IMG/VR virus record: IMGVR_UViG_3300010885_076238 | Span: 140,312 to 204,311 of that record | DNA: 64,000 nt | Direction: 5' to 3' (one strand) | The notes under the pieces: model-generated | Database searches by the model: none | Told to the model about the DNA's origin: nothing | What the model saw: only the letters and a program-made list of their open reading frames with translations | Program-made: the position numbers and the translations under genes | Part shown: positions 1-64,000 of the stretch, piece after piece | Layout of the letters: every line of letters begins with the position of its first letter | Position numbering within the stretch: the stretch's first letter is position 1

Positions 1-675
1 TCCTACGGGCATCGATCCGGCGACATTGATGAGAATAGTTTGTTCAAGATCAAGATGAATGATGATCGTGTTATGACTAAGGCCGATAGTGTTAGTAACA
101 AGAAGATTGCCATCTGTCTTCTTGTTGATGAAAGTGGTTCTATGGGCTGCGATAATCGAGTCGAAGAGGCTTGTAACACGGCCATTGTCATGGCAGAGAG
201 TCTTCGTGGTATGGAAGGTATTTCGGTATCCATCTACGGCCACTCTGCGGAAGAGTCTCATAAGTATCGCAATGTTACATTGCGTGAGTATTACTCTCCC
301 CGACAGAATAATCTCGCTGCCTGTATGGAAATTAGTGCCCGCGCTCAGAACCATGATTCATATGCTATCCTGCATACTGCTAACATTTTCAATCGTGACT
401 ATCTCGACTATGATCGAAAGATTCTGTTCGTTATTAGTGACGGTGAACCGGCTGGCAGCGGCTATGGCGGCGCTCCTGCTAGGAAGCATATGCTGAACGT
501 CAGTCAGGCTTGTGCTAAGAAGGGTGTTGAAGTGTATGGTGTTGGTGTAGCCAATGCTTTCACGCAGGCTGCTGGCGTGTCGATGTATGGCGATAATAAG
601 TTCGTAGTTCTCAGCGACGTTCGTAGTTCGCTTGGAATTATGAGTCGGTTCATCCGCCAGATTGCGATGAAATAA
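1..675 (+). CDS. vWA-domain protein (CobT/NorD-like), 3' part; gene starts before the window
   Basis: MIDAS motif LLVDESGSM and VISDGEP; the frame is open upstream of the ATG at 40. Confidence 0.8.
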   Translation, partial: SYGHRSGDIDENSLFKIKMNDDRVMTKADSVSNKKIAICLLVDESGSMGCDNRVEEACNTAIVMAESLRGMEGISVSIYGHSAEESHKYRNVTLREYYSPRQNNLAACMEISARAQNHDSYAILHTANIFNRDYLDYDRKILFVISDGEPAGSGYGGAPARKHMLNVSQACAKKGVEVYGVGVANAFTQAAGVSMYGDNKFVVLSDVRSSLGIMSRFIRQIAMK

Positions 676-740
676 AAGTTACCCCCAGGCGTTATCCAAA
701 TAGATCACTAACCCCTAGAATAGAAAGGAGAATAAAAAAA

Positions 741-1010
741 ATGACACGACTTGATACCAAGCAGTTTGCAGAAGTTCTGGATGTTTCATACGTGGTTGCT
801 GCTGGTCTGGTGAAGCATCTTGTTTCCACCGGACAGGCTACCCTCGTTGAGAAGCGTAAGAGCGAGAAGACCGAAAAGAATCCTGCGGGTCTCGGAAAGC
901 CCACTCGTATTTACGAGGTTGCTGACTCTGTGACTCTCAGTCTTCTGCCGCGTGAAGTTGCTACTGTTACCGTTGATGAGACCGTCGATGCTGTTGCTGA
1001 AGCGGCCTAA
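741..1010 (+). CDS. Small winged-HTH-like protein, paralog 1 of 3
   Basis: AEVLDVSYVVAAGLVKHL...GKPTRIYEV shared with 8960 and 12985; AGGAG RBS. Confidence 0.7.
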   Translation: MTRLDTKQFAEVLDVSYVVAAGLVKHLVSTGQATLVEKRKSEKTEKNPAGLGKPTRIYEVADSVTLSLLPREVATVTVDETVDAVAEAA

Positions 1011-1016
1011 CGTCAC

Positions 1017-1073
1017 ACCACCAAGAGAGGGGCGAGAAGTTCCAATACGATTCTCGCCCCTCTTCGATGGTGG
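1017..1073 (+). terminator. Long hairpin after the HTH gene
   Basis: gaggggcgagaa...ttctcgcccctc inverted repeat. Confidence 0.6.
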
Positions 1074-1101
1074 TTGACAAATAAAGTTTCTGGACTATAA
1101 T
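1074..1101 (+). promoter_or_regulatory. sigma70-type promoter
   Basis: TTGACA-N16-TATAAT, both hexamers perfect consensus. Confidence 0.7.
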
Positions 1102-1106
1102 ATGAA

Positions 1107-1250
1107 AGTGTAGGTGCAATCTTTGTGTAGCTACGACAGTCAAGTAGAACTTAATATTAGTGGACATGAAAGCGGGTAAAACCGCCTAGTTAAGAAAAAT
1201 ATGGTGGGCATTCGGGGGAGGATAAATTAGTTTTTATCCTCCCCCTGCGT
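1107..1250 (+). ncRNA. Candidate small RNA between a sigma70 promoter and a terminator
   Basis: No plus-strand ORF; internal hairpin gcgg-gtaaaa-ccgc; ends in hairpin gggggaggataaa...tttatcctcccc followed by a T-run. Confidence 0.45.
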
Positions 1251-1286
1251 TTTTAAATAAAAATAATTTCCATCCGTTATACTTCT

Positions 1287-1589
1287 ATGAACACAAGCAC
1301 CATAAAAGAATACGAGCAGGCATTGATTGAGTGGATCGACACCCTCACGCTCAATGGCAAGTCTGGCCGAAGGGCCGTGTTCGTTGAGAGAAGCCTCAAG
1401 CGAAGGTACAAATTGACGGTGCAGAAGGCCGTTAGAATGTCCCCCAGTCAAATTCCAACCAACTGGTTCAAGGGCTTAGATGAGTTCAAGCTGCTCACAC
1501 TGTGGCATCTGACAAACAATATCAGTCGAAAATTTAAGACTGAAATTCCAGAGCAGTTCAAATTCCGAAAACTTTTGGCGGAGCTGTAA
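1287..1589 (+). CDS. Hypothetical protein
   Basis: ORF directly after a CGTTAT promoter. Confidence 0.6.
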   Translation: MNTSTIKEYEQALIEWIDTLTLNGKSGRRAVFVERSLKRRYKLTVQKAVRMSPSQIPTNWFKGLDEFKLLTLWHLTNNISRKFKTEIPEQFKFRKLLAEL

Positions 1590-1656
1590 AAGTTTTCGGA
1601 ACAAACACCTGATGTTTATAGGCTACCAATAAATAAAAATTATTCTATTTCGTTAT

Positions 1657-2139
1657 ATGATTATGAGCGGCGTAGCAGATATTGAGTATGTGGAATTTGT
1701 CGGAGTTTTAGCCAAGGGAATAGGCAAGAAGCATAAGCGTGATATAGTTTTGTCTTGCGATCTTACGGGTCTGTTGAATCGCCAAGGAATAAGCGGCGGA
1801 AGCTGTTATCAAATTGTCACCAATGACAAAAAATTAATTCAAAAATCACGGGAAACTCTATCGGATTGTTGGATCGACAAAGACTTCAAGAAAAATTTAC
1901 GATCCAACATCAAGAACCACCTCCCAGAGAAACTTTATAATTATCTGGTAATGAGGAGCTTGGATGAAGAAGCCAATCTAAAAGATTTGCTAAATTATAG
2001 TGGTTGGGAAGTTTTAGAGTTGTTGCTGGAGACTGTTAGTCACGAAAGCGATTTCCGCAAATTCTTCGTCAAGATAAGCAAGGATAATTTAGAAATAATT
2101 CCTGCCGATGGTCAAGACAAAGTTAGCATTTCTTGGTAA
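1657..2139 (+). CDS. Hypothetical protein
   Basis: ORF after box + promoter. Confidence 0.6.
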   Translation: MIMSGVADIEYVEFVGVLAKGIGKKHKRDIVLSCDLTGLLNRQGISGGSCYQIVTNDKKLIQKSRETLSDCWIDKDFKKNLRSNIKNHLPEKLYNYLVMRSLDEEANLKDLLNYSGWEVLELLLETVSHESDFRKFFVKISKDNLEIIPADGQDKVSISW

Positions 2140-2141
2140 TT

Positions 2142-2429
2142 ATGCGATTATTAATTAGAAATCCCTACCGTATTAAAAATAATTTCAAGAACCTGTTTTG
2201 CAGGTATTGCCATATTTTTGGTCATAAATATTTTGAGTTCGAAATACTAAGGGATAATTATTATTTATTTGAAGCCGAAGCTAAGTGGACAACCAAACGA
2301 GATCATGCAGGAATTAAAATAATAATTGGAATTTTTGGTTATGCCATTGGAGCAACCATTTACGATAATCGACATTGGGACACTAAAAAAAATTGTTGGA
2401 TTGAATCGCCGCTGGTAAAACCAAAGTAG
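2142..2429 (+). CDS. Hypothetical protein
   Basis: ORF coupled to the upstream gene. Confidence 0.55.
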   Translation: MRLLIRNPYRIKNNFKNLFCRYCHIFGHKYFEFEILRDNYYLFEAEAKWTTKRDHAGIKIIIGIFGYAIGATIYDNRHWDTKKNCWIESPLVKPK

Positions 2430-2594
2430 ACTCGGCGGGCCATAAACCCCCTAATGCGTACCTGAGCAGATCGCCTTCGTGGTGGATGGTGATACAGGTG
2501 CATTACAAAAGCCGAAATGTACCTAGTTGTCTGGTAATCAGTAGGGCTAAACCCCGAATGCCAGTCCCAAAAGGACAAGGGACAACCGGCGATT
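2404..2594 (+). ncRNA. Unassigned multi-stem structured RNA candidate
   Basis: Closing stem aatcgccg/cggcgatt; internal stems tcggc/gccga, taatgc..acctg/caggt.gcatta, gttgtc/gacaac, gtcc/ggac. Confidence 0.55.
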
Positions 2595-2640
2595 TTTTCT
2601 CTTGAAAATTAAAAATTTAACGCTATAATAATCATGTGAC

Positions 2641-2713
2641 GGCCCCATCTTCTAGAGGCCTAGGAAAGCGGACTTTCACTCCGCTAACATGGGTTCGAAT
2701 CCCATTGGGGTCA
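2641..2713 (+). tRNA. tRNA-Glu(TTC)
   Basis: Cloverleaf; anticodon arm GCGGA-CTTTCAC-TCCGC; GGTTCGAATCC T-arm; TTGAAA-N16-TATAAT promoter at 2602-2629; no encoded CCA. Confidence 0.95.
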
Positions 2714-2725
2714 CTATAATTCATC

Positions 2726-2986
2726 ATGCTCAATCACGAAGGCAAAGTTTTCAATCCTTACTCTTTCAAAGAGCTTACTGGTTGGGAATTAGAGATTGTT
2801 GCTTTTTTAGATGATCAATATGATGCCAAAGCCAAGGATTATTTACTTGGAGACTTGAGTTGGGCAGATTACGTTCAGTCTAAAGAGCAAATCATATCGG
2901 ACTTTTTTACAAAAAGGTACGGTAAAATTTATCTCGACCGTCTGCCTGATAATTTGAAAAATAAAATATTGGCTTATTCGTTATGA
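2726..2986 (+). CDS. Hypothetical protein, ...NKILAYSL C-terminal family
   Basis: C-terminus shared with the next two genes. Confidence 0.65.
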   Translation: MLNHEGKVFNPYSFKELTGWELEIVAFLDDQYDAKAKDYLLGDLSWADYVQSKEQIISDFFTKRYGKIYLDRLPDNLKNKILAYSL

Positions 2987-2990
2987 AACT

Positions 2991-3200
2991 ATGAAATCCG
3001 ATATTGATCTTTTTTTGAAGCCAGTTTGTGAAGAATATAACAAAAACCAAAGTGAAATGTCATTAAAATTAATTTTGGATCTGGTCACTTGTTTGCCAAA
3101 CAAAAAAGAACCGATATTTGATCCAAAGTTTGTTTTTCAACTTATTCATAAAGAATTGCACGAAGAACTAAAAAATAAAATATTGGCTTATTCGTTATGA
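2991..3200 (+). CDS. Hypothetical protein, ...NKILAYSL family
   Basis: Same C-terminus. Confidence 0.6.
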   Translation: MKSDIDLFLKPVCEEYNKNQSEMSLKLILDLVTCLPNKKEPIFDPKFVFQLIHKELHEELKNKILAYSL

Positions 3201-3532
3201 AATATGAAACAAGTACGAACATTAGAGACTGGCTGCCTACTTGGCTTAAGTATGACAAAGTAGAAAATATAAAATTCTATAACGGAATTCCAGCAGTAGA
3301 ATTTGTGAATGAACTTCTTGATTGGGTAGATAATTCCAAGCTGGGCGATCTTAGAAAGAAAAAATACACACACTTCATCATATATCATGCAGTTCAAGCC
3401 CTAACCAGAGAAGTGAAAAATCTCCAGATAGCTTATAAAGAATTAGTTGATTACATTAATTGGCTAAGTAAGAAGCTTAAGAAACCTCTTCCCGAAAATG
3501 CTCGTAATCAAGTAATCGCATATAGCCTGTAG
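3197..3532 (+). CDS. Hypothetical protein, ...NQVIAYSL family
   Basis: Related C-terminus LPENARNQVIAYSL. Confidence 0.65.
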   Translation: MKYETSTNIRDWLPTWLKYDKVENIKFYNGIPAVEFVNELLDWVDNSKLGDLRKKKYTHFIIYHAVQALTREVKNLQIAYKELVDYINWLSKKLKKPLPENARNQVIAYSL

Positions 3533-3708
3533 TCATGTTATACTGTGTAACATGATTGAATTCATATTTTCTTGTTTTTGTATTATTATTTGCGGAATTT
3601 CTGGCTATTTAATTGGCGAATTTATTAAATTAAACACCTGATGTTTATCTGAGTCTGACCTGTCCGCTAATATACAAAAATAATAAAAAAGCCAATTCGT
3701 TATGAATT

Positions 3709-3969
3709 ATGGCAAATACTTCCGTTCTTGAAGAGTTGAAGAAGTTCATTCCCTACGCTGTGCAAAACAGTGTTAGAAGGAAAGAGCGCCAAGGATCTGA
3801 GCAGTGGATGAAAGAGTTTGACGAGCAATTAATTAATATGTATTTGACCGGAGTGAAGAAGCGTAAGAGCGATAAGGCTCTATGCGAATATGCCAAGTTG
3901 ATTGCTACTGCAAATGGCGTTGAACTTCCTGACAACATTAAATATTTTCTAATTTTATTGAACATATAA
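3709..3969 (+). CDS. Hypothetical protein
   Basis: ORF after promoter; LPDNIK C-terminal motif. Confidence 0.6.
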   Translation: MANTSVLEELKKFIPYAVQNSVRRKERQGSEQWMKEFDEQLINMYLTGVKKRKSDKALCEYAKLIATANGVELPDNIKYFLILLNI

Positions 3970-4002
3970 AATAAAAATTAGTGTCGTTCGTTATGACATT
4001 AT

Positions 4003-4075
4003 GGGGCGTTCGTCTAACGGTCAAAGACGCCAGTCTTATTAACTGGACATGGGTGTTCGATTCACTCACGCCCTA
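4003..4075 (+). tRNA. tRNA-Ile(TAT)-like with pyrimidine at position 37
   Basis: Acceptor GGGGCGT/ACGCCCT, D-stem GTCT/AGAC, anticodon arm CCAGT-CTTATTA-ACTGG, T-arm GGGTG-TTCGATT-CACTC. Confidence 0.8.
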
Positions 4076-4089
4076 CTAGGAGATTTACT

Positions 4090-4386
4090 ATGTGTGAAGA
4101 TTGCGAAAAGAAGTGGGCTGAAAGCATCTTTGAAGACGATGAGTTTCGTGGCAAGATTCTTGATGACTTTGAAATCCAACACTTTTGTGATGGGACATTC
4201 AGATTCAACAGCGTTATTGCAACTGACTTTGCAAAATTTCTAAAGGAACAAGGAGACGAACACGGTCAGTGGGAAGAAGATTCTTCTGAAGAAGAAAAGA
4301 TCGAATCGGCTACTGGCGTTGTTCATCGTTTGTTGGACATAGTCGGAGAAAGCCAGCAGCATCTTGCTAAATTTTCTTTGAATTAA
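4090..4386 (+). CDS. Acidic hypothetical protein
   Basis: AGGAG RBS; D/E-rich. Confidence 0.65.
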   Translation: MCEDCEKKWAESIFEDDEFRGKILDDFEIQHFCDGTFRFNSVIATDFAKFLKEQGDEHGQWEEDSSEEEKIESATGVVHRLLDIVGESQQHLAKFSLN

Positions 4387-4470
4387 ATTGCAAAAGGCTG
4401 GCTGGTTTTGTTGCAAAAGGCCGTATAAAATAAAAAGAAAATAATTTCGTTATGGTCTTAGAGGTGAAAT

Positions 4471-6189
4471 ATGGCGGATAGTGCGATTCTAAACAGATAC
4501 GATGGGCCTTGTTGTTCTTGTGGCAATTTTGTGCCATCTTCTGGAACTGAGCAAGGCTATGCCGTAAAGGAAAGCGGTCGTTGGAATCGTTACTGCAAAC
4601 TGTGCAGTCCGATCAAGCTAAAGACTGACCGCAAGCTTACAAAAGATGGTCGAATCTATATGCCATTCGACCGATCCGCTCTTGATATACTCAGGAGTGT
4701 TCCTGGTGCTTGGTTTGACCGTCAAGAAGTTTGTTGGCATGTGAGTTTGAAAGAGGGGGATCGTGCTCGTCTTTTGGAAATCGCTGCTGCTCTTGAATTG
4801 GAAGTAGACCCAGAACTCCAGAATATTGAGTTGTCTCAGCAATCTATCGATGCCGCTGACAGTGGTCTTTATCCATTTCAGGTTCATGGCGTCGATTGGC
4901 TGAGTAAGGGTTCCCATCGTCTTCTAGGAGACGATATGGGTTTGGGCAAGACTGTTCAAACCATCATGGCTCTTCCCAAAGATGCAGCAGCCATTGTTGT
5001 TGCACCTGCCAGCGTAAAATACAATTGGAAGAAAGAAGTAGAAAAGTGGAGGCCTGATCTGGAGGTTGCAATCATCCCTAATGAGAAGGGATTTAGGTTG
5101 CCTAGATTTGGCGAGGTTGTAATTTGCAATTATGAGACGCTCCCAGAATATCTGGAGCCTAAGAAGATTACTCCTACTTCTAAGAGTTGGGAAGTCGCCG
5201 TGACTTGGCCATCGTCAGAGATGGCTAAACATTCTAAGAATATCACCCTGATCGTTGACGAGGCGCAAAAAGTAAAAAACTATAAGACTAAACGATCCAA
5301 GCGTATCAAAGGCTTGAGCATGAGTGCCAAAAATATTTGGGCATTGACCGGCACTCCGTTGGAAAATCGCCCAGAAGATTTGTTCGGAATTCTTGAATCT
5401 CTTCAAATGCAGATGAAAGTATTCGGTGGATGGGGCAAGTTTGTCAAGTATATGAACGGCAACAAAAACAGATGGGGCGGATATGAATGGGGCAAGCCTA
5501 GTCCTATCGTTCCTGAGTTGCTCCGTCGTGTTATGCTTCGACGCAAACGCGAAGATGTCCTCCCAGACCTTCCGTCCAAAACTTACTCATATGTAAAGGT
5601 TGATCTTCCTAAGCATTTGAAGAAGTATATGGATGATCTCTGGGCCAGATATGAAGGCACTATCAGAGAAAAGAATCTTCCGCCGTTCGAAGAGTTCTCT
5701 AAAATTCGTGCCGATCTCGCAGCATCCAGAATTGACGCTGTCATTGAGCTAGTAGAGGAGCATGAGGAGGACGAAATTCCTCTTGTTGTATTTTGTTCGC
5801 ATCTTGAACCGTTGAATAAATTGGCGGAACGTGATGGGTGGAAGAAGATTACTGGAGATATTTCGCCTATCGAACGTCAAAAGATTGTCGATGAATTTCA
5901 GTCTGGGAAACTCAAGGGAGTTGCCGTCAGCATCAAAGCCGGTGGTGTCGGTATTACTTTGACTAAAGCATGGAAAGCAATCTTCGTTGACCTTGATTGG
6001 GTTCCGGGCGCAAACCAGCAAGCCGAAGACAGAATCTGCCGTATCGGTCAAGAATCAAATAAAATTGAAATCGTTCGAATGGTGAGCGATCACGCTCTCG
6101 ATATCCACGTTCTTGATCTAATCGATTGGAAGATGCGTATCATCGAACAGTCGGTTGACGCTAGTGTGACAAGTGTAAAAAAAAAGTAG
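4471..6189 (+). CDS. SNF2-family (SMARCAL1/HARP-like) helicase with N-terminal Cys cluster
   Basis: LLGDDMGLGKT, IVDEAQ, LTGTPLEN, QAEDRICRIGQ motifs. Confidence 0.92.
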   Translation: MADSAILNRYDGPCCSCGNFVPSSGTEQGYAVKESGRWNRYCKLCSPIKLKTDRKLTKDGRIYMPFDRSALDILRSVPGAWFDRQEVCWHVSLKEGDRARLLEIAAALELEVDPELQNIELSQQSIDAADSGLYPFQVHGVDWLSKGSHRLLGDDMGLGKTVQTIMALPKDAAAIVVAPASVKYNWKKEVEKWRPDLEVAIIPNEKGFRLPRFGEVVICNYETLPEYLEPKKITPTSKSWEVAVTWPSSEMAKHSKNITLIVDEAQKVKNYKTKRSKRIKGLSMSAKNIWALTGTPLENRPEDLFGILESLQMQMKVFGGWGKFVKYMNGNKNRWGGYEWGKPSPIVPELLRRVMLRRKREDVLPDLPSKTYSYVKVDLPKHLKKYMDDLWARYEGTIREKNLPPFEEFSKIRADLAASRIDAVIELVEEHEEDEIPLVVFCSHLEPLNKLAERDGWKKITGDISPIERQKIVDEFQSGKLKGVAVSIKAGGVGITLTKAWKAIFVDLDWVPGANQQAEDRICRIGQESNKIEIVRMVSDHALDIHVLDLIDWKMRIIEQSVDASVTSVKKK

Positions 6190-6625
6190 TAGTAGATAAA
6201 AAAGAACCAGAGCTAGATGCTAAGACGTTACGAGAATTAGACGAACAATATTCAAAAGAAAAATCAGATAGAAAGAATCTCCAAGAAACAATAAATTTCA
6301 TGAAGTCTCTTCTAGATGACGATGACGAATGAATGCCTTGCACAAATTTTAATTACTAAAGTCCAACTTAAGAATAATTTTTAATTTACTTAATTTGGGC
6401 GTTAGTAATTAATAATTTATATGACGAATACCTGATGTTTATTAACTGATTTTTCTTTTCGAAAATAAGTCAAGTTTACGCAAACCTTTGTGGCATAAGG
6501 ACTTACGACAAAAAACTTTAACTTATTCATCCTAAGTCCTTATGTGACAGTAGTTTACGTCAAATCAAAGATTGCAAAAATAAAAATATATATTGATCGT
6601 TATCTGGGAACAAGGAGAAAATTTT

Positions 6626-7012
6626 ATGGGCTTGGACATGTACGCTTACGCTGTTGACCCCAAGGAATGTGAGAATTTTGATGAATTCTCGTGCAAATTC
6701 AAAGGCGAATACAAGCCAGATGAAATTTATTACTGGCGCAAACATCATGATTTGCATGGATGGATGGAAAATCTGTACCGTAGCAAGGGCGGTCTTGAGG
6801 AGTTCAACTGCCAGAAGGTGATGCTGACTGTGGATGATTTGAATGAGCTTGAGAAGGCACTTATCTCTAAAGGATTGCCTAGCACCACAGGATTTTTCTT
6901 CGGAAATAATCCTCCTGATGAAGAAACTTTGAACGAAGACCTTCTTTTTGTTGCTAAGGCCAGAAAAGTAATAGAAGAAGGAAATGTTGTATACTACGAC
7001 AGTTGGTGGTAA
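6626..7012 (+). CDS. Conserved phage hypothetical protein (MGLDMY...WRK...YDSWW type)
   Basis: AAGGAG RBS before ATG 6626; familiar phage motif pattern. Confidence 0.75.
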   Translation: MGLDMYAYAVDPKECENFDEFSCKFKGEYKPDEIYYWRKHHDLHGWMENLYRSKGGLEEFNCQKVMLTVDDLNELEKALISKGLPSTTGFFFGNNPPDEETLNEDLLFVAKARKVIEEGNVVYYDSWW

Positions 7013-7043
7013 AATAATAAAAAATAAGGAGCGTTATAAGATT

Positions 7044-7625
7044 ATGGACACTAAACTTTTTGATAGTCTGACCCGAGGTTGTTTTGAAGAACGATTTTTC
7101 GCCTATATGAAGGCTGTTGGTCTTGATCTAGTAACTGTCGCCTACAGTGGTGGTGGCGATAGTGGAGGAATGGACTATATGGAGTTCGATCCAGCCGTAA
7201 ACGACAAGATCAAGGACGGGATCAAGAATGATTTAGAAGAGCAACTTTGCAACCCAATTTATAGTAAGCATGGAGGCTTTGCCGATGGCGGCGGGTATCA
7301 TGTAAATGGTCAAGTGGTTTATGACGCTAATACTCAAACTGTCAACATTAGCGGAACAGACCATATAACCACCTACACTTATGAAGAAGGGCTAGAAGAC
7401 GAAGAGGCGGATGAAGAGACCAGACAAGAAGACTGGGAAGAGTGCGTTTATAGTAGGAGCGCAAAGCATCCCAAAAGTAAGGAATCCGACTACCTGTTTG
7501 CCTATCTATACGCCAGAGATTTTCTTGATAAGAAGTTGCCGGAAGACCTTCATAATAAAATGATGACCGAAGCGTCCATCAACGAAGATGAACACGCTAT
7601 AAAATATATGATAGAAATAAAATGA
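7044..7625 (+). CDS. DUF6878-like protein
   Basis: YSGGGDSG motif. Confidence 0.55.
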   Translation: MDTKLFDSLTRGCFEERFFAYMKAVGLDLVTVAYSGGGDSGGMDYMEFDPAVNDKIKDGIKNDLEEQLCNPIYSKHGGFADGGGYHVNGQVVYDANTQTVNISGTDHITTYTYEEGLEDEEADEETRQEDWEECVYSRSAKHPKSKESDYLFAYLYARDFLDKKLPEDLHNKMMTEASINEDEHAIKYMIEIK

Positions 7626-7834
7626 TGCGATATAACATTGACACTACGAATGGCGACCTTGTTCAAATCGACCTTGCTGGTGATTCTTGGATTGCCTCTG
7701 ACGACACTTCAATCCTTGTCACTTTGATAAAGTTCAACACTGACCCTTCTCAAAGTCTTTCTCTTTCCGTTACTAAGAAGGACTTGGAAAAAATAGTTTC
7801 TAATTTAAATATCATCCTGCCTAATAATAATTAA
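7622..7834 (+). CDS. Hypothetical protein
   Basis: ATGA overlap with the upstream gene. Confidence 0.55.
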   Translation: MMRYNIDTTNGDLVQIDLAGDSWIASDDTSILVTLIKFNTDPSQSLSLSVTKKDLEKIVSNLNIILPNNN

Positions 7835-7853
7835 TCTAAAGAGTTATGTAAAT

Positions 7854-8084
7854 ATGAGATATCGAGATCAAATTAAAGAAGCCCGTAAGTGGTCGTATGT
7901 TGAAGCCGGATTCAGCGAGGAACTTCCTCCTGATGAGCGACAGGTCGCTCTTGAACGAGCGAATGCTTTGTACGAAGAAGCTGTCAAAGAGTTAGAAGAA
8001 CTTGAGGCAGAAGAAGACGAGAGCTATAGTAAGTACGAACGCAAGTATATCAAGACTAAGAAACGTTGGGATAATGCAGCATGA
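7854..8084 (+). CDS. Hypothetical charged protein
   Basis: ORF ending in -NAA. Confidence 0.6.
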   Translation: MRYRDQIKEARKWSYVEAGFSEELPPDERQVALERANALYEEAVKELEELEAEEDESYSKYERKYIKTKKRWDNAA

Positions 8085-8308
8085 TCTGCACAAATTCCAA
8101 GGAAACAAAATAAAATAAAAAATAATTTGTTTCCTCTACGGAATTAGGCTCCTATAATTAATATTTTATAGGGTCGAAACACCTGATGTTTATTTTTGGT
8201 GCAGCACTTTCTACTACTTATAGAGAGGCGGTCAAAAATAATTTTCCTCTTCGACCGTTATGCAGTATGGCAGCGATTGAGACTGCCAAGCTCAACTGGG
8301 AACATGAA

Positions 8309-8551
8309 ATGTATCTGGTTCTGATGATTAGCAACAACCGCGTCACCTACGCAAAGGCGTTTGACCAGTGGGATTCGGCTGTGCTGTGTGCTGACAACGT
8401 GGTTATGGATATTGCCGGGGTTTCAAACGATATGCTCGATTGGGAGAACGGCGATTACCGCACGGTCTACGAGCATACAAACGGCACTACAGTGACGATT
8501 GAGACGCTGGACGGGCCGGGAGCTAAGAGTTCGGAAATTCTTGGTTCGTAA
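8309..8551 (+). CDS. Hypothetical cassette protein
   Basis: Start re-assigned downstream of promoter and leader hairpin. Confidence 0.6.
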   Translation: MYLVLMISNNRVTYAKAFDQWDSAVLCADNVVMDIAGVSNDMLDWENGDYRTVYEHTNGTTVTIETLDGPGAKSSEILGS

Positions 8552-8626
8552 GAAATAATTTTCGATCTAGTTCGTTATCCCAATGTGGCAGCGATTGAGA
8601 CTGCCGCAGCAACCGGAGCAAAAAAG

Positions 8627-8872
8627 ATGAAGAAAAATGTTTGGTTGAGTTCTGACCCCGCAAACACCGAGGGCGGAGACATGGGCTTCTGGTGGAATCG
8701 TGGTTGCAACAGCATTGCCGCTGTCTCTGTTGATGAAACCGGGCTGCGTTTCGATGGCAGCGACTTCACGGTCGTCATCGACAACCCAGGCCAGACCAAC
8801 GAGAGCGTGAAAGTGCTGGTCAACGACGTGGTCGTCTTCGGTTCTGTCAAGACCAAGGCCAAGGCGAGTTGA
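8627..8872 (+). CDS. Hypothetical cassette protein
   Basis: GGAG RBS after the leader hairpin. Confidence 0.6.
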   Translation: MKKNVWLSSDPANTEGGDMGFWWNRGCNSIAAVSVDETGLRFDGSDFTVVIDNPGQTNESVKVLVNDVVVFGSVKTKAKAS

Positions 8873-8878
8873 GTCCTA

Positions 8879-8910
8879 CCCTCCCCTGCCCATCAAGGGC
8901 AGGGGAGGGA
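8879..8910 (+). terminator. GC-rich hairpin between cassettes (no U-tract)
   Basis: ccctcccctgccc-atcaa-gggcaggggaggg. Confidence 0.55.
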
Positions 8911-8959
8911 GCTAGAAAATAATTTTCAATCCAGTTCGTTATACAAGTAGGAGAAAAAA

Positions 8960-9322
8960 ATGAGAATTACTGCTAAAGAAGCTGCTGATCGTTTGCGTGT
9001 GAGTTATGTAGTTGCTGCGGGCATCATGGCCCACCTAGAAGAGACAGGCGCAGCGAAGGTTGTGGAAAAGAAGTTCCATGCCAGCGGGAAGGGAAAGCCG
9101 ACTCGCGTGTATGAAGTTGAACAGCATACTGTGCTGAACTTCGGAGACGTTGCTGCTGCTGCCGCCGCACCCGTAGTCGAGCCAGTTGTAGTCGAGCCAG
9201 TTGTGTTCACGACTCCGGTTGTCGAGGCTCCGGCTGTTGTCGAGGTTGTCGAGGAGAAGATCGAAACGCTCGACCATGTAGCGGCTGCGTTGGCTCGACT
9301 CAAGGCCGACAACGCCGCGTGA
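8960..9322 (+). CDS. Small winged-HTH-like protein, paralog 2
   Basis: TAKEAADRLRVSY...GKGKPTRVYEV with a low-complexity V/E/P linker. Confidence 0.75.
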   Translation: MRITAKEAADRLRVSYVVAAGIMAHLEETGAAKVVEKKFHASGKGKPTRVYEVEQHTVLNFGDVAAAAAAPVVEPVVVEPVVFTTPVVEAPAVVEVVEEKIETLDHVAAALARLKADNAA

Positions 9323-9363
9323 AATAAAAATTGATTTATTTCGTTATCTGATTAGGAGAAACA

Positions 9364-9750
9364 ATGACCACTACAAATCGTTCCCCCTACACTGCCGCTG
9401 TACTTGAAGCCGACAGTCACACCACCCTAATGGGATGGGTTCGTGACAATCACGAAATCCCCGGCGATTTTCTGCTCAAGGGACACCATTGCACTGCCGA
9501 CACTAAGCCCGCCGCAAAAAGCTTGGCAGGCCATATGGTCGGCCAGCGTGTCGAACTGCGTGTTGTTCGATTCGGTCGGCTTGAAGGAATTATGGCAGTA
9601 GAAGTAGAAACTGTGATGCCATCGAAGAATACTCGAAAGCACGTTACGATTTGCCATGCACCCGATGTCAAGCCCATGATGTCAAACAGCATAGTCGAAT
9701 GGGTTGATGTGCAGCCGTTCATCCTGTACGGGGTAGTGCAGGAGGTGTAA
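9364..9750 (+). CDS. Hypothetical protein (possible 2H/PNK-associated-like fold)
   Basis: HHCT and HVT motifs; RBS AGGAG. Confidence 0.55.
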   Translation: MTTTNRSPYTAAVLEADSHTTLMGWVRDNHEIPGDFLLKGHHCTADTKPAAKSLAGHMVGQRVELRVVRFGRLEGIMAVEVETVMPSKNTRKHVTICHAPDVKPMMSNSIVEWVDVQPFILYGVVQEV

Positions 9751-9837
9751 AGGCGAACACCTAATGTCTATAAAGCGGTTGGCTAGATAGCATAAAATAA
9801 AAATTGATTTATTTCGTTATCTGATTAGGAGAAATTC

Positions 9838-10014
9838 ATGGAAAATTTCGTAGGAAAAACTGTTGCGTCGGTAGAGTACCCATCCAAGTACGCCCGAGTA
9901 GTTTTGACCTTTACTGATGGCACGAAGTTGCTTATAAAGGAAGTTGGGTACGAAGGTGAACTTGAGGTTCGAGTCGATGGAACTGTTGTGGAAGGCGAAG
10001 AGGATGGAGAGTAA
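9838..10014 (+). CDS. Small hypothetical protein (58 aa, absent from the ORF track)
   Basis: Promoter + AGGAG + MENFVGKTVASVEY... Confidence 0.6.
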   Translation: MENFVGKTVASVEYPSKYARVVLTFTDGTKLLIKEVGYEGELEVRVDGTVVEGEEDGE

Positions 10015-10025
10015 GTAAACACCTA

Positions 10026-10343
10026 ATGTCTATAAAAATGCAGTGGATTAGTTTTTTCGGCCCGCGCCGTCCAATCAACGGACAAAAGATTTTCTACTAC
10101 GGCGAGCATATCGGCGTTTGGAGTGGAACGTACAGCCTAGACTGGAATGATCCGGTTAGCCCCCATAGGATAATTTGTGGGGAAAAGCCAAGCAAGGAAA
10201 CCTCCGATGTATTGGCTGAGTACGGCTTGAACAATATCACCATGATTGTAGATCGAATGGATGCTCCTTGGTGGATGCCAGACGAGGGTCAGCCCAAGCC
10301 AGAAAAGCCAGATCAAAATTACCCGCCAGAATATCCAAAATAA
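10026..10343 (+). CDS. Hypothetical protein
   Basis: ORF overlapping the box at 10017. Confidence 0.6.
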   Translation: MSIKMQWISFFGPRRPINGQKIFYYGEHIGVWSGTYSLDWNDPVSPHRIICGEKPSKETSDVLAEYGLNNITMIVDRMDAPWWMPDEGQPKPEKPDQNYPPEYPK

Positions 10344-10380
10344 TTTTTAGTTCGGTTCGTTATACAAATAACAATACAAT

Positions 10381-10509
10381 ACGCGGCCTGCTGAAGTAGG
10401 TGGAACGTAACCACCTATACCAGTTCTGTGCGAGGAACTGGCAGGGGTAGTAGGGCAATCGCAAGCCCGAAATGAGAAAAGCCACAGCAATTACCACCGT
10501 GGCCCGCGT
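10381..10509 (+). ncRNA. Structured RNA 1 of cluster
   Basis: Closing acgcgg/ccgcgt; hairpins taggtgg/ccaccta, ccagttc/gaactgg, gggc/gccc, gccac/gtggc; follows a promoter. Confidence 0.65.
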
Positions 10510-10524
10510 AAAAATAATTTATTA

Positions 10525-10628
10525 CAATGCGTAGGTTAAGCGTTGAGCAGCCAGCGGTTGGCGGGAGTACTACCACAACCGTCCGTTAGACCAGCATAGG
10601 AAAGTGTGGGTAAAATCCCGCCGCATTG
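10525..10628 (+). ncRNA. Structured RNA 2 of cluster
   Basis: Closing caatgcg/cgcattg; internal cggttg/caaccg. Confidence 0.55.
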
Positions 10629-10650
10629 ATAATTTTAGTTATGTGATTAG

Positions 10651-10787
10651 AGAGAACAAGACAGGGGACGCAAGGTTGTTCGCGGCTGTCGAAGGCCAAG
10701 ACGGTTCGCTAAATAGACCTACGTTGAAGCAACATAGATCGCGTTCTGTGGCCGGTGCGACTCCGGGCGTCTCCTGTCCTGTTCTCT
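10651..10787 (+). ncRNA. Structured RNA 3 of cluster, with tRNA-like acceptor/T-arm end
   Basis: ~20-bp closing stem agagaaca-a-gacaggggacgc/gcgtctcctgtc-c-tgttctct; T-arm-like ccgg-tgcgact-ccgg. Confidence 0.65.
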
Positions 10788-10822
10788 TGAAAAATAATTT
10801 TCCTTTCTGTTCGTTATGTGAT

Positions 10823-10939
10823 TGTGGTGGGTTGCAAGGCCGGATGAACGGCTCCCCAATGGCTGTCATGAAAGCCGGGAAGTTGAATAGGTGGTCAAGT
10901 CGATGGTTTCAAACCAAAGGCGAATCCACTCACCCACAT
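10823..10939 (+). ncRNA. Structured RNA 4 of cluster
   Basis: Own CGTTAT promoter; closing tgtgg.tgggt/actca.cccaca; T-run at the end. Confidence 0.5.
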
Positions 10940-10961
10940 TTTTTCTTCTAATTTCTATATA

Positions 10962-11029
10962 CAGCAGAGAGAACTCGCCAAGAGGCCCAACGGCCACACT
11001 GGGAGAATTGGAGTAAGGAGCCTCTGCTG
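10962..11029 (+). ncRNA. Structured RNA 5 of cluster, or leader of the next gene
   Basis: Closing cagcagag/ctctgctg. Confidence 0.4.
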
Positions 11030-11047
11030 GGTTTCAAAGGAGTAAAT

Positions 11048-11203
11048 ATGTCAAAGCAAGAAATGATCGAAATTGTGGATTCTCAGGTCAAGTACGGACT
11101 GCCCAGAGAGGAAGCAATCCGCCTACTAGCTTTCTTTATGGACGAAGATGATCCAGAGAACAACGCAGAGATTTGGTTTCAGCAAAAAATCGGCGGCGGT
11201 TGA
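11048..11203 (+). CDS. Small hypothetical protein
   Basis: AAGGAG RBS, MSKQEMIEIVDSQ... Confidence 0.55.
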   Translation: MSKQEMIEIVDSQVKYGLPREEAIRLLAFFMDEDDPENNAEIWFQQKIGGG

Positions 11204-11248
11204 AAATAATTTCTGCCCTAATTCGTTATAAAATCAAGGAGATCATCA

Positions 11249-11473
11249 ATGACACTTGCAGAAGCCCGCAAGATGGCCCAAGAAGATGCTGACGATTATC
11301 AAGTCGTCGTCAATCTGATCTATGACAAACTCGCTGAGTACCCTGTGACTGACGATGGCGAGGACAACCGATACGGATTCTGTGCAGTAGGTGCTATGGA
11401 CATTATGTTTCCAGAATACCTCAAGGATTACTGGAACGTAGTGGGCGTGGTAAGCCCCAAGGGAGGAATATGA
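11249..11473 (+). CDS. Hypothetical protein
   Basis: Promoter + RBS. Confidence 0.65.
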   Translation: MTLAEARKMAQEDADDYQVVVNLIYDKLAEYPVTDDGEDNRYGFCAVGAMDIMFPEYLKDYWNVVGVVSPKGGI

Positions 11474-11658
11474 AAATGTTAGGAAGTTGCCATTGCGGAT
11501 CAGGCCAGCCTAGTTGGTGGGAAAACGATGCCAGAGGAATCCCTCTTGCAAGAATTTGCGAAAAGTGCAAAGAGGAAAAGCTGTCTAAGTACCGACCAGA
11601 AGTTCTGTCTAACTCAAACTACGAGGCAGACGAACCTATAGAGCCAGAAGATTACTAA
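11470..11658 (+). CDS. Small Cys-rich protein (CxCGSG...DARGI...CxxC)
   Basis: Zn-binding-type motif; coupled gene. Confidence 0.7.
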   Translation: MKMLGSCHCGSGQPSWWENDARGIPLARICEKCKEEKLSKYRPEVLSNSNYEADEPIEPEDY

Positions 11659-11673
11659 ACGGAGAGAATAATT

Positions 11674-11901
11674 ATGCAGGCGGACATAGCCACCTTGACC
11701 GTCAAGGCGAGGCAAAAGGCTCGCAAATGGGTCAAGGAAAGGCTGAAAATGCACCCCGGCAAGTTCGTGGTCAAACAAGGTGAGCAGTCTTGTCCTTGCT
11801 GGAACGGGGAAAACGCTATTCAGTTAGAGAACACGACCGACAGATGGAGCGGTTGGTTCCCCGTAACAGACATAGAAATCTCTAGCGACAATGAAAAATA
11901 A
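11674..11901 (+). CDS. Hypothetical protein
   Basis: GGAG RBS. Confidence 0.6.
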   Translation: MQADIATLTVKARQKARKWVKERLKMHPGKFVVKQGEQSCPCWNGENAIQLENTTDRWSGWFPVTDIEISSDNEK

Positions 11902-11927
11902 TTTTCACTTTTACTCGTTATCTATAT

Positions 11928-12158
11928 ATGGAACATTTAGGACATCAAAAATGGTGGTGCGACGTTTGCGACTCCAGGCAAGTGGATAGCAAAGATTCCA
12001 CAACTGGTTCGTACTATCAAGTAGCTGGCATGGAACATCCAGCCAGATCAAAAGAAGAAAAATGGACATCCATTATTTTCGCTGTCTGCTGCGAGTGTGA
12101 ACCAATCAAGGCTTTGCACAAAATCAAAGTCGAAAACCAAGTCGTTCGTAAAAATTAG
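11928..12158 (+). CDS. Small Zn-finger-like protein
   Basis: CxxC...CCEC. Confidence 0.55.
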   Translation: MEHLGHQKWWCDVCDSRQVDSKDSTTGSYYQVAGMEHPARSKEEKWTSIIFAVCCECEPIKALHKIKVENQVVRKN

Positions 12159-12284
12159 CTAATATACAAAATATTAATTAGCCAATAATTATTATTTTCA
12201 ACACCTGATGTTTATATGGAAACTAGACGGGGGCAATAAAATAATTTTCATTTCAAATCGTTATGTTCTTAGGAGGACAATGAA

Positions 12285-12467
12285 ATGAAAATTTGCACCA
12301 CCGATTCTATCTTGGAAAGCATCACTCAAAACAAGTTTGATGATGAATCCAATTCTCGTTCTGGCCGCATGAGTGGCGAAATGATGCGAATTGCCGACGA
12401 AGTCGAGCAAGAGCTAGAGGACGAGTTCATGGACGAGTGTGACGAGAGCAACAGGGAAGCGGCGTAA
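12285..12467 (+). CDS. Small acidic protein
   Basis: AGGAGG RBS; ends in -EAA. Confidence 0.6.
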   Translation: MKICTTDSILESITQNKFDDESNSRSGRMSGEMMRIADEVEQELEDEFMDECDESNREAA

Positions 12468-12555
12468 AGCCAGCATTTCCAAGGGTTTGCTGCTTGTCTC
12501 TTTTTTTTGGAAGCGCCGACCGACATTGGTCGTAGTTATCTCACAGGAGGAACCT

Positions 12556-12906
12556 ATGTATCGAAATTATGAAGAATACGAATCTGCTTTCGACAAGTTG
12601 CTAGATAACGCTCCTGCAAACGTCAAAATCAAAAAAAAGACGAGACAGGAGTTCGATTACGAAAATTATCGTGACAAGATCGAATGGTATTTGATGGAGG
12701 AATGGGGCACTGAGCCTTTCCACGAAATTTTCTTCGGCCATATCAGTGAGATCGAATCGGACGAGCCTACTCCCGAAGATTTTCGTGCAGAGGAATTGCA
12801 TGGCTGCGTCTATGACATCATCGACAGTTGCTACGAGAAGAAATTCAGCGTGAATCAGGCAGCGTCGAAAATTTATTTGTATTTGAAAAAAGAGAAGGCC
12901 ATCTAA
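12556..12906 (+). CDS. Acidic hypothetical protein
   Basis: AGGAGG RBS before ATG 12556. Confidence 0.65.
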   Translation: MYRNYEEYESAFDKLLDNAPANVKIKKKTRQEFDYENYRDKIEWYLMEEWGTEPFHEIFFGHISEIESDEPTPEDFRAEELHGCVYDIIDSCYEKKFSVNQAASKIYLYLKKEKAI

Positions 12907-12984
12907 TCAGGGCAAAATTTTTTTCGGTTCGGATCGTTATACCAATACAGGCCATGTGGCCTACTAACAAGGAGAAAAAGAAAA

Positions 12985-13341
12985 ATGCGTTTGACTGCGA
13001 AAGAAGCCGCCGAAAGGCTGAGTGTGAGTTATGTGATTGCCGCCGGTATTATGTCTTATCTTGAGGACACTGGTAAGGCCAAGGTTGTAGAGAAGAAGTT
13101 TCATGCAAGTGGGAAGGGTAAGCCAACCCGTGTCTATGAAGTAGATCAACTTACAGTGATTGACTTTGGTGATGCCGTTGCAAAGCCAGAAGTCGTGACG
13201 GTGACGGAGACAGTTGCAGTGACGGAGACGGTTGCGGTGACGGAGACGCTTCCAGCCGTGGCAGAGATTGCAGAGGATCGCGTCGAAACGCTGGATCATG
13301 TCGCTGCGGCTCTGGCTAGGCTGAAGTCTGAGGCTGCGTAA
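12985..13341 (+). CDS. Small winged-HTH-like protein, paralog 3
   Basis: N- and C-termini near-identical to 8960; VTETVA repeats in the linker. Confidence 0.75.
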   Translation: MRLTAKEAAERLSVSYVIAAGIMSYLEDTGKAKVVEKKFHASGKGKPTRVYEVDQLTVIDFGDAVAKPEVVTVTETVAVTETVAVTETLPAVAEIAEDRVETLDHVAAALARLKSEAA

Positions 13342-13522
13342 TACGCGCCCATAGGAATCCATCCCCCTCTGCTTCTCAATCGCGGAGGGGGGTGGATAAA
13401 CCTAAATTTGTGCTACTATAATAATACAACAATCGGCCGTCCGGCCGTGCCGCCACAAGCGCCACGGGTTGATTCCCCACGGGAGCCAGCCATCAAAGAC
13501 CGGCCCGCCGATTATTGCACAA

Positions 13523-13606
13523 GCCGAAGTGGCGGAATTGGCAGACGCGCCAGACTCAAAATCTGGTGTCCAAAAAGACGTGTGGGTTCAATTCCCACCT
13601 TCGGCA
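13523..13606 (+). tRNA. tRNA-Leu(CAA)
   Basis: GCCGAAG/CTTCGGC acceptor, CCAGA-CTCAAAA-TCTGG, long variable arm. Confidence 0.95.
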
Positions 13607-13691
13607 GTAACACCTACCGTTTATTATTAATTAATAATAAACCTATAAAATAATTAGTTCGCTCAATCGTTATTTGGTATGGAGGAAGGAT

Positions 13692-13868
13692 ATGTTTAGC
13701 AGGGAAGATTTACTTACAATTTTAGCGTGTTTGGAATGTAAAGAATACAACACGCAAGGCAAGATAGATTCAAGAGTTCCAGTAGAGGACGGCAAGAACG
13801 TCATCGACATCGTTGATATGTTGAACAGGATCGAAAAAATCAAAACTGTTATCAGGGATCAATTGTAA
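13692..13868 (+). CDS. Small hypothetical protein
   Basis: Promoter + GGAGG RBS. Confidence 0.55.
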   Translation: MFSREDLLTILACLECKEYNTQGKIDSRVPVEDGKNVIDIVDMLNRIEKIKTVIRDQL

Positions 13869-13937
13869 ATTCCTAAAATAATTAGTTCGCTCAATCGTTA
13901 TTTGGTATAGGGAAGATTTACTAAAAGAGAGAGTCTT

Positions 13938-14177
13938 ATGATTTTCAAACTGTTCAATGGAGCAAAAACTACAGAGGCTTGGAATCCTAATAGCCCTGAG
14001 TTTATTGACGATTGGAAACCGGAAGAACACATCATCAAGTGTCAGGCGGTTCAAGTTACTTACTGCAATCATATCAAAGTTCATGTTGACGATGATATGA
14101 TCGAGTTTCACTGGGACGAAGATGGCTTTATTGAACACGATGGCGTGTTTTATGGCGATTTCATCGTAGAAGGATAA
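13938..14177 (+). CDS. Hypothetical protein
   Basis: Promoter duplicated from 13647. Confidence 0.6.
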   Translation: MIFKLFNGAKTTEAWNPNSPEFIDDWKPEEHIIKCQAVQVTYCNHIKVHVDDDMIEFHWDEDGFIEHDGVFYGDFIVEG

Positions 14178-14184
14178 ATTACAA

Positions 14185-14856
14185 ATGTCTAACAACTATG
14201 TCACAATGAACATAAGAATGTATGCCTCCAAGCCAGATAAGGTTATGGAGCAAGTCATTCTAAATCTTGGATGGGAATGGTACTCAGCAAGCAAGGCTTG
14301 TGAATACGCCAGAAAAGTTATAAAGGGCAGATGGATCAAAGGCGAAAGAAAGATCAAGAAAAATCCATACTCCGCCTACTTTTATGCTCGCCATGTTATC
14401 GGAGGAAGATGGCCCGAAGCAGAAAATTTTATCTTGAAGGATGAACACGCCTCTTACTTGTACGCTAAGTATGTTCTCAAAGGCAGGTTTGAGAAAGCAG
14501 AGAAAAAGAGAGGGCTTTTCAAGTCGCCTAGAGAAATATACTTCTACTCCAAATACGTTATGAAGTCTAGGTGGAAAGAAAAAGAAAAGTCTATGGTAGA
14601 CTTTGTTGTAAAAAATACCTGGGGCTTTGAGAAGGTTTTCGACTACTGTATTCAGATCAGAAAAGAAAGATGGCCCCAAATTGAAGGCGAAATTGTAAAG
14701 TCCAGCAAAGAATACATCGGTCGTTATTTCAAATTATTGAAAGAAAAGGACAAGGAAGAATTTTATAATAAAGTTCTCGCCCAGTCTCTCGTAGAACCAA
14801 GAAGTTCTTGGCAACGAAACGAAGCCAGAGAATTTATCAAAACTATGAAAAACTAG
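14185..14856 (+). CDS. Helical repeat protein (YA..V.KGRW.EAE repeats)
   Basis: About five internal ~25-aa repeats. Confidence 0.7.
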   Translation: MSNNYVTMNIRMYASKPDKVMEQVILNLGWEWYSASKACEYARKVIKGRWIKGERKIKKNPYSAYFYARHVIGGRWPEAENFILKDEHASYLYAKYVLKGRFEKAEKKRGLFKSPREIYFYSKYVMKSRWKEKEKSMVDFVVKNTWGFEKVFDYCIQIRKERWPQIEGEIVKSSKEYIGRYFKLLKEKDKEEFYNKVLAQSLVEPRSSWQRNEAREFIKTMKN

Positions 14857-14878
14857 TTTGAACATACTATTATAAAGT

Positions 14879-15139
14879 ATGTATTCTGAAAAACATTGCA
14901 TCATTACAATAAATGGCGACGAGTGTACCGTAGAGGGAAAATGCCTACTGACCGATAAACGTCAATTTGTAAAAGTAGCAAAGGAAGATTATGAAAAATG
15001 GGTCAGGGGAGAAGGAGCTATAAAAACTCTTATGCCCTATCTAACCGAAAGCGAAATGAACTTTCTTGAACACGGCGTTACAGATGAAGGTTGGGGAAAA
15101 GTAGTAAGTCCAAAAATTTCAATCCCAAAAGCAGAGTAG
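14879..15139 (+). CDS. Hypothetical protein
   Basis: PYLT..E..FL..G.T..GW pattern. Confidence 0.6.
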   Translation: MYSEKHCIITINGDECTVEGKCLLTDKRQFVKVAKEDYEKWVRGEGAIKTLMPYLTESEMNFLEHGVTDEGWGKVVSPKISIPKAE

Positions 15140-15328
15140 CCCGCACAAATTTAGACGGCAATATCTTATAAATATTCTGCCTCGCATTCGTTACGACTAA
15201 AAACATATAAAATAATAATTGTCATAAAAATAAAAATCACCTGATGTTTATATGGTCAGCAGAAGGATAAAAATAATTTTCGATCCAGTGCGTTATGGAA
15301 ATATAAGTTCCACAACCGGAGAAAAGGT

Positions 15329-15574
15329 ATGACAAAGAGAGAGCAGCAGACGGTAAAAAGGATGCTGGAAACGGGCCGCGTGATTGATTTCCGTGACGAA
15401 CGCCGACCGGGGGAAGTCGCGGAGGATGGCAACGGCTTGTGGGCATACCTCAAACCTGGCCTGAGATGCAGTCTGTCCGACACCCACATTTGCCACGAAT
15501 ATACGGTGGCTGACCTAGCTCGTGCCGTCAAGTGGGCTGAACCGTGCAATTGCAACGAGTGCAATATAAAATAA
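15329..15574 (+). CDS. Hypothetical Cys-containing protein
   Basis: Promoter + RBS. Confidence 0.6.
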   Translation: MTKREQQTVKRMLETGRVIDFRDERRPGEVAEDGNGLWAYLKPGLRCSLSDTHICHEYTVADLARAVKWAEPCNCNECNIK

Positions 15575-15612
15575 TTTTCGATCCAGTGCGTTATCCCAGC
15601 AGAGGAGACAAT

Positions 15613-15768
15613 TATGCCAAACTGGTTTGAAGATCCCGCCGTTTTGGATAAGTGGACGATCATTGAAGTTCAGTTGGATGAAGCCGACTGTCAAGAATAC
15701 AACGAGTACCTTGACTGGCTTGAGGCAACAACCGGCGAACAAGAGATGCCAGAAGATTTTTCTTACTA
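15613..15768 (+). CDS. Small acidic protein (51 aa)
   Basis: Promoter + GAGGAG RBS, MPNWFEDP... Confidence 0.6.
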
Positions 15769-15819
15769 GTAAAAAATAATTTTCGATCCATTTCGTTATA
15801 GAAAACAGGAGAAAAAATA

Positions 15820-16140
15820 ATGATTACTGCAAAAAATGCGTTAGAAGCACTTTGTCGTGATGGACTCGCTACAAGTTGGACGAGGAAAACTGAGGGTAGC
15901 GGAAGGCTTCGCTACACAGATTACACTGTGAAAAGCGATGCCTTTTCCCTCTCAAACGAAACCTATGGACAAAGAAGTTTTTTATACTTTCGATGCAAAA
16001 GCCCAGAACTTACTTATCAAATAATCAAAGTTCTTCGTGAAAATGGAGGCAACCCAGGAACTAGTTGGAATGGTGGGCCTGAACAGGGACACATCGAAAT
16101 GCAAGTCAGTAGGTTCAAAGGTTGGCATTGGTGGGAGTAA
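15820..16140 (+). CDS. Hypothetical protein
   Basis: Promoter + AGGAG. Confidence 0.65.
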   Translation: MITAKNALEALCRDGLATSWTRKTEGSGRLRYTDYTVKSDAFSLSNETYGQRSFLYFRCKSPELTYQIIKVLRENGGNPGTSWNGGPEQGHIEMQVSRFKGWHWWE

Positions 16141-16405
16141 GAAGCACAAAAATAAAAATAAAGTCTAGCCCAACCTGCCCAATACATATTCATACAGAAT
16201 GGCAGGTTGGGCTTAGGTGCTTAAACACCTAGTGTTTATTATAAGAATAAATAAAAAATTGGGGTTGGGCGCATTTCTATCGCTCTTATCGCTGTGACAA
16301 TTTGATAACGATTCTTTTCAAAAATAATTTTCCCAAAAATTATTTTCCCTTTCGACCGTTGTGCAGTATGGCCGCGATTGAGACGGCCAAGCCAAATCGG
16401 GAAAC

Positions 16406-16987
16406 ATGAAAATGGATACGATGACTTCGGATCAGTTGGTTGACCGTCTGCTTGATCTGCGTGGTGCGAAGTGCGGCTTTCGCATGGTCGCTGAAACCCC
16501 GACCCGTCTGAATAAGACGATTCGTGATGCGGCGGGCAATCGCGTTCCGAACCCCGCCTACGGCACTACAAAGTTGTCGGAAGTGGAAGTGACGCTGAAC
16601 CCGATCCATCAGAACAACGTAAACGCTCAGAAAAAGCGTGAGGGACACGATCCCGATTACGTTGCTGGGCCTTGCCAGTGGGGCAAGCGTCTGTTTCGGG
16701 AGGATGGTACGGTCGTGCCGATTCGGATTCACGACGGCAAGCCGCATAGCATGGTCGTGAAGTTTGAGAGAACGATCCAACGCGAGTTCCTCCGCGACGG
16801 CAAGCCGGTTGATGCGGCATCGGCCGCAGAGATTGCAAAGCAGTTGGCAGAGAAGAATGAAAAGGCCAACGACGCTGCGGAAGAAAAGCAGGGCGTGGAA
16901 AAGCCGGTGATCCACTTGACCTACAGTTTCGAGAACATTCGTCAAGTCACGCTCGACGGCGTGGTTTACGAAATCACTAAGGGTTGA
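16406..16987 (+). CDS. Hypothetical cassette protein
   Basis: Promoter, leader hairpin, high-GC codon usage, downstream hairpin at ~16996-17026. Confidence 0.7.
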   Translation: MKMDTMTSDQLVDRLLDLRGAKCGFRMVAETPTRLNKTIRDAAGNRVPNPAYGTTKLSEVEVTLNPIHQNNVNAQKKREGHDPDYVAGPCQWGKRLFREDGTVVPIRIHDGKPHSMVVKFERTIQREFLRDGKPVDAASAAEIAKQLAEKNEKANDAAEEKQGVEKPVIHLTYSFENIRQVTLDGVVYEITKG

Positions 16988-17101
16988 CCGATCCGGCCCC
17001 TCCCCCTACTGGGGGAGGGGTTAGGGGATAAAGAATAATTTCCGATCCGGTTCGTTATCTAGTATGGCCGCGATTGAGACGGCCAAAAAAGGAGAGCGAT
17101 C

Positions 17102-17338
17102 ATGACCTACCTTCACGACATTCACCCCGCCGCGACGATCATCGAAAGCCCGTTCACCGGCCACAACGGCAGCGGAGTCGATGGATACGGCGGGAAAATC
17201 AAAACCGGATTCAAGGTCAGAATCAACAATCGACTCCATAGGCTCTACTGTATGTGCTGGTCGAACTCTGGCACACTTTGGGTCAACGTGGGCGGGAAGC
17301 AGATCATCGTTCACGAGCATCGGCATCCAAGGGAATAA
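17102..17338 (+). CDS. Conserved phage hypothetical protein (GYGGKI.T...RLY..CWSNSGT)
   Basis: Promoter, leader hairpin, AGGAG. Confidence 0.7.
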   Translation: MTYLHDIHPAATIIESPFTGHNGSGVDGYGGKIKTGFKVRINNRLHRLYCMCWSNSGTLWVNVGGKQIIVHEHRHPRE

Positions 17339-17545
17339 AATCCCATTCATCAAACACCTGATGTTTATATAGCGGCGGACGAGCCGCGCCGAGCCTGGGC
17401 TGGGCGCATTTCTATCGCTCTTGTCCCTCTGACATTTTGATAACGAATTAGATGGAAAAAAATTTTGGCCAAAATTATTTTGGCTTTCGACCGTTATGCA
17501 GTATGGCCGCGATTGAGACGGCCAGCCTTAGTGGGAGATTGAATC

Positions 17546-18487
17546 ATGGCTCATAAAGTCGAAAACATGTTCTACGTTGGCGAGACGCCTTGGCATGGTC
17601 TGGGCGTTGCTTTGGAAGAGGCTCCGATCATTTCCGACGCCATTACGGCGGCGGGTCTGGATTGGACTGTCGGACTCCGCGACCTTTTCACGGCAGACGG
17701 CGTAAAGGTGCCGAATCGTGCGACGGTTCGCGAGACGGACGGAAGTGTGCTGGGCGTTGTCGGCCCGCGTTACACTCCGCTCCAAAATGCGGCGGCTCTC
17801 GACTGGTTTCAGCCGTTCATCGACAGCGGAGAGGCTTCGCTTCACACTGCCGGTAGCCTTGACGAGGGTCGCAAGGTCTGGGTGCTTGCCCAGTTGAACC
17901 GCGACCCCAGTGTGATCGTTCCGGGCGACGACGTTCGCAAGTTCATTCTCTTGTCGAATTCGCACGACGGCACGACGGCGGTTCGTCCGGGTTTCACGCC
18001 GATTCGCGTTGTCTGTGCGAATACGCTCGCGGCGGCTCATTGCTCGACCGCCAGCAAGTTGATTCGCGTTCGTCACACTCGCAAGATTGCGACGAATTTG
18101 GAAAAGGTTCGCGAGTTGATGAACGCCGCGAACGCGGAATTCGAGGCGACTGCCGACCAGTATCGGCATCTTGCCAGCAAGGCGTTCAACCAGACCGACG
18201 TTCGCAAGTACGTCAAGGTGCTGCTCGACGTTGAGACGGTTTCGGATGCCGACCTGCCCACTCGCACCAAGAATACCATCGAGGAAATTCTTGGACTGAT
18301 CGAGGGGCCGAAGCAATCGATGCCGGGCGTTCAAGGCACTTGGTGGGCCGCGTACAACGGGTTCAACGAATACTTGAACTACAATCGCGGTCGCACGACC
18401 GACAACCGTATGAACAGCCTATGGTTCGGCATGGGTGCGACCGACAACCGCAAGGCTCTCGACCTTGCCCTTAGCTTGTCGGCCTAG
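17546..18487 (+). CDS. DUF932 (LGT_TIGR03299)-family protein
   Basis: PWHGLG, Y.PLQN, NSHDG, TPIRVVCANTL, GTWWAAYN motifs. Confidence 0.9.
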   Translation: MAHKVENMFYVGETPWHGLGVALEEAPIISDAITAAGLDWTVGLRDLFTADGVKVPNRATVRETDGSVLGVVGPRYTPLQNAAALDWFQPFIDSGEASLHTAGSLDEGRKVWVLAQLNRDPSVIVPGDDVRKFILLSNSHDGTTAVRPGFTPIRVVCANTLAAAHCSTASKLIRVRHTRKIATNLEKVRELMNAANAEFEATADQYRHLASKAFNQTDVRKYVKVLLDVETVSDADLPTRTKNTIEEILGLIEGPKQSMPGVQGTWWAAYNGFNEYLNYNRGRTTDNRMNSLWFGMGATDNRKALDLALSLSA

Positions 18488-18607
18488 TGCGAACGATGCC
18501 CCCTACCCGAAAGGGTAGGGGGGATTCATCGTAAAATTATTTTCGGTTTGATTCGTTATCTAGTATGGCCGCGATTGAGACGGCCAAGCCAATCGGGAGA
18601 CCTAATC

Positions 18608-18796
18608 ATGATCATCGCCGCCATCCTCGCCGCCGCGTACGTCGCTTTCGGCATCGCCGGGACATCGTACGTCAACCGTTGGATTCGCAACGCTGACGAC
18701 GGGGATGCAGGCTGCGGCCTGTCGAGCCTGCACATTCTCAACCCCATCATGGTGGTGGTTGGAGCGAGAATGATGCTCGACAAGCTGTCCTCCTAG
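18608..18796 (+). CDS. Small membrane protein, copy 1
   Basis: Hydrophobic N-terminus; paralog of 25015. Confidence 0.7.
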   Translation: MIIAAILAAAYVAFGIAGTSYVNRWIRNADDGDAGCGLSSLHILNPIMVVVGARMMLDKLSS

Positions 18797-18926
18797 CGGG
18801 GGGCAGCCGCCCAACTCAACACCTAATGTTTATTGGCAAAGGTGAGCAATAAAAAATAAATTCCCAGCTAATTCGTTATCTAGTATGGCCGCGACAGTGA
18901 CGGCCAAGCCAATCTAGGAAATAACG

Positions 18927-19268
18927 ATGGCTCGCAAGCGTAGGTCAGACCGTAATCACGCGGTCTATCAGATTGTTTGCAAACCAACTGGAGAGCGTTA
19001 CATCGGACTGACGGTAGTGCGTGGAAGAGCCGTTCAGAAGAGCGTGAAGATTCGTTGGGACGGCCATGTTCATCACGCCGTAGTAGAGAGAGACAACCCG
19101 CTTCAACGTAGAATTCGTGAGTTTGGCCCCGAAGCATTTTCTCACGAACTGCTTCAAGTTGTGAGAGGCAAGCAGCCCGCTCATGACATTGAAAGGGGCT
19201 TGATCGTCAATATGAAGCCCGAACTGAATGTGGAGTGTACCGGCAAGAAACAAGCAAATCGTTCCTAA
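18927..19268 (+). CDS. GIY-YIG nuclease-like protein
   Basis: VYQI...YIGLT...RW..H...E...PELN. Confidence 0.75.
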   Translation: MARKRRSDRNHAVYQIVCKPTGERYIGLTVVRGRAVQKSVKIRWDGHVHHAVVERDNPLQRRIREFGPEAFSHELLQVVRGKQPAHDIERGLIVNMKPELNVECTGKKQANRS

Positions 19269-19324
19269 TTTTTTCGACTCTCATTCGTTATACAAATGTA
19301 GCCACCACCCCAAGCAGGAAAAAA

Positions 19325-19528
19325 ATGACTATCACAGAAGTCATCACGCCCGGCCCAGGCGGATTCAAATTTCTCAACATGACGAACGAGAAGTTCGACT
19401 CGTTCACCGCAGACGAAATCATTGCCGCTGCGGAAGCGGCCGGTCTGTGGACATACTACGAACTGGACGACGACGGGAAGCTGACCGGCTTGGCGATCAC
19501 CACGAAAGAAAGAGAGCCAAACGGATAG
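19325..19528 (+). CDS. Small hypothetical protein
   Basis: Promoter + AGGA. Confidence 0.6.
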   Translation: MTITEVITPGPGGFKFLNMTNEKFDSFTADEIIAAAEAAGLWTYYELDDDGKLTGLAITTKEREPNG

Positions 19529-19763
19529 CGGGCTTTGGCCCAATGCTCTAACACCTAATGTTTATAATCAACAGTGAGTTGCTTGCCAAAACCAAAGGAG
19601 CCGGACATGGAAACTTTTGAGCAGTGGTGCAAGAGGATGCAAGAAGAACACGATCAATGGATTTCAAGTCCCGAAGGACAAATCTGGATCAAGGGCTAAA
19701 AATTATTTTCGGTTTGATTCGTTATCAAGTATGGCCGATCATTCAACACCTAAGGAACAAGTC

Positions 19764-20078
19764 ATGAAAGCCAAAGAAGTGCAGATTGGACAGGAGTTCT
19801 ACACCAACTACGCGAGCATGGAACACTGCAAGCCGCTGTCTAACGTTCATCGTTGGAAAATGATCGCTCCAGAGCATCGGTTGGCGCAGCTTGTGCTTGT
19901 CACCGGGGACGTTTGCGATCACACTCGCATCATCGATGAAAAGGAAGAAGTGTTCGCCACAGCCGGTGAAGCTTGGCAAGATTGTGCGACTCAACTCAAC
20001 GCGATCATCGAAAAGATTCGTGAAGCCGTCAAGGATTGCGAGTCCAAAGTTCCCCGCCAGTGCAAGGAATCCGCGTGA
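19764..20078 (+). CDS. Hypothetical protein
   Basis: Promoter + AAGGA; start re-assigned. Confidence 0.6.
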   Translation: MKAKEVQIGQEFYTNYASMEHCKPLSNVHRWKMIAPEHRLAQLVLVTGDVCDHTRIIDEKEEVFATAGEAWQDCATQLNAIIEKIREAVKDCESKVPRQCKESA

Positions 20079-20137
20079 AAAAGGGGGCTTGGGAAACCAA
20101 GTCCCCAATAATTAACACCAAATGTCTATTATAGAGT

Positions 20138-20422
20138 ATGAGACTATTTATTGATGACATCAGAACTCCATCCGAAGACTACATCGTTCTCCGGTCTTCT
20201 GAGGATGCCATTCAATTCATAAAGCAAAATGGCTGGCCTGAGTTCATCAGTTTTGACCACGATCTTGGCGGCGACGATACCACTATGGTCTTTCTCAAAA
20301 GGCTTGTAAACGAAGTATGGGACGGCAAAACCATGCCGCCAGACTATATCGTTCATAGTGCCAACCCAATTGGATCGAAGAACATCGTGAGTTTCATGGA
20401 AAGCTGGAAGAAGTCAATCTAA
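20138..20422 (+). CDS. Cyclic-phosphate-processing receiver-like domain protein
   Basis: LFIDDIR...ISFDHDLG...VHSANPIG signature. Confidence 0.8.
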   Translation: MRLFIDDIRTPSEDYIVLRSSEDAIQFIKQNGWPEFISFDHDLGGDDTTMVFLKRLVNEVWDGKTMPPDYIVHSANPIGSKNIVSFMESWKKSI

Positions 20423-20496
20423 AAAATTTTTTTTACTTTCATTCGTTATACCAATATGGCAGCAATTGAGACTGCCGGATTACTAGGATTGCTCTA

Positions 20497-20574
20497 ATGT
20501 TTGGACTCGTTTCTATGATTTTGTTTAGCGTCGGAACTATTGGATTTTTCTACGTCACTAAGGAGGGCAACTAA
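20497..20574 (+). CDS. Putative 25-aa membrane peptide
   Basis: After leader hairpin + AGGA; MFGLVSMILFSVGTIGFFYVTKEGN. Confidence 0.45.
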   Translation: MFGLVSMILFSVGTIGFFYVTKEGN

Positions 20575-20726
20575 TGTTTATCGTAATTGAGCAGAAGGAA
20601 GACGGCACGACTCAGATTCTTTCGCCCGTAATCAACGACCAGAAAGAAGCAGAAGTAGAGGCTGCTTGGATTTCCCACCTGAACGGTTGGAGTTGCACAG
20701 TAAAGCAAGTGGATCAAGCCGCTTGA
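20574..20726 (+). CDS. Small hypothetical protein (50 aa)
   Basis: AAGGAGG RBS; TAATG coupling; ends in -QAA. Confidence 0.55.
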   Translation: MFIVIEQKEDGTTQILSPVINDQKEAEVEAAWISHLNGWSCTVKQVDQAA

Positions 20727-20858
20727 AACAATCGGCAGTAAACCTGCCACCCAACCCAAAAGGTTGGGCCATTAGCAAATACCTAATGTTTATTGTTGAA
20801 TCGAACCTGATAAAAATAATTTTCGATCTAGTTCGTTATAGATTTAGGAGGACGTTTT

Positions 20859-21071
20859 ATGACTAAGCCCGTTGAAATCTCAACCAAGGAAATGTGGGAA
20901 CTCTCAGCAGTGGGAGCCTGCATTCTTCTAGCTGTTCAAGAGATGGAAGAAGATGCTGTCGGCAGGCAAAAGGTGATCGAAGCGGGAAACCGTTTGTTCG
21001 ATCTCATGGGCAAAATTGGAGAACGAGATGATTGGTCATCCAGAAGCCCAAAAGGAGAGGAAAAAGTATGA
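20859..21071 (+). CDS. Hypothetical protein
   Basis: Promoter + AGGAGG. Confidence 0.6.
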   Translation: MTKPVEISTKEMWELSAVGACILLAVQEMEEDAVGRQKVIEAGNRLFDLMGKIGERDDWSSRSPKGEEKV

Positions 21072-21234
21072 AAAAAACTGTCGGAGCAACCAAGGCTCAC
21101 GCATCATGCGGATATTGCAAACACTTGCGCAAGTTCGGAAAGCGACTTGCCAATAAGGCTTCTCGCAAACACGGAAATAATTTTCGATTCAATGCGTTAT
21201 CAAATATAGAGAATCCCAACCCCGGAGAATAATC

Positions 21235-21465
21235 ATGTTCAAGAAGAAAACCGATGGTCGATTCCGTGTCGAGCTGAAGTATAAGAACGGCAGCGAAGCA
21301 TTCATGGTCAGCAACGACTACCAGCAAATCTGCCGCCTGTACGAGCTTGCCAGAACTCCCATTTGCGAAAATTTCACACAGTCGATCTACGAAGTGATCT
21401 TGTTCGACGGCGATAAGCCCCTTGCAAACTGGACTAACTCAGCCGCATTAGTCAAAGTGGCTTGA
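21235..21465 (+). CDS. Hypothetical protein
   Basis: Promoter + GGAG. Confidence 0.6.
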   Translation: MFKKKTDGRFRVELKYKNGSEAFMVSNDYQQICRLYELARTPICENFTQSIYEVILFDGDKPLANWTNSAALVKVA

Positions 21466-21473
21466 CAATCCTA

Positions 21474-21550
21474 GGCGATTCTGGGTAGGGCCGGTCTCAT
21501 GAGCCGGATTGGGTAGCACCCCCCGCGTGGTTCGATTCCACGACTCGCCA
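21474..21550 (+). tRNA. Atypical D-arm-less tRNA-like RNA, anticodon CAT
   Basis: Acceptor GGCGATT/ACTCGCC-A, anticodon arm CCGGT-CTCATGA-GCCGG, T-arm CGTGG-TTCGATT-CCACG; only 10 nt in place of the D-arm. Confidence 0.65.
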
Positions 21551-21585
21551 TTTAGAATGCGGTAAAATGCAACAAGGAGCAAACC

Positions 21586-21825
21586 ATGAATACTGAATTT
21601 TATGTGGGCGAACACCGTGGTATCTGGGTAGGCCCAGTCATCCGAAATAAACAGACGAATCATCCTGTGGCATTCGTCGCAGCCGGATCAGAACACTTTT
21701 CCGAAATATTATCCCTAGCACCAGAAATGCTTGAAGCACTACGGAAAATCAGGAATAACTCAGACAACGCGGAAGTCAACAAAATCGCATCAGAAATCCT
21801 ACTCAAGGCAACCAAACACGCCTAA
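21586..21825 (+). CDS. Hypothetical protein (APEMLEAL motif)
   Basis: AAGGAG RBS; common phage motif. Confidence 0.65.
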   Translation: MNTEFYVGEHRGIWVGPVIRNKQTNHPVAFVAAGSEHFSEILSLAPEMLEALRKIRNNSDNAEVNKIASEILLKATKHA

Positions 21826-22011
21826 TCGTCAACACCTAATGTTTATTTCCCGAACGGGACAATTCAGACAAAAATCAGGCAATTTATAATAATTATTCCC
21901 GCTCGGGAAAGTTAGGTAATCTGTGCAAGCCCATAAAAGAAAATAAAAAATCCAAGGCCCGATTGACGATAGATAAGGTACGGGACAGAAAACCATTCAA
22001 AGGAGTGAATC

Positions 22012-22278
22012 ATGTTGGCTTGGATCGGAATCGCAATAACCGCCGTTGGAATGATTTTTAGTAGCTATGAGTTCGTGAAAAAAAATCCAGAACTCTTGCC
22101 CAAAGTTCAAAACGTACAACTGCTGGCCCATCGTCAACGTCAATCAGCGTTCATGTACAGTCAAGTAAATTTGGCCTATGATGTTGTGAACGGAAAACAT
22201 TGGTTTCAACACCCAGACGGTCAGTGGAGAGAATTCCCACCAAAACCCTCTCAAGTCGATATGCAAAACAGCCGATAA
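22012..22278 (+). CDS. Membrane-anchored hypothetical protein
   Basis: N-terminal hydrophobic helix; AAGGAG. Confidence 0.6.
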   Translation: MLAWIGIAITAVGMIFSSYEFVKKNPELLPKVQNVQLLAHRQRQSAFMYSQVNLAYDVVNGKHWFQHPDGQWREFPPKPSQVDMQNSR

Positions 22279-22902
22279 ATAAAATAAGGAAAGGAATCCA
22301 AAATGAAAAAAATCAACTGGAACCAAATCGTCAACGCTCTTATTCTTGTCAAAATAGGACAAGACTTAGGAACCAACTCGCAACTTACCCAATCCATCCA
22401 TCATATCATCGACGTTATTGCTACGTTCGCTAATGCCTTTGTAAGAATATAAAATAATTTCTCGATCAGTTCGTTATACAATAGTGGCCGTCCCATTCTC
22501 AGGAGAGCAAACATGAACACTGACACCAACTGGACTTACGAGCGCGAGGGAGCCAAAGAGATGATCGCAAGGCTCGAAGAAGAAATTCAGAATTCGACCT
22601 CCAAGCAGGATCGAATCAACAAACAGGAAGAAATACAAAGACTCCAATCGTAAAGAGTCAAAAAATAATTTTCAATCCCGTTCGTTATACAATAGTGGTC
22701 AACTAAAGGTGCTGACTGAAAGTGACACACGGCGGACAAGGTGGCCGACCGCAGGATCAGCACCACTCTAAAGGATCAAAAATGTATCTGACTCTCAATG
22801 ATTGGATGATGCTCGTTGGACTGATTTCTTTCGCAGGATTCTGTTCCTACACTGCCCACGAAATTCAAGGTGCAATCCACAACTACTTACATGGAGAATA
22901 TA

Positions 22903-23247
22903 ATGATTTTTGAAGTTGAAATGCTCGCGTTCGGAAAACCAGGAGAAGTTCGCAAGGTCAATGTTCCCGATGAGGCTCTAACTCGCGCAAAAGAAGATAC
23001 AGACAATATTCTTGAAGCCGCGTTTTATTACGGCCAAAACGATTTCCAGCCGCAAAACCACCCGTCAGTAAGTGCTGGCGATGTGATCCGCTGGAAAGAA
23101 GAAAACTATCTGGTTGCTGGTATGGGTTTCAAAAAGCTGACCGATGAACAACTAAATGATTATCGATCTCTCGACCAAAACGATAAGTTCATCGGAAGAT
23201 GCCAAATTGAAATAGGCGAACCAGTAGTAGGACGCAGAAACAAGTAA
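22903..23247 (+). CDS. YodL-like protein
   Basis: PSVSAGDVI...YLVAGMGFKKL resembles the YodL signature. Confidence 0.6.
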   Translation: MIFEVEMLAFGKPGEVRKVNVPDEALTRAKEDTDNILEAAFYYGQNDFQPQNHPSVSAGDVIRWKEENYLVAGMGFKKLTDEQLNDYRSLDQNDKFIGRCQIEIGEPVVGRRNK

Positions 23248-23442
23248 CCTGCACAATTCCATCAAACCATCAAAGCCCTAATAAATAATAAATATCGCTT
23301 ACGAAAGTGATATTTATAGGGCTTTATCTAACACCTAATGTTTATAAAACATCGCTAGTCGAAAAAAATAATTTTCGATCCAGTGCGTTATGCCAATGTG
23401 GGCAGCAATTGAGACTGCCCCCGTTTTCAGGAGGTTTGAATC

Positions 23443-23652
23443 ATGGGTGACGAAGATTCCTTTCTCGATTCGCGTTGGGAAGAAATTTGCGAGTATGAAG
23501 ACTCGTACGAGCAAGAGGATTGCTTCGATGACTTCGACGATGAAGATGATGAATACGATTGCTTCAGCGAAGACGACAACGACGACTTTGAAGACGACTT
23601 CGCTGACGACAACTACGACGACTACGACGACTTCTACGAGGAAGCCGCGTGA
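23443..23652 (+). CDS. Extremely acidic small protein (DNA-mimic candidate)
   Basis: More than half D/E with spaced F/Y; promoter, leader hairpin, AGGAGG. Confidence 0.7.
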   Translation: MGDEDSFLDSRWEEICEYEDSYEQEDCFDDFDDEDDEYDCFSEDDNDDFEDDFADDNYDDYDDFYEEAA

Positions 23653-23797
23653 AAATAGGGGGCTTGGGAAACCAAGCTTCCCCCAACTATCAACACCTAA
23701 TGTTTATAATGCCAACCCGCCGGAAACTTCTCGAAGAAAAATAATTTTCCATTCAAATCGTTATAAATCATCGGCCCAAAACCCTGAGGATCAAATC

Positions 23798-24343
23798 ATG
23801 AGCTACGAAAACGCCCCCGCCACCATCATGCTCGCGACCCACTGCTGCTGCTGCGGTCGCCCACTGGTCGATGCTATCTCTGTTGAGATGGGTATCGGCC
23901 CCGATTGCCGTCAAGGTCGCACCGATGGCATTTCCAAAGAACAGCAAGAAATCTGCAACAAACTCACCCATGCCGCCGCTCTTGCCGCGCAGGAAGGTCA
24001 AGTCGAGAAGGTTCGCGCGATTGCCGCCGAAATTGCCGCTCTAGGTCTGACTGAATTGGCCGATAAGGTTCAGCACCGTTTCGTCAACGCTGAAAGATTG
24101 GCAAAGATCAATATCATTCAGACCGGCGACCGTCTGACCGTTACAACCCCGTGGAAACGTAGCAGCGACTTTGTTGCCGCATGGAGAACCATTCCCGGCA
24201 GACGATATGGCGGGGCCGGTAAGAACATCATCCCCCTTAGCAGCAAGGGTGAGTTGTGGAATCTGCTACAGAAGTTCTTCCCCGGCCAATTCGGCAAGGG
24301 GCCAAAGGGACTGTTCAGAGTCCCTAAGAACGAGGCGGCTTGA
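23798..24343 (+). CDS. DUF6011-like Zn-ribbon protein
   Basis: CCCCGRPLVD..S...GIGPDC; start re-assigned after the promoter at 23737. Confidence 0.75.
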   Translation: MSYENAPATIMLATHCCCCGRPLVDAISVEMGIGPDCRQGRTDGISKEQQEICNKLTHAAALAAQEGQVEKVRAIAAEIAALGLTELADKVQHRFVNAERLAKINIIQTGDRLTVTTPWKRSSDFVAAWRTIPGRRYGGAGKNIIPLSSKGELWNLLQKFFPGQFGKGPKGLFRVPKNEAA

Positions 24344-24567
24344 CTGCCTGCACAAATTATATGCCCCCGAAATCCAAATGGAGAGTAGGGGTCGCGTTAT
24401 ACAGAAAAAACTTTAGAAATAAATATTAATACCTAATGTTTATTTTTATTCGCGCCGGTAGCCGGTAGCCGGTCGAGTTCGCCGGTAGTAAAAAAATAAT
24501 TTCCGATCCGGTTCGTTATACCAATATGGCCGCGATTGAGACGGCCAGCCAATCGGGAGGATGGGAC

Positions 24568-24858
24568 ATGGCGACTTGGATCAACGGCGACCCGGTGAAT
24601 GTTGTTGCAGGCATGATCAGGAGCCGCTGGTTGCTTCTGCCCGCAACTTGGTTTGAATCAGGCATGGGCGTCAAAGTGGACGACGAACGCAAATTCGTCC
24701 ATGTGATCGACCGACGCGGAAAGCCCGTGGGCAATCCCATAAAGTTTTGGGATGATGCTCCGGCCGGTGGCGGATCAAAAGAAGATGCCATCAACGAGTG
24801 CAAAGCATTCGGAGAGACATACGCACAAATTTTCCGCCCCCGAAATCCACAAGGATAG
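24568..24858 (+). CDS. Hypothetical cassette protein
   Basis: Promoter, leader hairpin, GGAGG. Confidence 0.6.
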   Translation: MATWINGDPVNVVAGMIRSRWLLLPATWFESGMGVKVDDERKFVHVIDRRGKPVGNPIKFWDDAPAGGGSKEDAINECKAFGETYAQIFRPRNPQG

Positions 24859-25014
24859 TAGGGGTCGCGTTATACAGAAACGGCAGAAAATATTTGGCCT
24901 GCCACTTAACACCTAACGTTTATTTTTGATGGTGGGCAGCAAAAAATAATTTTCGGTTTGGTGCGTTATCTAGTATGGCCGCAATTGAGACGGCCAGCCA
25001 ATCGGGAGCTTGTC

Positions 25015-25209
25015 ATGATCGCCATCGTCATCGTCACCGCCGCGTACGTCGCTTTCGGCATCGCGGGGTACTCGTACGTCAACCGTTGGATTTGCCACGG
25101 CCTTGACGACGGCAATGAGTCTGGAACTGGCCTGTCGTGCTTGCACATTCTCAACCCCATCATGGTGGCGGTTGGAGCGAGAATAATGCTCGACAAGCTG
25201 TCCTCCTAG
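25015..25209 (+). CDS. Small membrane protein, copy 2
   Basis: Paralog of 18608 in a duplicated cassette. Confidence 0.7.
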   Translation: MIAIVIVTAAYVAFGIAGYSYVNRWICHGLDDGNESGTGLSCLHILNPIMVAVGARIMLDKLSS

Positions 25210-25343
25210 CGGAGGGCAGCCGCCCAACCAAACACCTAATGTTTATAAGTGAGCGAACGCGCGGCTCCCGAATAATTTTCAATTTCATTCGTTATCCAGT
25301 ATCGCCGCACTTGTGACGGCAGGCCGACCATAGGAACCAACCC

Positions 25344-25649
25344 ATGACCACCACTCGCGAAACGCTTCTGGCCGAGTTTGCCTCCGTCTACAGCCGCACA
25401 GGCTGGAGGGTCGCCGCTTCTCTCGACGGCATGACCGTGGATCAGTTGCAGACCACGCTCGACGGTCTGTACGAAGCCATCAGTGAGGAAAGGGAAAAGA
25501 TGGACGCTTGGTTCGCAAGACAGAACGAGGATGCTGAAATGTCTGCCCGTGAGTGGGAGCAGTTGCAGGCAAAAGCCGATGCTGAGGCTGCTGCCGAAGC
25601 TGAGTGGTCGAAGTGGCAACACCACTACGACAGGCTGGTAGGGGTGTGA
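25344..25649 (+). CDS. Hypothetical acidic helical protein
   Basis: Promoter, variant leader hairpin, AGGA. Confidence 0.65.
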   Translation: MTTTRETLLAEFASVYSRTGWRVAASLDGMTVDQLQTTLDGLYEAISEEREKMDAWFARQNEDAEMSAREWEQLQAKADAEAAAEAEWSKWQHHYDRLVGV

Positions 25650-25778
25650 CCCGCCTCATATCGAAACACCTAATGTTTATAATGGGCCTGAGTTAGCCGA
25701 AAATAATCCGCCCACCCAACCGTTATCAGTGTAGCGACCGCATATGTGACGGTCTCGCCTACCCTTGGAGTTCCTGCC

Positions 25779-26207
25779 ATGTACACCACTCCCTCCTTCG
25801 TGAAGAACGTTCTCCCCGCTGGCAAGATCCCCGGCATGGAAGCCCACTACAGCGATCTGTCCGACTTGAGCATCACCATCCCCTTCGCACTCATGGGATG
25901 GGACGATGGCCTCGACTGTGGCTACCAAGACTCCCCGCCCACTGATTACGTTGTAGGGGCTTTCGAGAATCGTGATGAGGCTGAGGATCAGCTTGCTTCC
26001 TGTGTGCAAAACAACCCAGCCGGTATCTATTGGATCGTGGAGAGCTATCAGGAGCCGCTGTACAGCTTCAATAGCGTCAGCTGGGACGGAATCAATAGGG
26101 ATGCCTATCTGTCCATGTCGCTCACCCGCGAGGATGTCATACGCCTTGAGAGCAGGCTGGTAAGGGAGAAGACCCAGAGCGACCATACAGTTGTGCGACT
26201 GGCCTAA
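25779..26207 (+). CDS. Hypothetical protein
   Basis: Promoter, variant leader hairpin, GGAG. Confidence 0.6.
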   Translation: MYTTPSFVKNVLPAGKIPGMEAHYSDLSDLSITIPFALMGWDDGLDCGYQDSPPTDYVVGAFENRDEAEDQLASCVQNNPAGIYWIVESYQEPLYSFNSVSWDGINRDAYLSMSLTREDVIRLESRLVREKTQSDHTVVRLA

Positions 26208-26314
26208 TGCACAGCACGACTGCACAGAACCAAGGCATCCTGCTGCCAGAACGGCAAGCAGGGCCGCAATCAAACACCTACGGTCTATTATATAATCGAA
26301 CACCCAATGTTTAT

Positions 26315-26570
26315 TAAAAAACCAAGATCAAACCTTAAAAATATTTTACAAAAATTTTAATTAAGAAATTATATTTAAAAAACCTACAGGTTGGGTCCCT
26401 ACCCAGGGGGGTTCCACAGCTAACGCACCCCTTTTTATAAAAAAGATTTTACAAAATTAATAATTCATAAACTTTCCATCAAAACTATTAGACTTGGTTC
26501 CCCCAAAACATGTTGCAAAAATTTTAATTAATTAAATATTTTGTAAACCTTATAGAGTTGGTTCCATGAA
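26315..26570. repeat. AT-rich non-coding boundary with three imperfect ~55-bp repeats
   Basis: TTTTACAAAA(A)TTTTAATTAA...AAACCT..AG..TTGG(G/T)TCC at ~26345, 26447, 26512. Confidence 0.55.
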
Positions 26571-26600
26571 TCATTGTGAAGAAAATGTATATATAATATT

Positions 26601-27026
26601 ATGGATTTCAAATCATTTGATAAGAAAATAGTTGCAGCAGCTTCTGTAATTTATAATTCTGACAACAAGCTTCTTTTATTAAGAAGAGGACCAACAGCTC
26701 CTTGGATGCCGGGCAAATGGAATCTTCCTGGTGGCAATATTGATGAAAATGAAAGTGGTTTGCAAGCGGCGAAAAGAGAAGCAAAAGAAGAAATCAATAT
26801 TATTATAAATAATGCTCGTAGTTTAGGAATTGTTACTGAACAAGATTGGGGCGTTGCTTTCTTTTGTTGTTTAGATAATGAATGGTCGGGAAATCCCACA
26901 TTATCTGTTACTAATGGAATATTAGAAAATGATGATTTAGTATGGGAACTTCCAGAAAGTGCTCTTAAATATTCACTAGTTCCTACGGTAGATACAGCTA
27001 TAATCCGATCAATGAGATATTTATGA
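26601..27026 (+). CDS. NUDIX hydrolase
   Basis: PGGNIDENESGLQAAKREAKEEINI Nudix box. Confidence 0.9.
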   Translation: MDFKSFDKKIVAAASVIYNSDNKLLLLRRGPTAPWMPGKWNLPGGNIDENESGLQAAKREAKEEINIIINNARSLGIVTEQDWGVAFFCCLDNEWSGNPTLSVTNGILENDDLVWELPESALKYSLVPTVDTAIIRSMRYL

Positions 27027-27745
27027 TTAACGAAAGCCCAGATGCTATAAAACATAGAGAAGATATCGATAGTCCTTCTTATGGAGATCAAGACAGCGTA
27101 ACTTTTTCTTTATTTGATAACTTTACTGTCTACAGCCTAAGATACAACACAAGTCATGGAGACTTATACAAATTTGTAAGAATATACAGTAAGCCTTCAG
27201 ACATAGAATTATTTAAGTGGAGTGAGAACAGAGGCAAATATAGTTGGTATCTTGATCCAGAACAATTCAAGAAAAATTATGAAATATATCATAAAGGTGA
27301 ACTAACAGATAACGAAAAGAACAAAATTATAAATTTTGATATTTTTGAATTAGATAGAAGTCCAATACTAAAAGAATTTCCTAGTGTTATTCAGGGAAGA
27401 GCATGGACCGAGAGTAAAATGATTAGCTTCTGGAATGATTTGGTTTATATAGCTTCTAGAAAAGATGATATAATAAAATTTATTAATTTAATAGGAGGTA
27501 ATCCACATGCCTACCAATATGAAATCAAGGATAATTTATATAATTATGATGATTTTGTGTCGGGCAAATATAATGATAATTTAAAATTTGACCGCACAGT
27601 ACTTCATACTTTACCCCCAGATAAAAAGGGAGAAGCTTTAAAGAAAATGGGAGCTGCTCCTAAACAGCCAGTTCCTTTGCAGTTCAAACAAATGTTGCAA
27701 GGTGAGAGTTTTAGAAGTTGGCTGTATAAGCATGAGCAAAAATGA
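27023..27745 (+). CDS. Hypothetical protein, tandem paralog A
   Basis: QGR.W...KMISFWNDLVYIASRK shared with the next gene. Confidence 0.75.
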   Translation: MINESPDAIKHREDIDSPSYGDQDSVTFSLFDNFTVYSLRYNTSHGDLYKFVRIYSKPSDIELFKWSENRGKYSWYLDPEQFKKNYEIYHKGELTDNEKNKIINFDIFELDRSPILKEFPSVIQGRAWTESKMISFWNDLVYIASRKDDIIKFINLIGGNPHAYQYEIKDNLYNYDDFVSGKYNDNLKFDRTVLHTLPPDKKGEALKKMGAAPKQPVPLQFKQMLQGESFRSWLYKHEQK

Positions 27746-28410
27746 TTATAAATGAAAATCCAAATAATATAAAAACAGTTGCGAATACTCATTATGGAGC
27801 CTCTGGTGCTACTGCTTTTGTTTTATTTAATAAATTTTATGTGCATAGTGATTGGGCTTGGGCATCTCATGATACTTTATTAAGATATATTGCTTTATAC
27901 ATTCAACATGAAAAAAAAGAACTAGCTAATCAATTTAGAGAAAAAAATAAAATTAAGCATATTGGCGATCTAACAGGTGAAGAAGTAGATAAACTAAATA
28001 GTGAAAGGGATATTGATCGACATATTATTTTAGAAATTTCACCATATGTTATTCAAGGAAGATTGTGGAGAACCACTAAAATGATTAGCTTCTGGAATGA
28101 TTTGGTTTATATAGCTTCTAGAAAAAATGATATAATAAAATTTATTGAATCATTAAATAATGATCCTAAAAAATATCAATATGAAATAAAAGACAAGTTA
28201 TATGACTATAATCAATTTTTATCTGGAAAGTACACGGATGATTTAGATTTTGACCCAGAGGTTGTTCACATGCTTCCTCCAGATAAAAAGGGAGAAGCTT
28301 TGAAGAAAATGGGAGTACGTCCTAAAGCTCCAGTTCCTTTACAGTTCAAACAAATGGTTCAGGGTGAGAGTTTTAGAAGTTGGCTACAAAAAGGAGAAAA
28401 AAATGGTTAA
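27742..28410 (+). CDS. Hypothetical protein, tandem paralog B
   Basis: C-terminal half near-identical to 27023. Confidence 0.75.
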   Translation: MIINENPNNIKTVANTHYGASGATAFVLFNKFYVHSDWAWASHDTLLRYIALYIQHEKKELANQFREKNKIKHIGDLTGEEVDKLNSERDIDRHIILEISPYVIQGRLWRTTKMISFWNDLVYIASRKNDIIKFIESLNNDPKKYQYEIKDKLYDYNQFLSGKYTDDLDFDPEVVHMLPPDKKGEALKKMGVRPKAPVPLQFKQMVQGESFRSWLQKGEKNG

Positions 28411-28582
28411 TTTTTATGATTTTGAAATGATTATGGAAGGCAAGGGAGATGATGTTGTTAAATGTTCTTGTAAATGCAAAGCATGTAAATATAATTTTTG
28501 TAAAAATTGCAGTTGCAAAGATTGTAAATGTGAAGGTTGCAGATGTGAGAGTAATATTGGAAAAAATAAGAAAAATAACTAA
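28403..28582 (+). CDS. Metallothionein-like Cys-rich protein
   Basis: CSCKCKAC...CKNCSCKDCKCEGCRC; AAGGAG RBS. Confidence 0.6.
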   Translation: MVNFYDFEMIMEGKGDDVVKCSCKCKACKYNFCKNCSCKDCKCEGCRCESNIGKNKKNN

Positions 28583-28590
28583 TTTATAGC

Positions 28591-29202
28591 ATGACTTATA
28601 TATTTCAGCATATTCCTAGAACAGGCGGCATAACGTTATTATCTATTGTCAGGGAGGTTTATGATAATAATGATATAATTATAGATATTGACGGGAATAA
28701 CTTGTGTTACAAAATGCATGATCTTTTTTATTTACAAAAGTCTCCTAAGGCTATTTTTGGACATTTACCGTTTGGTATTCATAAATTATTAGACGGTGAA
28801 TTTTCTTATATAACGGTAATGAGAGATCCGGTAGAAAGAATTAAGAGTGTTATAAATCATTTGAACGAATCAAATATTTTAAATGTTGAAGAATATTTAA
28901 AAAATTATAGTCAGAATGATATGACAAAAGCATTTGTTTATAAGCCACACACCAAGAATGAAGAAGATCACTTAGAAGAAGCTAAAGATAACATTAAAAA
29001 ATATTATACTATTGGATTTACTTCTAATTTTAAAACATTTGTAAAGTCTTTAGGTAAAAAACTAGGTTGGACTCCTTTTTATTATATTAATAAAAATGAA
29101 AGTAGACCCTTGGTTGATTTTACAAAAAATGATATTAAAGAAATAAAAGAAAAAAATCAATTAGATATAAAGTTATATGAATGGGCCAAAAAAGAATTTT
29201 AA
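28591..29202 (+). CDS. Sulfotransferase family protein
   Basis: FQHIPRTGG, RDPVERIKS, N.LD..LY motifs. Confidence 0.85.
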   Translation: MTYIFQHIPRTGGITLLSIVREVYDNNDIIIDIDGNNLCYKMHDLFYLQKSPKAIFGHLPFGIHKLLDGEFSYITVMRDPVERIKSVINHLNESNILNVEEYLKNYSQNDMTKAFVYKPHTKNEEDHLEEAKDNIKKYYTIGFTSNFKTFVKSLGKKLGWTPFYYINKNESRPLVDFTKNDIKEIKEKNQLDIKLYEWAKKEF

Positions 29203-29463
29203 TTTGATATATAATTTTGGAAAAAAAAGGTAAAGATTTTGGTCGCATCACGCCAGAGGTAATTTTATGTCGTCTCAAATATTAGAAGTTTGCGTTCTTG
29301 TGATAAGTATTAGTTTCACATCTGTTGTGGCTATGGGAAGCTTATGCATGGTTTATGGTTTACTTATGGTGTTATTTGGGAAAGATGTTGATTAAATTGT
29401 GGTTTCCGCCTACTAAAAATATTTATTTGAAAAAGACTAGATAAAGAACACTGAGGAGAAAAA

Positions 29464-30012
29464 ATGAAAAATTTTCACGAATGGTTAGAAGAAAAACACC
29501 CTGAATCCCTAGAAGAGGGAATGTTTGGGGACTATATGAAAAAGGTTGCACTCCCAGTAACAGCTGCGATGGGGATGACAGCAGCACTCAGCGGAAACGT
29601 ACCGCAAACAAACAACAATAAGCCCGCCGTCGTCAGGGGTGTTGGACACGCTCAAGGAGCTTCAATGAAGCCACAGTCACAGCTACAAGATCTATACGGC
29701 CCCGAGCGAGATGATAATGGAAGACGATGGACGGATAATGAAGAATTCATGGACTATGCCGTACAGCAAGTTGAAAGACAGCTTGGGGGATCGCAGAGCA
29801 GCAGAATACCCAAACCAGAAGGATGGGACGATTTGAGCGACGACGCACAGTATCAAATATATAACCATGCCATCTACGCACTCGTTCAGCAACATGGCGT
29901 AAAAGACAAGGACGAACTTCAGAGTATGTTTGACAGGGAGACAGCTCAAGGAAGATATGACGGATCAAATCCTTATAGAATCAATTTCAATCCTGCTCAA
30001 TTCAATCGTTGA
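29464..30012 (+). CDS. Putative internal head protein
   Basis: N-terminal MKNFHEWLEE capsid-targeting-like sequence. Confidence 0.6.
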   Translation: MKNFHEWLEEKHPESLEEGMFGDYMKKVALPVTAAMGMTAALSGNVPQTNNNKPAVVRGVGHAQGASMKPQSQLQDLYGPERDDNGRRWTDNEEFMDYAVQQVERQLGGSQSSRIPKPEGWDDLSDDAQYQIYNHAIYALVQQHGVKDKDELQSMFDRETAQGRYDGSNPYRINFNPAQFNR

Positions 30013-30387
30013 ATGAAAACCTTCTATCAATATATTTCAGAAAATCATTTTGATCAATCATTATACACAATTAATGGTAAAAATTATAAAGTTTCTGAGC
30101 TTGCCGATTGGGCAAAGAAAAATCTACGTCCAGTTGCTTTGAATATCTCAGACATTCAAAGTAAGTATATTGATGCAAAAGGTTTGTTTATAGACGTAGA
30201 AAAAGGCGAAGATTGGTACGAAAGATCTATGAATGCAAATCTATCGTTTCCGATTTTAGTGTTGGAAAATCCAGATAACAAGTGGGAAATTATAGATGGA
30301 AACCATAGAGTCTGGAAAGCTTGGAAAACAGGAATGCAAACTATTAATGCATATCTAATTAATCCAAATTCTTTACAGCAAATTTAA
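30013..30387 (+). CDS. ParB/Srx-fold protein
   Basis: PILV...IIDGNHRVWKA; N-terminal MKTFYQYISE. Confidence 0.8.
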   Translation: MKTFYQYISENHFDQSLYTINGKNYKVSELADWAKKNLRPVALNISDIQSKYIDAKGLFIDVEKGEDWYERSMNANLSFPILVLENPDNKWEIIDGNHRVWKAWKTGMQTINAYLINPNSLQQI

Positions 30388-30480
30388 ATAAATTCCCATT
30401 TGGATAAAAAAATAATAGTTGTCAGTCGATTACGCCAATTAATAATTATTTATAAGTATGCTTAGCTGCAAGGAGGTTAA

Positions 30481-31092
30481 ATGGCATACAGTCAACTAGG
30501 TCAAGACGAATGGGTGGTTGGATTATACGGTAAAAACCCAGGATTTTTTGTTGACGTTGGTTTTAATGATGGAATAGTATTTTCTAATACTTATCTTCTT
30601 GAAAAAAAGGGTTGGATTGGCATAGGAATAGATCCATTTCCTTTTAATTATAAAAACAGACCCAGAACAATGATCTATGAAGATCTGGTTTATGACAAGT
30701 CGAACATTACTGTTGATGTTTGTGTTTGTGATGTTTATACTGGCGTTTTTGATGACATTCGCCGCCACAAAGAAAAAACTGTTGGCAAACCCATGGTGAG
30801 TTTAGTAACAAAGACTTTAGAGTCTGTGCTAGATGTTGCAAATTGTCCTAAGTTTATAGAATATTTATCATTAGACACTGAGGGTTCGGAGCATAAGATA
30901 TTATCTTCTTTTGATTTTAATAAATATTGTTTTGGTTGTATAACGGTTGAGCATAATCACGAGAAAGAAAAACGAAAAAATATTAGAAATAAACTAGAAG
31001 AAAATGGATATGAAATTTACAAGCAAGTAAAATTTGATGACTGGTACATCAAGTCTAGTATGAAAGAATATTTCAGTAAAAACCTACTATGA
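30481..31092 (+). CDS. FkbM-family methyltransferase
   Basis: YSQLGQD, FVDVG..DG...SNT, LSLDTEGSE. Confidence 0.88.
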   Translation: MAYSQLGQDEWVVGLYGKNPGFFVDVGFNDGIVFSNTYLLEKKGWIGIGIDPFPFNYKNRPRTMIYEDLVYDKSNITVDVCVCDVYTGVFDDIRRHKEKTVGKPMVSLVTKTLESVLDVANCPKFIEYLSLDTEGSEHKILSSFDFNKYCFGCITVEHNHEKEKRKNIRNKLEENGYEIYKQVKFDDWYIKSSMKEYFSKNLL

Positions 31093-31099
31093 TATTTTC

Positions 31100-31828
31100 A
31101 TGAACAAAGTTTATTATCATACGTTTGCTCCTTCTGAGAATTCCGTTAATATTATTATTGATTATTTTAAGAAATGTTTAGTTGACAATTTTTTTAATAA
31201 AATAGATCAATTTAATGTTATACTCACAGGTGATTTTCAACAAATAGCTTATAATGAGATGAAGAAGTTGTCAGATGATAAAAAAATTAATTTTATTATA
31301 AAGGAAAAGGCTTCTGAGGGTGAAACTTTGCTGCTTCTTTATGACGAAGCTTCTAATGAGGATAAAATTTTATATTTTCATTCGAAAGGAGTAACGCAGA
31401 TGAATAGTTTTTGTTTTAATAATGTAAAAGCTTGGTCGAATAAATTGCTATATTTTTTAGTAGACAAGGCAGAAGACTGTTTAAATTTCTTAGATAATTA
31501 TGATTTAGTTGGAGCTAATTATTGGGGAGAACACACAACAGATGATTGTCACAAGAGTTGCAATCAGGATAAAAAGCCTCCTCCTCATTTTTCTGGTAAT
31601 TTTTGGTGGACGAGGGGCGATTATATAAAAAAGCTTTCTAGGCCGGAGAACTTACAACGTGATTCTCACATAAATGGAAAAACGGATCAGGACCCTGAGT
31701 TCTGGATTTTTTCTACTAGACCGATTAGAATAGCAGCTATGAGCAATATTAAAATAAATCCTTATATTGATCCTAGTCTTTTTGAATCTTACAAGGATGA
31801 AACTCCCACATTTTCATTAATTAATTAA
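31100..31828 (+). CDS. Probable glycosyltransferase-like protein
   Basis: LYFHSKG...HFSGNFWW motif of large-virus glycosylation clusters. Confidence 0.55.
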   Translation: MNKVYYHTFAPSENSVNIIIDYFKKCLVDNFFNKIDQFNVILTGDFQQIAYNEMKKLSDDKKINFIIKEKASEGETLLLLYDEASNEDKILYFHSKGVTQMNSFCFNNVKAWSNKLLYFLVDKAEDCLNFLDNYDLVGANYWGEHTTDDCHKSCNQDKKPPPHFSGNFWWTRGDYIKKLSRPENLQRDSHINGKTDQDPEFWIFSTRPIRIAAMSNIKINPYIDPSLFESYKDETPTFSLIN

Positions 31829-32144
31829 TATGAAACAAATAGAAACAGAGATGAGTCTTGCCAAGAAGTATTTGAATGGGGATTACACAGACGTGCAATT
31901 GAATTACTGGGTAGTTCAGAATAAATTTGACAAACAAAAAATTGAAAATCTTATAGATTGTTTGAGAATGGCAGAGCCTTTTTTGGTCGCTACTAAATTA
32001 ATTATAGCTTTTATTTTGATAAATTATTTATTGGGATTTGCTTTATCTGTTATTTATTTTGTCCAATAATGGAAAAAATTTAATTTTATCTTGGTGGCAA
32101 TTTCATAAATATCTATTAGTACCAACAAGGTACAAGGAGGTATT

Positions 32145-32546
32145 ATGAAAAGGTTACTTGTGGGCTTATTTTTAGTCCTAGGATCAATTTCAGTTGTTTC
32201 TTCTGCTCAGGAGAGAATCATAAAGGTTGTTGATTTGGAAATCACATCTTATGAAGATTCATTAGTTTTGGCTAAGAATCAAGATAAAAAAGTTCTAGTT
32301 TTCTTTTCGGCAGATTATTGTGGATGGTGCAAAAAGCAAAAGGATGTTTTTTTAGAATCTGCTGTTGTGGATAAGATTAATGACTATGTTATTTGCTACG
32401 TTGACATGAGTAAAAAAGATTTGGTGTCAAAGTATAATGTTAGAACTATTCCAGCATATTTTGTTATTGATAAAAATGAAAAAATAATTAAGAAAAATAT
32501 TGGCTATAAAGAAAAGAATGATTTTATTAGATGGCTAGACAACTAA
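32145..32546 (+). CDS. Secreted thioredoxin-family protein
   Basis: Signal peptide, CGWC, TIP cis-Pro motif. Confidence 0.85.
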   Translation: MKRLLVGLFLVLGSISVVSSAQERIIKVVDLEITSYEDSLVLAKNQDKKVLVFFSADYCGWCKKQKDVFLESAVVDKINDYVICYVDMSKKDLVSKYNVRTIPAYFVIDKNEKIIKKNIGYKEKNDFIRWLDN

Positions 32547-32582
32547 TATTTTTTATACTATAATCTATTGAAAGGATTATTC

Positions 32583-33509
32583 ATGAATAAGTTTTTATTT
32601 ATATTTATTATTTTATTATCGAGGCCTGTTTTCTCTCAGGAGAAGACAGGCTTTGCTATTGATCCAAATGCAAATAATGTAGCTGCATTGTTTACAATGA
32701 CAGATGAAGGCGGAAGAACTAAGAATTTAGACTTAATGGACAGCATATTTAAAGATGGATCTTTAGGATTTGAATGTCAACGTTACCATAATGTTTCTTC
32801 TGTATTTATTTATAAAAAATTAACAGAGCTAGCTTTAAAATTAGAAGAGGACGCGACCTTACTGTTATATTTTAATAGTCATGGAGGAGGAAGCGGCGAC
32901 AGGTTTGCTATGACCGCTCAGGGTGGGAGTTTTAAATTTAGTAAAGCTTTAGAATCATTGGGCAAATCTAATAAAAAAATAAAAAGGCTTATATTCCTTG
33001 TGGATACTTGTCATGCTGCTGGAAGTATACAGGATAGTTTAAAGCAGGATGGGGAATTATTAAAAAACATTCAATCAGCAAAGCCTACTGATTATCTTCC
33101 TGAACTTTCTGACGCGGCAGTTTATAATCAGCGTCCATTTAGATCTATATTTGATATTAAAAATAATAAATTAGATTTCGGTGAAAATAGTGGGATTTAC
33201 AGTGAAATACTAATCATTAGTTCTTCTAGTGTTGAGGATCTTTCTATAAGGGGAGCATTTGCTTCTAGGTTGGCAACAACTTTTGGAAAAATTAAAGATA
33301 ATAAGGAAGTAACAGTTGGTCAGTTTTTGAAAAAGTTTGCAGATAGTCATTTGGCAAGTGGTCAACAACCTTATTACAAGATCCTTCCTGATAATTCCAT
33401 GTTTGATGAATTATTATTTGGAATACCTTATGCTAGATTGATTCCGATTGTTGATTGGGACAATGACAATAAAAATAAATCTGATTTCATCCCTTTGCCG
33501 AGATTATGA
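32583..33509 (+). CDS. Secreted caspase-fold (clan CD) protease-like protein
   Basis: LLLYFNSHG...FLVDTCHA His/Cys dyad; signal peptide. Confidence 0.7.
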   Translation: MNKFLFIFIILLSRPVFSQEKTGFAIDPNANNVAALFTMTDEGGRTKNLDLMDSIFKDGSLGFECQRYHNVSSVFIYKKLTELALKLEEDATLLLYFNSHGGGSGDRFAMTAQGGSFKFSKALESLGKSNKKIKRLIFLVDTCHAAGSIQDSLKQDGELLKNIQSAKPTDYLPELSDAAVYNQRPFRSIFDIKNNKLDFGENSGIYSEILIISSSSVEDLSIRGAFASRLATTFGKIKDNKEVTVGQFLKKFADSHLASGQQPYYKILPDNSMFDELLFGIPYARLIPIVDWDNDNKNKSDFIPLPRL

Positions 33510-34117
33510 ACAAAGTTTTTCAAATTGGATTTAATAAATGTGCAACGACTTCTTTTTTCTTGTTATTTGGAAAAACAACAAGACCAAGTGTAAAGTCTAT
33601 CCATTGGGATGTTGGAAGACTTGCTTATAAAATTCACAGAAACCATCTAGAAAACAAGCCTCTTCTTACTGGTTATGAGGAGTACACTTTTTTTAGTGAC
33701 ATAGAGGGGCCAATAGACGGAGACAAAAATTCTCCTTTGATATATGTTCATAAAGAATATTATAAAGATTTAGATAAACAATATCCAGATAGTAAATTTA
33801 TATTGAACACAAGAAATGTTTATGATTGGCTAGAAAGTAGAAAAAAACATTTAAATAGAAAAGACTATCAAATAAGATCGTATTTTGAAAGATGTAAATT
33901 TCATTATAAATTAAATGATCATCAGCTAGTTGAGAAATGGCTTTTGGAATGGGAAGATCATCATAACGATGTTTTAAATTATTTTAAAGATAGGCCAGAC
34001 GATTTATTGATTTATAATATTGATCATGATAATTTAGATAAAATTAAAAAATTCTTTCCCGAAATAAACTTTAGGTGCAAAGAATTTCCTTGGTCTAAAA
34101 AATTTAAGTGCTACTAG
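33506..34117 (+). CDS. Sulfotransferase family protein
   Basis: IGFNKCATTS, YPDSKFILNTR..W..S. Confidence 0.85.
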   Translation: MNKVFQIGFNKCATTSFFLLFGKTTRPSVKSIHWDVGRLAYKIHRNHLENKPLLTGYEEYTFFSDIEGPIDGDKNSPLIYVHKEYYKDLDKQYPDSKFILNTRNVYDWLESRKKHLNRKDYQIRSYFERCKFHYKLNDHQLVEKWLLEWEDHHNDVLNYFKDRPDDLLIYNIDHDNLDKIKKFFPEINFRCKEFPWSKKFKCY

Positions 34118-36117
34118 TAATAAGCATTTTGTGGTATGATGCCATTTCCAAATGAATCAAATGTAACACGATATATTCCATCAGGATGTCTAGTAGGGTA
34201 ATCCCAATAATCTTCATTTCTACTATTTAGTGGATCTGGTCCTTTGTAATAGCCAGCTTTTAGCCATTCGTCTTCAGTAGGAACCCTATACAATGCATTT
34301 TGATTTGCTTGTATGTTTGGCTGATATCCATTCAATGTGTAAGCTCCATCTAAAGTATACTCAAGACCAATAGGAGTTTGTCCCAGAACGGCCATATTAT
34401 GTAACCAATTAGCAAATTTTACAGCACTAAACCAATCTATAAAAACAACAGGTTTATTTCCCATATTTGTTTTTACAGAATATTTACTTCCAATAGAAGC
34501 AGAATTATTAAATAATATTCCCCCAGTGATATCACTACTCATTTTGGAATTATAAAAGTCATATCTGTTTCCTTCATGATCGGCTGCGTTCAAAAATAAT
34601 ACGTATTCGGCATTTGTTACCGGGTATTTCATTATTTTGTACTCATAATCAACTTGTCCAATCAGCTTGTAGGCGTATCCGTATTGAGCTTGTCCTCCAA
34701 CATTATTGGCAGTATAATTTAAATAAGGCGGATTTCCCAAATCTCCGACCGTTAAGAATTCATTTGATCCAGACGTGAAAGAATGATAATCTAAAGGATC
34801 AGTTGAACTGGACAATCTGAATCCAATAACATCACTTTTAATTGGATAACTATTTACCGTTCCGTCCTCATTTAAATTAATTCCTGGGTTGTTGAAGAAC
34901 CTGGCGTTGGTGTGTCCCATAGAAACGTTGCCTCCTGCCCAATGTCCGCTTCTAATTCCTCTTTGATATTGTCGGTTGAACATTTCTAGTGCATCATTCC
35001 ATTCGTAAACAAGACCTCCTTGATCATACGTTCCGTAATATGAAGATCCTCCATTTGTTCCTACTGTGGTGATTTTATTAGATCTACCCAGAACACCTAT
35101 ATTTGAGCAGTGCGGTCCGCGATTACTACCACTAAAAGTAAACTGAACCGTATCGCTTACAACAGAATTAGCTCCTGATGCTATTACAAATCTATATCTA
35201 TCTCTCGTTACAGAATCAAAATAGTCTGCGTTATTTGTGCCAAAAGATTGGCTTCGAGTTGCTTCGAAAATGCTACCATTTTGAAGAAGATTAGAGGCTA
35301 TTGTTGTGTTTTGATCTACAAATTCTCCCAAGCCATTTGTTTGCTTTTGTGTGGTGACTGTTGTGGTGCTTGGAGATGTGGTTGTAAATCTGACAGTAAA
35401 AACCCCACGGTATTCATCGATTGAAGAATTTTGTGGTTGATTTACTATTGTTATGCTAGCTCCCATCGGAGTTTGGGTTGGCGTGGGCGTTGGTGTGATT
35501 GTATCTAAGCATTCTAAGTAATGAAATCCATCGGTAATAGATTTAATTTTATATGTTCCATTATACACTCTAGGGTCCATAATGTCCCAGACAGGGTGTG
35601 TAGGATCCAAATCTTTTTCTGCATTTGAGATGACCACTGATTCTCCGACAATAAATCCTAAATTGCCAATGGTACTATCAATGCTATTATACAATGCAAA
35701 ATAGGGATCTATGAGCAGATCCTCTCGATTAACAATATCCAAGCTGCCATGACAACCCCAATCATTAGAGACTCCTTGAATTATAATTCCACTGGTTTGC
35801 CCTGTGATAGTAGCTCTGGAATACAAATTGTTGTTATTTGGCCATTGATCAAGATTACAATTATCTTCTGGCGTTAGATTTTTCGTTGGCGTCAATGTAG
35901 GGGTTGGTGTTGGTGTTGGCCTTAAGCTTTCAATTACGCAGTTTGAATCATATTCTTCAAAGTACAAATGAACAGTTCCGTACCAATCATCAGTAGTCCA
36001 TAGATAGGGTATAATTTGATATCCCAAGTCTATAGGCTCCCCAAGAGAGTCAGGAAAAAATAATATATGGGCCAACTTTCCATTATAATTGTTTGATGAT
36101 ATTTTTATTGTTTGCAT
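34114..36117 (-). CDS. Large protein with PT linkers and an FGE/SUMF1-like domain (permuted)
   Basis: SYYGTYDQGG.VYEW, GFR, KYPVTNAEY, PTEDEWLKAGYY; TPTPTP repeats. Confidence 0.75.
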   Translation of the reverse strand: MQTIKISSNNYNGKLAHILFFPDSLGEPIDLGYQIIPYLWTTDDWYGTVHLYFEEYDSNCVIESLRPTPTPTPTLTPTKNLTPEDNCNLDQWPNNNNLYSRATITGQTSGIIIQGVSNDWGCHGSLDIVNREDLLIDPYFALYNSIDSTIGNLGFIVGESVVISNAEKDLDPTHPVWDIMDPRVYNGTYKIKSITDGFHYLECLDTITPTPTPTQTPMGASITIVNQPQNSSIDEYRGVFTVRFTTTSPSTTTVTTQKQTNGLGEFVDQNTTIASNLLQNGSIFEATRSQSFGTNNADYFDSVTRDRYRFVIASGANSVVSDTVQFTFSGSNRGPHCSNIGVLGRSNKITTVGTNGGSSYYGTYDQGGLVYEWNDALEMFNRQYQRGIRSGHWAGGNVSMGHTNARFFNNPGINLNEDGTVNSYPIKSDVIGFRLSSSTDPLDYHSFTSGSNEFLTVGDLGNPPYLNYTANNVGGQAQYGYAYKLIGQVDYEYKIMKYPVTNAEYVLFLNAADHEGNRYDFYNSKMSSDITGGILFNNSASIGSKYSVKTNMGNKPVVFIDWFSAVKFANWLHNMAVLGQTPIGLEYTLDGAYTLNGYQPNIQANQNALYRVPTEDEWLKAGYYKGPDPLNSRNEDYWDYPTRHPDGIYRVTFDSFGNGIIPQNAYY

Positions 36118-36174
36118 AATGAATTAATTTATTGAATTTATCAATACAATATATATATAATTTGGAGGTAATTT

Positions 36175-36384
36175 ATGAAATTTTCACTATGGCTCGAAAG
36201 AAGAAATCAAAAATCAGCTACAAAAGAACCAATTAAAAAGAGCGCTTTAGAACTAGCTAAAAGAGCAGCCAGTAAAAATATCCATGATATGCAACATGGA
36301 AGAGCTGGTGCGATGGAGCCTAGAACAATAAATAAGAAATCAAGAGGCGAACAAAATAGACGAGCCATAAGAGACCAGTATTAA
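36175..36384 (+). CDS. Small basic putative internal protein
   Basis: MKFSLWLE; GGAGG RBS. Confidence 0.6.
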   Translation: MKFSLWLERRNQKSATKEPIKKSALELAKRAASKNIHDMQHGRAGAMEPRTINKKSRGEQNRRAIRDQY

Positions 36385-36408
36385 AATGCTCGTGTTCGGA
36401 ACAATTTC

Positions 36409-36657
36409 CTAGGAGATTTTCATTGATTTTCTAAGTATTTCAGCTGCCTTTAGTATAGTTTGAGCTTCTTCTTGTGATATGTTTAGCATTCCTAAAGCCT
36501 GAACAACTCCTCCATCAATTTTATTAGGAGTGAAATCTATCAGATTAAGATCTAATTTTGAATATAAGTTGTCGTTTTTAACAACTCCATTTATTATTCT
36601 TGGTTTTATATTTTCTACTGATCCTGGGCCTGTGCCTTCTGTTGTTGTTGCTGTCAT
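36409..36657 (-). CDS. Hypothetical protein
   Basis: AAGGA RBS. Confidence 0.55.
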   Translation of the reverse strand: MTATTTEGTGPGSVENIKPRIINGVVKNDNLYSKLDLNLIDFTPNKIDGGVVQALGMLNISQEEAQTILKAAEILRKSMKIS

Positions 36658-37179
36658 TTTTTTTCCTTTATAATTTTTCCTGTTGCATTTATTTATTGCG
36701 CTTTGGCCAAAAATTACAAACCAAATATTTTATTATGAATAAATATTTTAAACAATACGACATGAGGTTTGTATTCCATGACAGAACTAAGCAGAATGCA
36801 ATTAATACAAAAAGCAGATGAAATATGTGAATTTGCTAGAAAAATTTTTAATAATAAGCGAGCAGAGTTATTAAGAAAAGCAGCACAATTTTATAAAGAA
36901 GCTACATTATCAGTTATGGCTGAAAAGGTTGAAAAAGAAGCCGCTGATTGGGAAATGTGGGAAAAAGGAGAGTGATTTTAACTTTCGGAAAATTAAATAC
37001 TAGAGTATTTGTATGAACGAACAGCAAATCAAAGATAAAATATCAGAAATAAGAAGTTATATAATATCTGAATATTGCAGTGTAGATCAAGCTAAAGAAC
37101 TGCATCAAGAAATCAAGAAATATGAAGATATGTTAAAAAAAGTTCTCGAAGATAAATAGAAATTTTTAATCTTTACTTA

Positions 37180-37743
37180 TTATACAAAAATTTCACCTTC
37201 GGCGTCGAAGCCGATATTTTGAGCCATAAGTTGTTTGTGTGTTGCTAAAATATCACTGACTGGTTGTAATGAAAAGTTGTTTTGCAATAATCGCCAAGTG
37301 TTTTTTATTTGCGATTGTTTGTGTGCTACTGGGGGTTTTTCTGTGAAGAACTCTCCTTGTCCTTCCCGTCCCAATTCTTCAAAATCAGTTTTTTTAAATG
37401 TTGATATCCAAGGTTTGTAGTCTTTAACAACTTGTACATCTTGTTGTCTAATATACAAAGTTTTCTTTGGTTTAGTAGGAACCAGTATCCAAGGCATATT
37501 CCTAGGTATTAGGTAAGATACAACATTGTGATATTTTCCAGCAAAAGCTCCTGATCTAAAACGTCCGGGTGTTGTTCCTTGTGGTGTTTGTGCCCAATTT
37601 GGAACTTCGTTTGGAACAGATGTTGGACCACTTTCACCATTGTTTGTAATATAAAATTGTCTAAGATTAGAGTGGTCCCCAAAATCTCTTTTTTCTGCGT
37701 CTATTCTGAATACACGATTTTCAAGCCATAATTTAAAGTTCAT
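37180..37743 (-). CDS. Putative internal head protein
   Basis: MNFKLWLE start at 37743. Confidence 0.65.
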   Translation of the reverse strand: MNFKLWLENRVFRIDAEKRDFGDHSNLRQFYITNNGESGPTSVPNEVPNWAQTPQGTTPGRFRSGAFAGKYHNVVSYLIPRNMPWILVPTKPKKTLYIRQQDVQVVKDYKPWISTFKKTDFEELGREGQGEFFTEKPPVAHKQSQIKNTWRLLQNNFSLQPVSDILATHKQLMAQNIGFDAEGEIFV

Positions 37744-37747
37744 AATT

Positions 37748-37963
37748 TTATAAAATATAAGCTTCACCATTTTCAATTAATTTCAATATGAAATCGTAAG
37801 CTTTTCCTGAGTCTTTTCTTTCCATTTTTCTAATCTTATTATGATAAATTGAATCAACGATTATTGTTTTTCGTTCTCCATTTATATTAATGAGTATTCT
37901 TCCGTCTTTTGAATAACCGGTAAAGAGTACATTTTCATTTATAAAATCACGAAAGCTTTTCAT
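37748..37963 (-). CDS. Putative internal head protein
   Basis: MKSFRDFINE. Confidence 0.6.
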   Translation of the reverse strand: MKSFRDFINENVLFTGYSKDGRILININGERKTIIVDSIYHNKIRKMERKDSGKAYDFILKLIENGEAYIL

Positions 37964-38142
37964 TATTTTTTAGTCTTTTTAGTAAACAAATACAAGTTGG
38001 AAACTGTGCGTTCTCAGAATAATTTGATCCGCTAGATGGCATTCCTGTTTCACGAACTGGTTCCCATCCTTCTTCCAATAGTTTTTCAAGACTTTTTATA
38101 GAAGAGTTTTTTTCGTCTAAAACTAAAATTTGATATTTATAT

Positions 38143-38562
38143 TCATATTCCATATTGATCGTAATCTTCCTCTCCTGGGTGTTTTGAAATTCTACTATCA
38201 AGTTGTTTTTCTACATCTTGCTTCCATCCCATTTTATCTATATATTCATTTGTTTTTTTTATTAAATGATCTATATGATCCATGTAAGTGTTATAAGCTA
38301 ATCTAGCACTCATCTTTTTTTTATGATCATGTGATCCTGCTGAGTTTGAGTGATCAATATCTTCTTGAGACATTTTAATCATTTCTAATTCATCAGCATC
38401 TTCACCAAGACCTAACACTCTTAATTTTCTTACAAGATTATTATGATAGCTCTTATCTTGATAAACACCTTTATTTGGTCGGATATCATCCGCTTCCAAT
38501 AAATGAAAAAAAAGGTCAACCCATAAATCTTTTTTATCAAGCCATTCATAAAAGTTTTGCAT
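38143..38562 (-). CDS. Putative internal head protein
   Basis: MQNFYEWL...LLE. Confidence 0.6.
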   Translation of the reverse strand: MQNFYEWLDKKDLWVDLFFHLLEADDIRPNKGVYQDKSYHNNLVRKLRVLGLGEDADELEMIKMSQEDIDHSNSAGSHDHKKKMSARLAYNTYMDHIDHLIKKTNEYIDKMGWKQDVEKQLDSRISKHPGEEDYDQYGI

Positions 38563-38615
38563 ACATTATATATAATTTAATGATTAATTAATATGTTCGC
38601 ATTTATTTCGGAGAG

Positions 38616-38867
38616 ATGATGAGTGCCAAAAATTTTAGTTTTAAATTATGGTTGGAAGAAAACGCAGCACCAGCACCAGCACCAGCACCAGCACCAACTT
38701 CATCAACACCATCATCAACACAAACTTCGGATTCTGGATCTACCCTTTCTAAGGACATAGCAAAGGTGCCGACCAAAGTGGGATGCAGCACTGTTAGTTG
38801 TTGCAGTAAAGATTTTTTCAGAAATTGGCATTACAAAAAAAAGAGAAAAAAGAGGAAGAAAAAATGA
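38616..38867 (+). CDS. Small protein with AP repeat and basic tail
   Basis: FSFKLWLEE, APAPAPAP, KKKRKKRKKK. Confidence 0.55.
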   Translation: MMSAKNFSFKLWLEENAAPAPAPAPAPTSSTPSSTQTSDSGSTLSKDIAKVPTKVGCSTVSCCSKDFFRNWHYKKKRKKRKKK

Positions 38868-39679
38868 AAACGGGTTTCTGTTTTACAGGAGAAGGAGCTA
38901 GAGGAGCAATACAAGCAGGAATAGCCTTGGGTTTGCATAATCAAGGCATAAATGCTGACTTTACAATTGGAATATCATCAGGATCTATTTGTGCTGCTTC
39001 ATATGCGTATCTAGGACCTAAAGGATTAGCTGAAATGTGGTCTAATGTTAATAATATTTTTGATGTTTTTGGAATTAATTATAATTTAATTGGCAAAACA
39101 GGACTATTGAATCAGAAGCCAATGCAAAAAATCTTGCAAAAAGCGATGGAAAACGAACCAATATGTGAAAGCGTTGTTATTAGAATGAATATAGAAGATG
39201 GTTATTTAGACTATGTGTCAAATAAAGATGTATCTTCTAGCGAATTCGCAGAAGCAGTTTTAGGAAGCGTAGCCATTACTGCTTTAGTAGAAGATAGAAA
39301 TGGCTGGGTAGATGCTGGGAGTCGTCAAATAGCCCCTCTAGATCAATGTATAAGGGCAGGTTGTGATAATATCTATGTGATTATGGGTAGGCCTCTTCAT
39401 TTGCCTCCTTGGCAAAAACCTAAAGGTTTATTTAAATTATTTAATATGGCATTTAGGGCGTTCGATATAACCCTCTATGAAATAATGATTAGAGATATAA
39501 ATAGTTGCATAAGGGACAAGTCACACCCCGATTTCAAAAATGTAAATATTTTTTTAGTAGAGCCTAAAGAATTATTTTATGAAAGCGTTGAATTTGCCAA
39601 ATGCAAAAAAGGCGTTGTTTATGGGACAACAGAATACAACAGACATGATAAAAAAGGATTGAGAAAATTTATAAAATGA
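38864..39679 (+). CDS. Patatin-like phospholipase
   Basis: GEGARG, GISSG, DAG motifs. Confidence 0.85.
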   Translation: MKTGFCFTGEGARGAIQAGIALGLHNQGINADFTIGISSGSICAASYAYLGPKGLAEMWSNVNNIFDVFGINYNLIGKTGLLNQKPMQKILQKAMENEPICESVVIRMNIEDGYLDYVSNKDVSSSEFAEAVLGSVAITALVEDRNGWVDAGSRQIAPLDQCIRAGCDNIYVIMGRPLHLPPWQKPKGLFKLFNMAFRAFDITLYEIMIRDINSCIRDKSHPDFKNVNIFLVEPKELFYESVEFAKCKKGVVYGTTEYNRHDKKGLRKFIK

Positions 39680-39942
39680 ACTTCAAAGAATGGCTTATGA
39701 AAGAAGGTTCTAATACCGGATCTAAAACTGGTCTGTACCCTTTGGGATACGGAGGCGTAGGTTTGTATCCTCCATCATGGTACATAACAAGAAGCGCAGA
39801 TGCAATTTATTATTTCACAATTGATGAAAGAATATATAAATCTAAGGATGGAGGTCTTTTTGATATTAGTCATATTCCAGGCAATAATATAAAACAAAAC
39901 TCTGGCGAGGGTGGATCTTGGAACATTACGAAAATAAAATAA
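39676..39942 (+). CDS. Putative internal head protein
   Basis: MNFKEWLMKE. Confidence 0.6.
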   Translation: MNFKEWLMKEGSNTGSKTGLYPLGYGGVGLYPPSWYITRSADAIYYFTIDERIYKSKDGGLFDISHIPGNNIKQNSGEGGSWNITKIK

Positions 39943-39943
39943 C

Positions 39944-40405
39944 ATGACATTATCAATAAGAAAAATTAATTCTAAAGATTATAATGAAATAGAAAATATA
40001 GCAAATCAAAGCTACTCAGAAGATTATTATGAATCTGAAGAAAGTTTCATTAGCAAGATAGAGAAATTTCCAGATGGATGTTATGTCGCTGATCTAGACG
40101 GTGTTGTGGGATACGTAATATCATTTCCTTATTACGTAGGAAAATCTTTTCCCATCAATACGAATTACGAAATAGTAGAAAATCCAAATTGTTGGTATAT
40201 ACACGACCTTTGTGTTGTTGAAAGATTCAGAAACAAAGGTGTTGCAAAAACACTTGCAAAAGAAATAATTAAAAAATCATGGAATGTCGTGGCTCTAACA
40301 GCAGTGCAAAATTCAACTTCTTTTTGGAACAAGTTTGGATTTTTATCTTTTAAAATAGTAAATTACTGTAACCAAAAAGCAGACTATATGATATTAATTA
40401 AATAA
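39944..40405 (+). CDS. GNAT acetyltransferase
   Basis: YIHDLCV...RNKGVAK...FW.KFGF. Confidence 0.88.
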   Translation: MTLSIRKINSKDYNEIENIANQSYSEDYYESEESFISKIEKFPDGCYVADLDGVVGYVISFPYYVGKSFPINTNYEIVENPNCWYIHDLCVVERFRNKGVAKTLAKEIIKKSWNVVALTAVQNSTSFWNKFGFLSFKIVNYCNQKADYMILIK

Positions 40406-40858
40406 AGGAAAAAATGATTGAAGAAATAGATTATTCAGAAGAAGCAAAATTTGATCTGTTCGAATCAGTTAAAAAAGAAAAGACCTCCTGGGCCAGTTGC
40501 ATCATATCAAAAATGCCACCTTCTTATGAAGATGTTAAAATAAAATTAGAAAAGATGGATATGTCAATAACAAAAAAAGAATATGAAAAAATATGCAAAG
40601 AATTAGGATTTAATTTTTAGTCATAAATCTTTTCATAAATTGACTGCCGCTGTATTCGTTTCTTAGTTTTCTAATTTCTAAAATCGCTTCTTTTATTATT
40701 TCTTCTTTTTCTTTATCTTCAAACGTAATTTTACTTAATTTTTCAATTATATCCATAAGACTACCTCTTTAAAAATCTAAAGATACAACACTTTTCACCT
40801 CGAAATCTTCTGATTGAGTATTTCAATTTTTCAACTAATAATTTTAATTTAATAAACA

Positions 40859-41227
40859 TTATTTTATCCAAAATACAAAATCGTTTAGTTCTTCGTCAAA
40901 AGCAGATTCTAAGGCCCCAGAAGAAACCAAATTGACCAAAGAGTTACTAATCATTCTACTATTTAAATTTTCTATAATTTTATATAATGTCTTTTTAGAA
41001 AACTTATAGCCAGACTTGTATTTTTTGATCATAGTCATAGCTATGTTTTTAGTTTCTTCAATTGTTATAATAGAATCGATATTTTTTGGTTTTTCTAATT
41101 TCAATAAATAATCTTCTTTATCTTGAAAGGAATCATTGATTTCAATAAATTTTTCAAACGAGATTTCTCTTACTCGTTGTAAAAAATTATCTATTTCTTG
41201 ATCTTCTATGTAAAACCAATCATTCAT
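40859..41227 (-). CDS. Hypothetical protein
   Basis: ORF in a minus-strand operon. Confidence 0.6.
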   Translation of the reverse strand: MNDWFYIEDQEIDNFLQRVREISFEKFIEINDSFQDKEDYLLKLEKPKNIDSIITIEETKNIAMTMIKKYKSGYKFSKKTLYKIIENLNSRMISNSLVNLVSSGALESAFDEELNDFVFWIK

Positions 41228-41456
41228 CTTTTTTCTTTTTCTTTTTCTTAGGTTTTTCTTCCAAGTCTTGATCTTGTTTCTTTACTTCATTTTTCTTGTT
41301 CACAATAGAAAGAAGTCTGGCTCTTTCTTTTTTTGCTCCAACATCTTTTCCAAAAACAGAGTCTAAAGAAGATATTTGGTCCTGTGGACTTCTTTTATCT
41401 CTTTTTTGCTGTCTATCTTCAGCCTCTTGTTTTTTTAGATCTTTACTCTTTCCCAT
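41220..41456 (-). CDS. Small basic protein
   Basis: R(S/T)PQ.Q...LD...G...GAKKERARL pattern. Confidence 0.65.
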   Translation of the reverse strand: MGKSKDLKKQEAEDRQQKRDKRSPQDQISSLDSVFGKDVGAKKERARLLSIVNKKNEVKKQDQDLEEKPKKKKKKKDE

Positions 41457-41475
41457 ATTTATCCCTTTGTTAATG

Positions 41476-41697
41476 TTATTTCCAAAAACTTTTAATCTTG
41501 GTTTCTTCGTTTTTTGAAACTATTGTTTTTGCCAAAGTAGACAAAATAAAAACAGAAATCCAAGTCTTCCAATTATAAGGAGTGTCTAAATGAAATAAAT
41601 TATTCAATGCCCATATTACTAATAGAGGCGTATAAAATATAAGAAAAAAAGACAATAAAACCAAGCAAAATGTAACTAAAATTTCTTTATTATTCAT
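41476..41697 (-). CDS. Small membrane protein
   Basis: IWALNNLF...Y.WKTW; two hydrophobic segments. Confidence 0.65.
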   Translation of the reverse strand: MNNKEILVTFCLVLLSFFLIFYTPLLVIWALNNLFHLDTPYNWKTWISVFILSTLAKTIVSKNEETKIKSFWK

Positions 41698-43094
41698 TAT
41701 AAACTCCTTATAAAATCTTCCCAGTCCTGGGCAGATTTTTTTTCTTCAAACAAAACTCTAGACTTTTCTAGCAATTCTGTTCTTTTACTTTTATCTTTAT
41801 TTGTGGCTATGCTGACTGCCTTTTCAATATACTCTTCCACAGTATTAACACAGTAATCTTTTTCTAAATTTATTTTTTTATAGAAGCCATAAGTAAATCT
41901 GCCATTAATCTTATTAGTTGGCATAGAAACAACAGGAAGCCCACAGGCAAAACACTCAAGAGTAGAATTCATATTTCCAAAAGGATAGCTTTCTATAAAT
42001 ACATCACTTAGATACAACAAGTTCATATTGTCATTGGAATCTAATCTAGACAGAAATCTTATTCTATTAGCATATTCCAAACCAAGGTTTTTCTCAAGAG
42101 CAGTATAAAATATTAAATCAAAATTAGAAAATCCCAATTTGGTAAGAACAATTAAAGCCTTTTCGTCCTTTTCCAAGATGCCTTTAAATATATCAAACAT
42201 TTCTTTGCCCATCTTAAAAAAAGAAGAATTGCAAAAGTAAATGTTATTATCCTTATGTATTTGGAAATATTCTCTTGGTTTAAAGTTATTTATATAATTT
42301 TCTAGTTGTATTTTCTTATAAACAATCCCCAAAGAATCAAAAAGAATTGGCTTTTCTGTGTAGTTATTTTCCGGCTCTGTTTCATAGTACTTGGAAGTGA
42401 CAAAATAGTCCGCCGTTCCACTCGATTCACTATGTCCAAACGTGGTCACCTGAACAGGCGCAAGTCTAAAAAGCCCTATGCAAGAAGTCATAGCATCCAT
42501 GTTCATATCAGGATAAACTATAACGTCATACCGCCCAGCACCTATTTTTTCTATGTTTTTTTCTATGTTGTCTGTTTGTATTATGTTTTTACAATCTTTA
42601 TAAGACTCCATAACATCATTGCTAACAGGATATTGAGTCATTAGATCAATATGAAAATCAGGAACTTTTGATAAATGCTCTAAAATTCCATGAGTTGATT
42701 TATAAACAGAAGAATTACAATTCATTCTTGAGCTAAAAAACAATATTTTTTTATAAGGCTTATTGTATGGAGTTTCACATTTATATTTTTCATTTATTTT
42801 ATTAATATAATTGCCAAATGAATTTTTATAAATATAAATAAAATCTTCTAAAATATCTTTTATACTCAAGCCATAATAAGCCAAATAAAAAACAGGCAAG
42901 CCATTATTTAATAAATTTATATCAGCCTTCTCTTTTTCATAACTTGGTACGCTATCAACATACTCTTTGAATTTAGCTAAATGCTCTCTTACTTTTAATA
43001 AATGTTGGCCTCTTTCTTTATGATCCATTTCCAAAATGTAATGAGGAATTTGACTAAGAGGCTCAATTGCTTTTGATATTAGATTTTCATTCAT
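41697..43094 (-). CDS. GT41 (O-GlcNAc transferase/HMW1C-like) glycosyltransferase
   Basis: RLAPVQVTTFGHSESSG..DYF, DVFIESYPFG...STLE....GLPVV. Confidence 0.85.
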   Translation of the reverse strand: MNENLISKAIEPLSQIPHYILEMDHKERGQHLLKVREHLAKFKEYVDSVPSYEKEKADINLLNNGLPVFYLAYYGLSIKDILEDFIYIYKNSFGNYINKINEKYKCETPYNKPYKKILFFSSRMNCNSSVYKSTHGILEHLSKVPDFHIDLMTQYPVSNDVMESYKDCKNIIQTDNIEKNIEKIGAGRYDVIVYPDMNMDAMTSCIGLFRLAPVQVTTFGHSESSGTADYFVTSKYYETEPENNYTEKPILFDSLGIVYKKIQLENYINNFKPREYFQIHKDNNIYFCNSSFFKMGKEMFDIFKGILEKDEKALIVLTKLGFSNFDLIFYTALEKNLGLEYANRIRFLSRLDSNDNMNLLYLSDVFIESYPFGNMNSTLECFACGLPVVSMPTNKINGRFTYGFYKKINLEKDYCVNTVEEYIEKAVSIATNKDKSKRTELLEKSRVLFEEKKSAQDWEDFIRSL

Positions 43095-43110
43095 TATAAA
43101 ATTTCTACAG

Positions 43111-43192
43111 TGGTGGATGCTGGATTTGAACCAGCGAAGGCAATGCCATCAAATTTACAGTCTGACCCCTTTGACCGCTCGGGAAATCCACC
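43111..43192 (-). tRNA. tRNA-Tyr(GTA)
   Basis: Cloverleaf with long variable arm; loop CTGTAAA. Confidence 0.93.
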
Positions 43193-43198
43193 GGAAAA

Positions 43199-43269
43199 CA
43201 CGGAAAGAAGGAATCGAACCCTCACCAGCCGCTTTGGAGACGGCAGTTCTACCATTAAACTATTTCCGC
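43199..43269 (-). tRNA. tRNA-Trp(CCA)
   Basis: GCCGT-CTCCAAA-GCGGC anticodon arm. Confidence 0.92.
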
Positions 43270-43327
43270 ACTCGCAACTCTGCGTCAGCCTCCGAGTAAT
43301 ATATTATAATAAAATGCTATAGAAAAA

Positions 43328-43807
43328 TCAACATAATTTTTTGTATCTATTTTTTCTTCCATTTCCCCTATTCCTGCCTTTGAAAGTTGGCAAAGTTGCA
43401 TCGCAATTATTACATATAATTCTAAAATTAGATATTTCGTTATTTTTTGAATTTCCATCAATGTGGTCACTGACCAATGGAATTTTAAGCCCTGTCCATT
43501 CTGATAGGCCGCACATCATACATTTATGTCCGTATTTATGTATTAAATACGCTCTAACTAATCTACGAATGCTACAGTCTGTGTGTGTTTTGTAATTTCC
43601 ACTTTCTACTGTTTCAGTTAGTCTTCTAATATTTTTTTCTTGAAAATTTTTATTTTTATTCCAAGGAATGGATCCTTTCTTTTTACCAGCTAATTTTGAA
43701 TGAGTGTGTTTTATTTTTTGAAGATTGTTTTTACAACACATTTCGTGTGCAACTAGCGAGCCTTTGTTTTCTATTTTTTTATTACAAAATTGACATTGAT
43801 TTTTCAT
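43328..43807 (-). CDS. HNH homing endonuclease inserted in the tRNA cluster
   Basis: CMMC...DHIDGN..NN...N...C.NC; N-terminal C2H-type finger, PWNK motif. Confidence 0.88.
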   Translation of the reverse strand: MKNQCQFCNKKIENKGSLVAHEMCCKNNLQKIKHTHSKLAGKKKGSIPWNKNKNFQEKNIRRLTETVESGNYKTHTDCSIRRLVRAYLIHKYGHKCMMCGLSEWTGLKIPLVSDHIDGNSKNNEISNFRIICNNCDATLPTFKGRNRGNGRKNRYKKLC

Positions 43808-43817
43808 AATGCTTGAG

Positions 43818-43904
43818 CAGAGGCCCAGGGAATCTAACCCTGACCGGTTTTATCCGGTCCGCTTTAGCAAAGCGGTGCAGCAAAACAGTATCTGCCTGAC
43901 CTCT
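43818..43904 (-). tRNA. tRNA-Ser(GCT), atypical D/T loops
   Basis: CCGCT-TTGCTAA-AGCGG, long variable arm, G73; D-loop lacks GG and T-loop is TTAGATT. Confidence 0.85.
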
Positions 43905-43908
43905 AAAA

Positions 43909-44044
43909 CTGGCGAAACAGGATTCGAACCTGTAACCTAGCGGTTAATCCACTGCTGGGGTTTGAACCCAGTAATCTCCAGCCTTTTGGGCTTTAATTCA
44001 GTGGCTTTATACAGCCGCTCGCTCTACCGTTGAGCTATTCGCCA
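43909..44044 (-). tRNA. tRNA-Asn(GTT) interrupted by a 64-nt insert in the anticodon
   Basis: 5' half 44044-44011 ends AGCGG-CT-GT; 3' half 43946-43909 starts T-AA-CCGCT; U1-A72 and G73. Confidence 0.88.
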
Positions 44045-44059
44045 ATAAATCTAATTATA

Positions 44060-44251
44060 TTATAGAGAACATTTTTTTTCAATAGCAGTTTCAGATATAG
44101 CAACTGTATTCAATACTTTATCATATCCACAAATTTCCCAATCTACTTTATAAAATAGTTTATCTTCTATTTTTTCTAATATTTTTGTTTCAACGGTTCT
44201 TTGTCCTATTTTAAGAATAACCAATTCATTAACGGAAAATTTATGATTCAT
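44060..44251 (-). CDS. Small hypothetical protein
   Basis: Coupled ORF with GAGG RBS. Confidence 0.5.
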   Translation of the reverse strand: MNHKFSVNELVILKIGQRTVETKILEKIEDKLFYKVDWEICGYDKVLNTVAISETAIEKKCSL

Positions 44252-44466
44252 TTGTTTGCCTCAAGTACAAAATAATCAGGCTTTGAAGCAAAAACTCTAC
44301 CAAATAAAGTTAGCTTTTCTGCTCGATCAAACGCTTCATTTTTGTCATTTGTTTCATATACTATTTGTGAAAAACTATCAACCACTACATATTTTTTTTC
44401 AGATTTAGGCGTAGAGCAAGAGCAAAAATTTATAATTAATAGAGAAATAATTAAGCGAGAAAGCAT
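44248..44466 (-). CDS. Small putative lipoprotein
   Basis: Hydrophobic N-terminus followed by Cys. Confidence 0.5.
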   Translation of the reverse strand: MLSRLIISLLIINFCSCSTPKSEKKYVVVDSFSQIVYETNDKNEAFDRAEKLTLFGRVFASKPDYFVLEANK

Positions 44467-44520
44467 TTGTTTTCATCCTTGATGGGTTAATGTGAGTATA
44501 CCAGAATAACAATTAAATAA

Positions 44521-44551
44521 AAAGGGAGGATTGTTTTCACAATCCTCCCTT
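44521..44551 (-). terminator. Intrinsic terminator after tmRNA
   Basis: agggaggattg-ttttca-caatcctccct with a T-run on the minus strand. Confidence 0.8.
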
Positions 44552-44553
44552 AG

Positions 44554-44902
44554 TGGAGTCGAGGGGAGTCGAACCCCTGTCCGTAAGCGTACTCAATACG
44601 GCCTCTACACGTTTGTTTCATTGTTCATAAGACTTCATTAACCACAATGAACAAAGGTCTTTGAGTCTTTCAACCTATTTTCTCATATTGGGCTAAGTTG
44701 ACCAGTCCAATACCAGCAGGATTTTACATCAAACTTTTGGACGCTTCCCGCGTGGCTTCCTAAGTTCGTGGTTGCCTTCTCAGGCAGCCATTGCGTAACT
44801 ATTTGTGCCGGTTAAGGCTTTAGTCGATTTTTACGAGGCCATCGACCAACCTCGACGTGCCACCAATATCTCCTATCACTACGTCGATACCATTACGACC
44901 CC
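44554..44902 (-). ncRNA. ssrA: tmRNA; predicted tag (A)GTNSYAMAA
   Basis: 5' GGGGTCG..GGTATCGAC, 3' GGGGTTCGACTCCCCTCGACTCCA with G3.U70; tag ORF GGC ACA AAT AGT TAC GCA ATG GCT GCC TGA. Confidence 0.93.
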
Positions 44903-44913
44903 TTCACGGAATA

Positions 44914-45156
44914 TTATAGTTCATTATCGGCAAAAGTAAACTCTTCTTCTTTAATTAATCCTCTTGAAATTAAATATTCAAAAGTATCAAATAATTTTTT
45001 ACATTTTAGTTCATGCAATTGAGCTATTCCTATAAGAGCGTTTGAAATTTCATCTGCTTCTAGATTGTAATCCAAAATAGATTCGGCCAAAAGACTAACG
45101 TCGTCTTTTGTGTTCCAACACTTCATTATTTGCTCTTCTAAATCAAAACGATTCAT
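44914..45156 (-). CDS. Conserved phage hypothetical protein (RFDLEEQIM.CW)
   Basis: Familiar large-phage motif; AAGGA RBS. Confidence 0.7.
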   Translation of the reverse strand: MNRFDLEEQIMKCWNTKDDVSLLAESILDYNLEADEISNALIGIAQLHELKCKKLFDTFEYLISRGLIKEEEFTFADNEL

Positions 45157-45178
45157 GATTATTCCTTTTTAAAGTTAC

Positions 45179-46342
45179 TCAACAAAATCTTTGATCAAAA
45201 TTGCCAAATAGAAAATCTTGACGCAAAGAAATCATATCCATAATATGAAATTTAGACAATATCAAATTATCATAGAAATATAGATTTTCTTGTTTCTTGC
45301 TAAATTTTATCTTTTGATCATTAGAATCCTCAAAAGCAATTCCATTTTCAAAAATCCATTTCTTGTCATTGAAGTTATAGTTTTCAAAATTAAAATTTAT
45401 ATTAGAAACTATAGTATCAACCACTTCAACAAAACCGTTTTTATTTAATTTAAGAATGCATCTAGAATTTATTTTAGATGCATCTTTTGCATAAAAAACC
45501 CATAAACTATCTTCGAACTTTTGTTCAAATATTTCTATTATTTCTTTAGGATCCTCAAATTCTTTAGATTCTATGAGAAGCTCTTCTAATTGATCGCAAT
45601 TAGCAATATTGCCTATATGTGTGAATCTTGCATTTTCAATTAATCCTGTGTAGCTTTCAAAATTAGGATTAGGAGATAAAAAATAACATTCAGTCACAGG
45701 AACTTTAGCTATTCTAGCTAATAAATATATAACTTCGTCATCAACAATAGAAGATTCTTCGGAACAATTGTTCAAATAATCATTTGCTCTTTCATAATTT
45801 CTAATTTTATCCAAAGCAAATTTCGATAAAACAACATGCTCGCAGCCAGATGCAAAATATGGAATTGTCTTAAATTTATTTAAATCATTTGTTCCAACAA
45901 ATAAATCCATTTTCTTAATTACATTTTGAAGACCTTCGCTGATTTCATTTTTACTTAATAAAATTCTTAGAGAAGTCCTGTCGATATATCTTGGCAAATT
46001 ATAAAAAAAAGATGAAGAACCGGTGATTACAATAGGATCTTCATAATTATAAAAATAATCTAATCGTTTTATTGTTGAATCAATATCGGTGCAAGAATCA
46101 TCGCCAACTTGAAAAGCCCATCTAGATTCAATTTCATTTTTTAAAATATATTCAATAAATCTTGTTGAAGAGCTTCCAGAAAAAATAACCCAATCAAATG
46201 CTTCTGGCAAAAAGGAAGGTCTTGGCTCATTAGATAAAAATGCAACCTTAAATTTAAATTTATTAGATTTAAATCCTATTTTTAAAAAATTAAAAATTTT
46301 ATTTATATCAGAAACAAGAACAAAAAGAGTTAGATCTAACAT
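45179..46342 (-). CDS. Hypothetical protein, possible GT-A glycosyltransferase
   Basis: W.FQVGDDS resembles a degenerate DxD context. Confidence 0.5.
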   Translation of the reverse strand: MLDLTLFVLVSDINKIFNFLKIGFKSNKFKFKVAFLSNEPRPSFLPEAFDWVIFSGSSSTRFIEYILKNEIESRWAFQVGDDSCTDIDSTIKRLDYFYNYEDPIVITGSSSFFYNLPRYIDRTSLRILLSKNEISEGLQNVIKKMDLFVGTNDLNKFKTIPYFASGCEHVVLSKFALDKIRNYERANDYLNNCSEESSIVDDEVIYLLARIAKVPVTECYFLSPNPNFESYTGLIENARFTHIGNIANCDQLEELLIESKEFEDPKEIIEIFEQKFEDSLWVFYAKDASKINSRCILKLNKNGFVEVVDTIVSNINFNFENYNFNDKKWIFENGIAFEDSNDQKIKFSKKQENLYFYDNLILSKFHIMDMISLRQDFLFGNFDQRFC

Positions 46343-46360
46343 TGTGATAAGAATCCTAAA

Positions 46361-46434
46361 TCTAGGTGGAGGGAATTGAACTCTCGACCTCTTGCTCCCA
46401 AAGCAAGCGTTCTGCCAGACTGAACTACACCTAG
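46361..46434 (-). tRNA. tRNA-Pro(TGG)
   Basis: CTTGC-TTTGGGA-GCAAG. Confidence 0.93.
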
Positions 46435-46438
46435 TAAG

Positions 46439-46511
46439 TGGAGAAGATGGGACTCAAACCCACAACCTCCGCGTTGCAAACGCGATGCTCTATCAATTGA
46501 GCTACTTCCCC
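46439..46511 (-). tRNA. tRNA-Ala(TGC)
   Basis: G3.U70; loop TTTGCAA. Confidence 0.92.
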
Positions 46512-46515
46512 TTAG

Positions 46516-46586
46516 TTCCGGGACTACGATTCGAACGTAGAAAAAAAGAACCAAAATCTTTTGTGATACCGTTTCACCATCCCGGA
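46516..46586 (-). tRNA. tRNA-Gln(TTG)
   Basis: AAAGA-TTTTGGT-TCTTT. Confidence 0.9.
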
Positions 46587-46603
46587 GAATTACATGAATC
46601 GAG

Positions 46604-46676
46604 AGCGGGTGATCGGGTTCGAACCGACGACAGTTTGATTGGAAATCAAAAACTCTACCAACTGAGTTACACCCGC
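46604..46676 (-). tRNA. tRNA-Gly(TCC)
   Basis: GCGGGTG acceptor, U73, loop TTTCCAA. Confidence 0.93.
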
Positions 46677-46679
46677 AAA

Positions 46680-46752
46680 AGCTAGCGGTCGGAATTGAAC
46701 CGACGACAGGCAGTTTACAAAACTGCTACTCTACCAACTGAGTTACGCTAGC
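46680..46752 (-). tRNA. tRNA-Thr(TGT)
   Basis: GCAGT-TTTGTAA-ACTGC. Confidence 0.93.
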
Positions 46753-46774
46753 GTCAAATTATATTAGTATGTCA

Positions 46775-49108
46775 TCAACATTCTTTTCTTAAATTTGCAG
46801 CATAAAAATCGAATCTTTCATGTTCTGTTGGGGTTGCTAATAAAACTGCTGCTCTAATATTTTCTTTTAGTAGTTCTTGATAGCAGTGGCTCATTATTGT
46901 TTGTTCAAAAGGATGGGCATATTTTGTTTTCAGATAGCAATTATAATTTCCTTCTTTGGATAATACAATAGGCCAATTACAAATATAAATTTCTCCGGTT
47001 GCATAAGGAACTCCGTCATGAGATTTTATATTTTCAAATTTAAGGCAAGGAGAATTTGGGTCAAATCCGTGTTCGGGAAGCTTGCAATAATTTGGCCATC
47101 TTTCTTGTCTGACTGATTGGGGCACGTTGTACCAAGCCCATTGTTTTTCATTTGTTCCATAGAACTCAGAAAAATTTAGCTTTAAGAAATCAAATTTTTC
47201 TTTTTTAATTATTTCTAAACACTTATTGAATAGATCATCTATGTATCTATTGAATCCTGTTTTGCAGACGTAGTCCTGTGTGTCAACAAAAAACATATCG
47301 TCTTCAAAAAAGAAATAGTGACTTAGGTCTTTTTGTTCATTGAAATGCTCAGCGACCCATTGTCTTCCACCTGTGATGCCTATATTATCTTTCTTGATAT
47401 GTTCGAATCCATATTCTTCACATAACTCTAAATATCTTGGTGTTGTTGACAAGTCTGTTGAATTATCTAATAAAAATTTCTTGGTTTTCTTTAGAAAATT
47501 TTCATCATAACTTACCATTGATTTCAATAGAGTTTCAAATTGTTTTGGAGAATTAAATGTTATAACATATAGTCCTACGCCGTTAGTTTTAGGCTTAGGG
47601 ACTACTTGCGTATACTTTTTGAGTTCTTCAAAAAAGGGCCAAACCAAACCGTTTCCTTCTACCTCGAATCTGTGAATGGTCTCAGGATTCTGATGGCAGA
47701 GTATTGTGAATATGCACTCGTCTGCCCCCATTAAATTTTGTTGCAAGGTTGAATTAAGTGTAGCGTAATATGATTCATTGATTTTATGAATCGCTTCTTT
47801 TTCTCCTCCAAAAAACCCACCACGAGCCACATAGTTTACAAAATCTGTTCTGCAATGTTTTGCCATAGCATTACGTTCAAAGCCATGTATTTCGGTATTG
47901 CCTGTATACGGGTAGGTTATATTCATAAATTCAGCATGGTTTGAAACCATGTAATTTTCTAAATTATTTAAAACTTTATCTTGATGAAAGTACCCGGAAC
48001 CGACAGTGTTTGTTAGTCCTCCATCTATCCAGAAAAAATACTTTGAATTGAATGGATTTAGTACTGCTGAGTCGTTTACCATAAACATTTTTGTAAACAT
48101 CATGGCGTTATAATATCTTAGAGCTGCTTGTGGAGATTCTCTAAGCCATCCTGCCTGGGAGAGCCAATTTTCGTCTTGTCTAATTTCTTGGATTTTATCA
48201 AAAAAGGGATTCCAAGTTTCAAAATCTTTATTTTCTTTTATGAATATTTTGGTTGGTTTTCCTTCTCTTATTTTTTCGACTTCTTCTCTTAGAGAGCTTG
48301 GTATCCAAATACACATTTGGACGTTTGTTGCTAGCATCTCAAAGAATTTTTCTTTATAGTAAGAAAACTCTCTATGCGCCCAACCTTGTAAATTTTCTCT
48401 TTCCAAATCCCAAAGTCCAGTAACAATAGTTATATCTTTGTTTATTTCATTATCATCAACCATTACAACCTCTTTTTTTATATTTCTTCTTATTATTTTA
48501 AGGGCCATAGAAGACCAGCCAGATTCCCATCCACAAGTCGCAATAGTTTCAAATCTATATTTTTTTTCGTCGAAGGAATCGGAAAATGCTTTTATACTAT
48601 GATGTTCCCAACCAGGATAGTTGTGAACATCATCTATAATTAGTACGGCTTCATCTTCTAGCCAATTGAATATAATATCAAAAGCGTTTTTAGAAGAAGA
48701 ATAGAGATCTAGATCAACATGGGCAAATTTTATTTTTTGATTTTTTTCTAGTAGGAATTTTTCAAGAGTATCTTCTATTTTACCTACGATAAATTTATTT
48801 TTTTCAGTATCATTTGGAACATTTGTGTTGAAGTGATCTTTGCTAAAGATTAATTCATCTTTTTCTGTTTTCCAATCTTCAGGTAAGCCAGAAAAAGTAT
48901 CAAATCCATAAACAACATGATCTTTCGTATTGTTGTTTATCATTTGTAGCGTATGACCACTAAAAACGCCCAATTCCATAAAAAGAGAATTTATGTTTAT
49001 GTCTTTTAAGACATGCTTGAAGTAATCTGGCTGATACCTCCAATCTTTGACGGGATAGTCAGGGGCACCAGAATTTTCTATTATTTTAACTATTTCATTT
49101 ACATTCAT
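46775..49108 (-). CDS. Fusion: TylF-like methyltransferase + HtrL/WlaTC-like + GT-A glycosyltransferase
   Basis: ELGVFSG..GFDTFSGLPEDW..HVDLDLYSS; TIVTGLWD..FFWIDGG; FFEDD. Confidence 0.8.
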   Translation of the reverse strand: MNVNEIVKIIENSGAPDYPVKDWRYQPDYFKHVLKDININSLFMELGVFSGHTLQMINNNTKDHVVYGFDTFSGLPEDWKTEKDELIFSKDHFNTNVPNDTEKNKFIVGKIEDTLEKFLLEKNQKIKFAHVDLDLYSSSKNAFDIIFNWLEDEAVLIIDDVHNYPGWEHHSIKAFSDSFDEKKYRFETIATCGWESGWSSMALKIIRRNIKKEVVMVDDNEINKDITIVTGLWDLERENLQGWAHREFSYYKEKFFEMLATNVQMCIWIPSSLREEVEKIREGKPTKIFIKENKDFETWNPFFDKIQEIRQDENWLSQAGWLRESPQAALRYYNAMMFTKMFMVNDSAVLNPFNSKYFFWIDGGLTNTVGSGYFHQDKVLNNLENYMVSNHAEFMNITYPYTGNTEIHGFERNAMAKHCRTDFVNYVARGGFFGGEKEAIHKINESYYATLNSTLQQNLMGADECIFTILCHQNPETIHRFEVEGNGLVWPFFEELKKYTQVVPKPKTNGVGLYVITFNSPKQFETLLKSMVSYDENFLKKTKKFLLDNSTDLSTTPRYLELCEEYGFEHIKKDNIGITGGRQWVAEHFNEQKDLSHYFFFEDDMFFVDTQDYVCKTGFNRYIDDLFNKCLEIIKKEKFDFLKLNFSEFYGTNEKQWAWYNVPQSVRQERWPNYCKLPEHGFDPNSPCLKFENIKSHDGVPYATGEIYICNWPIVLSKEGNYNCYLKTKYAHPFEQTIMSHCYQELLKENIRAAVLLATPTEHERFDFYAANLRKEC

Positions 49109-49132
49109 AAACTAAAGTAGTTTCTATCAGTA

Positions 49133-49360
49133 TTATTTTTCACAATGAGACTTCTCACAAAATGGAAAATTTGGTGTAATAAGAATTAGTTTATTATTTT
49201 TTTTAATATAATATCCTCCATTTTTTAAAGGATTATTTCCAAAAAGTTCTTTTTCAGCTTCTACCCAATACTGTTCAGAATTGCCAAGTTTTCCAGATTG
49301 CTCCCACTTAATATAAGCTAATTCTCTAATTTTTTGTTGCAAATCTTGAAACGTGATCAT
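49133..49360 (-). CDS. DUF2934-like protein
   Basis: IRELAYIKWEQSG......W..AEKEL. Confidence 0.7.
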   Translation of the reverse strand: MITFQDLQQKIRELAYIKWEQSGKLGNSEQYWVEAEKELFGNNPLKNGGYYIKKNNKLILITPNFPFCEKSHCEK

Positions 49361-49460
49361 TTTATTTCGCCTTGAGGTTGTCAAGAACTCGAATCAATCA
49401 GAGTACCAAATTTTTAATTAATTTACAAGCATTGGGCATAAATAAAAATAAAAGGAAAAA

Positions 49461-50777
49461 ATGAATTTTTTATTATACTGTCAAAATAAAGAAAAATACA
49501 ATGAGGCTTTTTTAGACTCTATGACAAAGAGTTTCAAGTCCAGTTATGATCAGTCTCAGCAAGGAATTGATCAAAATTATGAGAAATACACAGATGTAGC
49601 AAAGCAAGCTTTATCAAAGGCTGGCAGCACAGCAAAAATGCTTTCTCAGAAAACGGGAGTTCCTCTTCCTTTAGCAACCGCACTTATAGCAGCTGGAATG
49701 ACCGGAGGACCAACAGCAATTCCATTTGCTGCACTCCTTTATTTTGTCAAACAACCACTAATGAAAGGTGCAAATAAAGCATTTGATTCGACTTGGGATG
49801 CTGGGGCCAAGGCTGTTCAGGGCGTTAGAAATGCTGTTTCTAGAGACCAACCTCAGTCACAGGCCCAATTGCAACCTGAATCTTTTAGGGCATTTATAGA
49901 AGCCGATAGTTGGGGAGATTGGGCAGGAGAGAAATTGGGAGGAGCCGCCGGAACTGTTGCTGGGAATTTAGCAGGATATGGTGGAAAGATTGCCACCTCA
50001 ATAGGCAGTAGAATGAAAGAAATTGGGCAGTACGCTAAAAATAATCCAAAAGAAGTTGCAAGAATGGCATTTTTGGTAGGTGCTGGTGCCGCTATTGGTG
50101 CTGGAGTGGGTAAAATCACTCATGAGGTCAAAGATTTCATAATGGAAAAAATAAAAGACCAAGGAATAGATCCACAAGTTCTTAGCTGGGTGAAACAAAA
50201 TGTGGTATTAGATGATAACGGAAAGTCGGCAACTTCAAGTAGAATTACTTCTAAAGGCGGACAAGAAGTAAATCATCCTTATTTCATCAACGATGACGGA
50301 CACAAAGTTTACGGCGATCAATCAATTTCAACAACAGATAAATTATTGGGAAACAAGGGGGTAAGTAACCCTGGGCCTAGTGATCTTCATGGTCACGGTA
50401 GAGGAATTGGAATGACCACAACTTCAAGTAGTACCGGAGGTTCAAATACACTTACTAGAGTTGGCGTCCCGAGCAGTCCCGATTTAAGAGACACCTATAG
50501 AGATGCTGCAAGAGTTCTGCAAGGAGAGTATAAACCTGGGGTTCTTGGTGGCATTTTAGGAGGGGATGCAGAAAGAAGTGACGCAACAAATGCAATGCTT
50601 CAGTCTTCTCCTACTCCATTAACTTCTAAATTAGATTTAAAACATTACGGTCATAGTGGCTCTGAAGAAATTGCCAAAAGATTGGCTGCTGCAAAAGCAC
50701 AGTTCTCACCAGACACTTATACTAGAGCTGGGGCGATGGCGGGCGGAGCGGTTGGCGGAACAGGCAATAGGAGATAA
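49461..50777 (+). CDS. Gly/Ala-rich putative ejected/internal protein
   Basis: Hydrophobic glycine-zipper helices; internal ESFRAFIEA. Confidence 0.6.
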   Translation: MNFLLYCQNKEKYNEAFLDSMTKSFKSSYDQSQQGIDQNYEKYTDVAKQALSKAGSTAKMLSQKTGVPLPLATALIAAGMTGGPTAIPFAALLYFVKQPLMKGANKAFDSTWDAGAKAVQGVRNAVSRDQPQSQAQLQPESFRAFIEADSWGDWAGEKLGGAAGTVAGNLAGYGGKIATSIGSRMKEIGQYAKNNPKEVARMAFLVGAGAAIGAGVGKITHEVKDFIMEKIKDQGIDPQVLSWVKQNVVLDDNGKSATSSRITSKGGQEVNHPYFINDDGHKVYGDQSISTTDKLLGNKGVSNPGPSDLHGHGRGIGMTTTSSSTGGSNTLTRVGVPSSPDLRDTYRDAARVLQGEYKPGVLGGILGGDAERSDATNAMLQSSPTPLTSKLDLKHYGHSGSEEIAKRLAAAKAQFSPDTYTRAGAMAGGAVGGTGNRR

Positions 50778-51662
50778 TTATCTATTTCTTTTGATATAGG
50801 ACTTAATTACTTGTTGTAAAAAGCTTGTGTTTTCTGTTGGATTATTTTCTAACAAAAATTCATAAGGACCTTCAAAATTATTGTGATAAGTTCCTGGCTC
50901 GAATTTGAAAAATCTTTTATTGAATACTGGGGGAATTCCATTTTTATAATGAATGAATGGAACATCTAAATCTTCAGAGTGCATTAATTCACAAGTTAAG
51001 AAAGAACCTGTTGCACTGTAGAAGCCGATTGATTCTAAGAAAGTATAAATCCAACATGTTTTTTCAATCGGAAAACTTGAATCTTTTGTCTTAATTAGTT
51101 GTTCTAAATTTATAATAAGTTTATCAAAAAATTTAGACAAAAAGTCTCTATTCAAACTTTCATTGAATATAATTGGCATTGAATATGGAAAAGTTTCGAT
51201 AATATTATCTATATCTTCTTCTTTTGCTGCATCTTTTTCAACGAGCCTTTCTTTTACACCAGAACTTCTAATGTATTCTAATGTCAAGTCATTCTTGAAA
51301 ACATTCTGATTATTTATTACAATGTCCGCTTCTTTATTATACTTGTCGATTGGATTTTTCATAATCATATCGGCATGTATAACAGTAAATGGCAGATCTA
51401 TTTCTCCAGATTCAAAAAATCTTTTTATTGTATAGAAACGGTTGGCTGGGGGGAATCCTCTTTCTTTTCCAACGTTTGAATGAATTATCTTTTTGCCATA
51501 TTTAACTATATTTTTTGAATATCCTCTAAATTTTGGCTCGTCGTTTTCGGCAATTGATATAACCAGATTATCTTGAAGCCCTTGCATAAGAAAGCTTTCA
51601 ATTAATAGTTCTAATTGCCAATAAAAATAATTAGAATTCTCAACACTTACTAGATATTGCAT
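50778..51662 (-). CDS. Peptidyl-Ser/Hyp O-glycosyltransferase-like (SGT1/HPAT-like) protein
   Basis: YFYWQ..L..SF, P.NR, IHADMI, IHY motifs. Confidence 0.55.
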   Translation of the reverse strand: MQYLVSVENSNYFYWQLELLIESFLMQGLQDNLVISIAENDEPKFRGYSKNIVKYGKKIIHSNVGKERGFPPANRFYTIKRFFESGEIDLPFTVIHADMIMKNPIDKYNKEADIVINNQNVFKNDLTLEYIRSSGVKERLVEKDAAKEEDIDNIIETFPYSMPIIFNESLNRDFLSKFFDKLIINLEQLIKTKDSSFPIEKTCWIYTFLESIGFYSATGSFLTCELMHSEDLDVPFIHYKNGIPPVFNKRFFKFEPGTYHNNFEGPYEFLLENNPTENTSFLQQVIKSYIKRNR

Positions 51663-51709
51663 ATTTTTTCCCCATAAAAATCTACAATAAAATAGTAATA
51701 AAAAAAATT

Positions 51710-53011
51710 TTATTCCAATTGTTTTTTAAACATTTCTTTAATTTTTTCTTTATTAATAGTTTTAATTAATTGGTTTCTTGCAAAAGGATGCGAATTAGAA
51801 AGTTCAGCAGAATTCCATCCAACTAATTCTTCTCTATTTGGGACAAATTTAGCAAAGGCTTTAACCATTTTTGTCCATTTTGGTTTTAGACTTCTTCCTT
51901 CTACATTGAAGAGTTCGACCCAATTTCTTATTTGTTCTTCTGATAGTCCTGAGATTTTTTTACTTGCAAGTAAATCTTCTAAGTTATCTAAATTGAAATC
52001 TTTGAGTTTCAACAAACAAACAACTGCACATTTTTCTTGACTAGTCCAGTTTGACAAGACATTTTCAACTTCATCTATTGGATTGTCTTGTAATATCCAT
52101 GCTAAGGCCAAGATTTTATCTTTTTTATTAGAAAAATCAGGAGGAACATCTAAATTTAAAGAAACATTTTTAAATATTTTTTCTAAAAGTCCAACTTTGC
52201 TATAGTTTTCCAAATATTTTCTTGGATCAATATCAGGATTGGTGAGTCCTTTCAAGAATTCTTCTCTTATTTTTTCATAAGGAAGACTATCAACTTCTGA
52301 TCTTAATTCTGCTATTGCCTTTTTTATATCTTTATCTAATTCACCCTTTCCGTATTGAGAATAAAATCTTATTGTTCTCATCATTCTTAGTTTATCTTCT
52401 CTAAATTTAGTCTCAGGATTTCCTATAGATTTTATATTGCCATGGACTATATCGTACCATCCCTTTTTAGTTGGATCGTATAATTTATTATTTTCCCCAT
52501 CAGATTTTGATAATTCAATATACAAAGAGTTTATGGTGAGATCTCTTCTTTGGGAATCATGTTCGATGTTATCTGTGTATTGGTCGCCTTTCATAAGTGT
52601 TGAAATTTGAAATTCGTCTCCTTCAACATTAACGATTACATTGTTTCCTTCTATTGTGAAAGATTTCTTATGATTATCTTGAGAAAATCCATAATTTTTA
52701 AGTATGATTGATACTTGTTTTGGAGTGGCATCAGTTGCGAGGTTGTAATTCTTGGGAGTTTTATTTCTCAAGAAATCCCGAACAGAACCGCCTGTTAAGT
52801 ATAGGGATTTTCTAGGCATCTTAATTTCTTTCGAAGTATCTTTCATTAAAGAAATATCACTGCTTTCTTCAAAAGCTTTTATAATTGGCTTCATGTTTGA
52901 TGGTGGTACAAAGCCTTTTTCTAATTTTATAAATTCTTTCTTCCAATCCTTATTTTCGGTTTGTTCCGAGTTTTCTATTTTGGATTCAAGAAATTTCTTA
53001 AAAGATTTCAC
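51710..53011 (-). CDS. Class II CCA-adding/poly(A) polymerase homolog with DxD replaced by NxN
   Basis: GGSVRD..PKNYNLATDATP, RRDLTINSL, EDKLRMMR.IRF; GTG start with GGAGG RBS. Confidence 0.85.
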   Translation of the reverse strand: MKSFKKFLESKIENSEQTENKDWKKEFIKLEKGFVPPSNMKPIIKAFEESSDISLMKDTSKEIKMPRKSLYLTGGSVRDFLRNKTPKNYNLATDATPKQVSIILKNYGFSQDNHKKSFTIEGNNVIVNVEGDEFQISTLMKGDQYTDNIEHDSQRRDLTINSLYIELSKSDGENNKLYDPTKKGWYDIVHGNIKSIGNPETKFREDKLRMMRTIRFYSQYGKGELDKDIKKAIAELRSEVDSLPYEKIREEFLKGLTNPDIDPRKYLENYSKVGLLEKIFKNVSLNLDVPPDFSNKKDKILALAWILQDNPIDEVENVLSNWTSQEKCAVVCLLKLKDFNLDNLEDLLASKKISGLSEEQIRNWVELFNVEGRSLKPKWTKMVKAFAKFVPNREELVGWNSAELSNSHPFARNQLIKTINKEKIKEMFKKQLE

Positions 53012-53760
53012 ATTTCCTCCTCTTCTCTTTGCCAATTATAATCACCACTAGCAGTTTTTTTCTTATTATATTTGAATACGTTAATTAAAATAAAATAACC
53101 ATTTTTTTCCAAATTCATTTGTTTTTCAATGGTTGGATTTTCTATATCGTATATATTTTGCATTTTTTTATCTTTATCTTTTAATCTTAATTGATTATAA
53201 ATTTTAATTTTAGACAAAGCGGTTGTAAATTCTAAAGCAATATTATAAAGAGACATTTTGTAATTTCCAACAATGTCTTTATTTTCTGTCTCTAAACCTT
53301 CATAATAAGGTTGAAACTTATTTTCAAAATTTGAATTATTAAGTTCGCCAACCTGAACTACTCGGGGATCTCTTTCAGGTTCTGGGATTATTTGTGAAAC
53401 TTTAAAGAACGTATGTCTTCTATTAGAAATGGAAATGGGATTCCAACCTTCAGGCACGTTGTCTGGGCCAAATGGCATCTGTAGGACCATGTTGTCTTGA
53501 ACCATTTGATCTTTGGTAAATAAATCAAGTTTTAAAATTGTACTAGCAGCATCAACAGGCCCCGTTTCTTTTCTCATTCTATCGCCCATGGCTTGAACCA
53601 AATTGCCAGCAACTGTTAGTGGAATGCCAGGTTCATTCGAATGGCCGAACGTAGAATAAGGGCTTAGTTTTCCTATTCTTAAATTTTGAAGGTCAGCGGC
53701 AGCAGATCGAACTTTGCCAGTGGCTTCTTTTATTTGTATCCATTCACTAAATTTTTTCAT
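53008..53760 (-). CDS. Putative internal head protein
   Basis: MKKFSEWIQIKE start at 53760. Confidence 0.6.
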   Translation of the reverse strand: MKKFSEWIQIKEATGKVRSAAADLQNLRIGKLSPYSTFGHSNEPGIPLTVAGNLVQAMGDRMRKETGPVDAASTILKLDLFTKDQMVQDNMVLQMPFGPDNVPEGWNPISISNRRHTFFKVSQIIPEPERDPRVVQVGELNNSNFENKFQPYYEGLETENKDIVGNYKMSLYNIALEFTTALSKIKIYNQLRLKDKDKKMQNIYDIENPTIEKQMNLEKNGYFILINVFKYNKKKTASGDYNWQREEEEM

Positions 53761-54074
53761 ATTGGTGGTTGTAATCCTAATTTTAATAATATATATGCAG
53801 CCATTGTCACCCAAATTATTTGCACAACAAAATTAAAAATTGATTTCCAATTTTGATCATGGTCTTTCTGGGAAATTTCTACGGTTTTAATCCTAATTTC
53901 TAATTCATGTATATTGTCATTTAGTTTATCAATGTTTTTATTTTCTAAAATTTTAACAAAAGTGTCTATTTGTGCATGTTTTTCTTCTAATTCTTTTGTT
54001 TTCTTAAATAAAAACTTAATTTTATCTTGGTGCTTATCCAGCGTTTCTTTGTGATTGAAATTTTCTTCTGTCAT
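53757..54074 (-). CDS. Coiled-coil protein with C-terminal TM helix
   Basis: Heptad pattern, then IFNFVVQIIWVTMAAYILL. Confidence 0.6.
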   Translation of the reverse strand: MTEENFNHKETLDKHQDKIKFLFKKTKELEEKHAQIDTFVKILENKNIDKLNDNIHELEIRIKTVEISQKDHDQNWKSIFNFVVQIIWVTMAAYILLKLGLQPPI

Positions 54075-54116
54075 TTGTTCCTTTAAACAATTATTACAGC
54101 ACAATATATATATTAT

Positions 54117-54557
54117 ATGAGCAAAGAAGAAGAAGAACATAAAGAAAATATTATTCCAATTAATAATTTGGAAAAAAAAGAAGAATTATCAATAATTTCT
54201 GATGAAAGCCTGTTAGGGGTTTATGGTGAAATAATGACTAATTTAAGGTCTGATCGTGACCAAGTTGCAGAATTAGTAAATACATTTTCGAACATGGTAA
54301 TAAACGATGGAGATTCATCAACTTCCAGTAAAGAAGCTTTGGTAAATCTTCTTAAGACAAAAATAGACGCTAGCGACAAAATGTCAAAAATTGCAGACCT
54401 GATGACGAGAATAAAATTAAAACAACCAGATACTTTCCAACCTTGGATGAATAAAAATAAAGAATCAAATGGCACCATAAATATCTATGACGCAAGTGGA
54501 GTCAATAGAAAATCGCTAATGGAAAGAATTCAAAAGGAAAAGAAAAATGAAAAATAA
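54117..54557 (+). CDS. Hypothetical helical protein
   Basis: First gene of a plus-strand late operon. Confidence 0.65.
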   Translation: MSKEEEEHKENIIPINNLEKKEELSIISDESLLGVYGEIMTNLRSDRDQVAELVNTFSNMVINDGDSSTSSKEALVNLLKTKIDASDKMSKIADLMTRIKLKQPDTFQPWMNKNKESNGTINIYDASGVNRKSLMERIQKEKKNEK

Positions 54558-55866
54558 TCTTGAAGATTGGCTAGTAGAATTTGAAATTCCTGCAGCAGCG
54601 GCAAATCCAGATTCTCCTATGGGACCTCCTACTGGAAATCCTGACTTTGCAGACACAATGTCAAATGACAATATGCCTCCTGACCCAAATGCCTCCAATA
54701 TGAGCCAAGACGATATGGGTCAAGAACCAGAACAAGAACCAGAAAATGCACCTCCTCCAGAAGAACAAGATAATGTTGAAATTCCAGATATGCCAGAAGA
54801 AAATTCAGAAAGTCAGGATTTTGAAGTTTGGAAATCAAATTATTTCAAAGAAACTATAAAAGGTAACGCAAATGATTTGGTGGACATGATATCACCAATA
54901 AGAGATAGAGAGGAGCTTCAGCCTTATCAAAGAAAGTTTGTAGAAGACAATTATAACATTCAACTAATTAGACTCAACTCTAATATTTTAGAGGCTTCAA
55001 GACTGATTAGAAAAAACATAAGAGAACAACTAGACAAGAATAATCCTGCAACAAGTGTGGTAACGCACGTTGTTAGCGTGTTGGATACAATGCCCCATCT
55101 TAATAACACTTTTATAAAAATGATGGGATATTCAGGTAATAAAGGAGAACTTCACAGAAAGTTCATAGCGGCCTTAACGGGATCCGTTCAGGTTAGCAGT
55201 AGTCCAGATAAAGAAAATATAATTTTCAATGAAAAAGAATATTCTATTAAGATGCCAACCAGATTGAATTCTGAGTGGGGTGACGTTGCTTTAGGAAGTT
55301 GGACTCTAAAAGAAGACGATCCAGAAAAATACCTATCAGAGCCAGAATTGAAGAGATTATCTGAGGGTAGTCCTGAAGAAAGAAATGTTCTAAGAAGAAG
55401 AGTTATAATTGAATCTATCTCCAAACAATTTGAAGAGCAAGCGTTCATTATAGATGTGGTTTCAGATAATGGAACAATTTATCATTTGGGATGGGACATT
55501 TCAAATGCTCTAAGAGGAGCATATACAGAAGGCAAAATTATAGTTAAAAACAACCCATCAGAAAATTCAGAGGCCATGATAAACGACGATGGAGCAATAA
55601 TCCCAGTTTTTGATTTGAAAATTTATTTTACAAGAGAGACAGGAAATCAGGATGAAAACGGCCCTGTTTATGAAGAAGTTGAATTTATGGCAAAAAGAAA
55701 CGGAATGCTTTTCTTGACTGCCGGGTTGGATCTAGTGAAGGAAGCATCTTCTGCAATGCAGGGGATTTCATTCAAAGAAGTTCCATATCAAGGAAATCCG
55801 AGCGACTTGAAATCAATGAGAAGATGTGTTTACAGTGCTCACGACATGTTAATGAGGCAATGCTAA
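54547..55866 (+). CDS. Hypothetical (probably virion) protein with acidic Pro-rich N-terminus
   Basis: 439-aa ORF; WLVE putative maturation site. Confidence 0.65.
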   Translation: MKNNLEDWLVEFEIPAAAANPDSPMGPPTGNPDFADTMSNDNMPPDPNASNMSQDDMGQEPEQEPENAPPPEEQDNVEIPDMPEENSESQDFEVWKSNYFKETIKGNANDLVDMISPIRDREELQPYQRKFVEDNYNIQLIRLNSNILEASRLIRKNIREQLDKNNPATSVVTHVVSVLDTMPHLNNTFIKMMGYSGNKGELHRKFIAALTGSVQVSSSPDKENIIFNEKEYSIKMPTRLNSEWGDVALGSWTLKEDDPEKYLSEPELKRLSEGSPEERNVLRRRVIIESISKQFEEQAFIIDVVSDNGTIYHLGWDISNALRGAYTEGKIIVKNNPSENSEAMINDDGAIIPVFDLKIYFTRETGNQDENGPVYEEVEFMAKRNGMLFLTAGLDLVKEASSAMQGISFKEVPYQGNPSDLKSMRRCVYSAHDMLMRQC

Positions 55867-56342
55867 TGAAATTTTCAAGCTTTATAGATATCAAGAATAA
55901 AAAAATAATAAAAGAATTAAAAATTCTTGAAGAAGTTTTGTCTAAAAATTTTGACATAAAGTCATTTTTAGAAAGTGAAAGTCCTTATATTTACTTAAAA
56001 TGCACGAAACAAGACGTTCCATTTGATGGAGTAAGACTTTATAAAATAGGATCCAATTGGGCCTACAGAGTTCAAAATGAAAGTGATAAAGAACCATACG
56101 GAAAAGCATATCCTTTAGATATAGAAAAAATGTTTGAAGATTTAATTCCAGATATGTCAGAAGAAGAGGCGGGAGAGAGCATTGCAGAAGCTCTAGTTGA
56201 TGAATTTAATAAGTTTTTCAGCAAAAGCTGTCAGATTGAGAAGGAAATTGGAATTGGCCTTTTTGATAAGAAAGATATTACCAATCAAAATCTAATAGTT
56301 GGAAGTAATAGCGGAGATTTTTCAAATAGCATTTATAAATAA
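55866..56342 (+). CDS. Hypothetical protein
   Basis: TAATG coupling; MKFSSFID. Confidence 0.6.
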   Translation: MKFSSFIDIKNKKIIKELKILEEVLSKNFDIKSFLESESPYIYLKCTKQDVPFDGVRLYKIGSNWAYRVQNESDKEPYGKAYPLDIEKMFEDLIPDMSEEEAGESIAEALVDEFNKFFSKSCQIEKEIGIGLFDKKDITNQNLIVGSNSGDFSNSIYK

Positions 56343-56347
56343 TCTTT

Positions 56348-56938
56348 ATGGCAGTTAATAAAGATTTATTATCAAGTATTTTTAAGCCCGTTAATCAAGA
56401 TGTAATTAAAAATCCCAATCCAAGAATTGATGCTAGATTTCCTTTCAAGAGGGGAAATTTAATTACTTTTAATTATACTTTTTGGAAAACCGACCCCTAC
56501 CCTCTCATAATTATTTCAAAAGAAGACAAAGCAAAAGGTTTTATCTGGGGGATAAATTTACATCGTTTATTGCATAACGATATACAAAAATTAGTATTGT
56601 TTTCTAAAGGTGGTAATTTTTCATATAGTAAAAATATTAAAACTTACACTCCATTTAAAGAAGCTTATAGGTCATATAAAATGCAAGGAATTAGGCAAGT
56701 AAAGACTTTAAATAAAGATTTTTTACTAAACATAATAGGAACAATAAGAAATCAAGATCCAGCTCAGGTTGAAATTATAAGAAAAAACGTACAAGAACAG
56801 ATTAGAAAACAAATTAATCCAAAAGCTTACGAAGTTAACGTGAAAACACTAAATAAACAAGAAGATCAATCTCAATCCCAAATAGGAATCGCTCCCGTCA
56901 TAAAGACAGTGCCTGTTGTACAAAATAAAACGGAATAA
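56348..56938 (+). CDS. T4 gp2-like DNA end-protector homolog
   Basis: G.LITFNY....D.YPLII......GINLH.L...AYRSY pattern. Confidence 0.55.
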   Translation: MAVNKDLLSSIFKPVNQDVIKNPNPRIDARFPFKRGNLITFNYTFWKTDPYPLIIISKEDKAKGFIWGINLHRLLHNDIQKLVLFSKGGNFSYSKNIKTYTPFKEAYRSYKMQGIRQVKTLNKDFLLNIIGTIRNQDPAQVEIIRKNVQEQIRKQINPKAYEVNVKTLNKQEDQSQSQIGIAPVIKTVPVVQNKTE

Positions 56939-56941
56939 TAA

Positions 56942-59900
56942 ATGGAAGAATTAAGAGATTCACTTAATAGAATGAAGTCATTTACAAATATGCTAAATGA
57001 CATACAAAAAGAATTAGAATCCGCTACAACGAGCAAGGATAAAATAGAAGAAAATGCTGAATTAAGTTCTGATATGGCTAGTTTGATACAAGAAAGTAAA
57101 AACCTTCAAAAGCAACAAGAAGAAGCAATACCAAAATTAAAAGAAGCGATAGACGAAGCAAAAAAAACATTGGTTGGCGAAGAAGAAATTGAAAACATGG
57201 AAGAATTTAGTGCTGCGATTACAGAACTATCAGGTAAAATTTTAGAAAGCAGTAAAGTTGAAAAGAAAACAATTAGTCAGCAAAAAAAACTCAACATATT
57301 AAATGAAAAATTTAACAAAGTAATATCTGAGGGTCTGGATTCTATTAGAGGAGGTACAATTAAAACTCCCCTTGCTGAAGCGGCACTATCTAGTGCTAGC
57401 CTGGCCGATGTTGGCTCTCCAGTAGTTGCAAGCGCCATTCAAGAATCTCAAGAAAAATTATCGACACCCTCCCCAGTAGATTTTGCTAGAGAAAAAATAA
57501 AAGAACTAAATGTCGAACAATTAAAAGCTAAAATATTAAGTGGCAGTATTGCAGGAGGAGGAATTGGTGGAGGCGGTGGAGGAAAAGGTAAAGGCAAAGG
57601 AGAATTTGGAGATGGAAATGATGATGATATAAATATTAAAGAATATTTAGAAAAACAAAAGTTATCACAATGGAGAGATAAGATTTCTTCTCAAATTTCT
57701 GACTATGTTGTAGGAATTTTAGGAGGAGCGTCTTTAGGACAAAAGCTATTTAGAGGTTCTTTTAAAGATGCTTTAGATTTTAGAGTAGAGATGAGAAAAA
57801 TTGCAATGCAAGTGGAAGGGATCGGCTCTTCAACAAGAGGATTGCAAAATGATTTTACAGATTTAGGCAAAAATATAGTTGCTGAAACCGGACTTCCTTT
57901 AGAAAAATTGCAAGAAGCGGTGCTAAAAAATTCTCAGAAAGGATTGCTATCAATAGGAAAAGGAAATAAGTCCCAAAAAGAAGGCGTAAAAGTTTTAAAG
58001 AGCGGTCTTCATGTTTCTGGAATGATAGGCTCTGATGCCGCTCAAACAGCAGATCTTTTTGGAGACTGGCACAGAACATTAGCTCTAAGTTCAGATCAAA
58101 TGGATCAATTGGCTAGAGATTCAAGATCTGTAGCTAGGGCAACCGGAATTACCGGAGATGAATTATTAGATGCTATGAAATCATCTGAGAAGGTTTTAGA
58201 GAACCTAAGAAACCAAGGAAATCTTACCAATGTCGCAATGAAAAATGTAATCAGAGGAGCGGCAGAAGCTAAAAAGTTAGGTGTAAGTGAATCGTTCAGC
58301 AAAATAACTGATGCGATGACAAGCACTAATAAATTTTTATTCGAAGCTGATGATCAAACAAAAGCTTTCTTGGGATCAATTGCCTCTAGCACAGGTACAT
58401 TTGACAAGCTTATATCAGGAAGAATGACTCAATCTCAAGATGGAATGGCAAGGTTTGCTGAGGGAATGGAAGAACAAATAAAAAGAATGAGCGGCGGCAG
58501 AATAACAAGTTTTGAAAATTTTGATGATCAAATATCAAAAATGTCAGATAGAGACATAACAGCATTGTCTGCGACTATAAAAAAATTGACGGGATTAGAG
58601 CTAGGAGAATTTGGAAAATTAGGAAATGTTTATAAAAAAATGGGAGAAGGTTTGGCTGGGACTTTAAAAGATTTGTCCCAAGTAATGAATAGTTCTACTG
58701 CGACTACTGAGGAAAGAAAAAAAGCTGAGCAGGATTATTCCAAAGCAATAAAAGATGGCGGACTTTCCATGCTAAATAACATCGGGGAAAGAATAAAAAT
58801 TTCTGGCCAGGGCACAAAAGAGTACTTTGAAAACTTAACAAATCCAAAAAATGAATCTCAAATATCGCAACGTAAAGATTTCGACTTGAATGCAGAGGCA
58901 ATTCTAGGCAAATCCATTAAGGGAATGAACCCAGAAGAAATTATGAGGCAAGTTGCCCAAGTCACAAATGAAAAATTACAAAAATTAGCTAAAGATCAAA
59001 ATGTTAGTGTGGAAGACTTTGGCCCAGCTTTAGAAAAAGCCTTTTCTAAAGGAGGGGCTGGGGGGCAAGAATTTAGAGAACTTCTAGGGAAGATGAGCGA
59101 ATCAGAAAAAAAAGTATCCATGAAAGAAAATAAATCTGTGGATCCTTTTGTGCAGCTTGGACAAACCTTAGAAGAAACAAATGAATACTTAAGAAAATTG
59201 AGTGGAGGATTGCTTGGAAAGCTAATAGACGGACTAGGAAGCACAGGATTAATGCTTGCTGCTTTCGGAGGGACATTTGCAGCAATTACTTTCAAACTCA
59301 GAAACTCACTTGAAGACGGAATACTTGGTAAGTTTTTAGGAAAGAGTAAAAATCCCGATGGTACTGAAGGCACTTCTAAACTTAGCTCTGCGTTTTCTAG
59401 ATTTAGCAAAGAATTTAAGAGTGCTAGAAAAGGATTTGGAGGTGAAGGAACCGTCGGGAGTATTGCTAGGTTTAGGGAACTAAGGAACCAAGGACTTTCT
59501 TTAAGAGATGCCAGAGATAAAGTAAAAGAATCAGGCGGGTCTTTTTATAATCCCGCAACTTTATTTCAATCTTTCAAAAAAGGAACAAGCGGATTCATAG
59601 ATGAACTTACAGGAGAGCAAGACTCGATACTTAAATTAAAAAATGGATTTAATAATACGGTATCTACTCTAAAAAGTGCTTCTTCTAATTTTGGAAAAGC
59701 ATTTAAAGAGTCTGGGTCTATAATTGATGGTTTCAAGAATGGAGGCGATGCATTTATAGCAACAATAACAGGAAAAACCGGTGCGATTTCTGGGGCCTTT
59801 TCTAAAGCCACTGCATTTATGGCAGGACCAATCGGTCAAGTATTGAAAAAGGCAATAGGTCCCGCAGTTCTTTTATTGGGAGCTGTAAAAGGAGTGATGG

Positions 59901-62900
59901 AATCAAAAGAAGCAGGCAGAACAAAAACTGAGGGTGCAATTCTAGGAGCTTTGACCGGTGGTGCTAAAACAGGTTCTTTCTTAAGTTCTAGTCTTGGAAT
60001 TAAAAAAGGATCAACGGCAGATAAAACTCTCGGTGTAGGAGGTGCAGCAGTTTGGGGAGCAACAGCAGGAGCTGCCATAAGCTTGTCTTTGGGTGGAATG
60101 GATTTAGGGGCAAGTGCCATAGTCGGAGCTGTGATAGGAGCTTTTGTAGAAATTATAAAAATAGTAACAGCAGGCACTGATATACTAGAAACTATAGTTA
60201 AGCCAGTTCAGGTTTTAGTAGATTATGTTTATTTCATATGTCAAGACATATATGACATTCTAGCGGGCATTGTTACTTTAGATTTGGGAAGAGTATTCAA
60301 AGGAATATTTAATGCAATTGGTAGTACCATAGCATTAATACCAAGATTTCTGATGGGAGCCATAGAATCTATATTTATAGGTGTTCCTAAGTTGATACTA
60401 AGATCTATAAGTATGATTTGGGAAATTCCCAAGATGCTTATGGAATCTATTTTAGGTGGATTAGCCAGCATGGCAAATAATGCTTGGGTAGGTCCTATAT
60501 TCAAGACTTTACATGATGCGTTCAAAGCTTTGTTTGATGGATTTATGGCTGTTTGGACTCCAATATCAGAAATATTCAGTGGGCTTTATACAGTATTTAA
60601 TGATTTAGGAAAAGCTTTATTTGGGGCTAGTGCGGGTGGAGGAATTTTGTCGGGTTTGATGTGGGCCTTACAAAAGGCGGTGTGGGGAGTCGCATATGTT
60701 ATTAGTTGGATTTTATCTCCTCTTATTTTACTTGCAAAAGCTTTGGGTTTTGTTTTGAAAATTGTTGGAGCTTTAATCAAAGGCATCATATATCCATTCC
60801 AATATCTATATGAGGTTCTTGTTGGACATTCAATTGTTCCAGATCTTGTCACTGCTATTATCTCTTGGTTCACAAAGCTACCAGAAAAAATTCCAGGTTT
60901 AATCATGGGAATAGTCTCTTTGTTTGCCAAGCTTCCATTTTTAATTTTTTCATCTCTACTGTCTATTCCAAAAATGATTGGTGCTGCATTTTCAAATGCT
61001 GGGTCTTATTTAGAAGGCTTTTCAACAATACCACTTATTGGACCGATGATAGCTCAGATTGGAAATCTTATAAGATTTATAGGAAATACAATTTCAATAT
61101 TTGCAAATGGTTTGGGTTATTTGGCTTCAATCATTGAAGGTATTTTTACTTTTGATGGAACCAAGTTGCTAAACGGAATAAAAGGAATTGGCAGCACGAT
61201 AATAGCATCAATATCAAACATAGGATCTTTTTTATATAAAACAATTGCCAATGCATTTGCTAATGTTGTTGGACTAATAACCTTCATACCATCTTTAATT
61301 GGCAAGGTCATATCAGGAATTGCCAGCATAATAATTGCAATACCATCTTTACTTGGTAAAGCCATAGCAGGCATTGGCAGTATGATCGTTGCAATACCAT
61401 CTATGATTGCAAAAGCATTTCTAAATATAGGTTCTTATCTTCAAAGTTTTGGAACAGGAAACATATTTTCTGGTTTTATTTCTCAATTAGGTAATTTTTA
61501 TTCTTACATAGGAAATACAATAAGCAATGTTGTAAAGTCTGTTCTAGGTTTTTTCAAGATACTACAAGGAATAGTCACTCTTGATTTTGGGAAAATATGG
61601 GAAGGAATTTCAGCGATTGGATCAGCAATAATTGGACAAATTAAAAACTTTGGGACATTCTTGATTCAAGGAATTAAGAACTTTGGATCTTCTTTATTAA
61701 ATACATTCAAAAAAGTCTCACAGTTTTTCTTTTATATATTAAAGAAAACATTAATAGATTTCCCTAAGTGGCTCTTAGGAAAAGTCATGGAAGTTGCCTA
61801 TTTATTTGGCAACTTCTTGATGGGAGTGCCGAAAATTTTACTAAATGGATTTGTTAATGCAATAAGAGCTGTTGGAAAGTACATTTACGATACTATAACT
61901 TATCCATTTAGAAAAATATGGGAAGGATTAGTTTGGGCAGGTAATAAAGCAAATGAAATTTGGAATGGATTTGTTTCCTACGTTGGGTCATTTTTTAATT
62001 TGGACTCTTGGTCTAGTTGGTTTTCTGGTCTAGGTGAATCAATTTTTGGATCTATCAAATCAGCTCTTGTAGATTTCCCATCTTGGCTTGGTTCTAAAAT
62101 AATTAGTGGATTATCTACAATTGGAGATGGATTGAAATCTGTATTTATGGATTTTCCCATGTGGTTGGGATCAACTATTGCTAGTGGTTTGAAATCTGTG
62201 TTTTTGGACTTGCCAACATGGTTGGGATCAACTATTGCTAGTGGTTTAAAGTCTGTATTTGTCGATTTGCCGATGTGGATAGGATCAACAATAAAAGACG
62301 CTTTTGTTAATTTATTTTCTAGTATACCTTCTGCAATTTATGGTGCTTTCCATTCTGCTGCCTCGGCTGTTGGCTTAGGTTGGCTCGTTGAAAAAATGGG
62401 AGGTGGAGGTGGAGGCAAGGGAAAAACAGCTGAAGCAAACAATGCGTCTGCGGAAGCAGGAAAGACACAGTTCAGTATGGTCAATAGTCTGGTCGGATTC
62501 GGAGCTTTGGGAGCTGCTGTATTAGGCTTCAAAAAAATAATTCCAGGAATCTACAACTCAGCAACTGCCGCTTTCAGCAAAGTTGGATCATTTGTTCCAA
62601 GTTTATCTGCAATTGCTAGTGGCTCTTTTGATAAATTAAAATCATTCGTTCCAAGCTTGTCAAAAATTGCTGGTGGGGCATTCGATAGGTTAAAATCATT
62701 TGTTCCAAGCTTGTCAAAAATTGCCAGTGGAGCATTCGATAAGTTAAAATCATTTGCTCCAGGTTTGTCAAAAATTGCCAGCGTGGCGTTTGATAAAGTA
62801 AAGAATTTCTTTGCACCCATGACAAAAGGATTTTCTAAAGCAATAAAATCAGGAGAAGGAATGTTTTCTTCGATTGGCAGAGGAATTAAGAGTCAATTCA

Positions 62901-64000
62901 TGTCAATGACCAAAGGAAAGCCAATAGGAGAATTAGCAAAAGCAGCGTTTGGCAAAGTTAAAAATCTAGTTCCTAAAAATGTAACCAACTTTGCAAAAAG
63001 TTCATTTGATAAAGTGAAAAATCTAGCTCCTAAGAGCATAACCAATTTCACAAAAAGTTCATTTGATAATGCAAAAAATTTCTTTAGTCCTATGACAAAA
63101 GCATTTTCTAAGGCTATGAAATCTGGGGAGGGTGTGTTTTCCTCCATGAGCAGGGCGGCCAAGAGCCAGTTTATGTCAATGACCAAGGGGAAACCAATAG
63201 GAGAATTGGCGAAAAGTGCGTTTGATAAAATAAAAAATCTAGCTCCTAAGAGCATAACCAATTTCGCAAAAAGTTCATTTGATAAAATAAAAAATCTAGC
63301 TCCTAAGAGCATAACCAATTTCGCAAAAAGTTCATTTGATAAAGTAAAGAGCTTAGTTCCTAAAAACGTAACCAATTTCGCAAAAAGTTCATTTGATAAA
63401 ATAAAAAATCTAGCTCCTAAGAGCATAACCAATTTCGCAAAAGGTTCATTTGATAAAGTAAAGAGCTTAGTTCCTAAAAACGTAACCAATTTCGCAAAAA
63501 GTTCATTTGATAAAGTAAAGAGCTTAGTTCCTAAAAACGTAACCAAATTTGCAAAAGGTTCATTCGATAAAATAAAAAATCTAACTCCCAAAGGCATAAC
63601 GAATTTTGCGAAAAAATCATTATCTAAAGGGTTTGGAGTCGCTAAAGGTCTAGCAGGAAAAGCAGGAGGATTATTATCTAGTGGTGCTGGAATGGCCAAG
63701 GGTCTAGCAGGAAAAGCAGGAGGATTACTATCAAAAGGTGCTGGGGTGGCTAAAGATCTAGCAGGAAAAGCAGGAGGATTACTATCAAAAGGTGCTGGCA
63801 TGGCCAAGGGTCTAGCAGGAAAAGCAGGGGGATTATTATCTAGTGGTGCTGGAATGACAGGAGGATTGTTGTCCAAAGGTGCTGGCATGGCCAAGGGTCT
63901 AGCAGGAAAAGCAGGGGGATTATTATCTAGTGGTGCTGGGGCGGCAGGAGGATTACTATCAAAAGGTGCTGGAGTGGCCAAGGGTCTAGCAGGAAAAGCA
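56942..64000 (+). CDS. Very large tape-measure-like protein (>=2353 aa, runs off the window; missing from the ORF track)
   Basis: ATG 56942 and in-frame reads at sampled points to the window end; coiled-coil N-terminus, hydrophobic amphipathic middle, 18/19-aa repeats. Confidence 0.8.
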   Translation, partial: MEELRDSLNRMKSFTNMLNDIQKELESATTSKDKIEENAELSSDMASLIQESKNLQKQQEEAIPKLKEAIDEAKKTLVGEEEIENMEEFSAAITELSGKILESSKVEKKTISQQKKLNILNEKFNKVISEGLDSIRGGTIKTPLAEAALSSASLADVGSPVVASAIQESQEKLSTPSPVDFAREKIKELNVEQLKAKILSGSIAGGGIGGGGGGKGKGKGEFGDGNDDDINIKEYLEKQKLSQWRDKISSQISDYVVGILGGASLGQKLFRGSFKDALDFRVEMRKIAMQVEGIGSSTRGLQNDFTDLGKNIVAETGLPLEKLQEAVLKNSQKGLLSIGKGNKSQKEGVKVLKSGLHVSGMIGSDAAQTADLFGDWHRTLALSSDQMDQLARDSRSVARATGITGDELLDAMKSSEKVLENLRNQGNLTNVAMKNVIRGAAEAKKLGVSESFSKITDAMTSTNKFLFEADDQTKAFLGSIASSTGTFDKLISGRMTQSQDGMARFAEGMEEQIKRMSGGRITSFENFDDQISKMSDRDITALSATIKKLTGLELGEFGKLGNVYKKMGEGLAGTLKDLSQVMNSSTATTEERKKAEQDYSKAIKDGGLSMLNNIGERIKISGQGTKEYFENLTNPKNESQISQRKDFDLNAEAILGKSIKGMNPEEIMRQVAQVTNEKLQKLAKDQNVSVEDFGPALEKAFSKGGAGGQEFRELLGKMSESEKKVSMKENKSVDPFVQLGQTLEETNEYLRKLSGGLLGKLIDGLGSTGLMLAAFGGTFAAITFKLRNSLEDGILGKFLGKSKNPDGTEGTSKLSSAFSRFSKEFKSARKGFGGEGTVGSIARFRELRNQGLSLRDARDKVKESGGSFYNPATLFQSFKKGTSGFIDELTGEQDSILKLKNGFNNTVSTLKSASSNFGKAFKESGSIIDGFKNGGDAFIATITGKTGAISGAFSKATAFMAGPIGQVLKKAIGPAVLLLGAVKGVMESKEAGRTKTEGAILGALTGGAKTGSFLSSSLGIKKGSTADKTLGVGGAAVWGATAGAAISLSLGGMDLGASAIVGAVIGAFVEIIKIVTAGTDILETIVKPVQVLVDYVYFICQDIYDILAGIVTLDLGRVFKGIFNAIGSTIALIPRFLMGAIESIFIGVPKLILRSISMIWEIPKMLMESILGGLASMANNAWVGPIFKTLHDAFKALFDGFMAVWTPISEIFSGLYTVFNDLGKALFGASAGGGILSGLMWALQKAVWGVAYVISWILSPLILLAKALGFVLKIVGALIKGIIYPFQYLYEVLVGHSIVPDLVTAIISWFTKLPEKIPGLIMGIVSLFAKLPFLIFSSLLSIPKMIGAAFSNAGSYLEGFSTIPLIGPMIAQIGNLIRFIGNTISIFANGLGYLASIIEGIFTFDGTKLLNGIKGIGSTIIASISNIGSFLYKTIANAFANVVGLITFIPSLIGKVISGIASIIIAIPSLLGKAIAGIGSMIVAIPSMIAKAFLNIGSYLQSFGTGNIFSGFISQLGNFYSYIGNTISNVVKSVLGFFKILQGIVTLDFGKIWEGISAIGSAIIGQIKNFGTFLIQGIKNFGSSLLNTFKKVSQFFFYILKKTLIDFPKWLLGKVMEVAYLFGNFLMGVPKILLNGFVNAIRAVGKYIYDTITYPFRKIWEGLVWAGNKANEIWNGFVSYVGSFFNLDSWSSWFSGLGESIFGSIKSALVDFPSWLGSKIISGLSTIGDGLKSVFMDFPMWLGSTIASGLKSVFLDLPTWLGSTIASGLKSVFVDLPMWIGSTIKDAFVNLFSSIPSAIYGAFHSAASAVGLGWLVEKMGGGGGGKGKTAEANNASAEAGKTQFSMVNSLVGFGALGAAVLGFKKIIPGIYNSATAAFSKVGSFVPSLSAIASGSFDKLKSFVPSLSKIAGGAFDRLKSFVPSLSKIASGAFDKLKSFAPGLSKIASVAFDKVKNFFAPMTKGFSKAIKSGEGMFSSIGRGIKSQFMSMTKGKPIGELAKAAFGKVKNLVPKNVTNFAKSSFDKVKNLAPKSITNFTKSSFDNAKNFFSPMTKAFSKAMKSGEGVFSSMSRAAKSQFMSMTKGKPIGELAKSAFDKIKNLAPKSITNFAKSSFDKIKNLAPKSITNFAKSSFDKVKSLVPKNVTNFAKSSFDKIKNLAPKSITNFAKGSFDKVKSLVPKNVTNFAKSSFDKVKSLVPKNVTKFAKGSFDKIKNLTPKGITNFAKKSLSKGFGVAKGLAGKAGGLLSSGAGMAKGLAGKAGGLLSKGAGVAKDLAGKAGGLLSKGAGMAKGLAGKAGGLLSSGAGMTGGLLSKGAGMAKGLAGKAGGLLSSGAGAAGGLLSKGAGVAKGLAGKA
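62560..64000 (+). repeat. Coding tandem repeats (57-bp and 54-bp units) in the tape-measure-like gene
   Basis: FDKIKNLAPKSITNFAKSS (19 aa) and GLAGKAGGLLSKGAGMAK (18 aa) arrays. Confidence 0.85.

What the first reader, a model, noticed from the sequence alone, without database searches (positions are those of the whole stretch)
1261..25726. About 40 copies of an ECF-sigma-like promoter, roughly one per gene
Seen: AAAAT-N~16-CGTTAT with an A/T-tract spacer precedes nearly every early ORF, a tRNA (4003) and ncRNAs, whereas canonical sigma70 promoters are rare (1074, 2602). Established: ECF sigma promoters typically have an AAC-like -35 and a CGT-like -10. Inference: early transcription uses a dedicated ECF-like sigma (phage-encoded, possibly virion-delivered, or a hijacked host one).
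Basis: partly seen in the sequence, partly recalled or inferred. Interest (0 to 1): 0.6.

Follow-up and report, generated by a model that had tools for sequence, protein, structure and literature searches.

The report
Phage-private promoter repeated ~93 times
A freshwater jumbo phage carries about 93 copies of its own two-block promoter, roughly one per small gene, most likely read by a sigma factor the phage itself encodes; this is a new example of a known phage strategy, not a new kind of system.

Summary
AAAAT-N16-CGTTAT occurs 38 times in the window (0.62 expected). A weight matrix finds 45 copies on the + strand and 2 on the - strand in window 669-25726. The whole 204-kb phage record has 93 on + and 4 on -, all strong ones between 54.9 and 166.0 kb.

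Copies are intergenic and co-oriented with the genes. In about 22 cases the gene's ATG starts exactly 5-6 nt after CGTTAT, so the mRNA would be leaderless and start about 7 nt after the hexamer. That is the geometry of a bacterial -10 element.

Outside the window (58185-59198) the phage encodes a very divergent sigma-70-family protein. Its predicted fold matches full-length sigmas (regions 1.2-2-3-4), not two-domain ECF sigmas. Its gene carries the same promoter.

Related phages keep the architecture but use different hexamers (CGTATA, GGTTGT, TATGGTAAG-type). Each sigma ortholog sits behind its own lineage's type.

The motif's geometry equals that of sigma-28/FliA promoters. It has the ECF-like CGT but lacks the ECF AAC. 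No RNA data exist, so start sites and the sigma-promoter pairing remain inferred.

Verdict: a new member of a known kind (phage sigma plus private promoters), unusually dense.

The parts
669..695 (+). promoter copy (GAAATAAA..CGTTAT); SD-led ORF 741-1010
   Evidence: PWM 18.4 bits
1254..1280 (+). promoter copy; leaderless ORF 1287-1589 (ATG 6 nt after hexamer)
   Evidence: PWM 20.7
1630..1656 (+). promoter copy; leaderless ORF 1663-2139
   Evidence: PWM 26.0
2316..2342 (+). variant copy (GGTTAT) inside ORF 2133-2429; target unclear
   Evidence: PWM 22.9
2958..2984 (+). promoter copy; leaderless ORF 2991-3200; 27-mer identical to the copy at 3172
   Evidence: PWM 26.8
3172..3198 (+). promoter copy; start codon of its target uncertain (ORF 3197-3532)
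   Evidence: PWM 26.2
3677..3703 (+). promoter copy; leaderless ORF 3709-3969
   Evidence: PWM 30.6
3968..3994 (+). promoter copy driving tRNA-Ile(tat) 4003-4076; predicted start 2 nt before the mature 5' end
   Evidence: PWM 34.7; tRNA
4427..4453 (+). promoter copy; SD-led SNF2-family helicase 4471-6189
   Evidence: PWM 23.8; Pfam SNF2-rel_dom 2.8e-32
6577..6603 (+). promoter copy; SD-led ORF 6626-7012
   Evidence: PWM 23.3
7011..7037 (+). promoter copy; leaderless ORF 7044-7625
   Evidence: PWM 29.6
7821..7847 (+). weak variant copy (AGTTAT); leaderless ORF 7854-8084
   Evidence: PWM 13.0, close to the null maximum of 13.9
8235..8261 (+). promoter copy followed by the 5' hairpin (GGCAG/CTGCC form); ORF to 8551
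   Evidence: PWM 32.7; hairpin
8552..8578 (+). promoter copy plus 5' hairpin; ORF 8585-8872
   Evidence: PWM 33.7; hairpin
8916..8942 (+). promoter copy; SD at predicted +1; ORF 8960-9322
   Evidence: PWM 40.5, the best copy
9321..9347 (+). promoter copy; SD at +1; ORF 9364-9750
   Evidence: PWM 28.7
9794..9820 (+). promoter copy; SD at +1; ORF 9838-10014
   Evidence: PWM 35.3
10337..10363 (+). promoter copy with no ORF behind it; drives the non-coding stretch 10364-10790
   Evidence: PWM 33.1; fold z -4.4 and no Rfam match; the leading 30-40 nt printed after this promoter recur in L034
10364..10790 (+). candidate structured non-coding RNA (about 420 nt)
   Evidence: MFE -158.5 vs -129.3 +/- 6.6 in shuffles; Rfam E<=1: none
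10791..10817 (+). promoter copy; about 125 nt non-coding stretch ending in a closing helix and T-run, then ORF 11048-11203
   Evidence: PWM 32.2; fold z -1.6, weak
11203..11229 (+). promoter copy; SD at +1; ORF 11249-11473
   Evidence: PWM 30.9
11895..11921 (+). promoter copy; leaderless ORF 11928-12158
   Evidence: PWM 32.2
12238..12264 (+). promoter copy; SD at +1; ORF 12285-12467
   Evidence: PWM 34.4
12914..12940 (+). promoter copy; ORF 12985-13341
   Evidence: PWM 29.7
13647..13673 (+). promoter copy; ORF 13692-13868; identical to the copy at 13875
   Evidence: PWM 28.3; related strains lack 13643-13873
13875..13901 (+). promoter copy; ORF 13938-14177
   Evidence: PWM 27.3
15270..15296 (+). 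promoter copy; ORF 15329-15574
   Evidence: PWM 35.8
15568..15594 (+). promoter copy; ORF 15614-15769
   Evidence: PWM 37.2
15773..15799 (+). promoter copy; ORF 15820-16140
   Evidence: PWM 32.5
16305..16331 (-). minus-strand copy, back to back with 16336; about 190 nt non-coding transcript ending in a terminator-like hairpin
   Evidence: PWM 24.2; about 80 nt downstream conserved with the 17466 copy
16336..16362 (+). promoter copy (CGTTGT) plus 5' hairpin; ORF 16406-16987
   Evidence: PWM 26.7; hairpin
17032..17058 (+). promoter copy plus 5' hairpin; ORF 17102-17338
   Evidence: PWM 31.4
17440..17466 (-). minus-strand copy, back to back with 17471; non-coding transcript
   Evidence: PWM 24.8; alignment A2
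17471..17497 (+). promoter copy plus 5' hairpin; DUF932 protein 17546-18487
   Evidence: PWM 29.1; Pfam DUF932 1.7e-50
18533..18559 (+). promoter copy plus 5' hairpin; SD-led start near 18608
   Evidence: PWM 33.7
18853..18879 (+). promoter copy plus 5' hairpin; ORF 18927-19268
   Evidence: PWM 31.4
19699..19725 (+). promoter copy; ORF from 19731 (leaderless) or 19764 (SD-led, in frame)
   Evidence: PWM 32.7
20423..20449 (+). promoter copy plus 5' hairpin; target start uncertain
   Evidence: PWM 31.2
20813..20839 (+). promoter copy; SD at +1; ORF 20859-21071
   Evidence: PWM 39.2
21174..21200 (+). promoter copy; ORF 21235-21465
   Evidence: PWM 28.1
22451..22477 (+). promoter copy; ORF 22513-22653
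   Evidence: PWM 35.0
22662..22688 (+). promoter copy; long leader; target uncertain
   Evidence: PWM 37.5
23365..23391 (+). promoter copy plus 5' hairpin; DUF6011 protein ending at 24343
   Evidence: PWM 40.1; Pfam DUF6011 1.3e-10
23738..23764 (+). promoter copy inside the 23390-24343 frame; in-frame SD-led ATG at 23798 (possible internal start)
   Evidence: PWM 30.9
24493..24519 (+). promoter copy plus 5' hairpin; ORF to 24858
   Evidence: PWM 39.7
24943..24969 (+). promoter copy plus 5' hairpin; small ORF
   Evidence: PWM 35.9
25269..25295 (+). promoter copy with degenerate hairpin; ORF 25344-25649
   Evidence: PWM 22.7
25700..25726 (+). last copy of the family; hairpin with compensatory A-U pair; ORF 25779-26207
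   Evidence: PWM 19.4; hairpin pair counts

Best explanation
The repeats are promoters private to this phage. An A-rich block (AAAATAAT, about -33 to -26) and the hexamer CGTTAT (about -12 to -7), always 13 nt apart, are read by host core RNA polymerase carrying a phage-encoded sigma-70-family factor. That factor's gene lies at G000 58185-59198 (337 aa), 82 kb upstream of the window. Transcription starts about 7 nt after CGTTAT. The start is the A of the ATG (leaderless mRNA, about 22 genes), the first base of a Shine-Dalgarno sequence (about 27 genes, ATG 16-25 nt after the hexamer), or a conserved 5' stem-loop (about 12-14 genes in the G+C-rich part). Three tRNA genes and several non-coding stretches are served too. 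The sigma gene has its own copy of the promoter. It also lies 3.7 kb downstream of a perfect sigma-70 promoter, so host polymerase could make the first sigma, which would then amplify itself and switch on about 93 units covering 111 kb of + strand genes. Shown: the over-representation, strand and position rules, the sigma-like fold, and the comparative pattern. Inferred: the start sites, the pairing of this sigma with this motif, and the timing.
For: (1) Excess: 38 copies vs 0.62 expected. Genome-wide, 93 copies on + and 4 on - reach 12 bits or more, with null maxima mostly 8-10 bits (one 13.9).
(2) Position: 67 of 93 copies have a + strand ORF ending within -60..+30 of the motif (random 23 +/- 4.5). 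Only 5 of 93 lie deep in long ORFs (random 51 +/- 5). In 17 cases the TAA inside AAAATAAT is the upstream gene's stop.
(3) Start geometry: ATG lies at offset 5 or 6 after the hexamer in 37 of 93 copies, and at almost no neighbouring offset. A second peak of start codons lies at 17-20.
(4) A sigma is on board. Pfam Sigma70_r2 scores 24.9 bits on the genome and 23.2 on the protein (cut-off 24), and 18 of 25 homologs match it at E<=0.1. A profile of the family hits PDB sigma-H at 1.2e-4, plus SigE and SigF. An AlphaFold model (pLDDT 77) has only sigma chains among its top Foldseek hits. VIA gives Z about 12, with model residues 1-225 on sigma-S 64-220 and some alignments spanning residues 1-336.
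(5) No beta or beta' RNA-polymerase domains and no second sigma were found in the record; the T7-type search was uninformative. No second private motif was found upstream of the motif-free genes, only TATAAT-like words.
(6) Comparative: relatives keep the A-rich block, N13 spacer, hexamer, + strand bias and one-per-gene layout, but use lineage-specific hexamers that exclude one another. These are CGTTAT (ours, L034, L041), GGTTGT/GGTTAT (L013), CGTATA (L035, L036, L038-40) and AGTAGTTTAYGGTA (L037, L022-26). Every sigma ortholog gene is directly preceded by its own lineage's type.
(7) Two huge phages with 21-24% identical sigma relatives each have their own two-block, N16, strand-biased motif: 25+2 and 14+0 copies, with 0 in controls.
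Against: There is no transcript data. No RNA run holds this phage, so no start site is mapped.
The sigma's family scores are at or below curated cut-offs: Pfam 23.2 vs 24, TIGR02937 22 vs 42.9, FliA_WhiG 21 vs 189.6.
A sigma gene sitting behind the motif is also what a cascade would show, in which another factor reads the motif and this sigma serves later genes.
Covariation of hexamer type with sigma lineage is expected for any phage-encoded specificity factor, because relatives share both by descent.
For L035-L037 the sigma gene and the promoter arrays were not seen on the same fetched stretch.
The record is only 88% complete and its tape-measure gene is cut at the end.
The binding test against the RNA polymerase clamp helices could not be run.
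Confidence: 0.65

Rival explanations
1. The motif is a promoter, but it is read by another phage-encoded factor: an unrecognised sigma, a sigma-appropriating pair like T4 MotA/AsiA, or an unrecognised polymerase. That factor could lie in the missing 12% of the genome. The sigma at 58185 would then be a regulon member that directs a later class, as in the SPO1 gp28 to gp33/34 cascade.
For: The sigma gene lies behind a copy of the motif (19.4 bits), which fits a cascade as well as autoregulation. The record is incomplete. Many large ORFs have no family, for example 92050-94536 and 96149-98446. A free-standing RNA polymerase alpha-CTD homolog is conserved next to ClpX, so the phage does tinker with host polymerase in other ways.
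Against: No other sigma and no beta/beta' RNA-polymerase domain was detected; the T7-type search was uninformative. No second private motif exists upstream of the motif-free genes for this sigma to read. The second sigma of relative L013 is absent here although the promoter family is present. The fixed two-block geometry with a 16-nt gap is what sigma regions 4 and 2 read.
Confidence: 0.17
2. The motif is read by a host alternative sigma that the phage exploits. The host factor would be sigma-28/FliA-like, given the identical geometry and the TAAA/CG-TA- resemblance, or an ECF sigma, given the CGT.
For: The distance from the first base of the -35 block to the CG of the -10 is 21 nt, as in TAAAGTTT-n11-GCCGATAA (PMC2859248). 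AAA, CG, T and A match. Relatives use CGTATA, which from memory is the hexamer of the B. subtilis sigma-W type.
Against: Close relatives (helicase 78-87% identical) use mutually exclusive hexamers: 0 CGTATA and 13 CGTTAT in L034, against 17 CGTATA and 0 CGTTAT in L035. Host sigma specificities are strongly conserved, so a phage-borne determinant fits better. The -11 A that sigma-28 flips out (PMC12784957) is a T here. The ECF AAC is missing. Making half the genome depend on a scarce, tightly regulated host sigma would be risky. The phage carries its own sigma.
Confidence: 0.1
3. The repeats are not primarily promoters. They would be recombination or cassette-boundary repeats, or RNA processing or termination signals, that happen to sit between genes.
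For: Related strains lack exactly the unit between two identical copies (13643-13873). Several copies are identical over 27 nt or more. Spacers are conserved in the G+C-rich part.
Against: Two conserved blocks with a variable spacer of fixed length, strict co-orientation with genes, ATG or SD at fixed distances downstream, placement before tRNA genes, and no excess of terminator-like sites (21 vs 21.3). Recombination between copies is a natural by-product of repeated promoters.
Confidence: 0.04

Closest known systems
Phage-encoded sigma factors with private promoters: Salmonella phage 7-11 gp47 (GTAAtg-N16-aCTA) and phiEco32 gp36 (tAATGTAtA) (PMC8948821)
   Same: A phage sigma redirects host core polymerase to a phage-only consensus. 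In 7-11 the promoter is bipartite with a 16-nt gap, and starts lie 6-9 nt from the promoter element. Related phages with diverged sigmas have diverged promoters at equivalent genome positions.
   Different: Those phages have 6-8 such promoters, serving middle/late (phiEco32) or late (7-11) genes (structural genes are the late class in phiEco32). Here there are about 93, up to 1.9 per kb, serving small non-structural genes, tRNAs and non-coding RNAs, and none in the structural modules. The sigma here has no detectable sequence relative among GenBank phages.
Sigma-28 / FliA / SigD / WhiG (group 3) promoters, TAAAGTTT-n11-GCCGATAA (PMC2859248; structure PMC12784957)
   Same: Identical geometry: an 8-nt A/T-rich -35 block beginning (T/A)AAA, then 13 nt to CG-TA-. 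One copy is CGATAT. The sigma's model has a sigma-3-like domain, and FliA_WhiG is among the few NCBIfam models it touches.
   Different: The third hexamer base is T, not the flipped-out A of sigma-28. There is no GC extended -10. FliA_WhiG scores 21 bits against a cut-off of 189.6. The N-terminal helices align with region 1.2, which group 3 sigmas lack according to PMC12784957.
ECF (group 4) sigma promoters, e.g. sigma-W TGAAAC-N16-CGTATA and sigma-E GGAACTT-N16-GTCTAA (from memory)
   Same: CGT at the start of the -10, a 16-nt gap, and an autoregulated sigma gene. The sister lineage uses exactly CGTATA. Distant relatives of this sigma family sit among TTCCGAAC-N16-GGTCTT and TGAAC-N16-TCTCT repeats.
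   Different: No AAC in the -35 block here. The sigma is 337 aa with sigma-3-like and region-1.2-like parts. No anti-sigma gene was recognised beside it.
Sigma cascades of Bacillus phage SPO1 (gp28, gp33/34) and T4 (gp55) (from memory)
   Same: Host sigma-70 promoters start the programme and a phage sigma takes over for the next class.
   Different: Only one phage sigma was found here. The structural genes show TATAAT-like words rather than a second private motif.
Promoter-plus-stem-loop cassettes (PeSLs) of T4-type phages that shuffle small early genes (from memory; Arbiol et al. 2010)
   Same: Arrays of small genes, each with its own promoter and a nearby conserved stem-loop. Cassette-sized gains and losses between strains, one of them bounded by identical promoter copies.
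   Different: Here the stem-loop lies downstream of the start, inside the 5' leader, and the promoter is not the host sigma-70 type.

Membership tests
Bacterial-type (sigma-dependent) promoter | Two conserved blocks at a fixed distance of about 16-17 nt | tested here: met
   All 36 exact copies in the region have N16 between AAAAT and CGTTAT. The spacer is variable in the low-G+C part of the genome.
Bacterial-type (sigma-dependent) promoter | Upstream of and co-oriented with genes, outside coding sequence | tested here: met
   93 on + vs 4 on -. 67 of 93 lie just after an ORF end (random 23). 5 of 93 lie deep in ORFs (random 51).
Bacterial-type (sigma-dependent) promoter | Transcription starts about 7 nt after the -10 hexamer | not testable with these tools
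   No RNA run holds the phage. Indirect support: ATG at offset 5-6 in 37 of 93 copies, and the same in the CGTATA lineage.
Sigma-70 family protein (candidate factor, G000 58185-59198) | Region 2 recognised by sequence profile | tested here: inconclusive
   Pfam Sigma70_r2 scores 24.9 bits in the six-frame search and 23.2 on the protein (cut-off 24). 18 of 25 homologs match it at E<=0.1 (best 6e-06). A PDB profile search hits sigma-H at E 1.2e-4.
Sigma-70 family protein (candidate factor, G000 58185-59198) | Sigma fold (sigma-2, sigma-3, sigma-4 helical domains) | tested here: met
   AlphaFold model pLDDT 77. The top 50 Foldseek hits are almost all sigma chains from RNA-polymerase complexes or sigma fragments. 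VIA Z reaches 12.2, with residues 1-225 on sigma-S 64-220 and some alignments spanning 1-336. Caveat: helical folds reach Z near 13 by chance in the tool's own notes.
Sigma-70 family protein (candidate factor, G000 58185-59198) | Binds core RNA polymerase (beta' clamp helices) | not tested
ECF (group 4) sigma / promoter system | AAC motif in the -35 element | tested here: not met
   The -35 block is AAAAT(A/T)(A/T)T and no C is conserved there.
ECF (group 4) sigma / promoter system | CGT-type -10 element | tested here: met
   CGTTAT here (invariant by construction in the 61 exact + strand copies). The PWM set also includes CGTTGT, GGTTAT, AGTTAT, CGATAT and CGCTAT.
ECF (group 4) sigma / promoter system | Sigma made of sigma-2 and sigma-4 only (about 170-220 aa) | tested here: not met
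   The protein is 337 aa. The model has about 110 N-terminal residues aligning with region 1.2 and a three-helix domain (176-220) aligning with sigma-3.
ECF (group 4) sigma / promoter system | Sigma gene autoregulated and paired with an anti-sigma gene | tested here: inconclusive
   An own-type promoter precedes the sigma gene in about ten loci spanning at least six hexamer types. The neighbours are a conserved AAA ATPase downstream and a conserved 231-aa protein on the other strand upstream. Neither is recognisable as an anti-sigma.
Sigma-28 / FliA class | Promoter TAAA-N15-GCCGATAA with A at -11 | tested here: not met
   The geometry is identical and 6 of 14 specified positions match, but T replaces the key A and there is no GC extension (PMC2859248; PMC12784957).
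Sigma-28 / FliA class | Protein scores as FliA/WhiG | tested here: not met
   TIGR02479 scores 21-24.6 bits against a cut-off of 189.6.
Single-subunit (T7-like) or multisubunit phage RNA polymerase promoter | The phage encodes such a polymerase | tested here: inconclusive
   There is no match to PF00940, PF00562 or PF00623. However, the PF00940 control rang nowhere, jumbo-phage polymerases are very divergent, and 12% of the genome is missing.

The most novel reading that the evidence does not exclude
This clade of uncultured freshwater jumbo phages holds a natural series of orthogonal sigma/promoter pairs. One divergent sigma family would keep its -35 reading (A-rich block, matching the highly conserved C-terminal domain) while its -10 specificity has switched repeatedly (CGTTAT, GGTTGT, CGTATA, TATGGTAAG-type, GACGG-type). 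Each pair would drive on the order of a hundred single-gene units, many of them leaderless. A free alpha-CTD homolog and a sigma-linked AAA ATPase may take part in remodelling the host polymerase.
Probability: 0.4. Interest if true: 0.6.

Novelty: new member of a known kind. Interest (0 to 1): 0.45.

Why it matters
Phage sigma factors with private promoters are textbook biology, so the principle is not new. Three things are of use here.

First, this is a clean, very large regulon: about 93 sites, with a further 10-23 per roughly 14-22-kb stretch fetched from each relative. It belongs to a sigma family that has no characterised member and no relative among sequenced cultured phages.

Second, sister lineages have exchanged the -10 hexamer while keeping the rest. 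That makes the recognition code of region 2 directly testable and offers ready-made orthogonal expression parts.

Third, the fixed spacing between hexamer and ATG predicts widespread leaderless translation in a phage whose other genes use strong Shine-Dalgarno sites. This says something about its unknown host.

For annotation, the motif gives gene starts, small genes and non-coding RNAs that ORF callers miss.

Tried and rejected
Similarity searches
- GenBank phages by DNA: only a tRNA-like piece matched. By sigma protein: no match.
- An exact sub-motif scan of IMG/VR gave seven single hits, consistent with chance, and no other contig with repeated copies.
- A sigma-family scan of IMG/VR found only two very distant relatives.

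Other polymerases or sigmas in the genome
- Pfam domains for T7-like polymerase and for beta and beta' were absent, but the T7 control was uninformative.
- Sigma70_r4_2 found nothing. Sigma70_r4 gave one weak hit in a 241-aa helix-turn-helix/zinc-finger-like protein that is not a sigma.
- The second sigma of relative L013 is absent here by tblastn.
- Two large unassigned ORFs (G000 92050-94536 and 96149-98446) were checked as possible polymerases. There were no PDB matches and only sub-threshold atlas hits.

Local signals
- Rfam found nothing at the non-coding stretches.
- Intrinsic terminators are not enriched between units (21 vs 21.3).

Comparative analysis
- The dyad search in L013 and L018 failed because too few copies lie near the sigma gene. 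The sigma-gene promoters were then aligned by eye and by pattern.

Expression and strain data
- No RNA run holds the phage.
- Contigs of four runs from an independent study were laid on 6,000 bases. They showed strain differences, but the substitution list was cut. In the complete part (8201-9519), 0 of 39 changes fall in the 56 core promoter positions (about 1.7 expected), which is not significant.

Not run
There is no verdict.

Rejected readings
- The TATGG after many copies is not a conserved N-terminal peptide. The ATG is in frame with the SD-led start in some copies and out of frame in others, so it is read as part of an RNA hairpin.
- The record cannot be treated as circular. The tape-measure frame does not continue sensibly across the ends and there is no terminal repeat.

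Full report
WHAT IS THERE

The pattern AAAAT-N(14-18)-CGTTAT matches 38 times in the window, against 0.62 expected. Thirty-six matches lie at 2958-25726, and every one of them has a 16-nt gap. CGTTAT alone is 2.6-fold over-represented.

Aligning the copies gives this consensus: AAAATAAT, then 13 nt, then CGTTAT, with a T preferred just before the C. About 5 variable bases follow, then TA(T/G)G. A weight matrix built from the exact copies finds 45 + strand and 2 - strand copies in window 669-25726. Shuffled genomes rarely exceed 10 bits, with one value of 13.9.

THE WINDOW IN ITS GENOME

The window is the last 64 kb of a 204,311-bp IMG/VR virus record rated 88% complete. It comes from freshwater metagenomes. 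The phage carries tRNAs, a tmRNA and a tape-measure gene of more than 2,353 codons that is cut by the record's end.

There are 93 copies on + and 4 on - at 12 bits or more. The strong ones all lie between 54.9 and 166.0 kb. Density rises from 0.35 per kb to 1.88 per kb towards the window. There are none in 0-54.9 kb or 166.1-204.3 kb, where the recognisable tail genes lie.

WHY THESE ARE PROMOTERS

Position. Sixty-seven of 93 copies begin within -60..+30 nt of the end of a + strand ORF (random 23 +/- 4.5). Only 5 lie deep inside long ORFs (random 51 +/- 5). In 17 cases the TAA within AAAATAAT is itself the upstream stop codon.

Downstream spacing. ATG lies 5 or 6 nt after the hexamer in 37 of 93 copies and almost never at neighbouring offsets. 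A second peak of start codons lies at 17-20 nt, with AGGAG beginning where the first peak has its ATG. If the last T of CGTTAT is at about -7, then position +1 takes one of three forms:
- the A of the ATG (about 22 leaderless genes once doubtful cases are removed);
- the first base of the Shine-Dalgarno sequence (27 genes);
- the first base of a conserved stem-loop (12-14 genes).

tRNA genes. tRNA-Ile (4003) starts 9 nt after a hexamer. tRNA-Lys and tRNA-Arg further upstream in the genome are also preceded by copies.

Other signals. Canonical sigma-70 sites are at chance level overall, but a few perfect ones exist: window 1074, and G000 54476 and 134994. So the host's main sigma presumably reads the ordinary consensus, and this motif is a different class.

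THE CANDIDATE FACTOR

A six-frame Pfam search of the genome finds one Sigma70_r2 match, at G000 58185-59198. The protein has 24 metagenomic relatives on contigs up to 487 kb and none in GenBank phages.

Sequence evidence is borderline. Pfam scores 23.2 against a cut-off of 24, TIGR02937 scores 22 against 42.9, and FliA_WhiG scores 21 against 189.6. A family profile hits solved sigma-H, SigE and SigF.

Structure evidence is clearer. The AlphaFold model (pLDDT 77) retrieves essentially only sigma chains (from RNA-polymerase complexes or sigma fragments). Residues 1-225 align with regions 1.2 to 3 of sigma-S and sigma-A. Some alignments span residues 1-336, reaching sigma-70 region 4. It is therefore a sigma-70-family protein of the long architecture, not a two-domain ECF sigma.

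No other sigma and no beta/beta' RNA-polymerase domain was found; the T7-type search was uninformative. No second private motif was found upstream of the motif-free genes, only TATAAT-like words.

The sigma gene has a copy of the motif 30 nt upstream (TAAATTTT-N13-CGTTAT). It also lies 3.7 kb downstream of a perfect sigma-70 promoter. Canonical sigma-70 promoters lie upstream of the sigma gene in two relatives as well: in L013 at the syntenic 81-aa gene 3.2 kb upstream, and in L015 at a 73-aa gene about 4.8 kb upstream.

COMPARATIVE EVIDENCE

I fetched relatives through homologs of the sigma and of the SNF2 helicase at window 4471. All keep the layout of A-rich block, N13 spacer, hexamer, + strand only and one per small gene. 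The hexamer is lineage-specific:

| Hexamer type | Loci | Relation to this phage |
|---|---|---|
| CGTTAT | ours; L034 (23 copies in 13.9 kb); L041 | helicase 87% (L034); sigma 54% (L041) |
| GGTTGT / GGTTAT | L013 | sigma 57% |
| CGTATA | L035 (17 copies); L036 (10-16 copies); L038-L040 | helicase 78% (L035, L036); sigma 43-49% (L038-L040) |
| AGTAGTTTAYGGTA | L037 (8 copies); L022-L026 | helicase 65% (L037); sigma 28% (L022-L026) |
| AGTTGT | L018 | sigma 37% |
| GACGG-type | L019, L020 | sigma 33% |

CGTTAT and CGTATA, tested reciprocally, exclude each other between lineages. Every sigma ortholog gene is preceded by its own lineage's type. ATG 5-6 nt after the hexamer recurs in the CGTATA lineage.

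Two huge phages with 21-24% identical relatives of this sigma have their own N16 two-block motifs. TTCCGAAC-N16-GGTCTT occurs 25+2 times, and TGAACYAA-N13-TCTCTWGG occurs 14+0 times. Reversed-pattern controls give 0.

Close relatives differ in the hexamer, so the specificity determinant is most simply phage-borne.

WHAT IT RESEMBLES

But the AAC of ECF -35 elements is missing and the sigma is not group 4.

The geometry is exactly that of sigma-28 promoters: TAAAGTTT-n11-GCCGATAA (PMC2859248), with GCCGATAA at -15 to -8 (PMC12784957). In both, 21 nt separate the first base of the -35 block from the CG. However, the A that sigma-28 flips out is a T here.

Functionally, the nearest described systems are the phage sigmas of 7-11 (GTAAtg-N16-aCTA, eight promoters) and phiEco32 (six promoters). 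There, too, diverged sigmas go with diverged promoters at equivalent positions (PMC8948821). The differences here are scale (about 93 copies), targets (small non-structural genes, tRNAs, non-coding RNAs) and the leaderless class.

RIVALS

- Another phage factor reads the motif and this sigma serves later genes: 0.17.
- A hijacked host sigma-28-like or ECF sigma: 0.10. This is disfavoured by the hexamer switches among close relatives.
- Repeats that are not promoters: 0.04.

WHAT COULD NOT BE DONE

No start sites could be mapped, because no RNA runs hold the phage. The sigma gene and the promoter arrays were not seen in one contig for L035-L037.

SIDE OBSERVATIONS

These are listed separately in the report: the 5' hairpin with compensatory changes, structured non-coding transcripts, the G+C-rich island, cassette indels between strains, and the free alpha-CTD homolog.

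Noticed in passing
window 8262-8300, 8579-8617, 16363-16401, 17059-17097, 17498-17536, 18560-18598, 18880-18918, 20450-20488, 23392-23430, 24520-24558, 24970-25008, 25296-25334, 25727-25765: Thirteen transcripts of the G+C-rich part would begin with the same stem-loop (TATGGCCG-CGATTGAGA-CGGCCA), followed by a GGGAG-type ribosome site. 96% of cells are paired, and two pairs show compensatory changes (GGCAG/CTGCC; A-U for G-C). The loop is conserved. The changes are also synonymous in the frame that starts at the ATG, but that frame is not kept in all copies. Likely a 5' stabiliser or a protein-binding site.
   Followed up: yes
window 10364-10790 and 10824-10950: Two promoter copies are followed by non-coding stretches. 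The first (about 420 nt) folds far better than shuffles (z -4.4). The second ends in a closing helix plus T-run (z only -1.6). Neither has an Rfam match. The first 30-40 nt printed after each promoter (sequence starts only) recur behind promoter copies in relative L034.
   Followed up: partly
window 16305-16331 and 17440-17466 (- strand): The only two strong minus-strand copies sit back to back with + strand copies. About 80 nt of the sequence downstream of them is conserved between the two. The first ends in a strong hairpin with a T-run about 190 nt on. These are candidate small RNAs.
   Followed up: partly
window about 8000-26000 (G000 about 125-166 kb): G+C is 0.44-0.54 here, against 0.30-0.34 in the rest of the phage. 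The island ends within a few hundred bases of the last promoter copy. The motif spans both compositions, and relatives L034-L036 (G+C 0.41-0.43) carry matching elements of the same region (the SNF2 helicase, hairpin-type leaders, and the starts of the non-coding stretches in L034), so it is not an assembly chimera. The cause is unknown.
   Followed up: partly
window 11657-11895, 13643-13873, 13425-13515, 9752-9790: Contigs from an independent study lack these stretches. One is a single promoter-less gene lying between a stop codon and the next promoter. One is exactly the unit between two identical promoter copies, as expected from recombination between promoter repeats.
   Followed up: partly
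G000 49435-49710 (outside the window; L004:9435-9710): A free-standing 92-aa homolog of the C-terminal domain of RNA polymerase alpha (Pfam RNA_pol_A_CTD 27.1 bits, cut-off 23.8; aligns with rpoA residues about 249-311). It lies near ClpX and an AAA ATPase and is conserved in at least four relatives. Its role in transcription takeover is unknown.
   Followed up: partly
G000 59205-60329 and 57351-58046 (outside the window): The sigma gene is followed, often with overlapping stop and start, by an AAA ATPase, and preceded on the other strand by a 231-aa protein of unknown family. Both neighbours are conserved in every relative examined. They are possible partners or regulators of the sigma.
   Followed up: no
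window 1074-1101 and 2602-2629: Canonical sigma-70-type promoters lie inside the motif region. The first is a perfect TTGACA-N16-TATAAT. The second has one mismatch and ends 12 nt before tRNA-Glu (2641). Other perfect ones lie at G000 54476 and 134994.
   Followed up: yes
window 23738-23764: A strong promoter copy lies inside the 317-codon frame 23390-24343 (DUF6011). It is followed by an in-frame SD-led ATG at 23798. This could be an internal start giving a shorter protein, or the long frame could be two genes.
   Followed up: no
window 43110-46752 (- strand): A tRNA cluster (Tyr, Trp, Ser, Pro, Ala, Gln, Gly, Thr) and a tmRNA (44551-44902, tag GTNSYAMAA). Rfam also reports a 136-nt tRNA match at 43909-44044 that ARAGORN does not call, possibly an interrupted tRNA. 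A tRNA nucleotidyltransferase gene lies at 51710-53035.
   Followed up: no
window 56942-64000: An open frame of at least 2,353 codons with several tape-measure families. It runs off the end of the record and does not continue at the record's start, so the genome is incomplete at this point.
   Followed up: yes
L013:19856-20728: Relative L013 encodes a second, more conventional sigma (290 aa, RpoD/SigK-like, TIGR02937 45.6 bits) that this phage lacks by tblastn. Related phages therefore differ in their number of sigmas.
   Followed up: partly

What the first reader, a model, noticed from the sequence alone, without database searches (positions are those of the whole stretch)
1603..26314. Polarised array of 24 17-bp boxes punctuating single-gene cassettes
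Seen: AAACACCTRATGTTTAT (arms AAACA/TGTTT around an asymmetric CCTRA core) occurs 24 times, always on the same strand. It sits almost always just after a gene or hairpin and before the next promoter. Copies get denser toward 26.3 kb and are absent beyond it. Duplicated cassettes end exactly at the box. Inference: either an operator for a dimeric regulator (the three HTH paralogs are candidates), a directional protein-loading site, or a crossover site that lets promoter-hairpin-ORF-box units be shuffled like an integron-independent cassette array. A plain operator does not predict a strictly oriented core.
Basis: partly seen in the sequence, partly recalled or inferred. Interest (0 to 1): 0.85.

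Follow-up and report, generated by a model that had tools for sequence, protein, structure and literature searches.

The report
Polar end-of-unit boxes in phage gene array
A 16-17 base one-way signal marks the ends of transcription units in a long array of small, mostly unknown genes in a 204-kb freshwater phage. It most likely stops or insulates transcription, it is private to this phage lineage, and it resembles known phage "stoperators" and promoter/stem-loop cassettes without being a member of either.

Summary
In the window there are 24 boxes (AACACCTRATGTTTAT), all on the + strand, against a chance expectation of about 1. Five more lie upstream, giving 29 boxes over 44 kb of a 204-kb phage contig and none elsewhere.

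The array also holds about 75 copies of a non-sigma70 promoter (AAAATAAT-N12-TCGTTAT). Nearly all are on the + strand. The box sits at the 3' end of blocks of 1-5 genes, often just after a stem-loop that lacks a T-run. It usually lies before the next promoter, and it is doubled at the end of the array.

The proposed AAACA/TGTTT arms show no covariation, so the site is asymmetric.

A sister phage (SNF2 69%, DUF932 85% amino-acid identity) has the same architecture. Its box (GGTTAGCATTTATCC) and its promoter core are different. DNA homology between the two phages stops at ORF borders, and gene order is shuffled.

Best reading: a polar stop or insulator for transcription, read by a lineage-specific factor, forming PeSL-like modules together with the stem-loop and promoter. 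This is stoperator-like in logic. RNA processing and an upstream promoter element remain live rivals. A dimeric operator, an attC-like site and a Chi-like site are poorly supported. Function is inferred, not shown.

The parts
1..26314 (+). Window part of a one-directional cassette array. The whole array runs from record 122521 to 166625, which is window -17790 to 26314. ORFs have 0.40-0.61 GC in a phage of about 0.32 GC.
1603..1619 (+). box, 0 mismatches, G-type
3632..3648 (+). box, 0 mismatches, G-type
6426..6442 (+). box, 2 mismatches; 237 nt after the SNF2 helicase gene
8177..8193 (+). box, 0 mismatches; stem-loop 1 nt upstream
9755..9771 (+). box, variant GTCTAT; 5 nt after a stop codon
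10017..10033 (+). box, variant GTCTAT; followed directly by a gene with no promoter
12199..12215 (+). box, 1 mismatch
13608..13624 (+). box, 3 mismatches; starts 2 nt after the 3' end of tRNA-Leu
15235..15251 (+). box, 1 mismatch
16223..16239 (+). box, 1 mismatch; follows a -28 kcal/mol stem-loop; stays with the upstream gene end, 97 nt before the next promoter
17352..17368 (+). box, 0 mismatches; 14 nt after a stop codon and 103 nt before the next promoter
18817..18833 (+). box, A-type; first of 13 consecutive A-type boxes
19549..19565 (+). box, A-type
20113..20129 (+). box, 3 mismatches, variant GTCTAT; followed by the cREC_REC gene, which has no promoter
20777..20793 (+). box, A-type
21830..21846 (+). 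box, A-type; 5 nt after a stop codon; a sigma70-like site follows at 21863-21890
23329..23345 (+). box, A-type; follows a stem-loop with z = -6.8
23691..23707 (+). box, A-type; its stem-loop plus box is a repeat of the one at 20065-20132
24427..24443 (+). box, A-type, 2 mismatches
24907..24923 (+). box, A-type, 2 mismatches
25230..25246 (+). box, A-type, 0 mismatches
25664..25680 (+). box, A-type, 0 mismatches
26272..26288 (+). first box of the terminal double box (variant GTCTAT)
26298..26314 (+). second box of the terminal double box; the array and the GC-rich zone end here
1630..25726 (+). 41 copies in the window of the phage-specific promoter motif AAAATAAT-N12-TCGTTAT, with a G about 9 nt after it (about 75 copies counting upstream DNA). 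The 5' end of tRNA-Ile lies exactly at that G.
8268..24995 (+). 11 copies of a stem-loop (GGCMGC-RATTGAGAC-KGCC) that starts at the predicted transcript 5' end
16305..16331 (-). one of only two minus-strand copies of the promoter motif; its transcript would cross box 16223 in antisense
17440..17466 (-). second minus-strand promoter copy, with the same conserved 45-nt leader; its transcript would cross box 17352 in antisense
26375..26436 (+). GC-rich stem-loop with a T-run about 70 nt after the last box, conserved in the sister phage; a canonical terminator that closes the array

Best explanation
The box is the 3' boundary mark of transcription blocks. It lies in a >=44-kb one-directional array of promoter-ORF cassettes, mostly unknown genes and probably host-takeover or counter-defence genes, in a 204-kb tailed freshwater phage.

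Each block holds 1-5 genes. Many genes have their own copy of a phage-specific promoter, so transcripts are nested and share a 3' end. The block ends with a stem-loop that usually has no U-run, followed within 0-13 nt by the box.

The most likely mechanism is that the box is read only in the direction of transcription and stops or insulates elongation.

Stem-loop, box, AT-rich tract and promoter together form a composite module like the PeSLs of T4-type phages. Its many copies also give the homology by which cassettes are duplicated and reshuffled.

Shown here: the existence, strandedness, positions, gradient and lineage specificity of the box; the co-variation of box and promoter between two phages; and the shuffled gene order. 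Inferred: that the box stops transcription, that a protein reads it, and that recombination uses these modules.
For: - Orientation. 29 of 29 boxes share the orientation of the genes.
- Intergenic position. All boxes are intergenic. Some lie 3-14 nt after a stop codon or 2 nt after tRNA-Leu.
- Stem-loops. Upstream stem-loops are enriched and lie 0-13 nt from the box.
- Long spacers. Where the spacer is long, the box stays with the upstream gene end rather than the promoter (16223 and 17352).
- Array end. The array closes with a double box (26272, 26298). The sister phage closes its array with an inverted pair, and the same GC drop follows.
- No canonical terminators. Hairpin-plus-T-run terminators are not enriched, and essentially none lies in + strand intergenic DNA of the array, so the box is the only conserved candidate stop signal.
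- Promoter after the box. Well-matched boxes are nearly always followed by a promoter before the next gene. The two clearest promoterless genes follow degenerate GTCTAT boxes (10017, 20113).
- No box in a 5' UTR. In the window region no box lies between a promoter motif and its ORF.
- Sister phage. It has the same layout with a different, equally invariant box (19 copies on +) and a different promoter core. This points to a co-evolving phage-encoded reader rather than host RNA polymerase alone.
- Private to the lineage. Multiple box-plus-promoter copies occur in only this one phage genotype across IMG/VR and 241 million metagenome records.
- Module turnover. Paralogous modules exist, G-type and A-type boxes are spatially clustered (p = 0.0015), and gene order is shuffled between the phages.
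Against: - No transcript data exist, so termination is not shown.
- About 60% of boxes have no strong stem-loop upstream.
- A few boxes are followed by ORFs with no recognisable promoter (10017, 20113, window -7702, possibly 19549).
- In the sister phage several boxes follow canonical hairpin-plus-T-run terminators, which makes a second stop signal look redundant. There the box lies close to the promoter, 34-58 nt from its core.
- In the window, box-to-promoter distances cluster at about 10-bp steps (Rayleigh R = 0.62, nominal p = 0.001). That would fit an upstream promoter element.
- No reader protein was identified. The winged-helix paralogs are 68% identical to their sister-phage homologue, and the putative recognition helix looks conserved by eye while the boxes differ completely.
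- The polymerase or sigma factor that uses the promoter is unknown.
Confidence: 0.4

Rival explanations
1. RNA processing site. The array is transcribed into long read-through RNAs, and a sequence-specific endoribonuclease (phage-encoded, or a host enzyme guided by a phage factor) cuts at the box. The upstream mRNA is then trimmed back to its protective 3' stem-loop, and tRNAs are released.
For: It shares the strand and intergenic logic of the best explanation. Stem-loops without U-runs look like 3' stabilisers rather than terminators. The box starts 2 nt after the CCA-less tRNA-Leu, and the phage encodes a CCA-adding/poly(A) polymerase family enzyme. The model explains why genes with no promoter can follow a box (10017, 20113, 19549).
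Against: The box RNA has no conserved structure and matches no Rfam family. In the sister phage canonical terminators lie upstream of some boxes, so little RNA would contain them. The double and inverted boxes at the array ends fit a stop signal better. No nuclease candidate was found.
Confidence: 0.2
2. Upstream promoter element. The box is the binding site of a phage activator or modulator that acts on the promoter just downstream, from the same face of the helix.
For: 18 of 29 window boxes and 13 of 18 sister-phage boxes have a promoter within about 35-76 nt. Window distances fall at 36-39, 45-49, 55-57, 68 and 76 nt, with a periodicity peak at 10 bp. Box and promoter change together between the two phages.
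Against: Only about a quarter of the 75 promoters have a box, and promoters with and without one look alike. About 10 boxes have no promoter, including both at the array end. In long spacers the box stays with the upstream gene end. Phasing is not significant in the sister phage (p about 0.06-0.1). Spacer sequences are unrelated.
Confidence: 0.12
3. Dedicated recombination site. The box is the crossover point of a site-specific system that moves promoter-ORF-box cassettes, in the manner of integron attC sites.
For: There is one box per block end, all in one orientation, in an array of small ORFan genes. Gene order is shuffled between the two phages. One stem-loop-plus-box repeat ends 3 nt after the box.
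Against: No integrase or recombinase domain appeared in the Pfam hits listed for about 90 kb around the array. The box is 16 nt and not an imperfect palindrome. Cassettes carry their own promoters. Homology between the two phages ends at ORF borders, not at boxes. The largest internal duplication runs through a box. No polymorphism was seen in any population contig.
Confidence: 0.05
4. Ordinary operator for a dimeric helix-turn-helix regulator, for example one of the three winged-helix paralogs.
For: A weak dyad (AACA/TGTT) exists. Three paralogs with a winged-helix-like fold are encoded in the array.
Against: The dyad is 4-5 bp with no compensatory change. Orientation is strict. The box does not overlap promoter cores. 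The paralogs are 68% identical to their sister-phage homologue, with the putative recognition helix apparently conserved, while the box is entirely different.
Confidence: 0.03
5. Polar site for a DNA motor or nuclease (Chi-like or KOPS-like), or a selfish REP-like repeat with no role in expression.
For: Single orientation and a density gradient toward one boundary.
Against: 16 nt is far longer than known Chi or KOPS sites. The box differs between sister phages. It is strictly intergenic. No genome end lies at the boundary, because several independent assemblies run through it. It is not palindromic like REP elements.
Confidence: 0.05

Closest known systems
Stoperators of Cluster A mycobacteriophages (L5 gp71-type immunity repressor sites)
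   Same: There are more than 20 copies of an asymmetric short site in short intergenic spaces, with orientation tied to the direction of transcription. The L5 sites are proposed to halt elongation only in one orientation, and their sequence co-evolves with a phage protein (PMC9283540; PMC6550527 was listed but not read).
   Different: The box is 16 nt rather than 13. It is confined to 44 kb of a 204-kb genome instead of being spread genome-wide. No copy overlaps an early promoter as a true operator would. No repressor homologue or sign of lysogeny was found. The phage and its host lineage are unrelated to mycobacteriophages. Units between boxes have their own promoters, so the boxes cannot silence them.
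PeSLs (promoter-early stem-loop cassettes) of T4-type phages
   Same: Both are composite terminator/promoter modules with an AT-rich tract. They flank ORFans in a hyperplastic region. They are proposed to attenuate read-through and to mediate modular shuffling by homologous recombination (PMC2839356, PMC4122927).
   Different: The promoter here is not sigma70-like. The stem-loops are not conserved in sequence. An extra invariant 16-nt oriented box sits between stem-loop and promoter. No mini-circles or indel polymorphisms could be examined.
Class II (sequence-specific) pause/termination signal of T7-type RNA polymerases
   Same: Both are short, oriented, structure-independent sequences with a T-rich 3' part that would act on the elongating polymerase.
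   Different: The published core ATCTGTT, as recalled and used as a search term (the papers were not read), is not present. No single-subunit polymerase was seen in the roughly 110 kb examined. The promoter is bipartite, with two conserved blocks 12 nt apart, unlike T7-type promoters.
Integron attC sites
   Same: One site lies at the 3' end of each unit, all in one orientation, in an array of small genes.
   Different: attC sites are 57-141 bp imperfect palindromes recombined by an adjacent integrase, and integron cassettes lack promoters. None of this holds here.

Membership tests
Stoperator system (Cluster A mycobacteriophages) | Many copies of a short asymmetric site | tested here: met
   There are 29 copies. 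The dyad is not supported.
Stoperator system (Cluster A mycobacteriophages) | Sites in short intergenic spaces with orientation tied to the direction of transcription | tested here: met
   All 29 are intergenic and co-oriented with the genes. Only one gene direction is present in the array, so a flip with gene direction could not be seen, apart from the inverted copy at the end of the sister phage's array.
Stoperator system (Cluster A mycobacteriophages) | Sites spread across the genome, with some overlapping early promoters as operators | tested here: not met
   The boxes are confined to record 122.5-166.6 kb of 204 kb. None overlaps a promoter core.
Stoperator system (Cluster A mycobacteriophages) | Bound by a monomeric immunity repressor (HTH plus stoperator domain) that blocks elongation | not tested
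   No binding data exist and no homologue search was made. Only about 110 of 204 kb were read.
PeSL cassettes (T4-type phages) | Composite of a sigma70-like early promoter, an AT-rich upstream tract and a stem-loop | tested here: inconclusive
   An AT-rich tract, a promoter and often a stem-loop are present. The promoter lacks sigma70 -35/-10 hexamers, and sigma70-like sites are not enriched.
PeSL cassettes (T4-type phages) | Flank ORFans in a hyperplastic region | tested here: met
   Most array ORFs have no Pfam or PHROG match. Gene content and order differ from the sister phage.
PeSL cassettes (T4-type phages) | Recombination between copies gives indels between close relatives, and mini-circles | tested here: inconclusive
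   Internal module duplications exist and gene order is shuffled. All near relatives are 99.99-100% identical, so no breakpoints could be mapped.
Intrinsic (hairpin plus U-run) terminator | GC-rich stem followed at once by a T-run | tested here: not met
   15 sites were found against 17.4 expected, and essentially none in + strand intergenic DNA. The T-rich part of the box lies 10-25 nt from the stem.
Integron attC | Imperfect palindrome of 57-141 bp, an adjacent integrase, promoterless cassettes | tested here: not met
   no integrase domain in the Pfam hits listed
Palindromic operator of a dimeric regulator | Two-fold symmetric half-sites overlapping or next to a promoter core | tested here: not met
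Known RNA families (Rfam) | Match to a curated covariance model | tested here: not met
   Only tRNAs and a tmRNA were found.

The most novel reading that the evidence does not exclude
The box is the target of a phage-encoded sequence reader that acts as a one-way transcription roadblock, a stoperator-like system that arose independently in a jumbo freshwater phage. Box and promoter sets are replaced in concert between sister lineages. Together they form a plug-in frame that lets foreign GC-rich genes be captured, expressed and insulated one by one, giving an integrase-free cassette array.
Probability: 0.2. Interest if true: 0.75.

Novelty: new variant of a known kind. Interest (0 to 1): 0.5.

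Why it matters
If the box is a one-way stop signal read by a phage factor, it would be a second, independent case of the stoperator principle, outside actinobacteriophages and outside lysogeny control. It would also show how a large phage keeps dozens of independently promoted accessory genes insulated from each other and from the next module.

The pair of sister phages shows wholesale replacement of about 20-30 boxes and about 55-75 promoters while the ORFs are kept. That is a clear natural example of concerted evolution of regulatory punctuation, and a ready-made orthogonal promoter/stop pair for testing. It also extends the PeSL idea of regulatory cassettes as substrates for modular shuffling to a non-T4 phage.

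Tried and rejected
- Hairpin or palindrome reading of the box: there is no covariation.
- Canonical terminators and sigma70 promoters: not enriched.
- Known RNA families, including ribozymes: none, even below threshold.
- Near relatives in the INPHARED phage set: none.
- Box in other viral contigs: only single chance hits outside this contig.
- Box-plus-promoter scan of 241 million metagenome records: multiple copies only in this one genotype.
- Breakpoint mapping in population variants: all contigs are 99.99-100% identical, and the apparent gene differences were differences in gene calling.
- Helical phasing of box and promoter: nominally significant in the window, not in the sister phage, so not relied on.
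- Search for the polymerase or sigma factor that reads the promoter: walking 48 kb upstream found only proteins of unknown function, weak RepB/ParB-like paralogs and a ligase.
- Host or cargo origin through DUF932 in 185,579 genomes: one 3.7-kb contig from a MAG only.
- Winged-helix paralogs as the box reader: the fold is weakly supported, but the proteins are conserved between phages whose boxes differ.
- Chi-like, REP-like and attC-like readings: rejected on length, symmetry, lineage specificity and the lack of an enzyme.

Full report
**Observation.** Every copy is on the + strand, between 1603 and 26314. About 0.9 copies are expected by chance. Base composition changes sharply at the same boundary, from 0.44-0.54 GC before 26.3 kb to 0.30-0.34 after it. 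An alignment of all copies shows that the first base is free. The conserved motif is AACACCTRATGTTTAT, with seven invariant positions. The proposed arms AAACA/TGTTT show no compensatory change at all, pair no better than column shuffles, and the outer pair is unpaired in 13 of 29 copies. The site is therefore asymmetric.

**Where the window comes from.** The window is the last 64 kb (record 140312-204311) of a 204,311-bp JGI/IMG-VR contig from a lake metagenome. The element is a tailed phage. It has an open frame of more than 2,350 codons matching tape-measure proteins, a tmRNA, 11-12 tRNAs and a CCA-adding/poly(A) polymerase family enzyme. There is no near relative among 50,697 deposited phage genomes.

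**The array is larger than reported.** Walking upstream with exact-protein look-ups found five more + strand boxes, the first at window -17790. In total there are 29 boxes over 44 kb, all on one strand (p = 4e-9). Spacing shrinks from 2-5 kb to 0.3-0.7 kb toward 26.3 kb (Spearman -0.83). No box occurs in the 30 kb further upstream or in window 26.3-64 kb. Exact 16-mers in the whole contig lie only inside the array.

**A second, more frequent repeat.** The motif is AAAATAAT-N12-TCGTTAT, with a G about 9 nt later. It has 45 matches in the window against 1.0 expected by chance. 41 of them are on the + strand inside 1.6-25.7 kb. About 75 copies are found when the upstream DNA is included. I read it as a phage-specific promoter for three reasons:
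- It precedes almost every gene at a fixed distance from the ribosome-binding site.
- It does not fit sigma70 hexamers, and sigma70-like sites are not enriched.
- The mature 5' end of tRNA-Ile falls exactly 9 nt after TCGTTAT in this phage. In the sister phage tRNA-Ile, and by my reading tRNA-Leu(taa), start at the same spacing after GTTAT.

Eleven promoters are followed by a stem-loop that begins at the predicted first transcribed base.

**Position of the box.**
- It is always intergenic.
- It lies 3-100 nt after a stop codon, or 2 nt after tRNA-Leu.
- A stem-loop of <= -12 kcal/mol lies within 45 nt upstream in 38% of cases, against 12% for random windows. The gap between stem and box is 0-13 nt, and some stems are very strong (z -3 to -7).
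- These stems lack a T-run, and canonical terminators are not enriched.
- 18 of 29 boxes are followed by a promoter, but only about a quarter of promoters have a box. Many promoters abut the preceding stop codon.

The array therefore consists of blocks of 1-5 genes with internal promoters, each block closed by a box.

Several details favour a boundary mark over a promoter element:
- In long spacers the box stays with the upstream gene end (16223 and 17352, each about 100 nt from the next promoter).
- The array ends with two boxes 26 nt apart. A canonical hairpin-plus-T-run terminator, conserved in the sister phage, follows about 70 nt later.
- Well-matched boxes are nearly always followed by a promoter before the next gene. 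The clearest promoterless genes follow degenerate GTCTAT boxes (10017, 20113).

**Relatives.** The same genotype (99.99-100% identity) was assembled from several lake samples, so no structural variation is available. A box-plus-promoter pattern scanned over 241 million metagenome records occurs in multiple copies only in this genotype.

One true sister phage was found: IMGVR_UViG_3300032233_002826, 118.5 kb, with SNF2 helicase 69% and DUF932 protein 85% identical. It has the same architecture:
- about 55 + strand promoters;
- 19 + strand boxes that get denser toward the end;
- the same GC drop after the array;
- an inverted pair of boxes as the final element.

Its box is GGTTAGCATTTATCC, which shares only TTTAT with the window box. 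Its promoter core is TAGAATGTTAT instead of TCGTTAT. DNA homology between the two arrays is confined to ORFs. For DUF932 it runs from 3 nt before the start codon to 5 nt after the stop. About 28 genes are shared, at 31-86% identity, and several have moved relative to the SNF2 and DUF932 anchors.

More distant DUF932-carrying phages (61-70% identity) use sigma70-like promoters and other repeats of their own.

Inside the window phage, promoter modules and one stem-loop-plus-box module are duplicated. G-type boxes (CCTGATG) lie on the left and the last 13 boxes are all A-type (p = 0.0015). This suggests local spread of modules.

**Interpretation.** Strict co-orientation, position at block ends, doubling at the array end and the absence of canonical terminators all point to a one-way stop or insulator for transcription.

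This is the logic of stoperators: asymmetric, oriented, intergenic sites at which a phage repressor halts elongation in one orientation only (PMC9283540). Together with the stem-loop, the AT-rich tract and the promoter, the box forms a composite module close to the PeSLs of T4-type phages. PeSLs are thought to attenuate read-through and to serve as recombination substrates for ORFan shuffling (PMC2839356, PMC4122927). Membership in either family is not claimed, because defining features fail or could not be tested (see the membership table).

**Open rivals.** An RNA processing site explains the same geometry, and also the few promoterless genes that follow boxes. It fits less well with the terminators upstream of boxes in the sister phage. 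An upstream promoter element is suggested by distances clustering at about 10-bp steps in the window. That is not reproduced in the sister phage, and it leaves about 10 boxes unexplained. A dedicated recombination site, a dimeric operator and a Chi- or REP-like element are poorly supported.

They are 741-1010, 8960-9322 and 12985-13341. They fold weakly as winged-helix proteins. They are 68% identical to their sister-phage homologue, with the putative recognition helix apparently conserved, so they are unlikely readers of a box that differs completely.

**Cargo.** Identified products include an SNF2 helicase, DUF932, DUF6011, a cREC_REC domain protein and a weak 2H-phosphoesterase-like hit. 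Further upstream lie a MoxR-type AAA protein with a VWA partner, a CAP-domain protein, a ligase and DUF6915/DUF6900/DUF4314 proteins. Most ORFs have no match. From general knowledge of such gene sets, this fits an accessory host-takeover or counter-defence region. That is an inference.

**Verdict.** The feature is real, highly non-random and larger than reported. It is best described as a lineage-specific polar boundary signal inside PeSL-like regulatory cassettes. It is a new variant of known kinds, and its function is still inferred.

Noticed in passing
window 16305-16331 (-) and 17440-17466 (-): These are the only two minus-strand copies of the array promoter. Each is followed by a conserved 45-nt leader (85% identity over 128 nt between the copies). 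Their transcripts would run antisense across boxes 16223 and 17352 and into the upstream 3' stem-loops. They may be small antisense RNAs.
   Followed up: partly
window 1-26314 versus 26315-64000: ORFs in the array have 0.40-0.61 GC, rising toward the right end, while the rest of the phage has 0.30-0.34. The sister phage shows the same step. This could reflect foreign cargo, or early genes tuned to host codons while later genes rely on the phage's own tRNAs.
   Followed up: partly
window 3968-4003; L244 9529-9564 and 3229-3248: tRNA-Ile (both phages) and, in the sister phage, tRNA-Leu(taa) begin exactly 9 nt after the promoter core. The tRNA 5' end may therefore be made by initiation itself, without trimming of a leader.
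   Followed up: partly
window 2590-2640: A good sigma70-type promoter (TTGAAA-16-TATAAT) lies just before tRNA-Glu, so host-type promoters coexist with the phage-specific class. The sister phage has a similar one (TTGATA, 17-nt spacer, TATAAT) before box L244:2942.
   Followed up: no
window 26330-26560: The AT-rich spacer after the array holds three copies of a TTTTACAAAA(A)TT-like motif. A related motif (CTTTGTRGCAAAAATAAAAA) is repeated in the sister phage. It may be a regulatory or replication-related region for the next module, which starts with a NUDIX gene at 26601.
   Followed up: no
window 43110-46752 (-): A minus-strand cluster of 8 tRNAs plus a tmRNA (tag GTNSYAMAA). Rfam also calls a 136-nt tRNA match at 43909-44044 that ARAGORN does not report, possibly an interrupted tRNA. 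Methyltransferase/HtrL, glycosyltransferase-like and CCA-adding enzyme genes lie nearby.
   Followed up: no
window 56942-64000 (+): An open frame of more than 2,350 codons with tape-measure matches runs off the end of the window and contig, which implies a very long tail.
   Followed up: partly
window 27023-27745 and 27742-28410: Two adjacent paralogous genes (240 and 222 aa, about 80% DNA identity over 346 bp) of unknown function lie just after the array.
   Followed up: no
window 20138-20422 and 9364-9750: One protein has a cREC_REC (cyclic-phosphate processing receiver) domain, and another has a weak 2H-phosphoesterase-like hit. Both are candidate counter-defence genes against cyclic-nucleotide signalling.
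   Followed up: no
L391 11228-12148, L391 17927-18940, L237 2015-2965 (record 103-115 kb): Three paralogous proteins of 307-338 aa, each with a weak RepB/ParB-like match, are encoded upstream of the box array. They are possible DNA-binding proteins whose targets are unknown.
   Followed up: partly
L320 2600-14000; L325 8600-14600: More distant DUF932-carrying phages have a different + strand repeat of about 64 nt. It ends in AGTCAGCGAG and contains a CTAATCC/GGATTGG stem. Some copies are in tandem, and it matches no Rfam family. It may be another lineage-specific punctuation element.
   Followed up: partly
window 32568-33509 and 34114-36117 (-): A caspase-like peptidase (C14) gene and a 667-aa protein with an FGE-sulfatase-type domain lie in the AT-rich part of the window.
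   Followed up: no

What the first reader, a model, noticed from the sequence alone, without database searches (positions are those of the whole stretch)
6340..26314. The box is half of a bipartite element: GCACA ~76-92 bp upstream, often bracketing an inverted repeat
Seen: GCACA(AAT) starts 76-92 bp before 14 of the 24 boxes: 6340, 8088, 12116, 13517, 15143, 16144, 17271, 18730, 20695, 23251, 24350, 24823, 25143, 26222. It is kept even inside coding sequence. The sequence between is unrelated from copy to copy but often palindromic (6350-6410, 16166-16213, 23272-23326, and a whole tRNA at 13523). At box 21830 the arrangement is mirrored (inverted repeat, then TGTGC at ~21922). Inference: a spacing-constrained two-site element (DNA looping or wrapping, or a 3' RNA module) that I do not recognise.
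Basis: partly seen in the sequence, partly recalled or inferred. Interest (0 to 1): 0.75.

Follow-up and report, generated by a model that had tools for sequence, protein, structure and literature searches.

The report
Phage gene-boundary cassette with fixed spacing
In the accessory-gene array of an uncultured 204-kb freshwater phage, a short word at the end of one gene (GCACAAA) lies about 100 bases before the box that opens the next gene group. The pair forms the two edges of a boundary cassette at which related strains swap genes, and why the spacing is fixed remains unknown.

Summary
In the phage genome, 18 of about 27 boxes (AACACCTRATGTTTATW) have a + strand GCACA 82-98 nt upstream, where about 0.25 is expected by chance. 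GCACA is the most enriched 5-mer at that offset and is absent from nearly all other upstream bins.

Three relatives keep GCACAAA unchanged and keep the same spacing (about 100 nt to the box's TAT), but each has its own box word.

GCACAAA sits at the stop codon of the preceding gene or at a tRNA 3' end. The spacer is AT-rich and often, but not always, palindromic. It has no canonical terminators, no strand bias in folding and no helical phasing.

The box is directional and specific to each lineage. It is often followed about 44 nt later by a second promoter-like motif (AAAATAATTTTC-N10-CGTTAT, 47 copies).

Contigs of related strains from other metagenomes show modules reshuffled, with breakpoints at the box, at the second motif, at a 5'UTR hairpin and once exactly at GCACA.

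Best reading: this is a composite gene-end/gene-start linker cassette of a hyperplastic array. It works like the PeSL promoter-terminator cassettes of T4-type phages but has different words and an extra gene-end word. DNA looping is not supported. A jointly read two-site signal is not excluded.

The parts
6340..6442 (+). GCACAAAT, long AT-rich hairpin, then box
   Evidence: spacer fold z -5.1. Orthologous cassette is present in 3 relatives.
8088..8193 (+). GCACAAAT 3 nt after a stop codon, two hairpins, then box
12116..12215 (+). GCACAAAA, weakly structured AT-rich spacer, then box. The upstream ORF runs 43 nt into the cassette.
13517..13625 (+). GCACA, 1 nt, tRNA-Leu (13523-13606), 2 nt, then variant box AACACCTACCGTTTATT
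15143..15251 (+). GCACAAAT 3 nt after a stop codon, spacer, then box. One strain variant replaces 15228-15567 and keeps a 97-nt spacing.
16144..16239 (+). GCACAAAA, GC-rich hairpin (16167-16213), then box CCTAGTGTTTAT. A strain deletion of 15768-16142 ends exactly at this GCACA.
17271..17368 (+). GCACA inside a GC-rich ORF, then box. In one strain the box's 5' edge (17351) is joined to the upstream context of box 1608.
18730..18833 (+). GCACA inside a GC-rich ORF, then box. Paralogue of 25143-25246. Strain breakpoints at 18816 and 18833.
20695..20793 (+). GCACA in an ORF, three small hairpins, then box
23251..23345 (+). GCACA 3 nt after a stop codon, 22-bp hairpin, then box
24350..24443 (+). 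GCACAAAT 6 nt after a stop codon, spacer, then box. Similarity to the 24823 copy starts exactly at GCACA.
   Evidence: (family D14)
24823..24923 (+). GCACAAAT, spacer, then box CCTAACGTTTAT. The ORF runs on into the cassette.
25143..25246 (+). GCACA in an ORF, then box. Paralogue of 18730.
   Evidence: family D11
26209..26314 (+). Two GCACA (26209, 26222), then the last box of the array (CCCAATGTTTAT)
1608..1619 (+). Box without GCACA. The upstream stop codon is about 20 nt away and is followed by a small hairpin. Other boxes of this short type: 3637, 9760, 10022, 19554, 20570, 21835, 23696, 25669.
15261..15296 (+). Example of the second motif P (AAAATAATTTTC-N10-CGTTAT). There are 47 + strand copies and 1 - strand copy in the genome, nearly all at genome 110-167 kb. 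tRNA-Ile (4003) starts 8 nt after one of them.
17032..17109 (+). Example of P followed by a conserved 5'UTR hairpin (GGCCGC gattgaga cGGCC), a ribosome-binding site and ATG. Seven copies. It is also a recombination junction.
   Evidence: (family D3)

Best explanation
GCACAAA and the box are the two edges of one composite gene-boundary cassette in a hyperplastic array of small accessory genes. The array lies at genome 122-167 kb and has GC 0.40-0.54, against 0.30-0.34 in the rest of the phage.

Shown:
- GCACAAA is a gene-end word on the coding strand. It sits within about 15 nt of the stop codon, overlaps it, or directly follows a tRNA 3' end.
- It is followed by an AT-rich trailer of about 90 nt that is often a palindrome and in one case is a tRNA.
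- Then comes a directional 16-17-nt box whose sequence is specific to each phage lineage.
- The box is usually followed about 44 nt later by a second promoter-like motif P, sometimes a 5'UTR hairpin, then the ribosome-binding site and ATG.
- Related strains differ by swaps, insertions and deletions of gene modules, and the breakpoints fall on these repeated words.

Inferred:
- The box is a phage-specific promoter, or the binding site of a co-evolving phage factor, that opens the next transcription unit.
- GCACAAA with its trailer closes the previous unit at the RNA level, by 3'-end formation, processing or insulation. It would be read by a factor that is the same in all four lineages, perhaps a host factor.
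- The repeated words double as short homologies for modular shuffling, as in PeSL cassettes.

On this reading the 100-nt spacing is the standard length of the trailer module rather than a distance measured by one protein. Whether descent or selection keeps it is not settled.
For: Pairing statistics are.

The architecture is conserved in relatives G001/L115, L185 and L188. GCACAAA is invariant, each relative has its own box word, and the spacing is about 100 nt. In the orthologous cassette before the 'MGLD' gene, GCACA to box is 100-107 nt in four phages, while box to ATG ranges from about 53 to about 390 nt.

Gene-end position: 7 of 65 GCACAAA lie within 12 nt after a stop codon, against 1.5% for permuted 7-mers. 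Three of these are outside the array. The stop codon is within -14 to +19 nt in most of the 35 pairs, and G001 ORFs often end in GCA CAA AAT TAA. The word follows tRNA 3' ends in both phages.

The box words drift with phylogeny and occur only in their own lineage. Boxes are all on one strand and occur only in the array. Some boxes are followed directly by a ribosome-binding site and ATG with no P.

P has 47 + strand copies and 1 - strand copy. A tRNA starts 8 nt after one of them in this phage, and the same arrangement appears in G001 by my reading of the sequence.

Strain recombinants have junctions at the box edge, after the box, at P, after CGTTAT, after the 5'UTR hairpin and at GCACA. The similarity between two cassette copies starts exactly at GCACA (family D14).

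PeSL literature: PMC2839356 and PMC4122927.
Against: No transcript data exist for this phage: no RNA run was listed. Promoter, terminator and processing roles are therefore all inferred.

The trailers are not canonical intrinsic terminators (22 terminator-like sites against 21.5 in shuffles). About half of the relatives' trailers have no significant fold. Fold energies show no strand bias (16 against 16).

P and the box are not sigma-70-like in this phage.

Three independent GC-rich coding stretches still carry GCACA at the right distance (about 0.1 expected). A pure 'trailer module' view does not explain this, and it hints at a real distance requirement.

The tight spacing, with an SD of 4.7 nt across unrelated spacers, is not accounted for mechanistically.
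Confidence: 0.5

Rival explanations
1. It is a true two-site signal read jointly during transcription. A factor binds GCACAAAU in the nascent RNA once the ribosome has left at the stop codon. It then acts on the polymerase when the polymerase reaches the box about 100 nt later, causing termination, pausing or hand-over to a new initiation. This would resemble range-limited RNA-tethered factors acting from nut-type sites.
For: The spacing is conserved in four lineages without helical phasing. The word is strand-specific and tied to the stop codon. Sense-strand GCACA is mildly depleted in array ORFs: 12 found against 17 +/- 4 expected, with 6 of the 12 being the box-paired ones. In G001 the figures are 9 against 15.2. 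There is no depletion outside the array. GCACA is kept at the right distance inside three GC-rich ORFs.
Against: No candidate factor was identified. Nine boxes work without the word. A tether model predicts a maximum distance, not a minimum. The depletion is weak (p 0.14 and 0.06). There are no RNA data.
Confidence: 0.17
2. It is a DNA-level two-site complex. One protein or protein pair binds GCACAAA and the box and loops or wraps the 90-bp AT-rich DNA between them, for example as an upstream activator of a box promoter.
For: The spacer is AT-rich and flexible. The palindromes are symmetric on both strands. The box has a preferred distance to P, with a mode of 43-47 nt and outliers near +/-10, +21 and +30 nt. 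This suggests the box acts as DNA.
Against: There is no helical phasing between GCACA and the box (R 0.10, p 0.8, n 18). Distances fill a 16-nt range evenly. The word's link to the stop codon has no role in this model. The box has no conserved dyad symmetry across lineages.
Confidence: 0.08
3. It is an integron-like recombination site. The stretch from GCACAAA to the box would act as an attC analogue: conserved ends, a variable palindromic interior, and a position at the 3' end of each cassette gene. It would be cut and joined by a dedicated recombinase.
For: The array consists of small, co-oriented genes of mixed GC content. ORFs end in or at the left word. Strain breakpoints fall at GCACA and at the box edge.
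Against: No tyrosine or serine recombinase was found in the record, and the search controls were valid. The two ends are not complementary to each other. Genes carry their own promoter-like motif. Breakpoints fall just as often at P and at the 5'UTR hairpin, which fits general recombination between short repeats.
Confidence: 0.05
4. It is a small antisense RNA gene. The reverse complement of the box (WATAAACA here, GATAAATA in L185) would act as a T4-late-type -10 promoter firing leftwards. It would make an RNA of about 95 nt that ends at AUUUGUGC after the hairpin, and the fixed spacing would be the RNA's length.
For: The reverse complement of the box resembles TATAAATA. In some cassettes the hairpin is directly followed, on the minus strand, by AAAAUUUGUGC.
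Against: The distance from hairpin to tail varies from 0 to 21 nt, and many trailers have no hairpin. The minus strand does not fold better. The reverse-complement box is not found before any minus-strand or structural gene. The tRNA-Leu in the slot is on the + strand.
Confidence: 0.05

Closest known systems
PeSL / PmSL cassettes (promoter-early stem-loop) of T4-type phage hyperplastic regions (Arbiol et al. 2010, PMC2839356; Comeau et al. 2014, PMC4122927)
   Same: Both are composite intergenic cassettes between small accessory ORFs, with an AT-rich stretch, a stem-loop, a promoter, a Shine-Dalgarno sequence and ATG. Both are repeated many times on one strand of a variable region. The motifs differ between phage lineages. 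Insertions, deletions and swaps between close relatives have their junctions in the cassettes.
   Different: This phage has no detectable T4 capsid or portal family. The promoter-like motifs are not sigma-70-like. The stem-loops lack U-tracts and are often absent. There is an extra invariant gene-end word (GCACAAA) at a conserved distance of about 100 nt from a lineage-specific box, and a second promoter-like motif follows. Neither the gene-end word nor the fixed spacing is described for PeSLs in the passages I read.
Integron gene-cassette arrays (attC sites)
   Same: Both are arrays of small co-oriented genes of mixed composition. Each gene is followed by an element with conserved ends, a variable and often palindromic interior, and a bounded length. 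Stop codons lie at or inside the element.
   Different: There is no integrase. The two ends are not complementary. The cassettes carry promoters. Junctions are not confined to one site.
Gene-end / gene-start punctuation in other viruses (mononegavirus GE/GS signals; the mimivirus 'hairpin rule' with its AAAATTGA promoter). Cited from my own knowledge.
   Same: A short conserved word or hairpin closes each gene, and a conserved word opens the next.
   Different: These are different polymerases and viruses, and there is no homology. Here the function is only inferred from sequence.
T7 early-region RNase III sites and the mitochondrial tRNA punctuation model. Cited from my own knowledge.
   Same: Long imperfect hairpins, or a tRNA, lie between genes in a position where they could be processed to separate mRNAs.
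   Different: Neither system has conserved flanking words or a fixed spacing. Processing has not been shown here.

Membership tests
PeSL cassette | Lies between small, variable ORFs of a hyperplastic region, in many copies on the coding strand | tested here: met
   26 boxes and 47 P motifs, all on the + strand, at genome 110-167 kb. Many ORFs there have no orthologue in the relative.
PeSL cassette | Contains a sigma-70-like early promoter (TTGACA-N17-TATAAT or a close variant) | tested here: not met
   P is AAAATAATTTTC-N10-CGTTAT and the box is AACACCTRATGTTTATW. Sigma-70-like sites number 37 against 26.8 +/- 5.3 in shuffles, and they do not sit in the cassettes. The relative G001 does have TAGAAT in its version of P.
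PeSL cassette | A stem-loop just upstream of the promoter that terminates transcription | tested here: inconclusive
   Most trailers in this phage fold well (z down to -9.6). However, they have no U-tracts (22 terminator-like sites against 21.5 expected), and about half of the relatives' trailers are unstructured. Termination activity cannot be tested here.
PeSL cassette | Recombination junctions between related phages fall in the cassettes | tested here: met
   Contigs from four other metagenome runs show junctions at the box, P, the 5'UTR hairpin and GCACA. The loose ends map to other cassettes of the window.
PeSL cassette | The host phage is a T4-type myovirus | tested here: inconclusive
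   The Gp23 and Portal_T4 families gave no hit, but those searches had no positive control. The nearest cultured phage for the SNF2 helicase is RM378, at 32% identity.
Integron attC | An adjacent tyrosine recombinase (IntI) | tested here: not met
   PF00589 and PF00239 are absent from the 204-kb record, which is 88% complete. Controls were positive in 14 and 12 genomes.
Integron attC | Inverse core and core sites that are complementary to each other (RYYYAAC / GTTRRRY) | tested here: not met
   Inspection of the two words in the sequences shows that GCACAAAT cannot pair with any register of the box.
Intrinsic (Rho-independent) terminator | A GC-rich hairpin followed directly by a U-tract on the transcribed strand | tested here: not met
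   One search shows no enrichment. No + strand hit coincides with the spacer hairpins; the only one inside a cassette (16213-16232) overlaps the box.
Phase-dependent two-site DNA complex (looping, or an activator at -60 to -100) | Spacings cluster at multiples of the helical repeat | tested here: not met
   The Rayleigh test gives R 0.09-0.12 and p about 0.8 for GCACA to box in this phage. In G001 p is 0.04-0.24.
tRNA-like punctuation element | The spacers are tRNAs or degenerate tRNA-like structures | tested here: not met
   An Rfam scan of positions 1-27000 at E <= 1 finds only the three true tRNAs. One slot does hold tRNA-Leu.

The most novel reading that the evidence does not exclude
GCACAAA and the lineage-specific box are read together as a distance-constrained gene-end/gene-start punctuation signal. 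A dedicated, still unidentified factor would be recruited at the stop-codon-linked word and would act about 100 nt further on at the box. This would be a kind of transcription-unit punctuation not described for phages. It would also create the standard-length linkers that let this phage clade swap accessory genes.
Probability: 0.2. Interest if true: 0.8.

Novelty: new variant of a known kind. Interest (0 to 1): 0.58.

Why it matters
Large phages keep fast-changing arrays of small accessory genes, and how those arrays are regulated and reshuffled is known only for T4-type PeSLs. This is an unrelated, uncultured freshwater clade with a richer boundary cassette. It has an invariant gene-end word, a trailer of standard length, a co-evolving start box and a second promoter-like motif. 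Natural strain variants are caught recombining at exactly these words.

If the fixed 100-nt spacing proves to be functional, it would point to a new way of coupling the end of one gene to the start of the next. Even if it does not, the words give a simple sequence signature for finding such arrays and their module boundaries in metagenomes.

Tried and rejected
- Exact box words were searched in IMG/VR. Only single, chance-level hits appeared outside each word's own lineage.
- Blastn and tblastn against GenBank phages found no close cultured relative.
- RNA sequencing runs: none was listed, so transcript ends could not be mapped.
- T7-type RNA polymerase, T4 Gp23 and T4 portal families gave no hit, but these searches had no positive control.
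- Integrase and resolvase are absent, with valid controls, so the integron reading was rejected.
- Base pairing between GCACAAAU and the box: none in any register.
- The sigma-54 promoter, DnaA box, IHF, Fis and MotA-box resemblances I recalled from memory are all partial or inconsistent across copies, so I dropped them.
- Degenerate-tRNA spacers were rejected.
- Strand asymmetry of spacer folds: none, so there is no evidence for an RNA structure selected on either strand.
- The box as a conserved palindromic operator: the dyad AAACA-N5-TGTTT in this phage has no homologous dyad in the relatives' boxes.
- A sigma-70 -10 element at a fixed distance after TGCACA is not consistent between copies.
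- Eighty loci carrying the 'MGLD' protein (50-60% identity) lack the GCACAAA-plus-trailer pattern, so the system is confined to four known lineages.
- L184 and L187 are identical to the window and uninformative.
- The 10-bp quantisation of the box-to-P distance is suggestive only. The Rayleigh p of 0.0007 is driven mainly by one mode.

Full report
**Context.** The window is the last 64 kb of a 204,311-bp IMG/VR virus record from freshwater metagenomes, with an estimated completeness of 88%. It is a large phage. It has tail-fibre and baseplate-like proteins, 12 tRNA genes and a tmRNA gene in the window, a CCA-adding or poly(A)-polymerase-type enzyme, an SNF2 helicase and one sigma-70 region-2 protein. 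No cultured phage is close. The best match for the SNF2 helicase is Rhodothermus phage RM378, at 32% identity.

The 'box' of the finding is (a)AACACCTRATGTTTATW. It has 26 clear copies, all on the + strand and all between genome positions 122.5 and 166.6 kb, which is window 1608-26314. That region has GC 0.40-0.54, against 0.30-0.34 elsewhere, and consists of small co-oriented ORFs.

**The observation.** All 14 listed GCACA sites exist on the + strand. Between window 6000 and 26500 there are only 16 + strand GCACA, and 14 of them lie 81-97 nt before the CCTRATG core of a box. GCACA is not over-represented in the window as a whole (62 against 77.7 expected).

Genome-wide, 18 of about 27 boxes have the word at 82-98 nt, and every other upstream bin is empty or holds a single copy. 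GCACA, TGCAC and CACAA are the three most enriched 5-mers at that offset. From the genome frequency of the word I expect about 0.25 such pairs by chance. Over 35 pairs from four phages the logo is tT-GCACAAA-tt, and nothing else is conserved from -30 to +60.

**Relatives.** The SNF2 protein retrieved one IMG/VR relative (L115 = G001, 69% identity) and three metagenome contigs (L185 and L186 at 78%, L188 at 68%). All show the same architecture with a different box word:
- G001: GGTTAGCATTTATCC, 22 copies on one strand;
- L188: GGTTTACCTATATCC;
- L185: CATCATSCTGRYATTTATCT.

The box drifts stepwise with relatedness. This phage and L185 share CCTGATRTTTAT, and G001 and L188 share GGTTWRC...TATCC. 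Each word is found in multiple copies only in its own lineage.

GCACAAA, by contrast, is invariant. The distance from its start to the TAT of the box is 98.2 +/- 4.7 nt in this phage (n = 18), 99.8 +/- 8.9 in G001 (n = 12), 100-101 in L188 (n = 3) and 100-102 in L185 (n = 2). In the orthologous cassette before the conserved 'MGLD' gene, this distance is 100-107 nt in all four phages. The spacer sequences cannot be aligned, and the adjacent box-to-ATG distance ranges from about 53 to about 390 nt. More distant phages that carry the MGLD protein (80 loci) lack the pattern.

**What the left word is.** GCACAAA is a gene-end word.
- Seven of 65 copies in the genome lie within 12 nt after the stop codon of an ORF of at least 50 aa, against 1.5% for permuted 7-mers. 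Three of the seven are outside the array, with no box nearby.
- In most of the 35 pairs the stop codon is within -14 to +19 nt of the word. It precedes the word by 1-7 nt, overlaps it (TA-G-CACA), or lies just inside the following A/T run. G001 ORFs often end GCA CAA AAT TAA.
- In both this phage and G001 the word also follows a tRNA 3' end directly.
- Sense-strand GCACA is mildly depleted in array ORFs: 12 against 17 +/- 4 after codon shuffling, and six of the 12 are the box-paired ones. G001 gives 9 against 15.2. ORFs outside the array are not depleted (43 against 31.6).

**What lies between.** In this phage most spacers fold significantly better than shuffles, with z down to -9.6. One slot is filled exactly by tRNA-Leu. 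In the relatives about half of the spacers, which have GC of only 9-25%, have no significant fold.

The hairpins lack U-tracts, and terminator-like sites are at the shuffle level (22 against 21.5). The + and - strands fold equally well (16 against 16). A permissive Rfam scan finds only the true tRNAs. The spacer is therefore AT-rich, often palindromic and of standard length. It is not a canonical terminator, not a known RNA and not a decayed tRNA.

**What the right word is.** The box is directional and array-specific, and its dyad symmetry is not conserved between lineages. It ends in a -10-like TTTAT or TATAT.

It is usually followed by a second, information-rich motif P (AAAATAATTTTC-N10-CGTTAT), which has 47 + strand copies and 1 - strand copy. 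The relative's version of P is AAAATAAAAT-N5-GTAGAATGTTAT. A tRNA gene starts 8 nt after GTTAT in both phages, so P behaves like a promoter.

The distance from the box TAT to GTTAT has a mode of 43-47 nt here, and modes of 34-35 and 44-46 nt in G001. This is a hint of 10-bp steps that I do not regard as established. Some boxes are followed directly by a ribosome-binding site and ATG with no P, in both phages and at orthologous genes. This fits a promoter better than an upstream activator site. All of this is inference, because no RNA run could be found.

**Recombination.** Logan contigs from four other metagenome runs that hold 28-56% of this region were laid on window 15001-21000, and their loose ends were mapped back to the window. 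The strains differ by module swaps whose junctions fall on the repeated words:
- At the 5' edge of a box: position 17351 is joined to the sequence that precedes box 1608, and 18816 to the sequence that precedes box 21835.
- Just after a box: 19568 is joined to the sequence after box 25669. Junctions also fall at 18833 and 16246.
- At P: 15568, 16334 and 18533.
- Right after CGTTAT: 20839.
- After the 5'UTR hairpin: 17085 and 20476.
- At GCACA: one deletion of P plus a 106-aa ORF (15768-16142) ends exactly at GCACA 16144, leaving the stop codon TAG overlapping the word.

Another strain replaces 15228-15567 and still has a box 97 nt after GCACA. Within the window, the similarity between two cassette copies begins exactly at GCACA (family D14). 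GCACAAA plus trailer therefore travels with the upstream gene, and the box and what follows travel with the downstream gene.

**Interpretation.** The best-supported reading is a composite gene-end/gene-start linker cassette of a hyperplastic array. Functionally it is analogous to the PeSL promoter-terminator cassettes that mediate modular shuffling in T4-type phages (PMC2839356, PMC4122927).

It is not a member of that family in the strict sense. The promoter-like motifs are not sigma-70-like, the stem-loops are not canonical terminators, and T4 hallmark families were not detected, although that last search had no positive control. It also has two features I did not find in the PeSL passages I read: an invariant gene-end word, and a conserved distance of about 100 nt to a lineage-specific box.

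The integron analogy fails on recombinase, on end complementarity and on promoters. DNA looping or wrapping fails on helical phasing. An antisense small-RNA reading has no support.

**What stays unexplained.** I cannot explain why the spacing is so tight across unrelated spacers, which include a tRNA and three independent GC-rich coding stretches that keep only the 5-mer (about 0.1 expected by chance). This leaves room, which I put at about 0.2, for a genuinely joint reading of the two words. One form would be an RNA-tethered factor loaded at the stop-codon-linked word and acting at the box.

**Verdict.** This is a new variant of a known kind, of moderate to high interest, chiefly because of the conserved spacing and the directly observed strain-level shuffling at the words.

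Noticed in passing
window 8235-8312, 16336-16413, 17032-17109, 17471-17548, 18533-18610, 24943-25020, 25269-25346: A conserved 5'UTR stem-loop (GGCCGC gattgaga cGGCC, with variants such as GGCAGC...CTGCC) lies between the P motif and the ribosome-binding site of at least seven genes. It could be a shared translational operator or a stabiliser. It is also a recombination junction in strain variants.
   Followed up: partly
window 26338-26380, 26441-26483, 26505-26547: Just after the last box there are three tandem copies of an AT-rich repeat (AAAAtATTTTACAAAAATTTTAATTAA). It looks like a sigma-70-type TTTACA / TATAT promoter and faces the low-GC genes that start at 26601. G001 has a similar stretch after its last box.
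   Followed up: no
window 4471-6332: The SNF2 helicase ORF is 572 aa here and 608-619 aa in the three relatives. About 140 nt of leftover sequence ending in a stop at 6332 precedes the GCACAAAT. This could be a frameshift, a truncation or an assembly error.
   Followed up: no
window 13393-13422: A good sigma-70-like promoter (TGGATA-N18-TATAAT) contains GCACAAAT in reverse orientation (13406-13413). It lies about 100 nt upstream of the GCACA that precedes tRNA-Leu.
   Followed up: no
window 43909-44044 (-): Rfam reports a 136-nt tRNA match here that ARAGORN does not call, next to tRNA-Ser 43817-43904. It may be a tRNA with an insertion or intron.
   Followed up: no
window 44551-44902 (-): The phage encodes a one-piece tmRNA (127 bits) with the unusual tag GTNSYAMAA. 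It sits beside two tRNA clusters and a CCA-adding or poly(A)-polymerase-family gene (51710-53035).
   Followed up: no
window 6490-6550; L185 about 4090-4160: Between box 6431 and its P motif lies an inserted hairpin of about 130 nt (AAGGACTTA...TAAGTCCTT). It is shared with relative L185 but absent from L115 and L188.
   Followed up: no
window 21835-21926; G001 59891-59930: There is a mirrored arrangement at box 21835, with an inverted repeat followed by TGTGC 86 nt downstream. In G001 an inverted pair of boxes sits at the end of the array. These are single cases and their meaning is unknown.
   Followed up: partly
window 56942-64000 (+): An open reading frame of more than 2,350 aa runs off the end of the record and has no significant Pfam match.
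   Followed up: partly
window 1-26300 against 26300-64000: GC content drops sharply at the end of the array, from 0.40-0.54 to 0.30-0.34. Array cargo includes MoxR-type AAA+ and VWA proteins (just upstream of the window, genome 126-139 kb), DUF932, DUF6915 and DUF6011, with individual ORFs up to 61% GC. This suggests genes acquired from higher-GC sources.
   Followed up: partly
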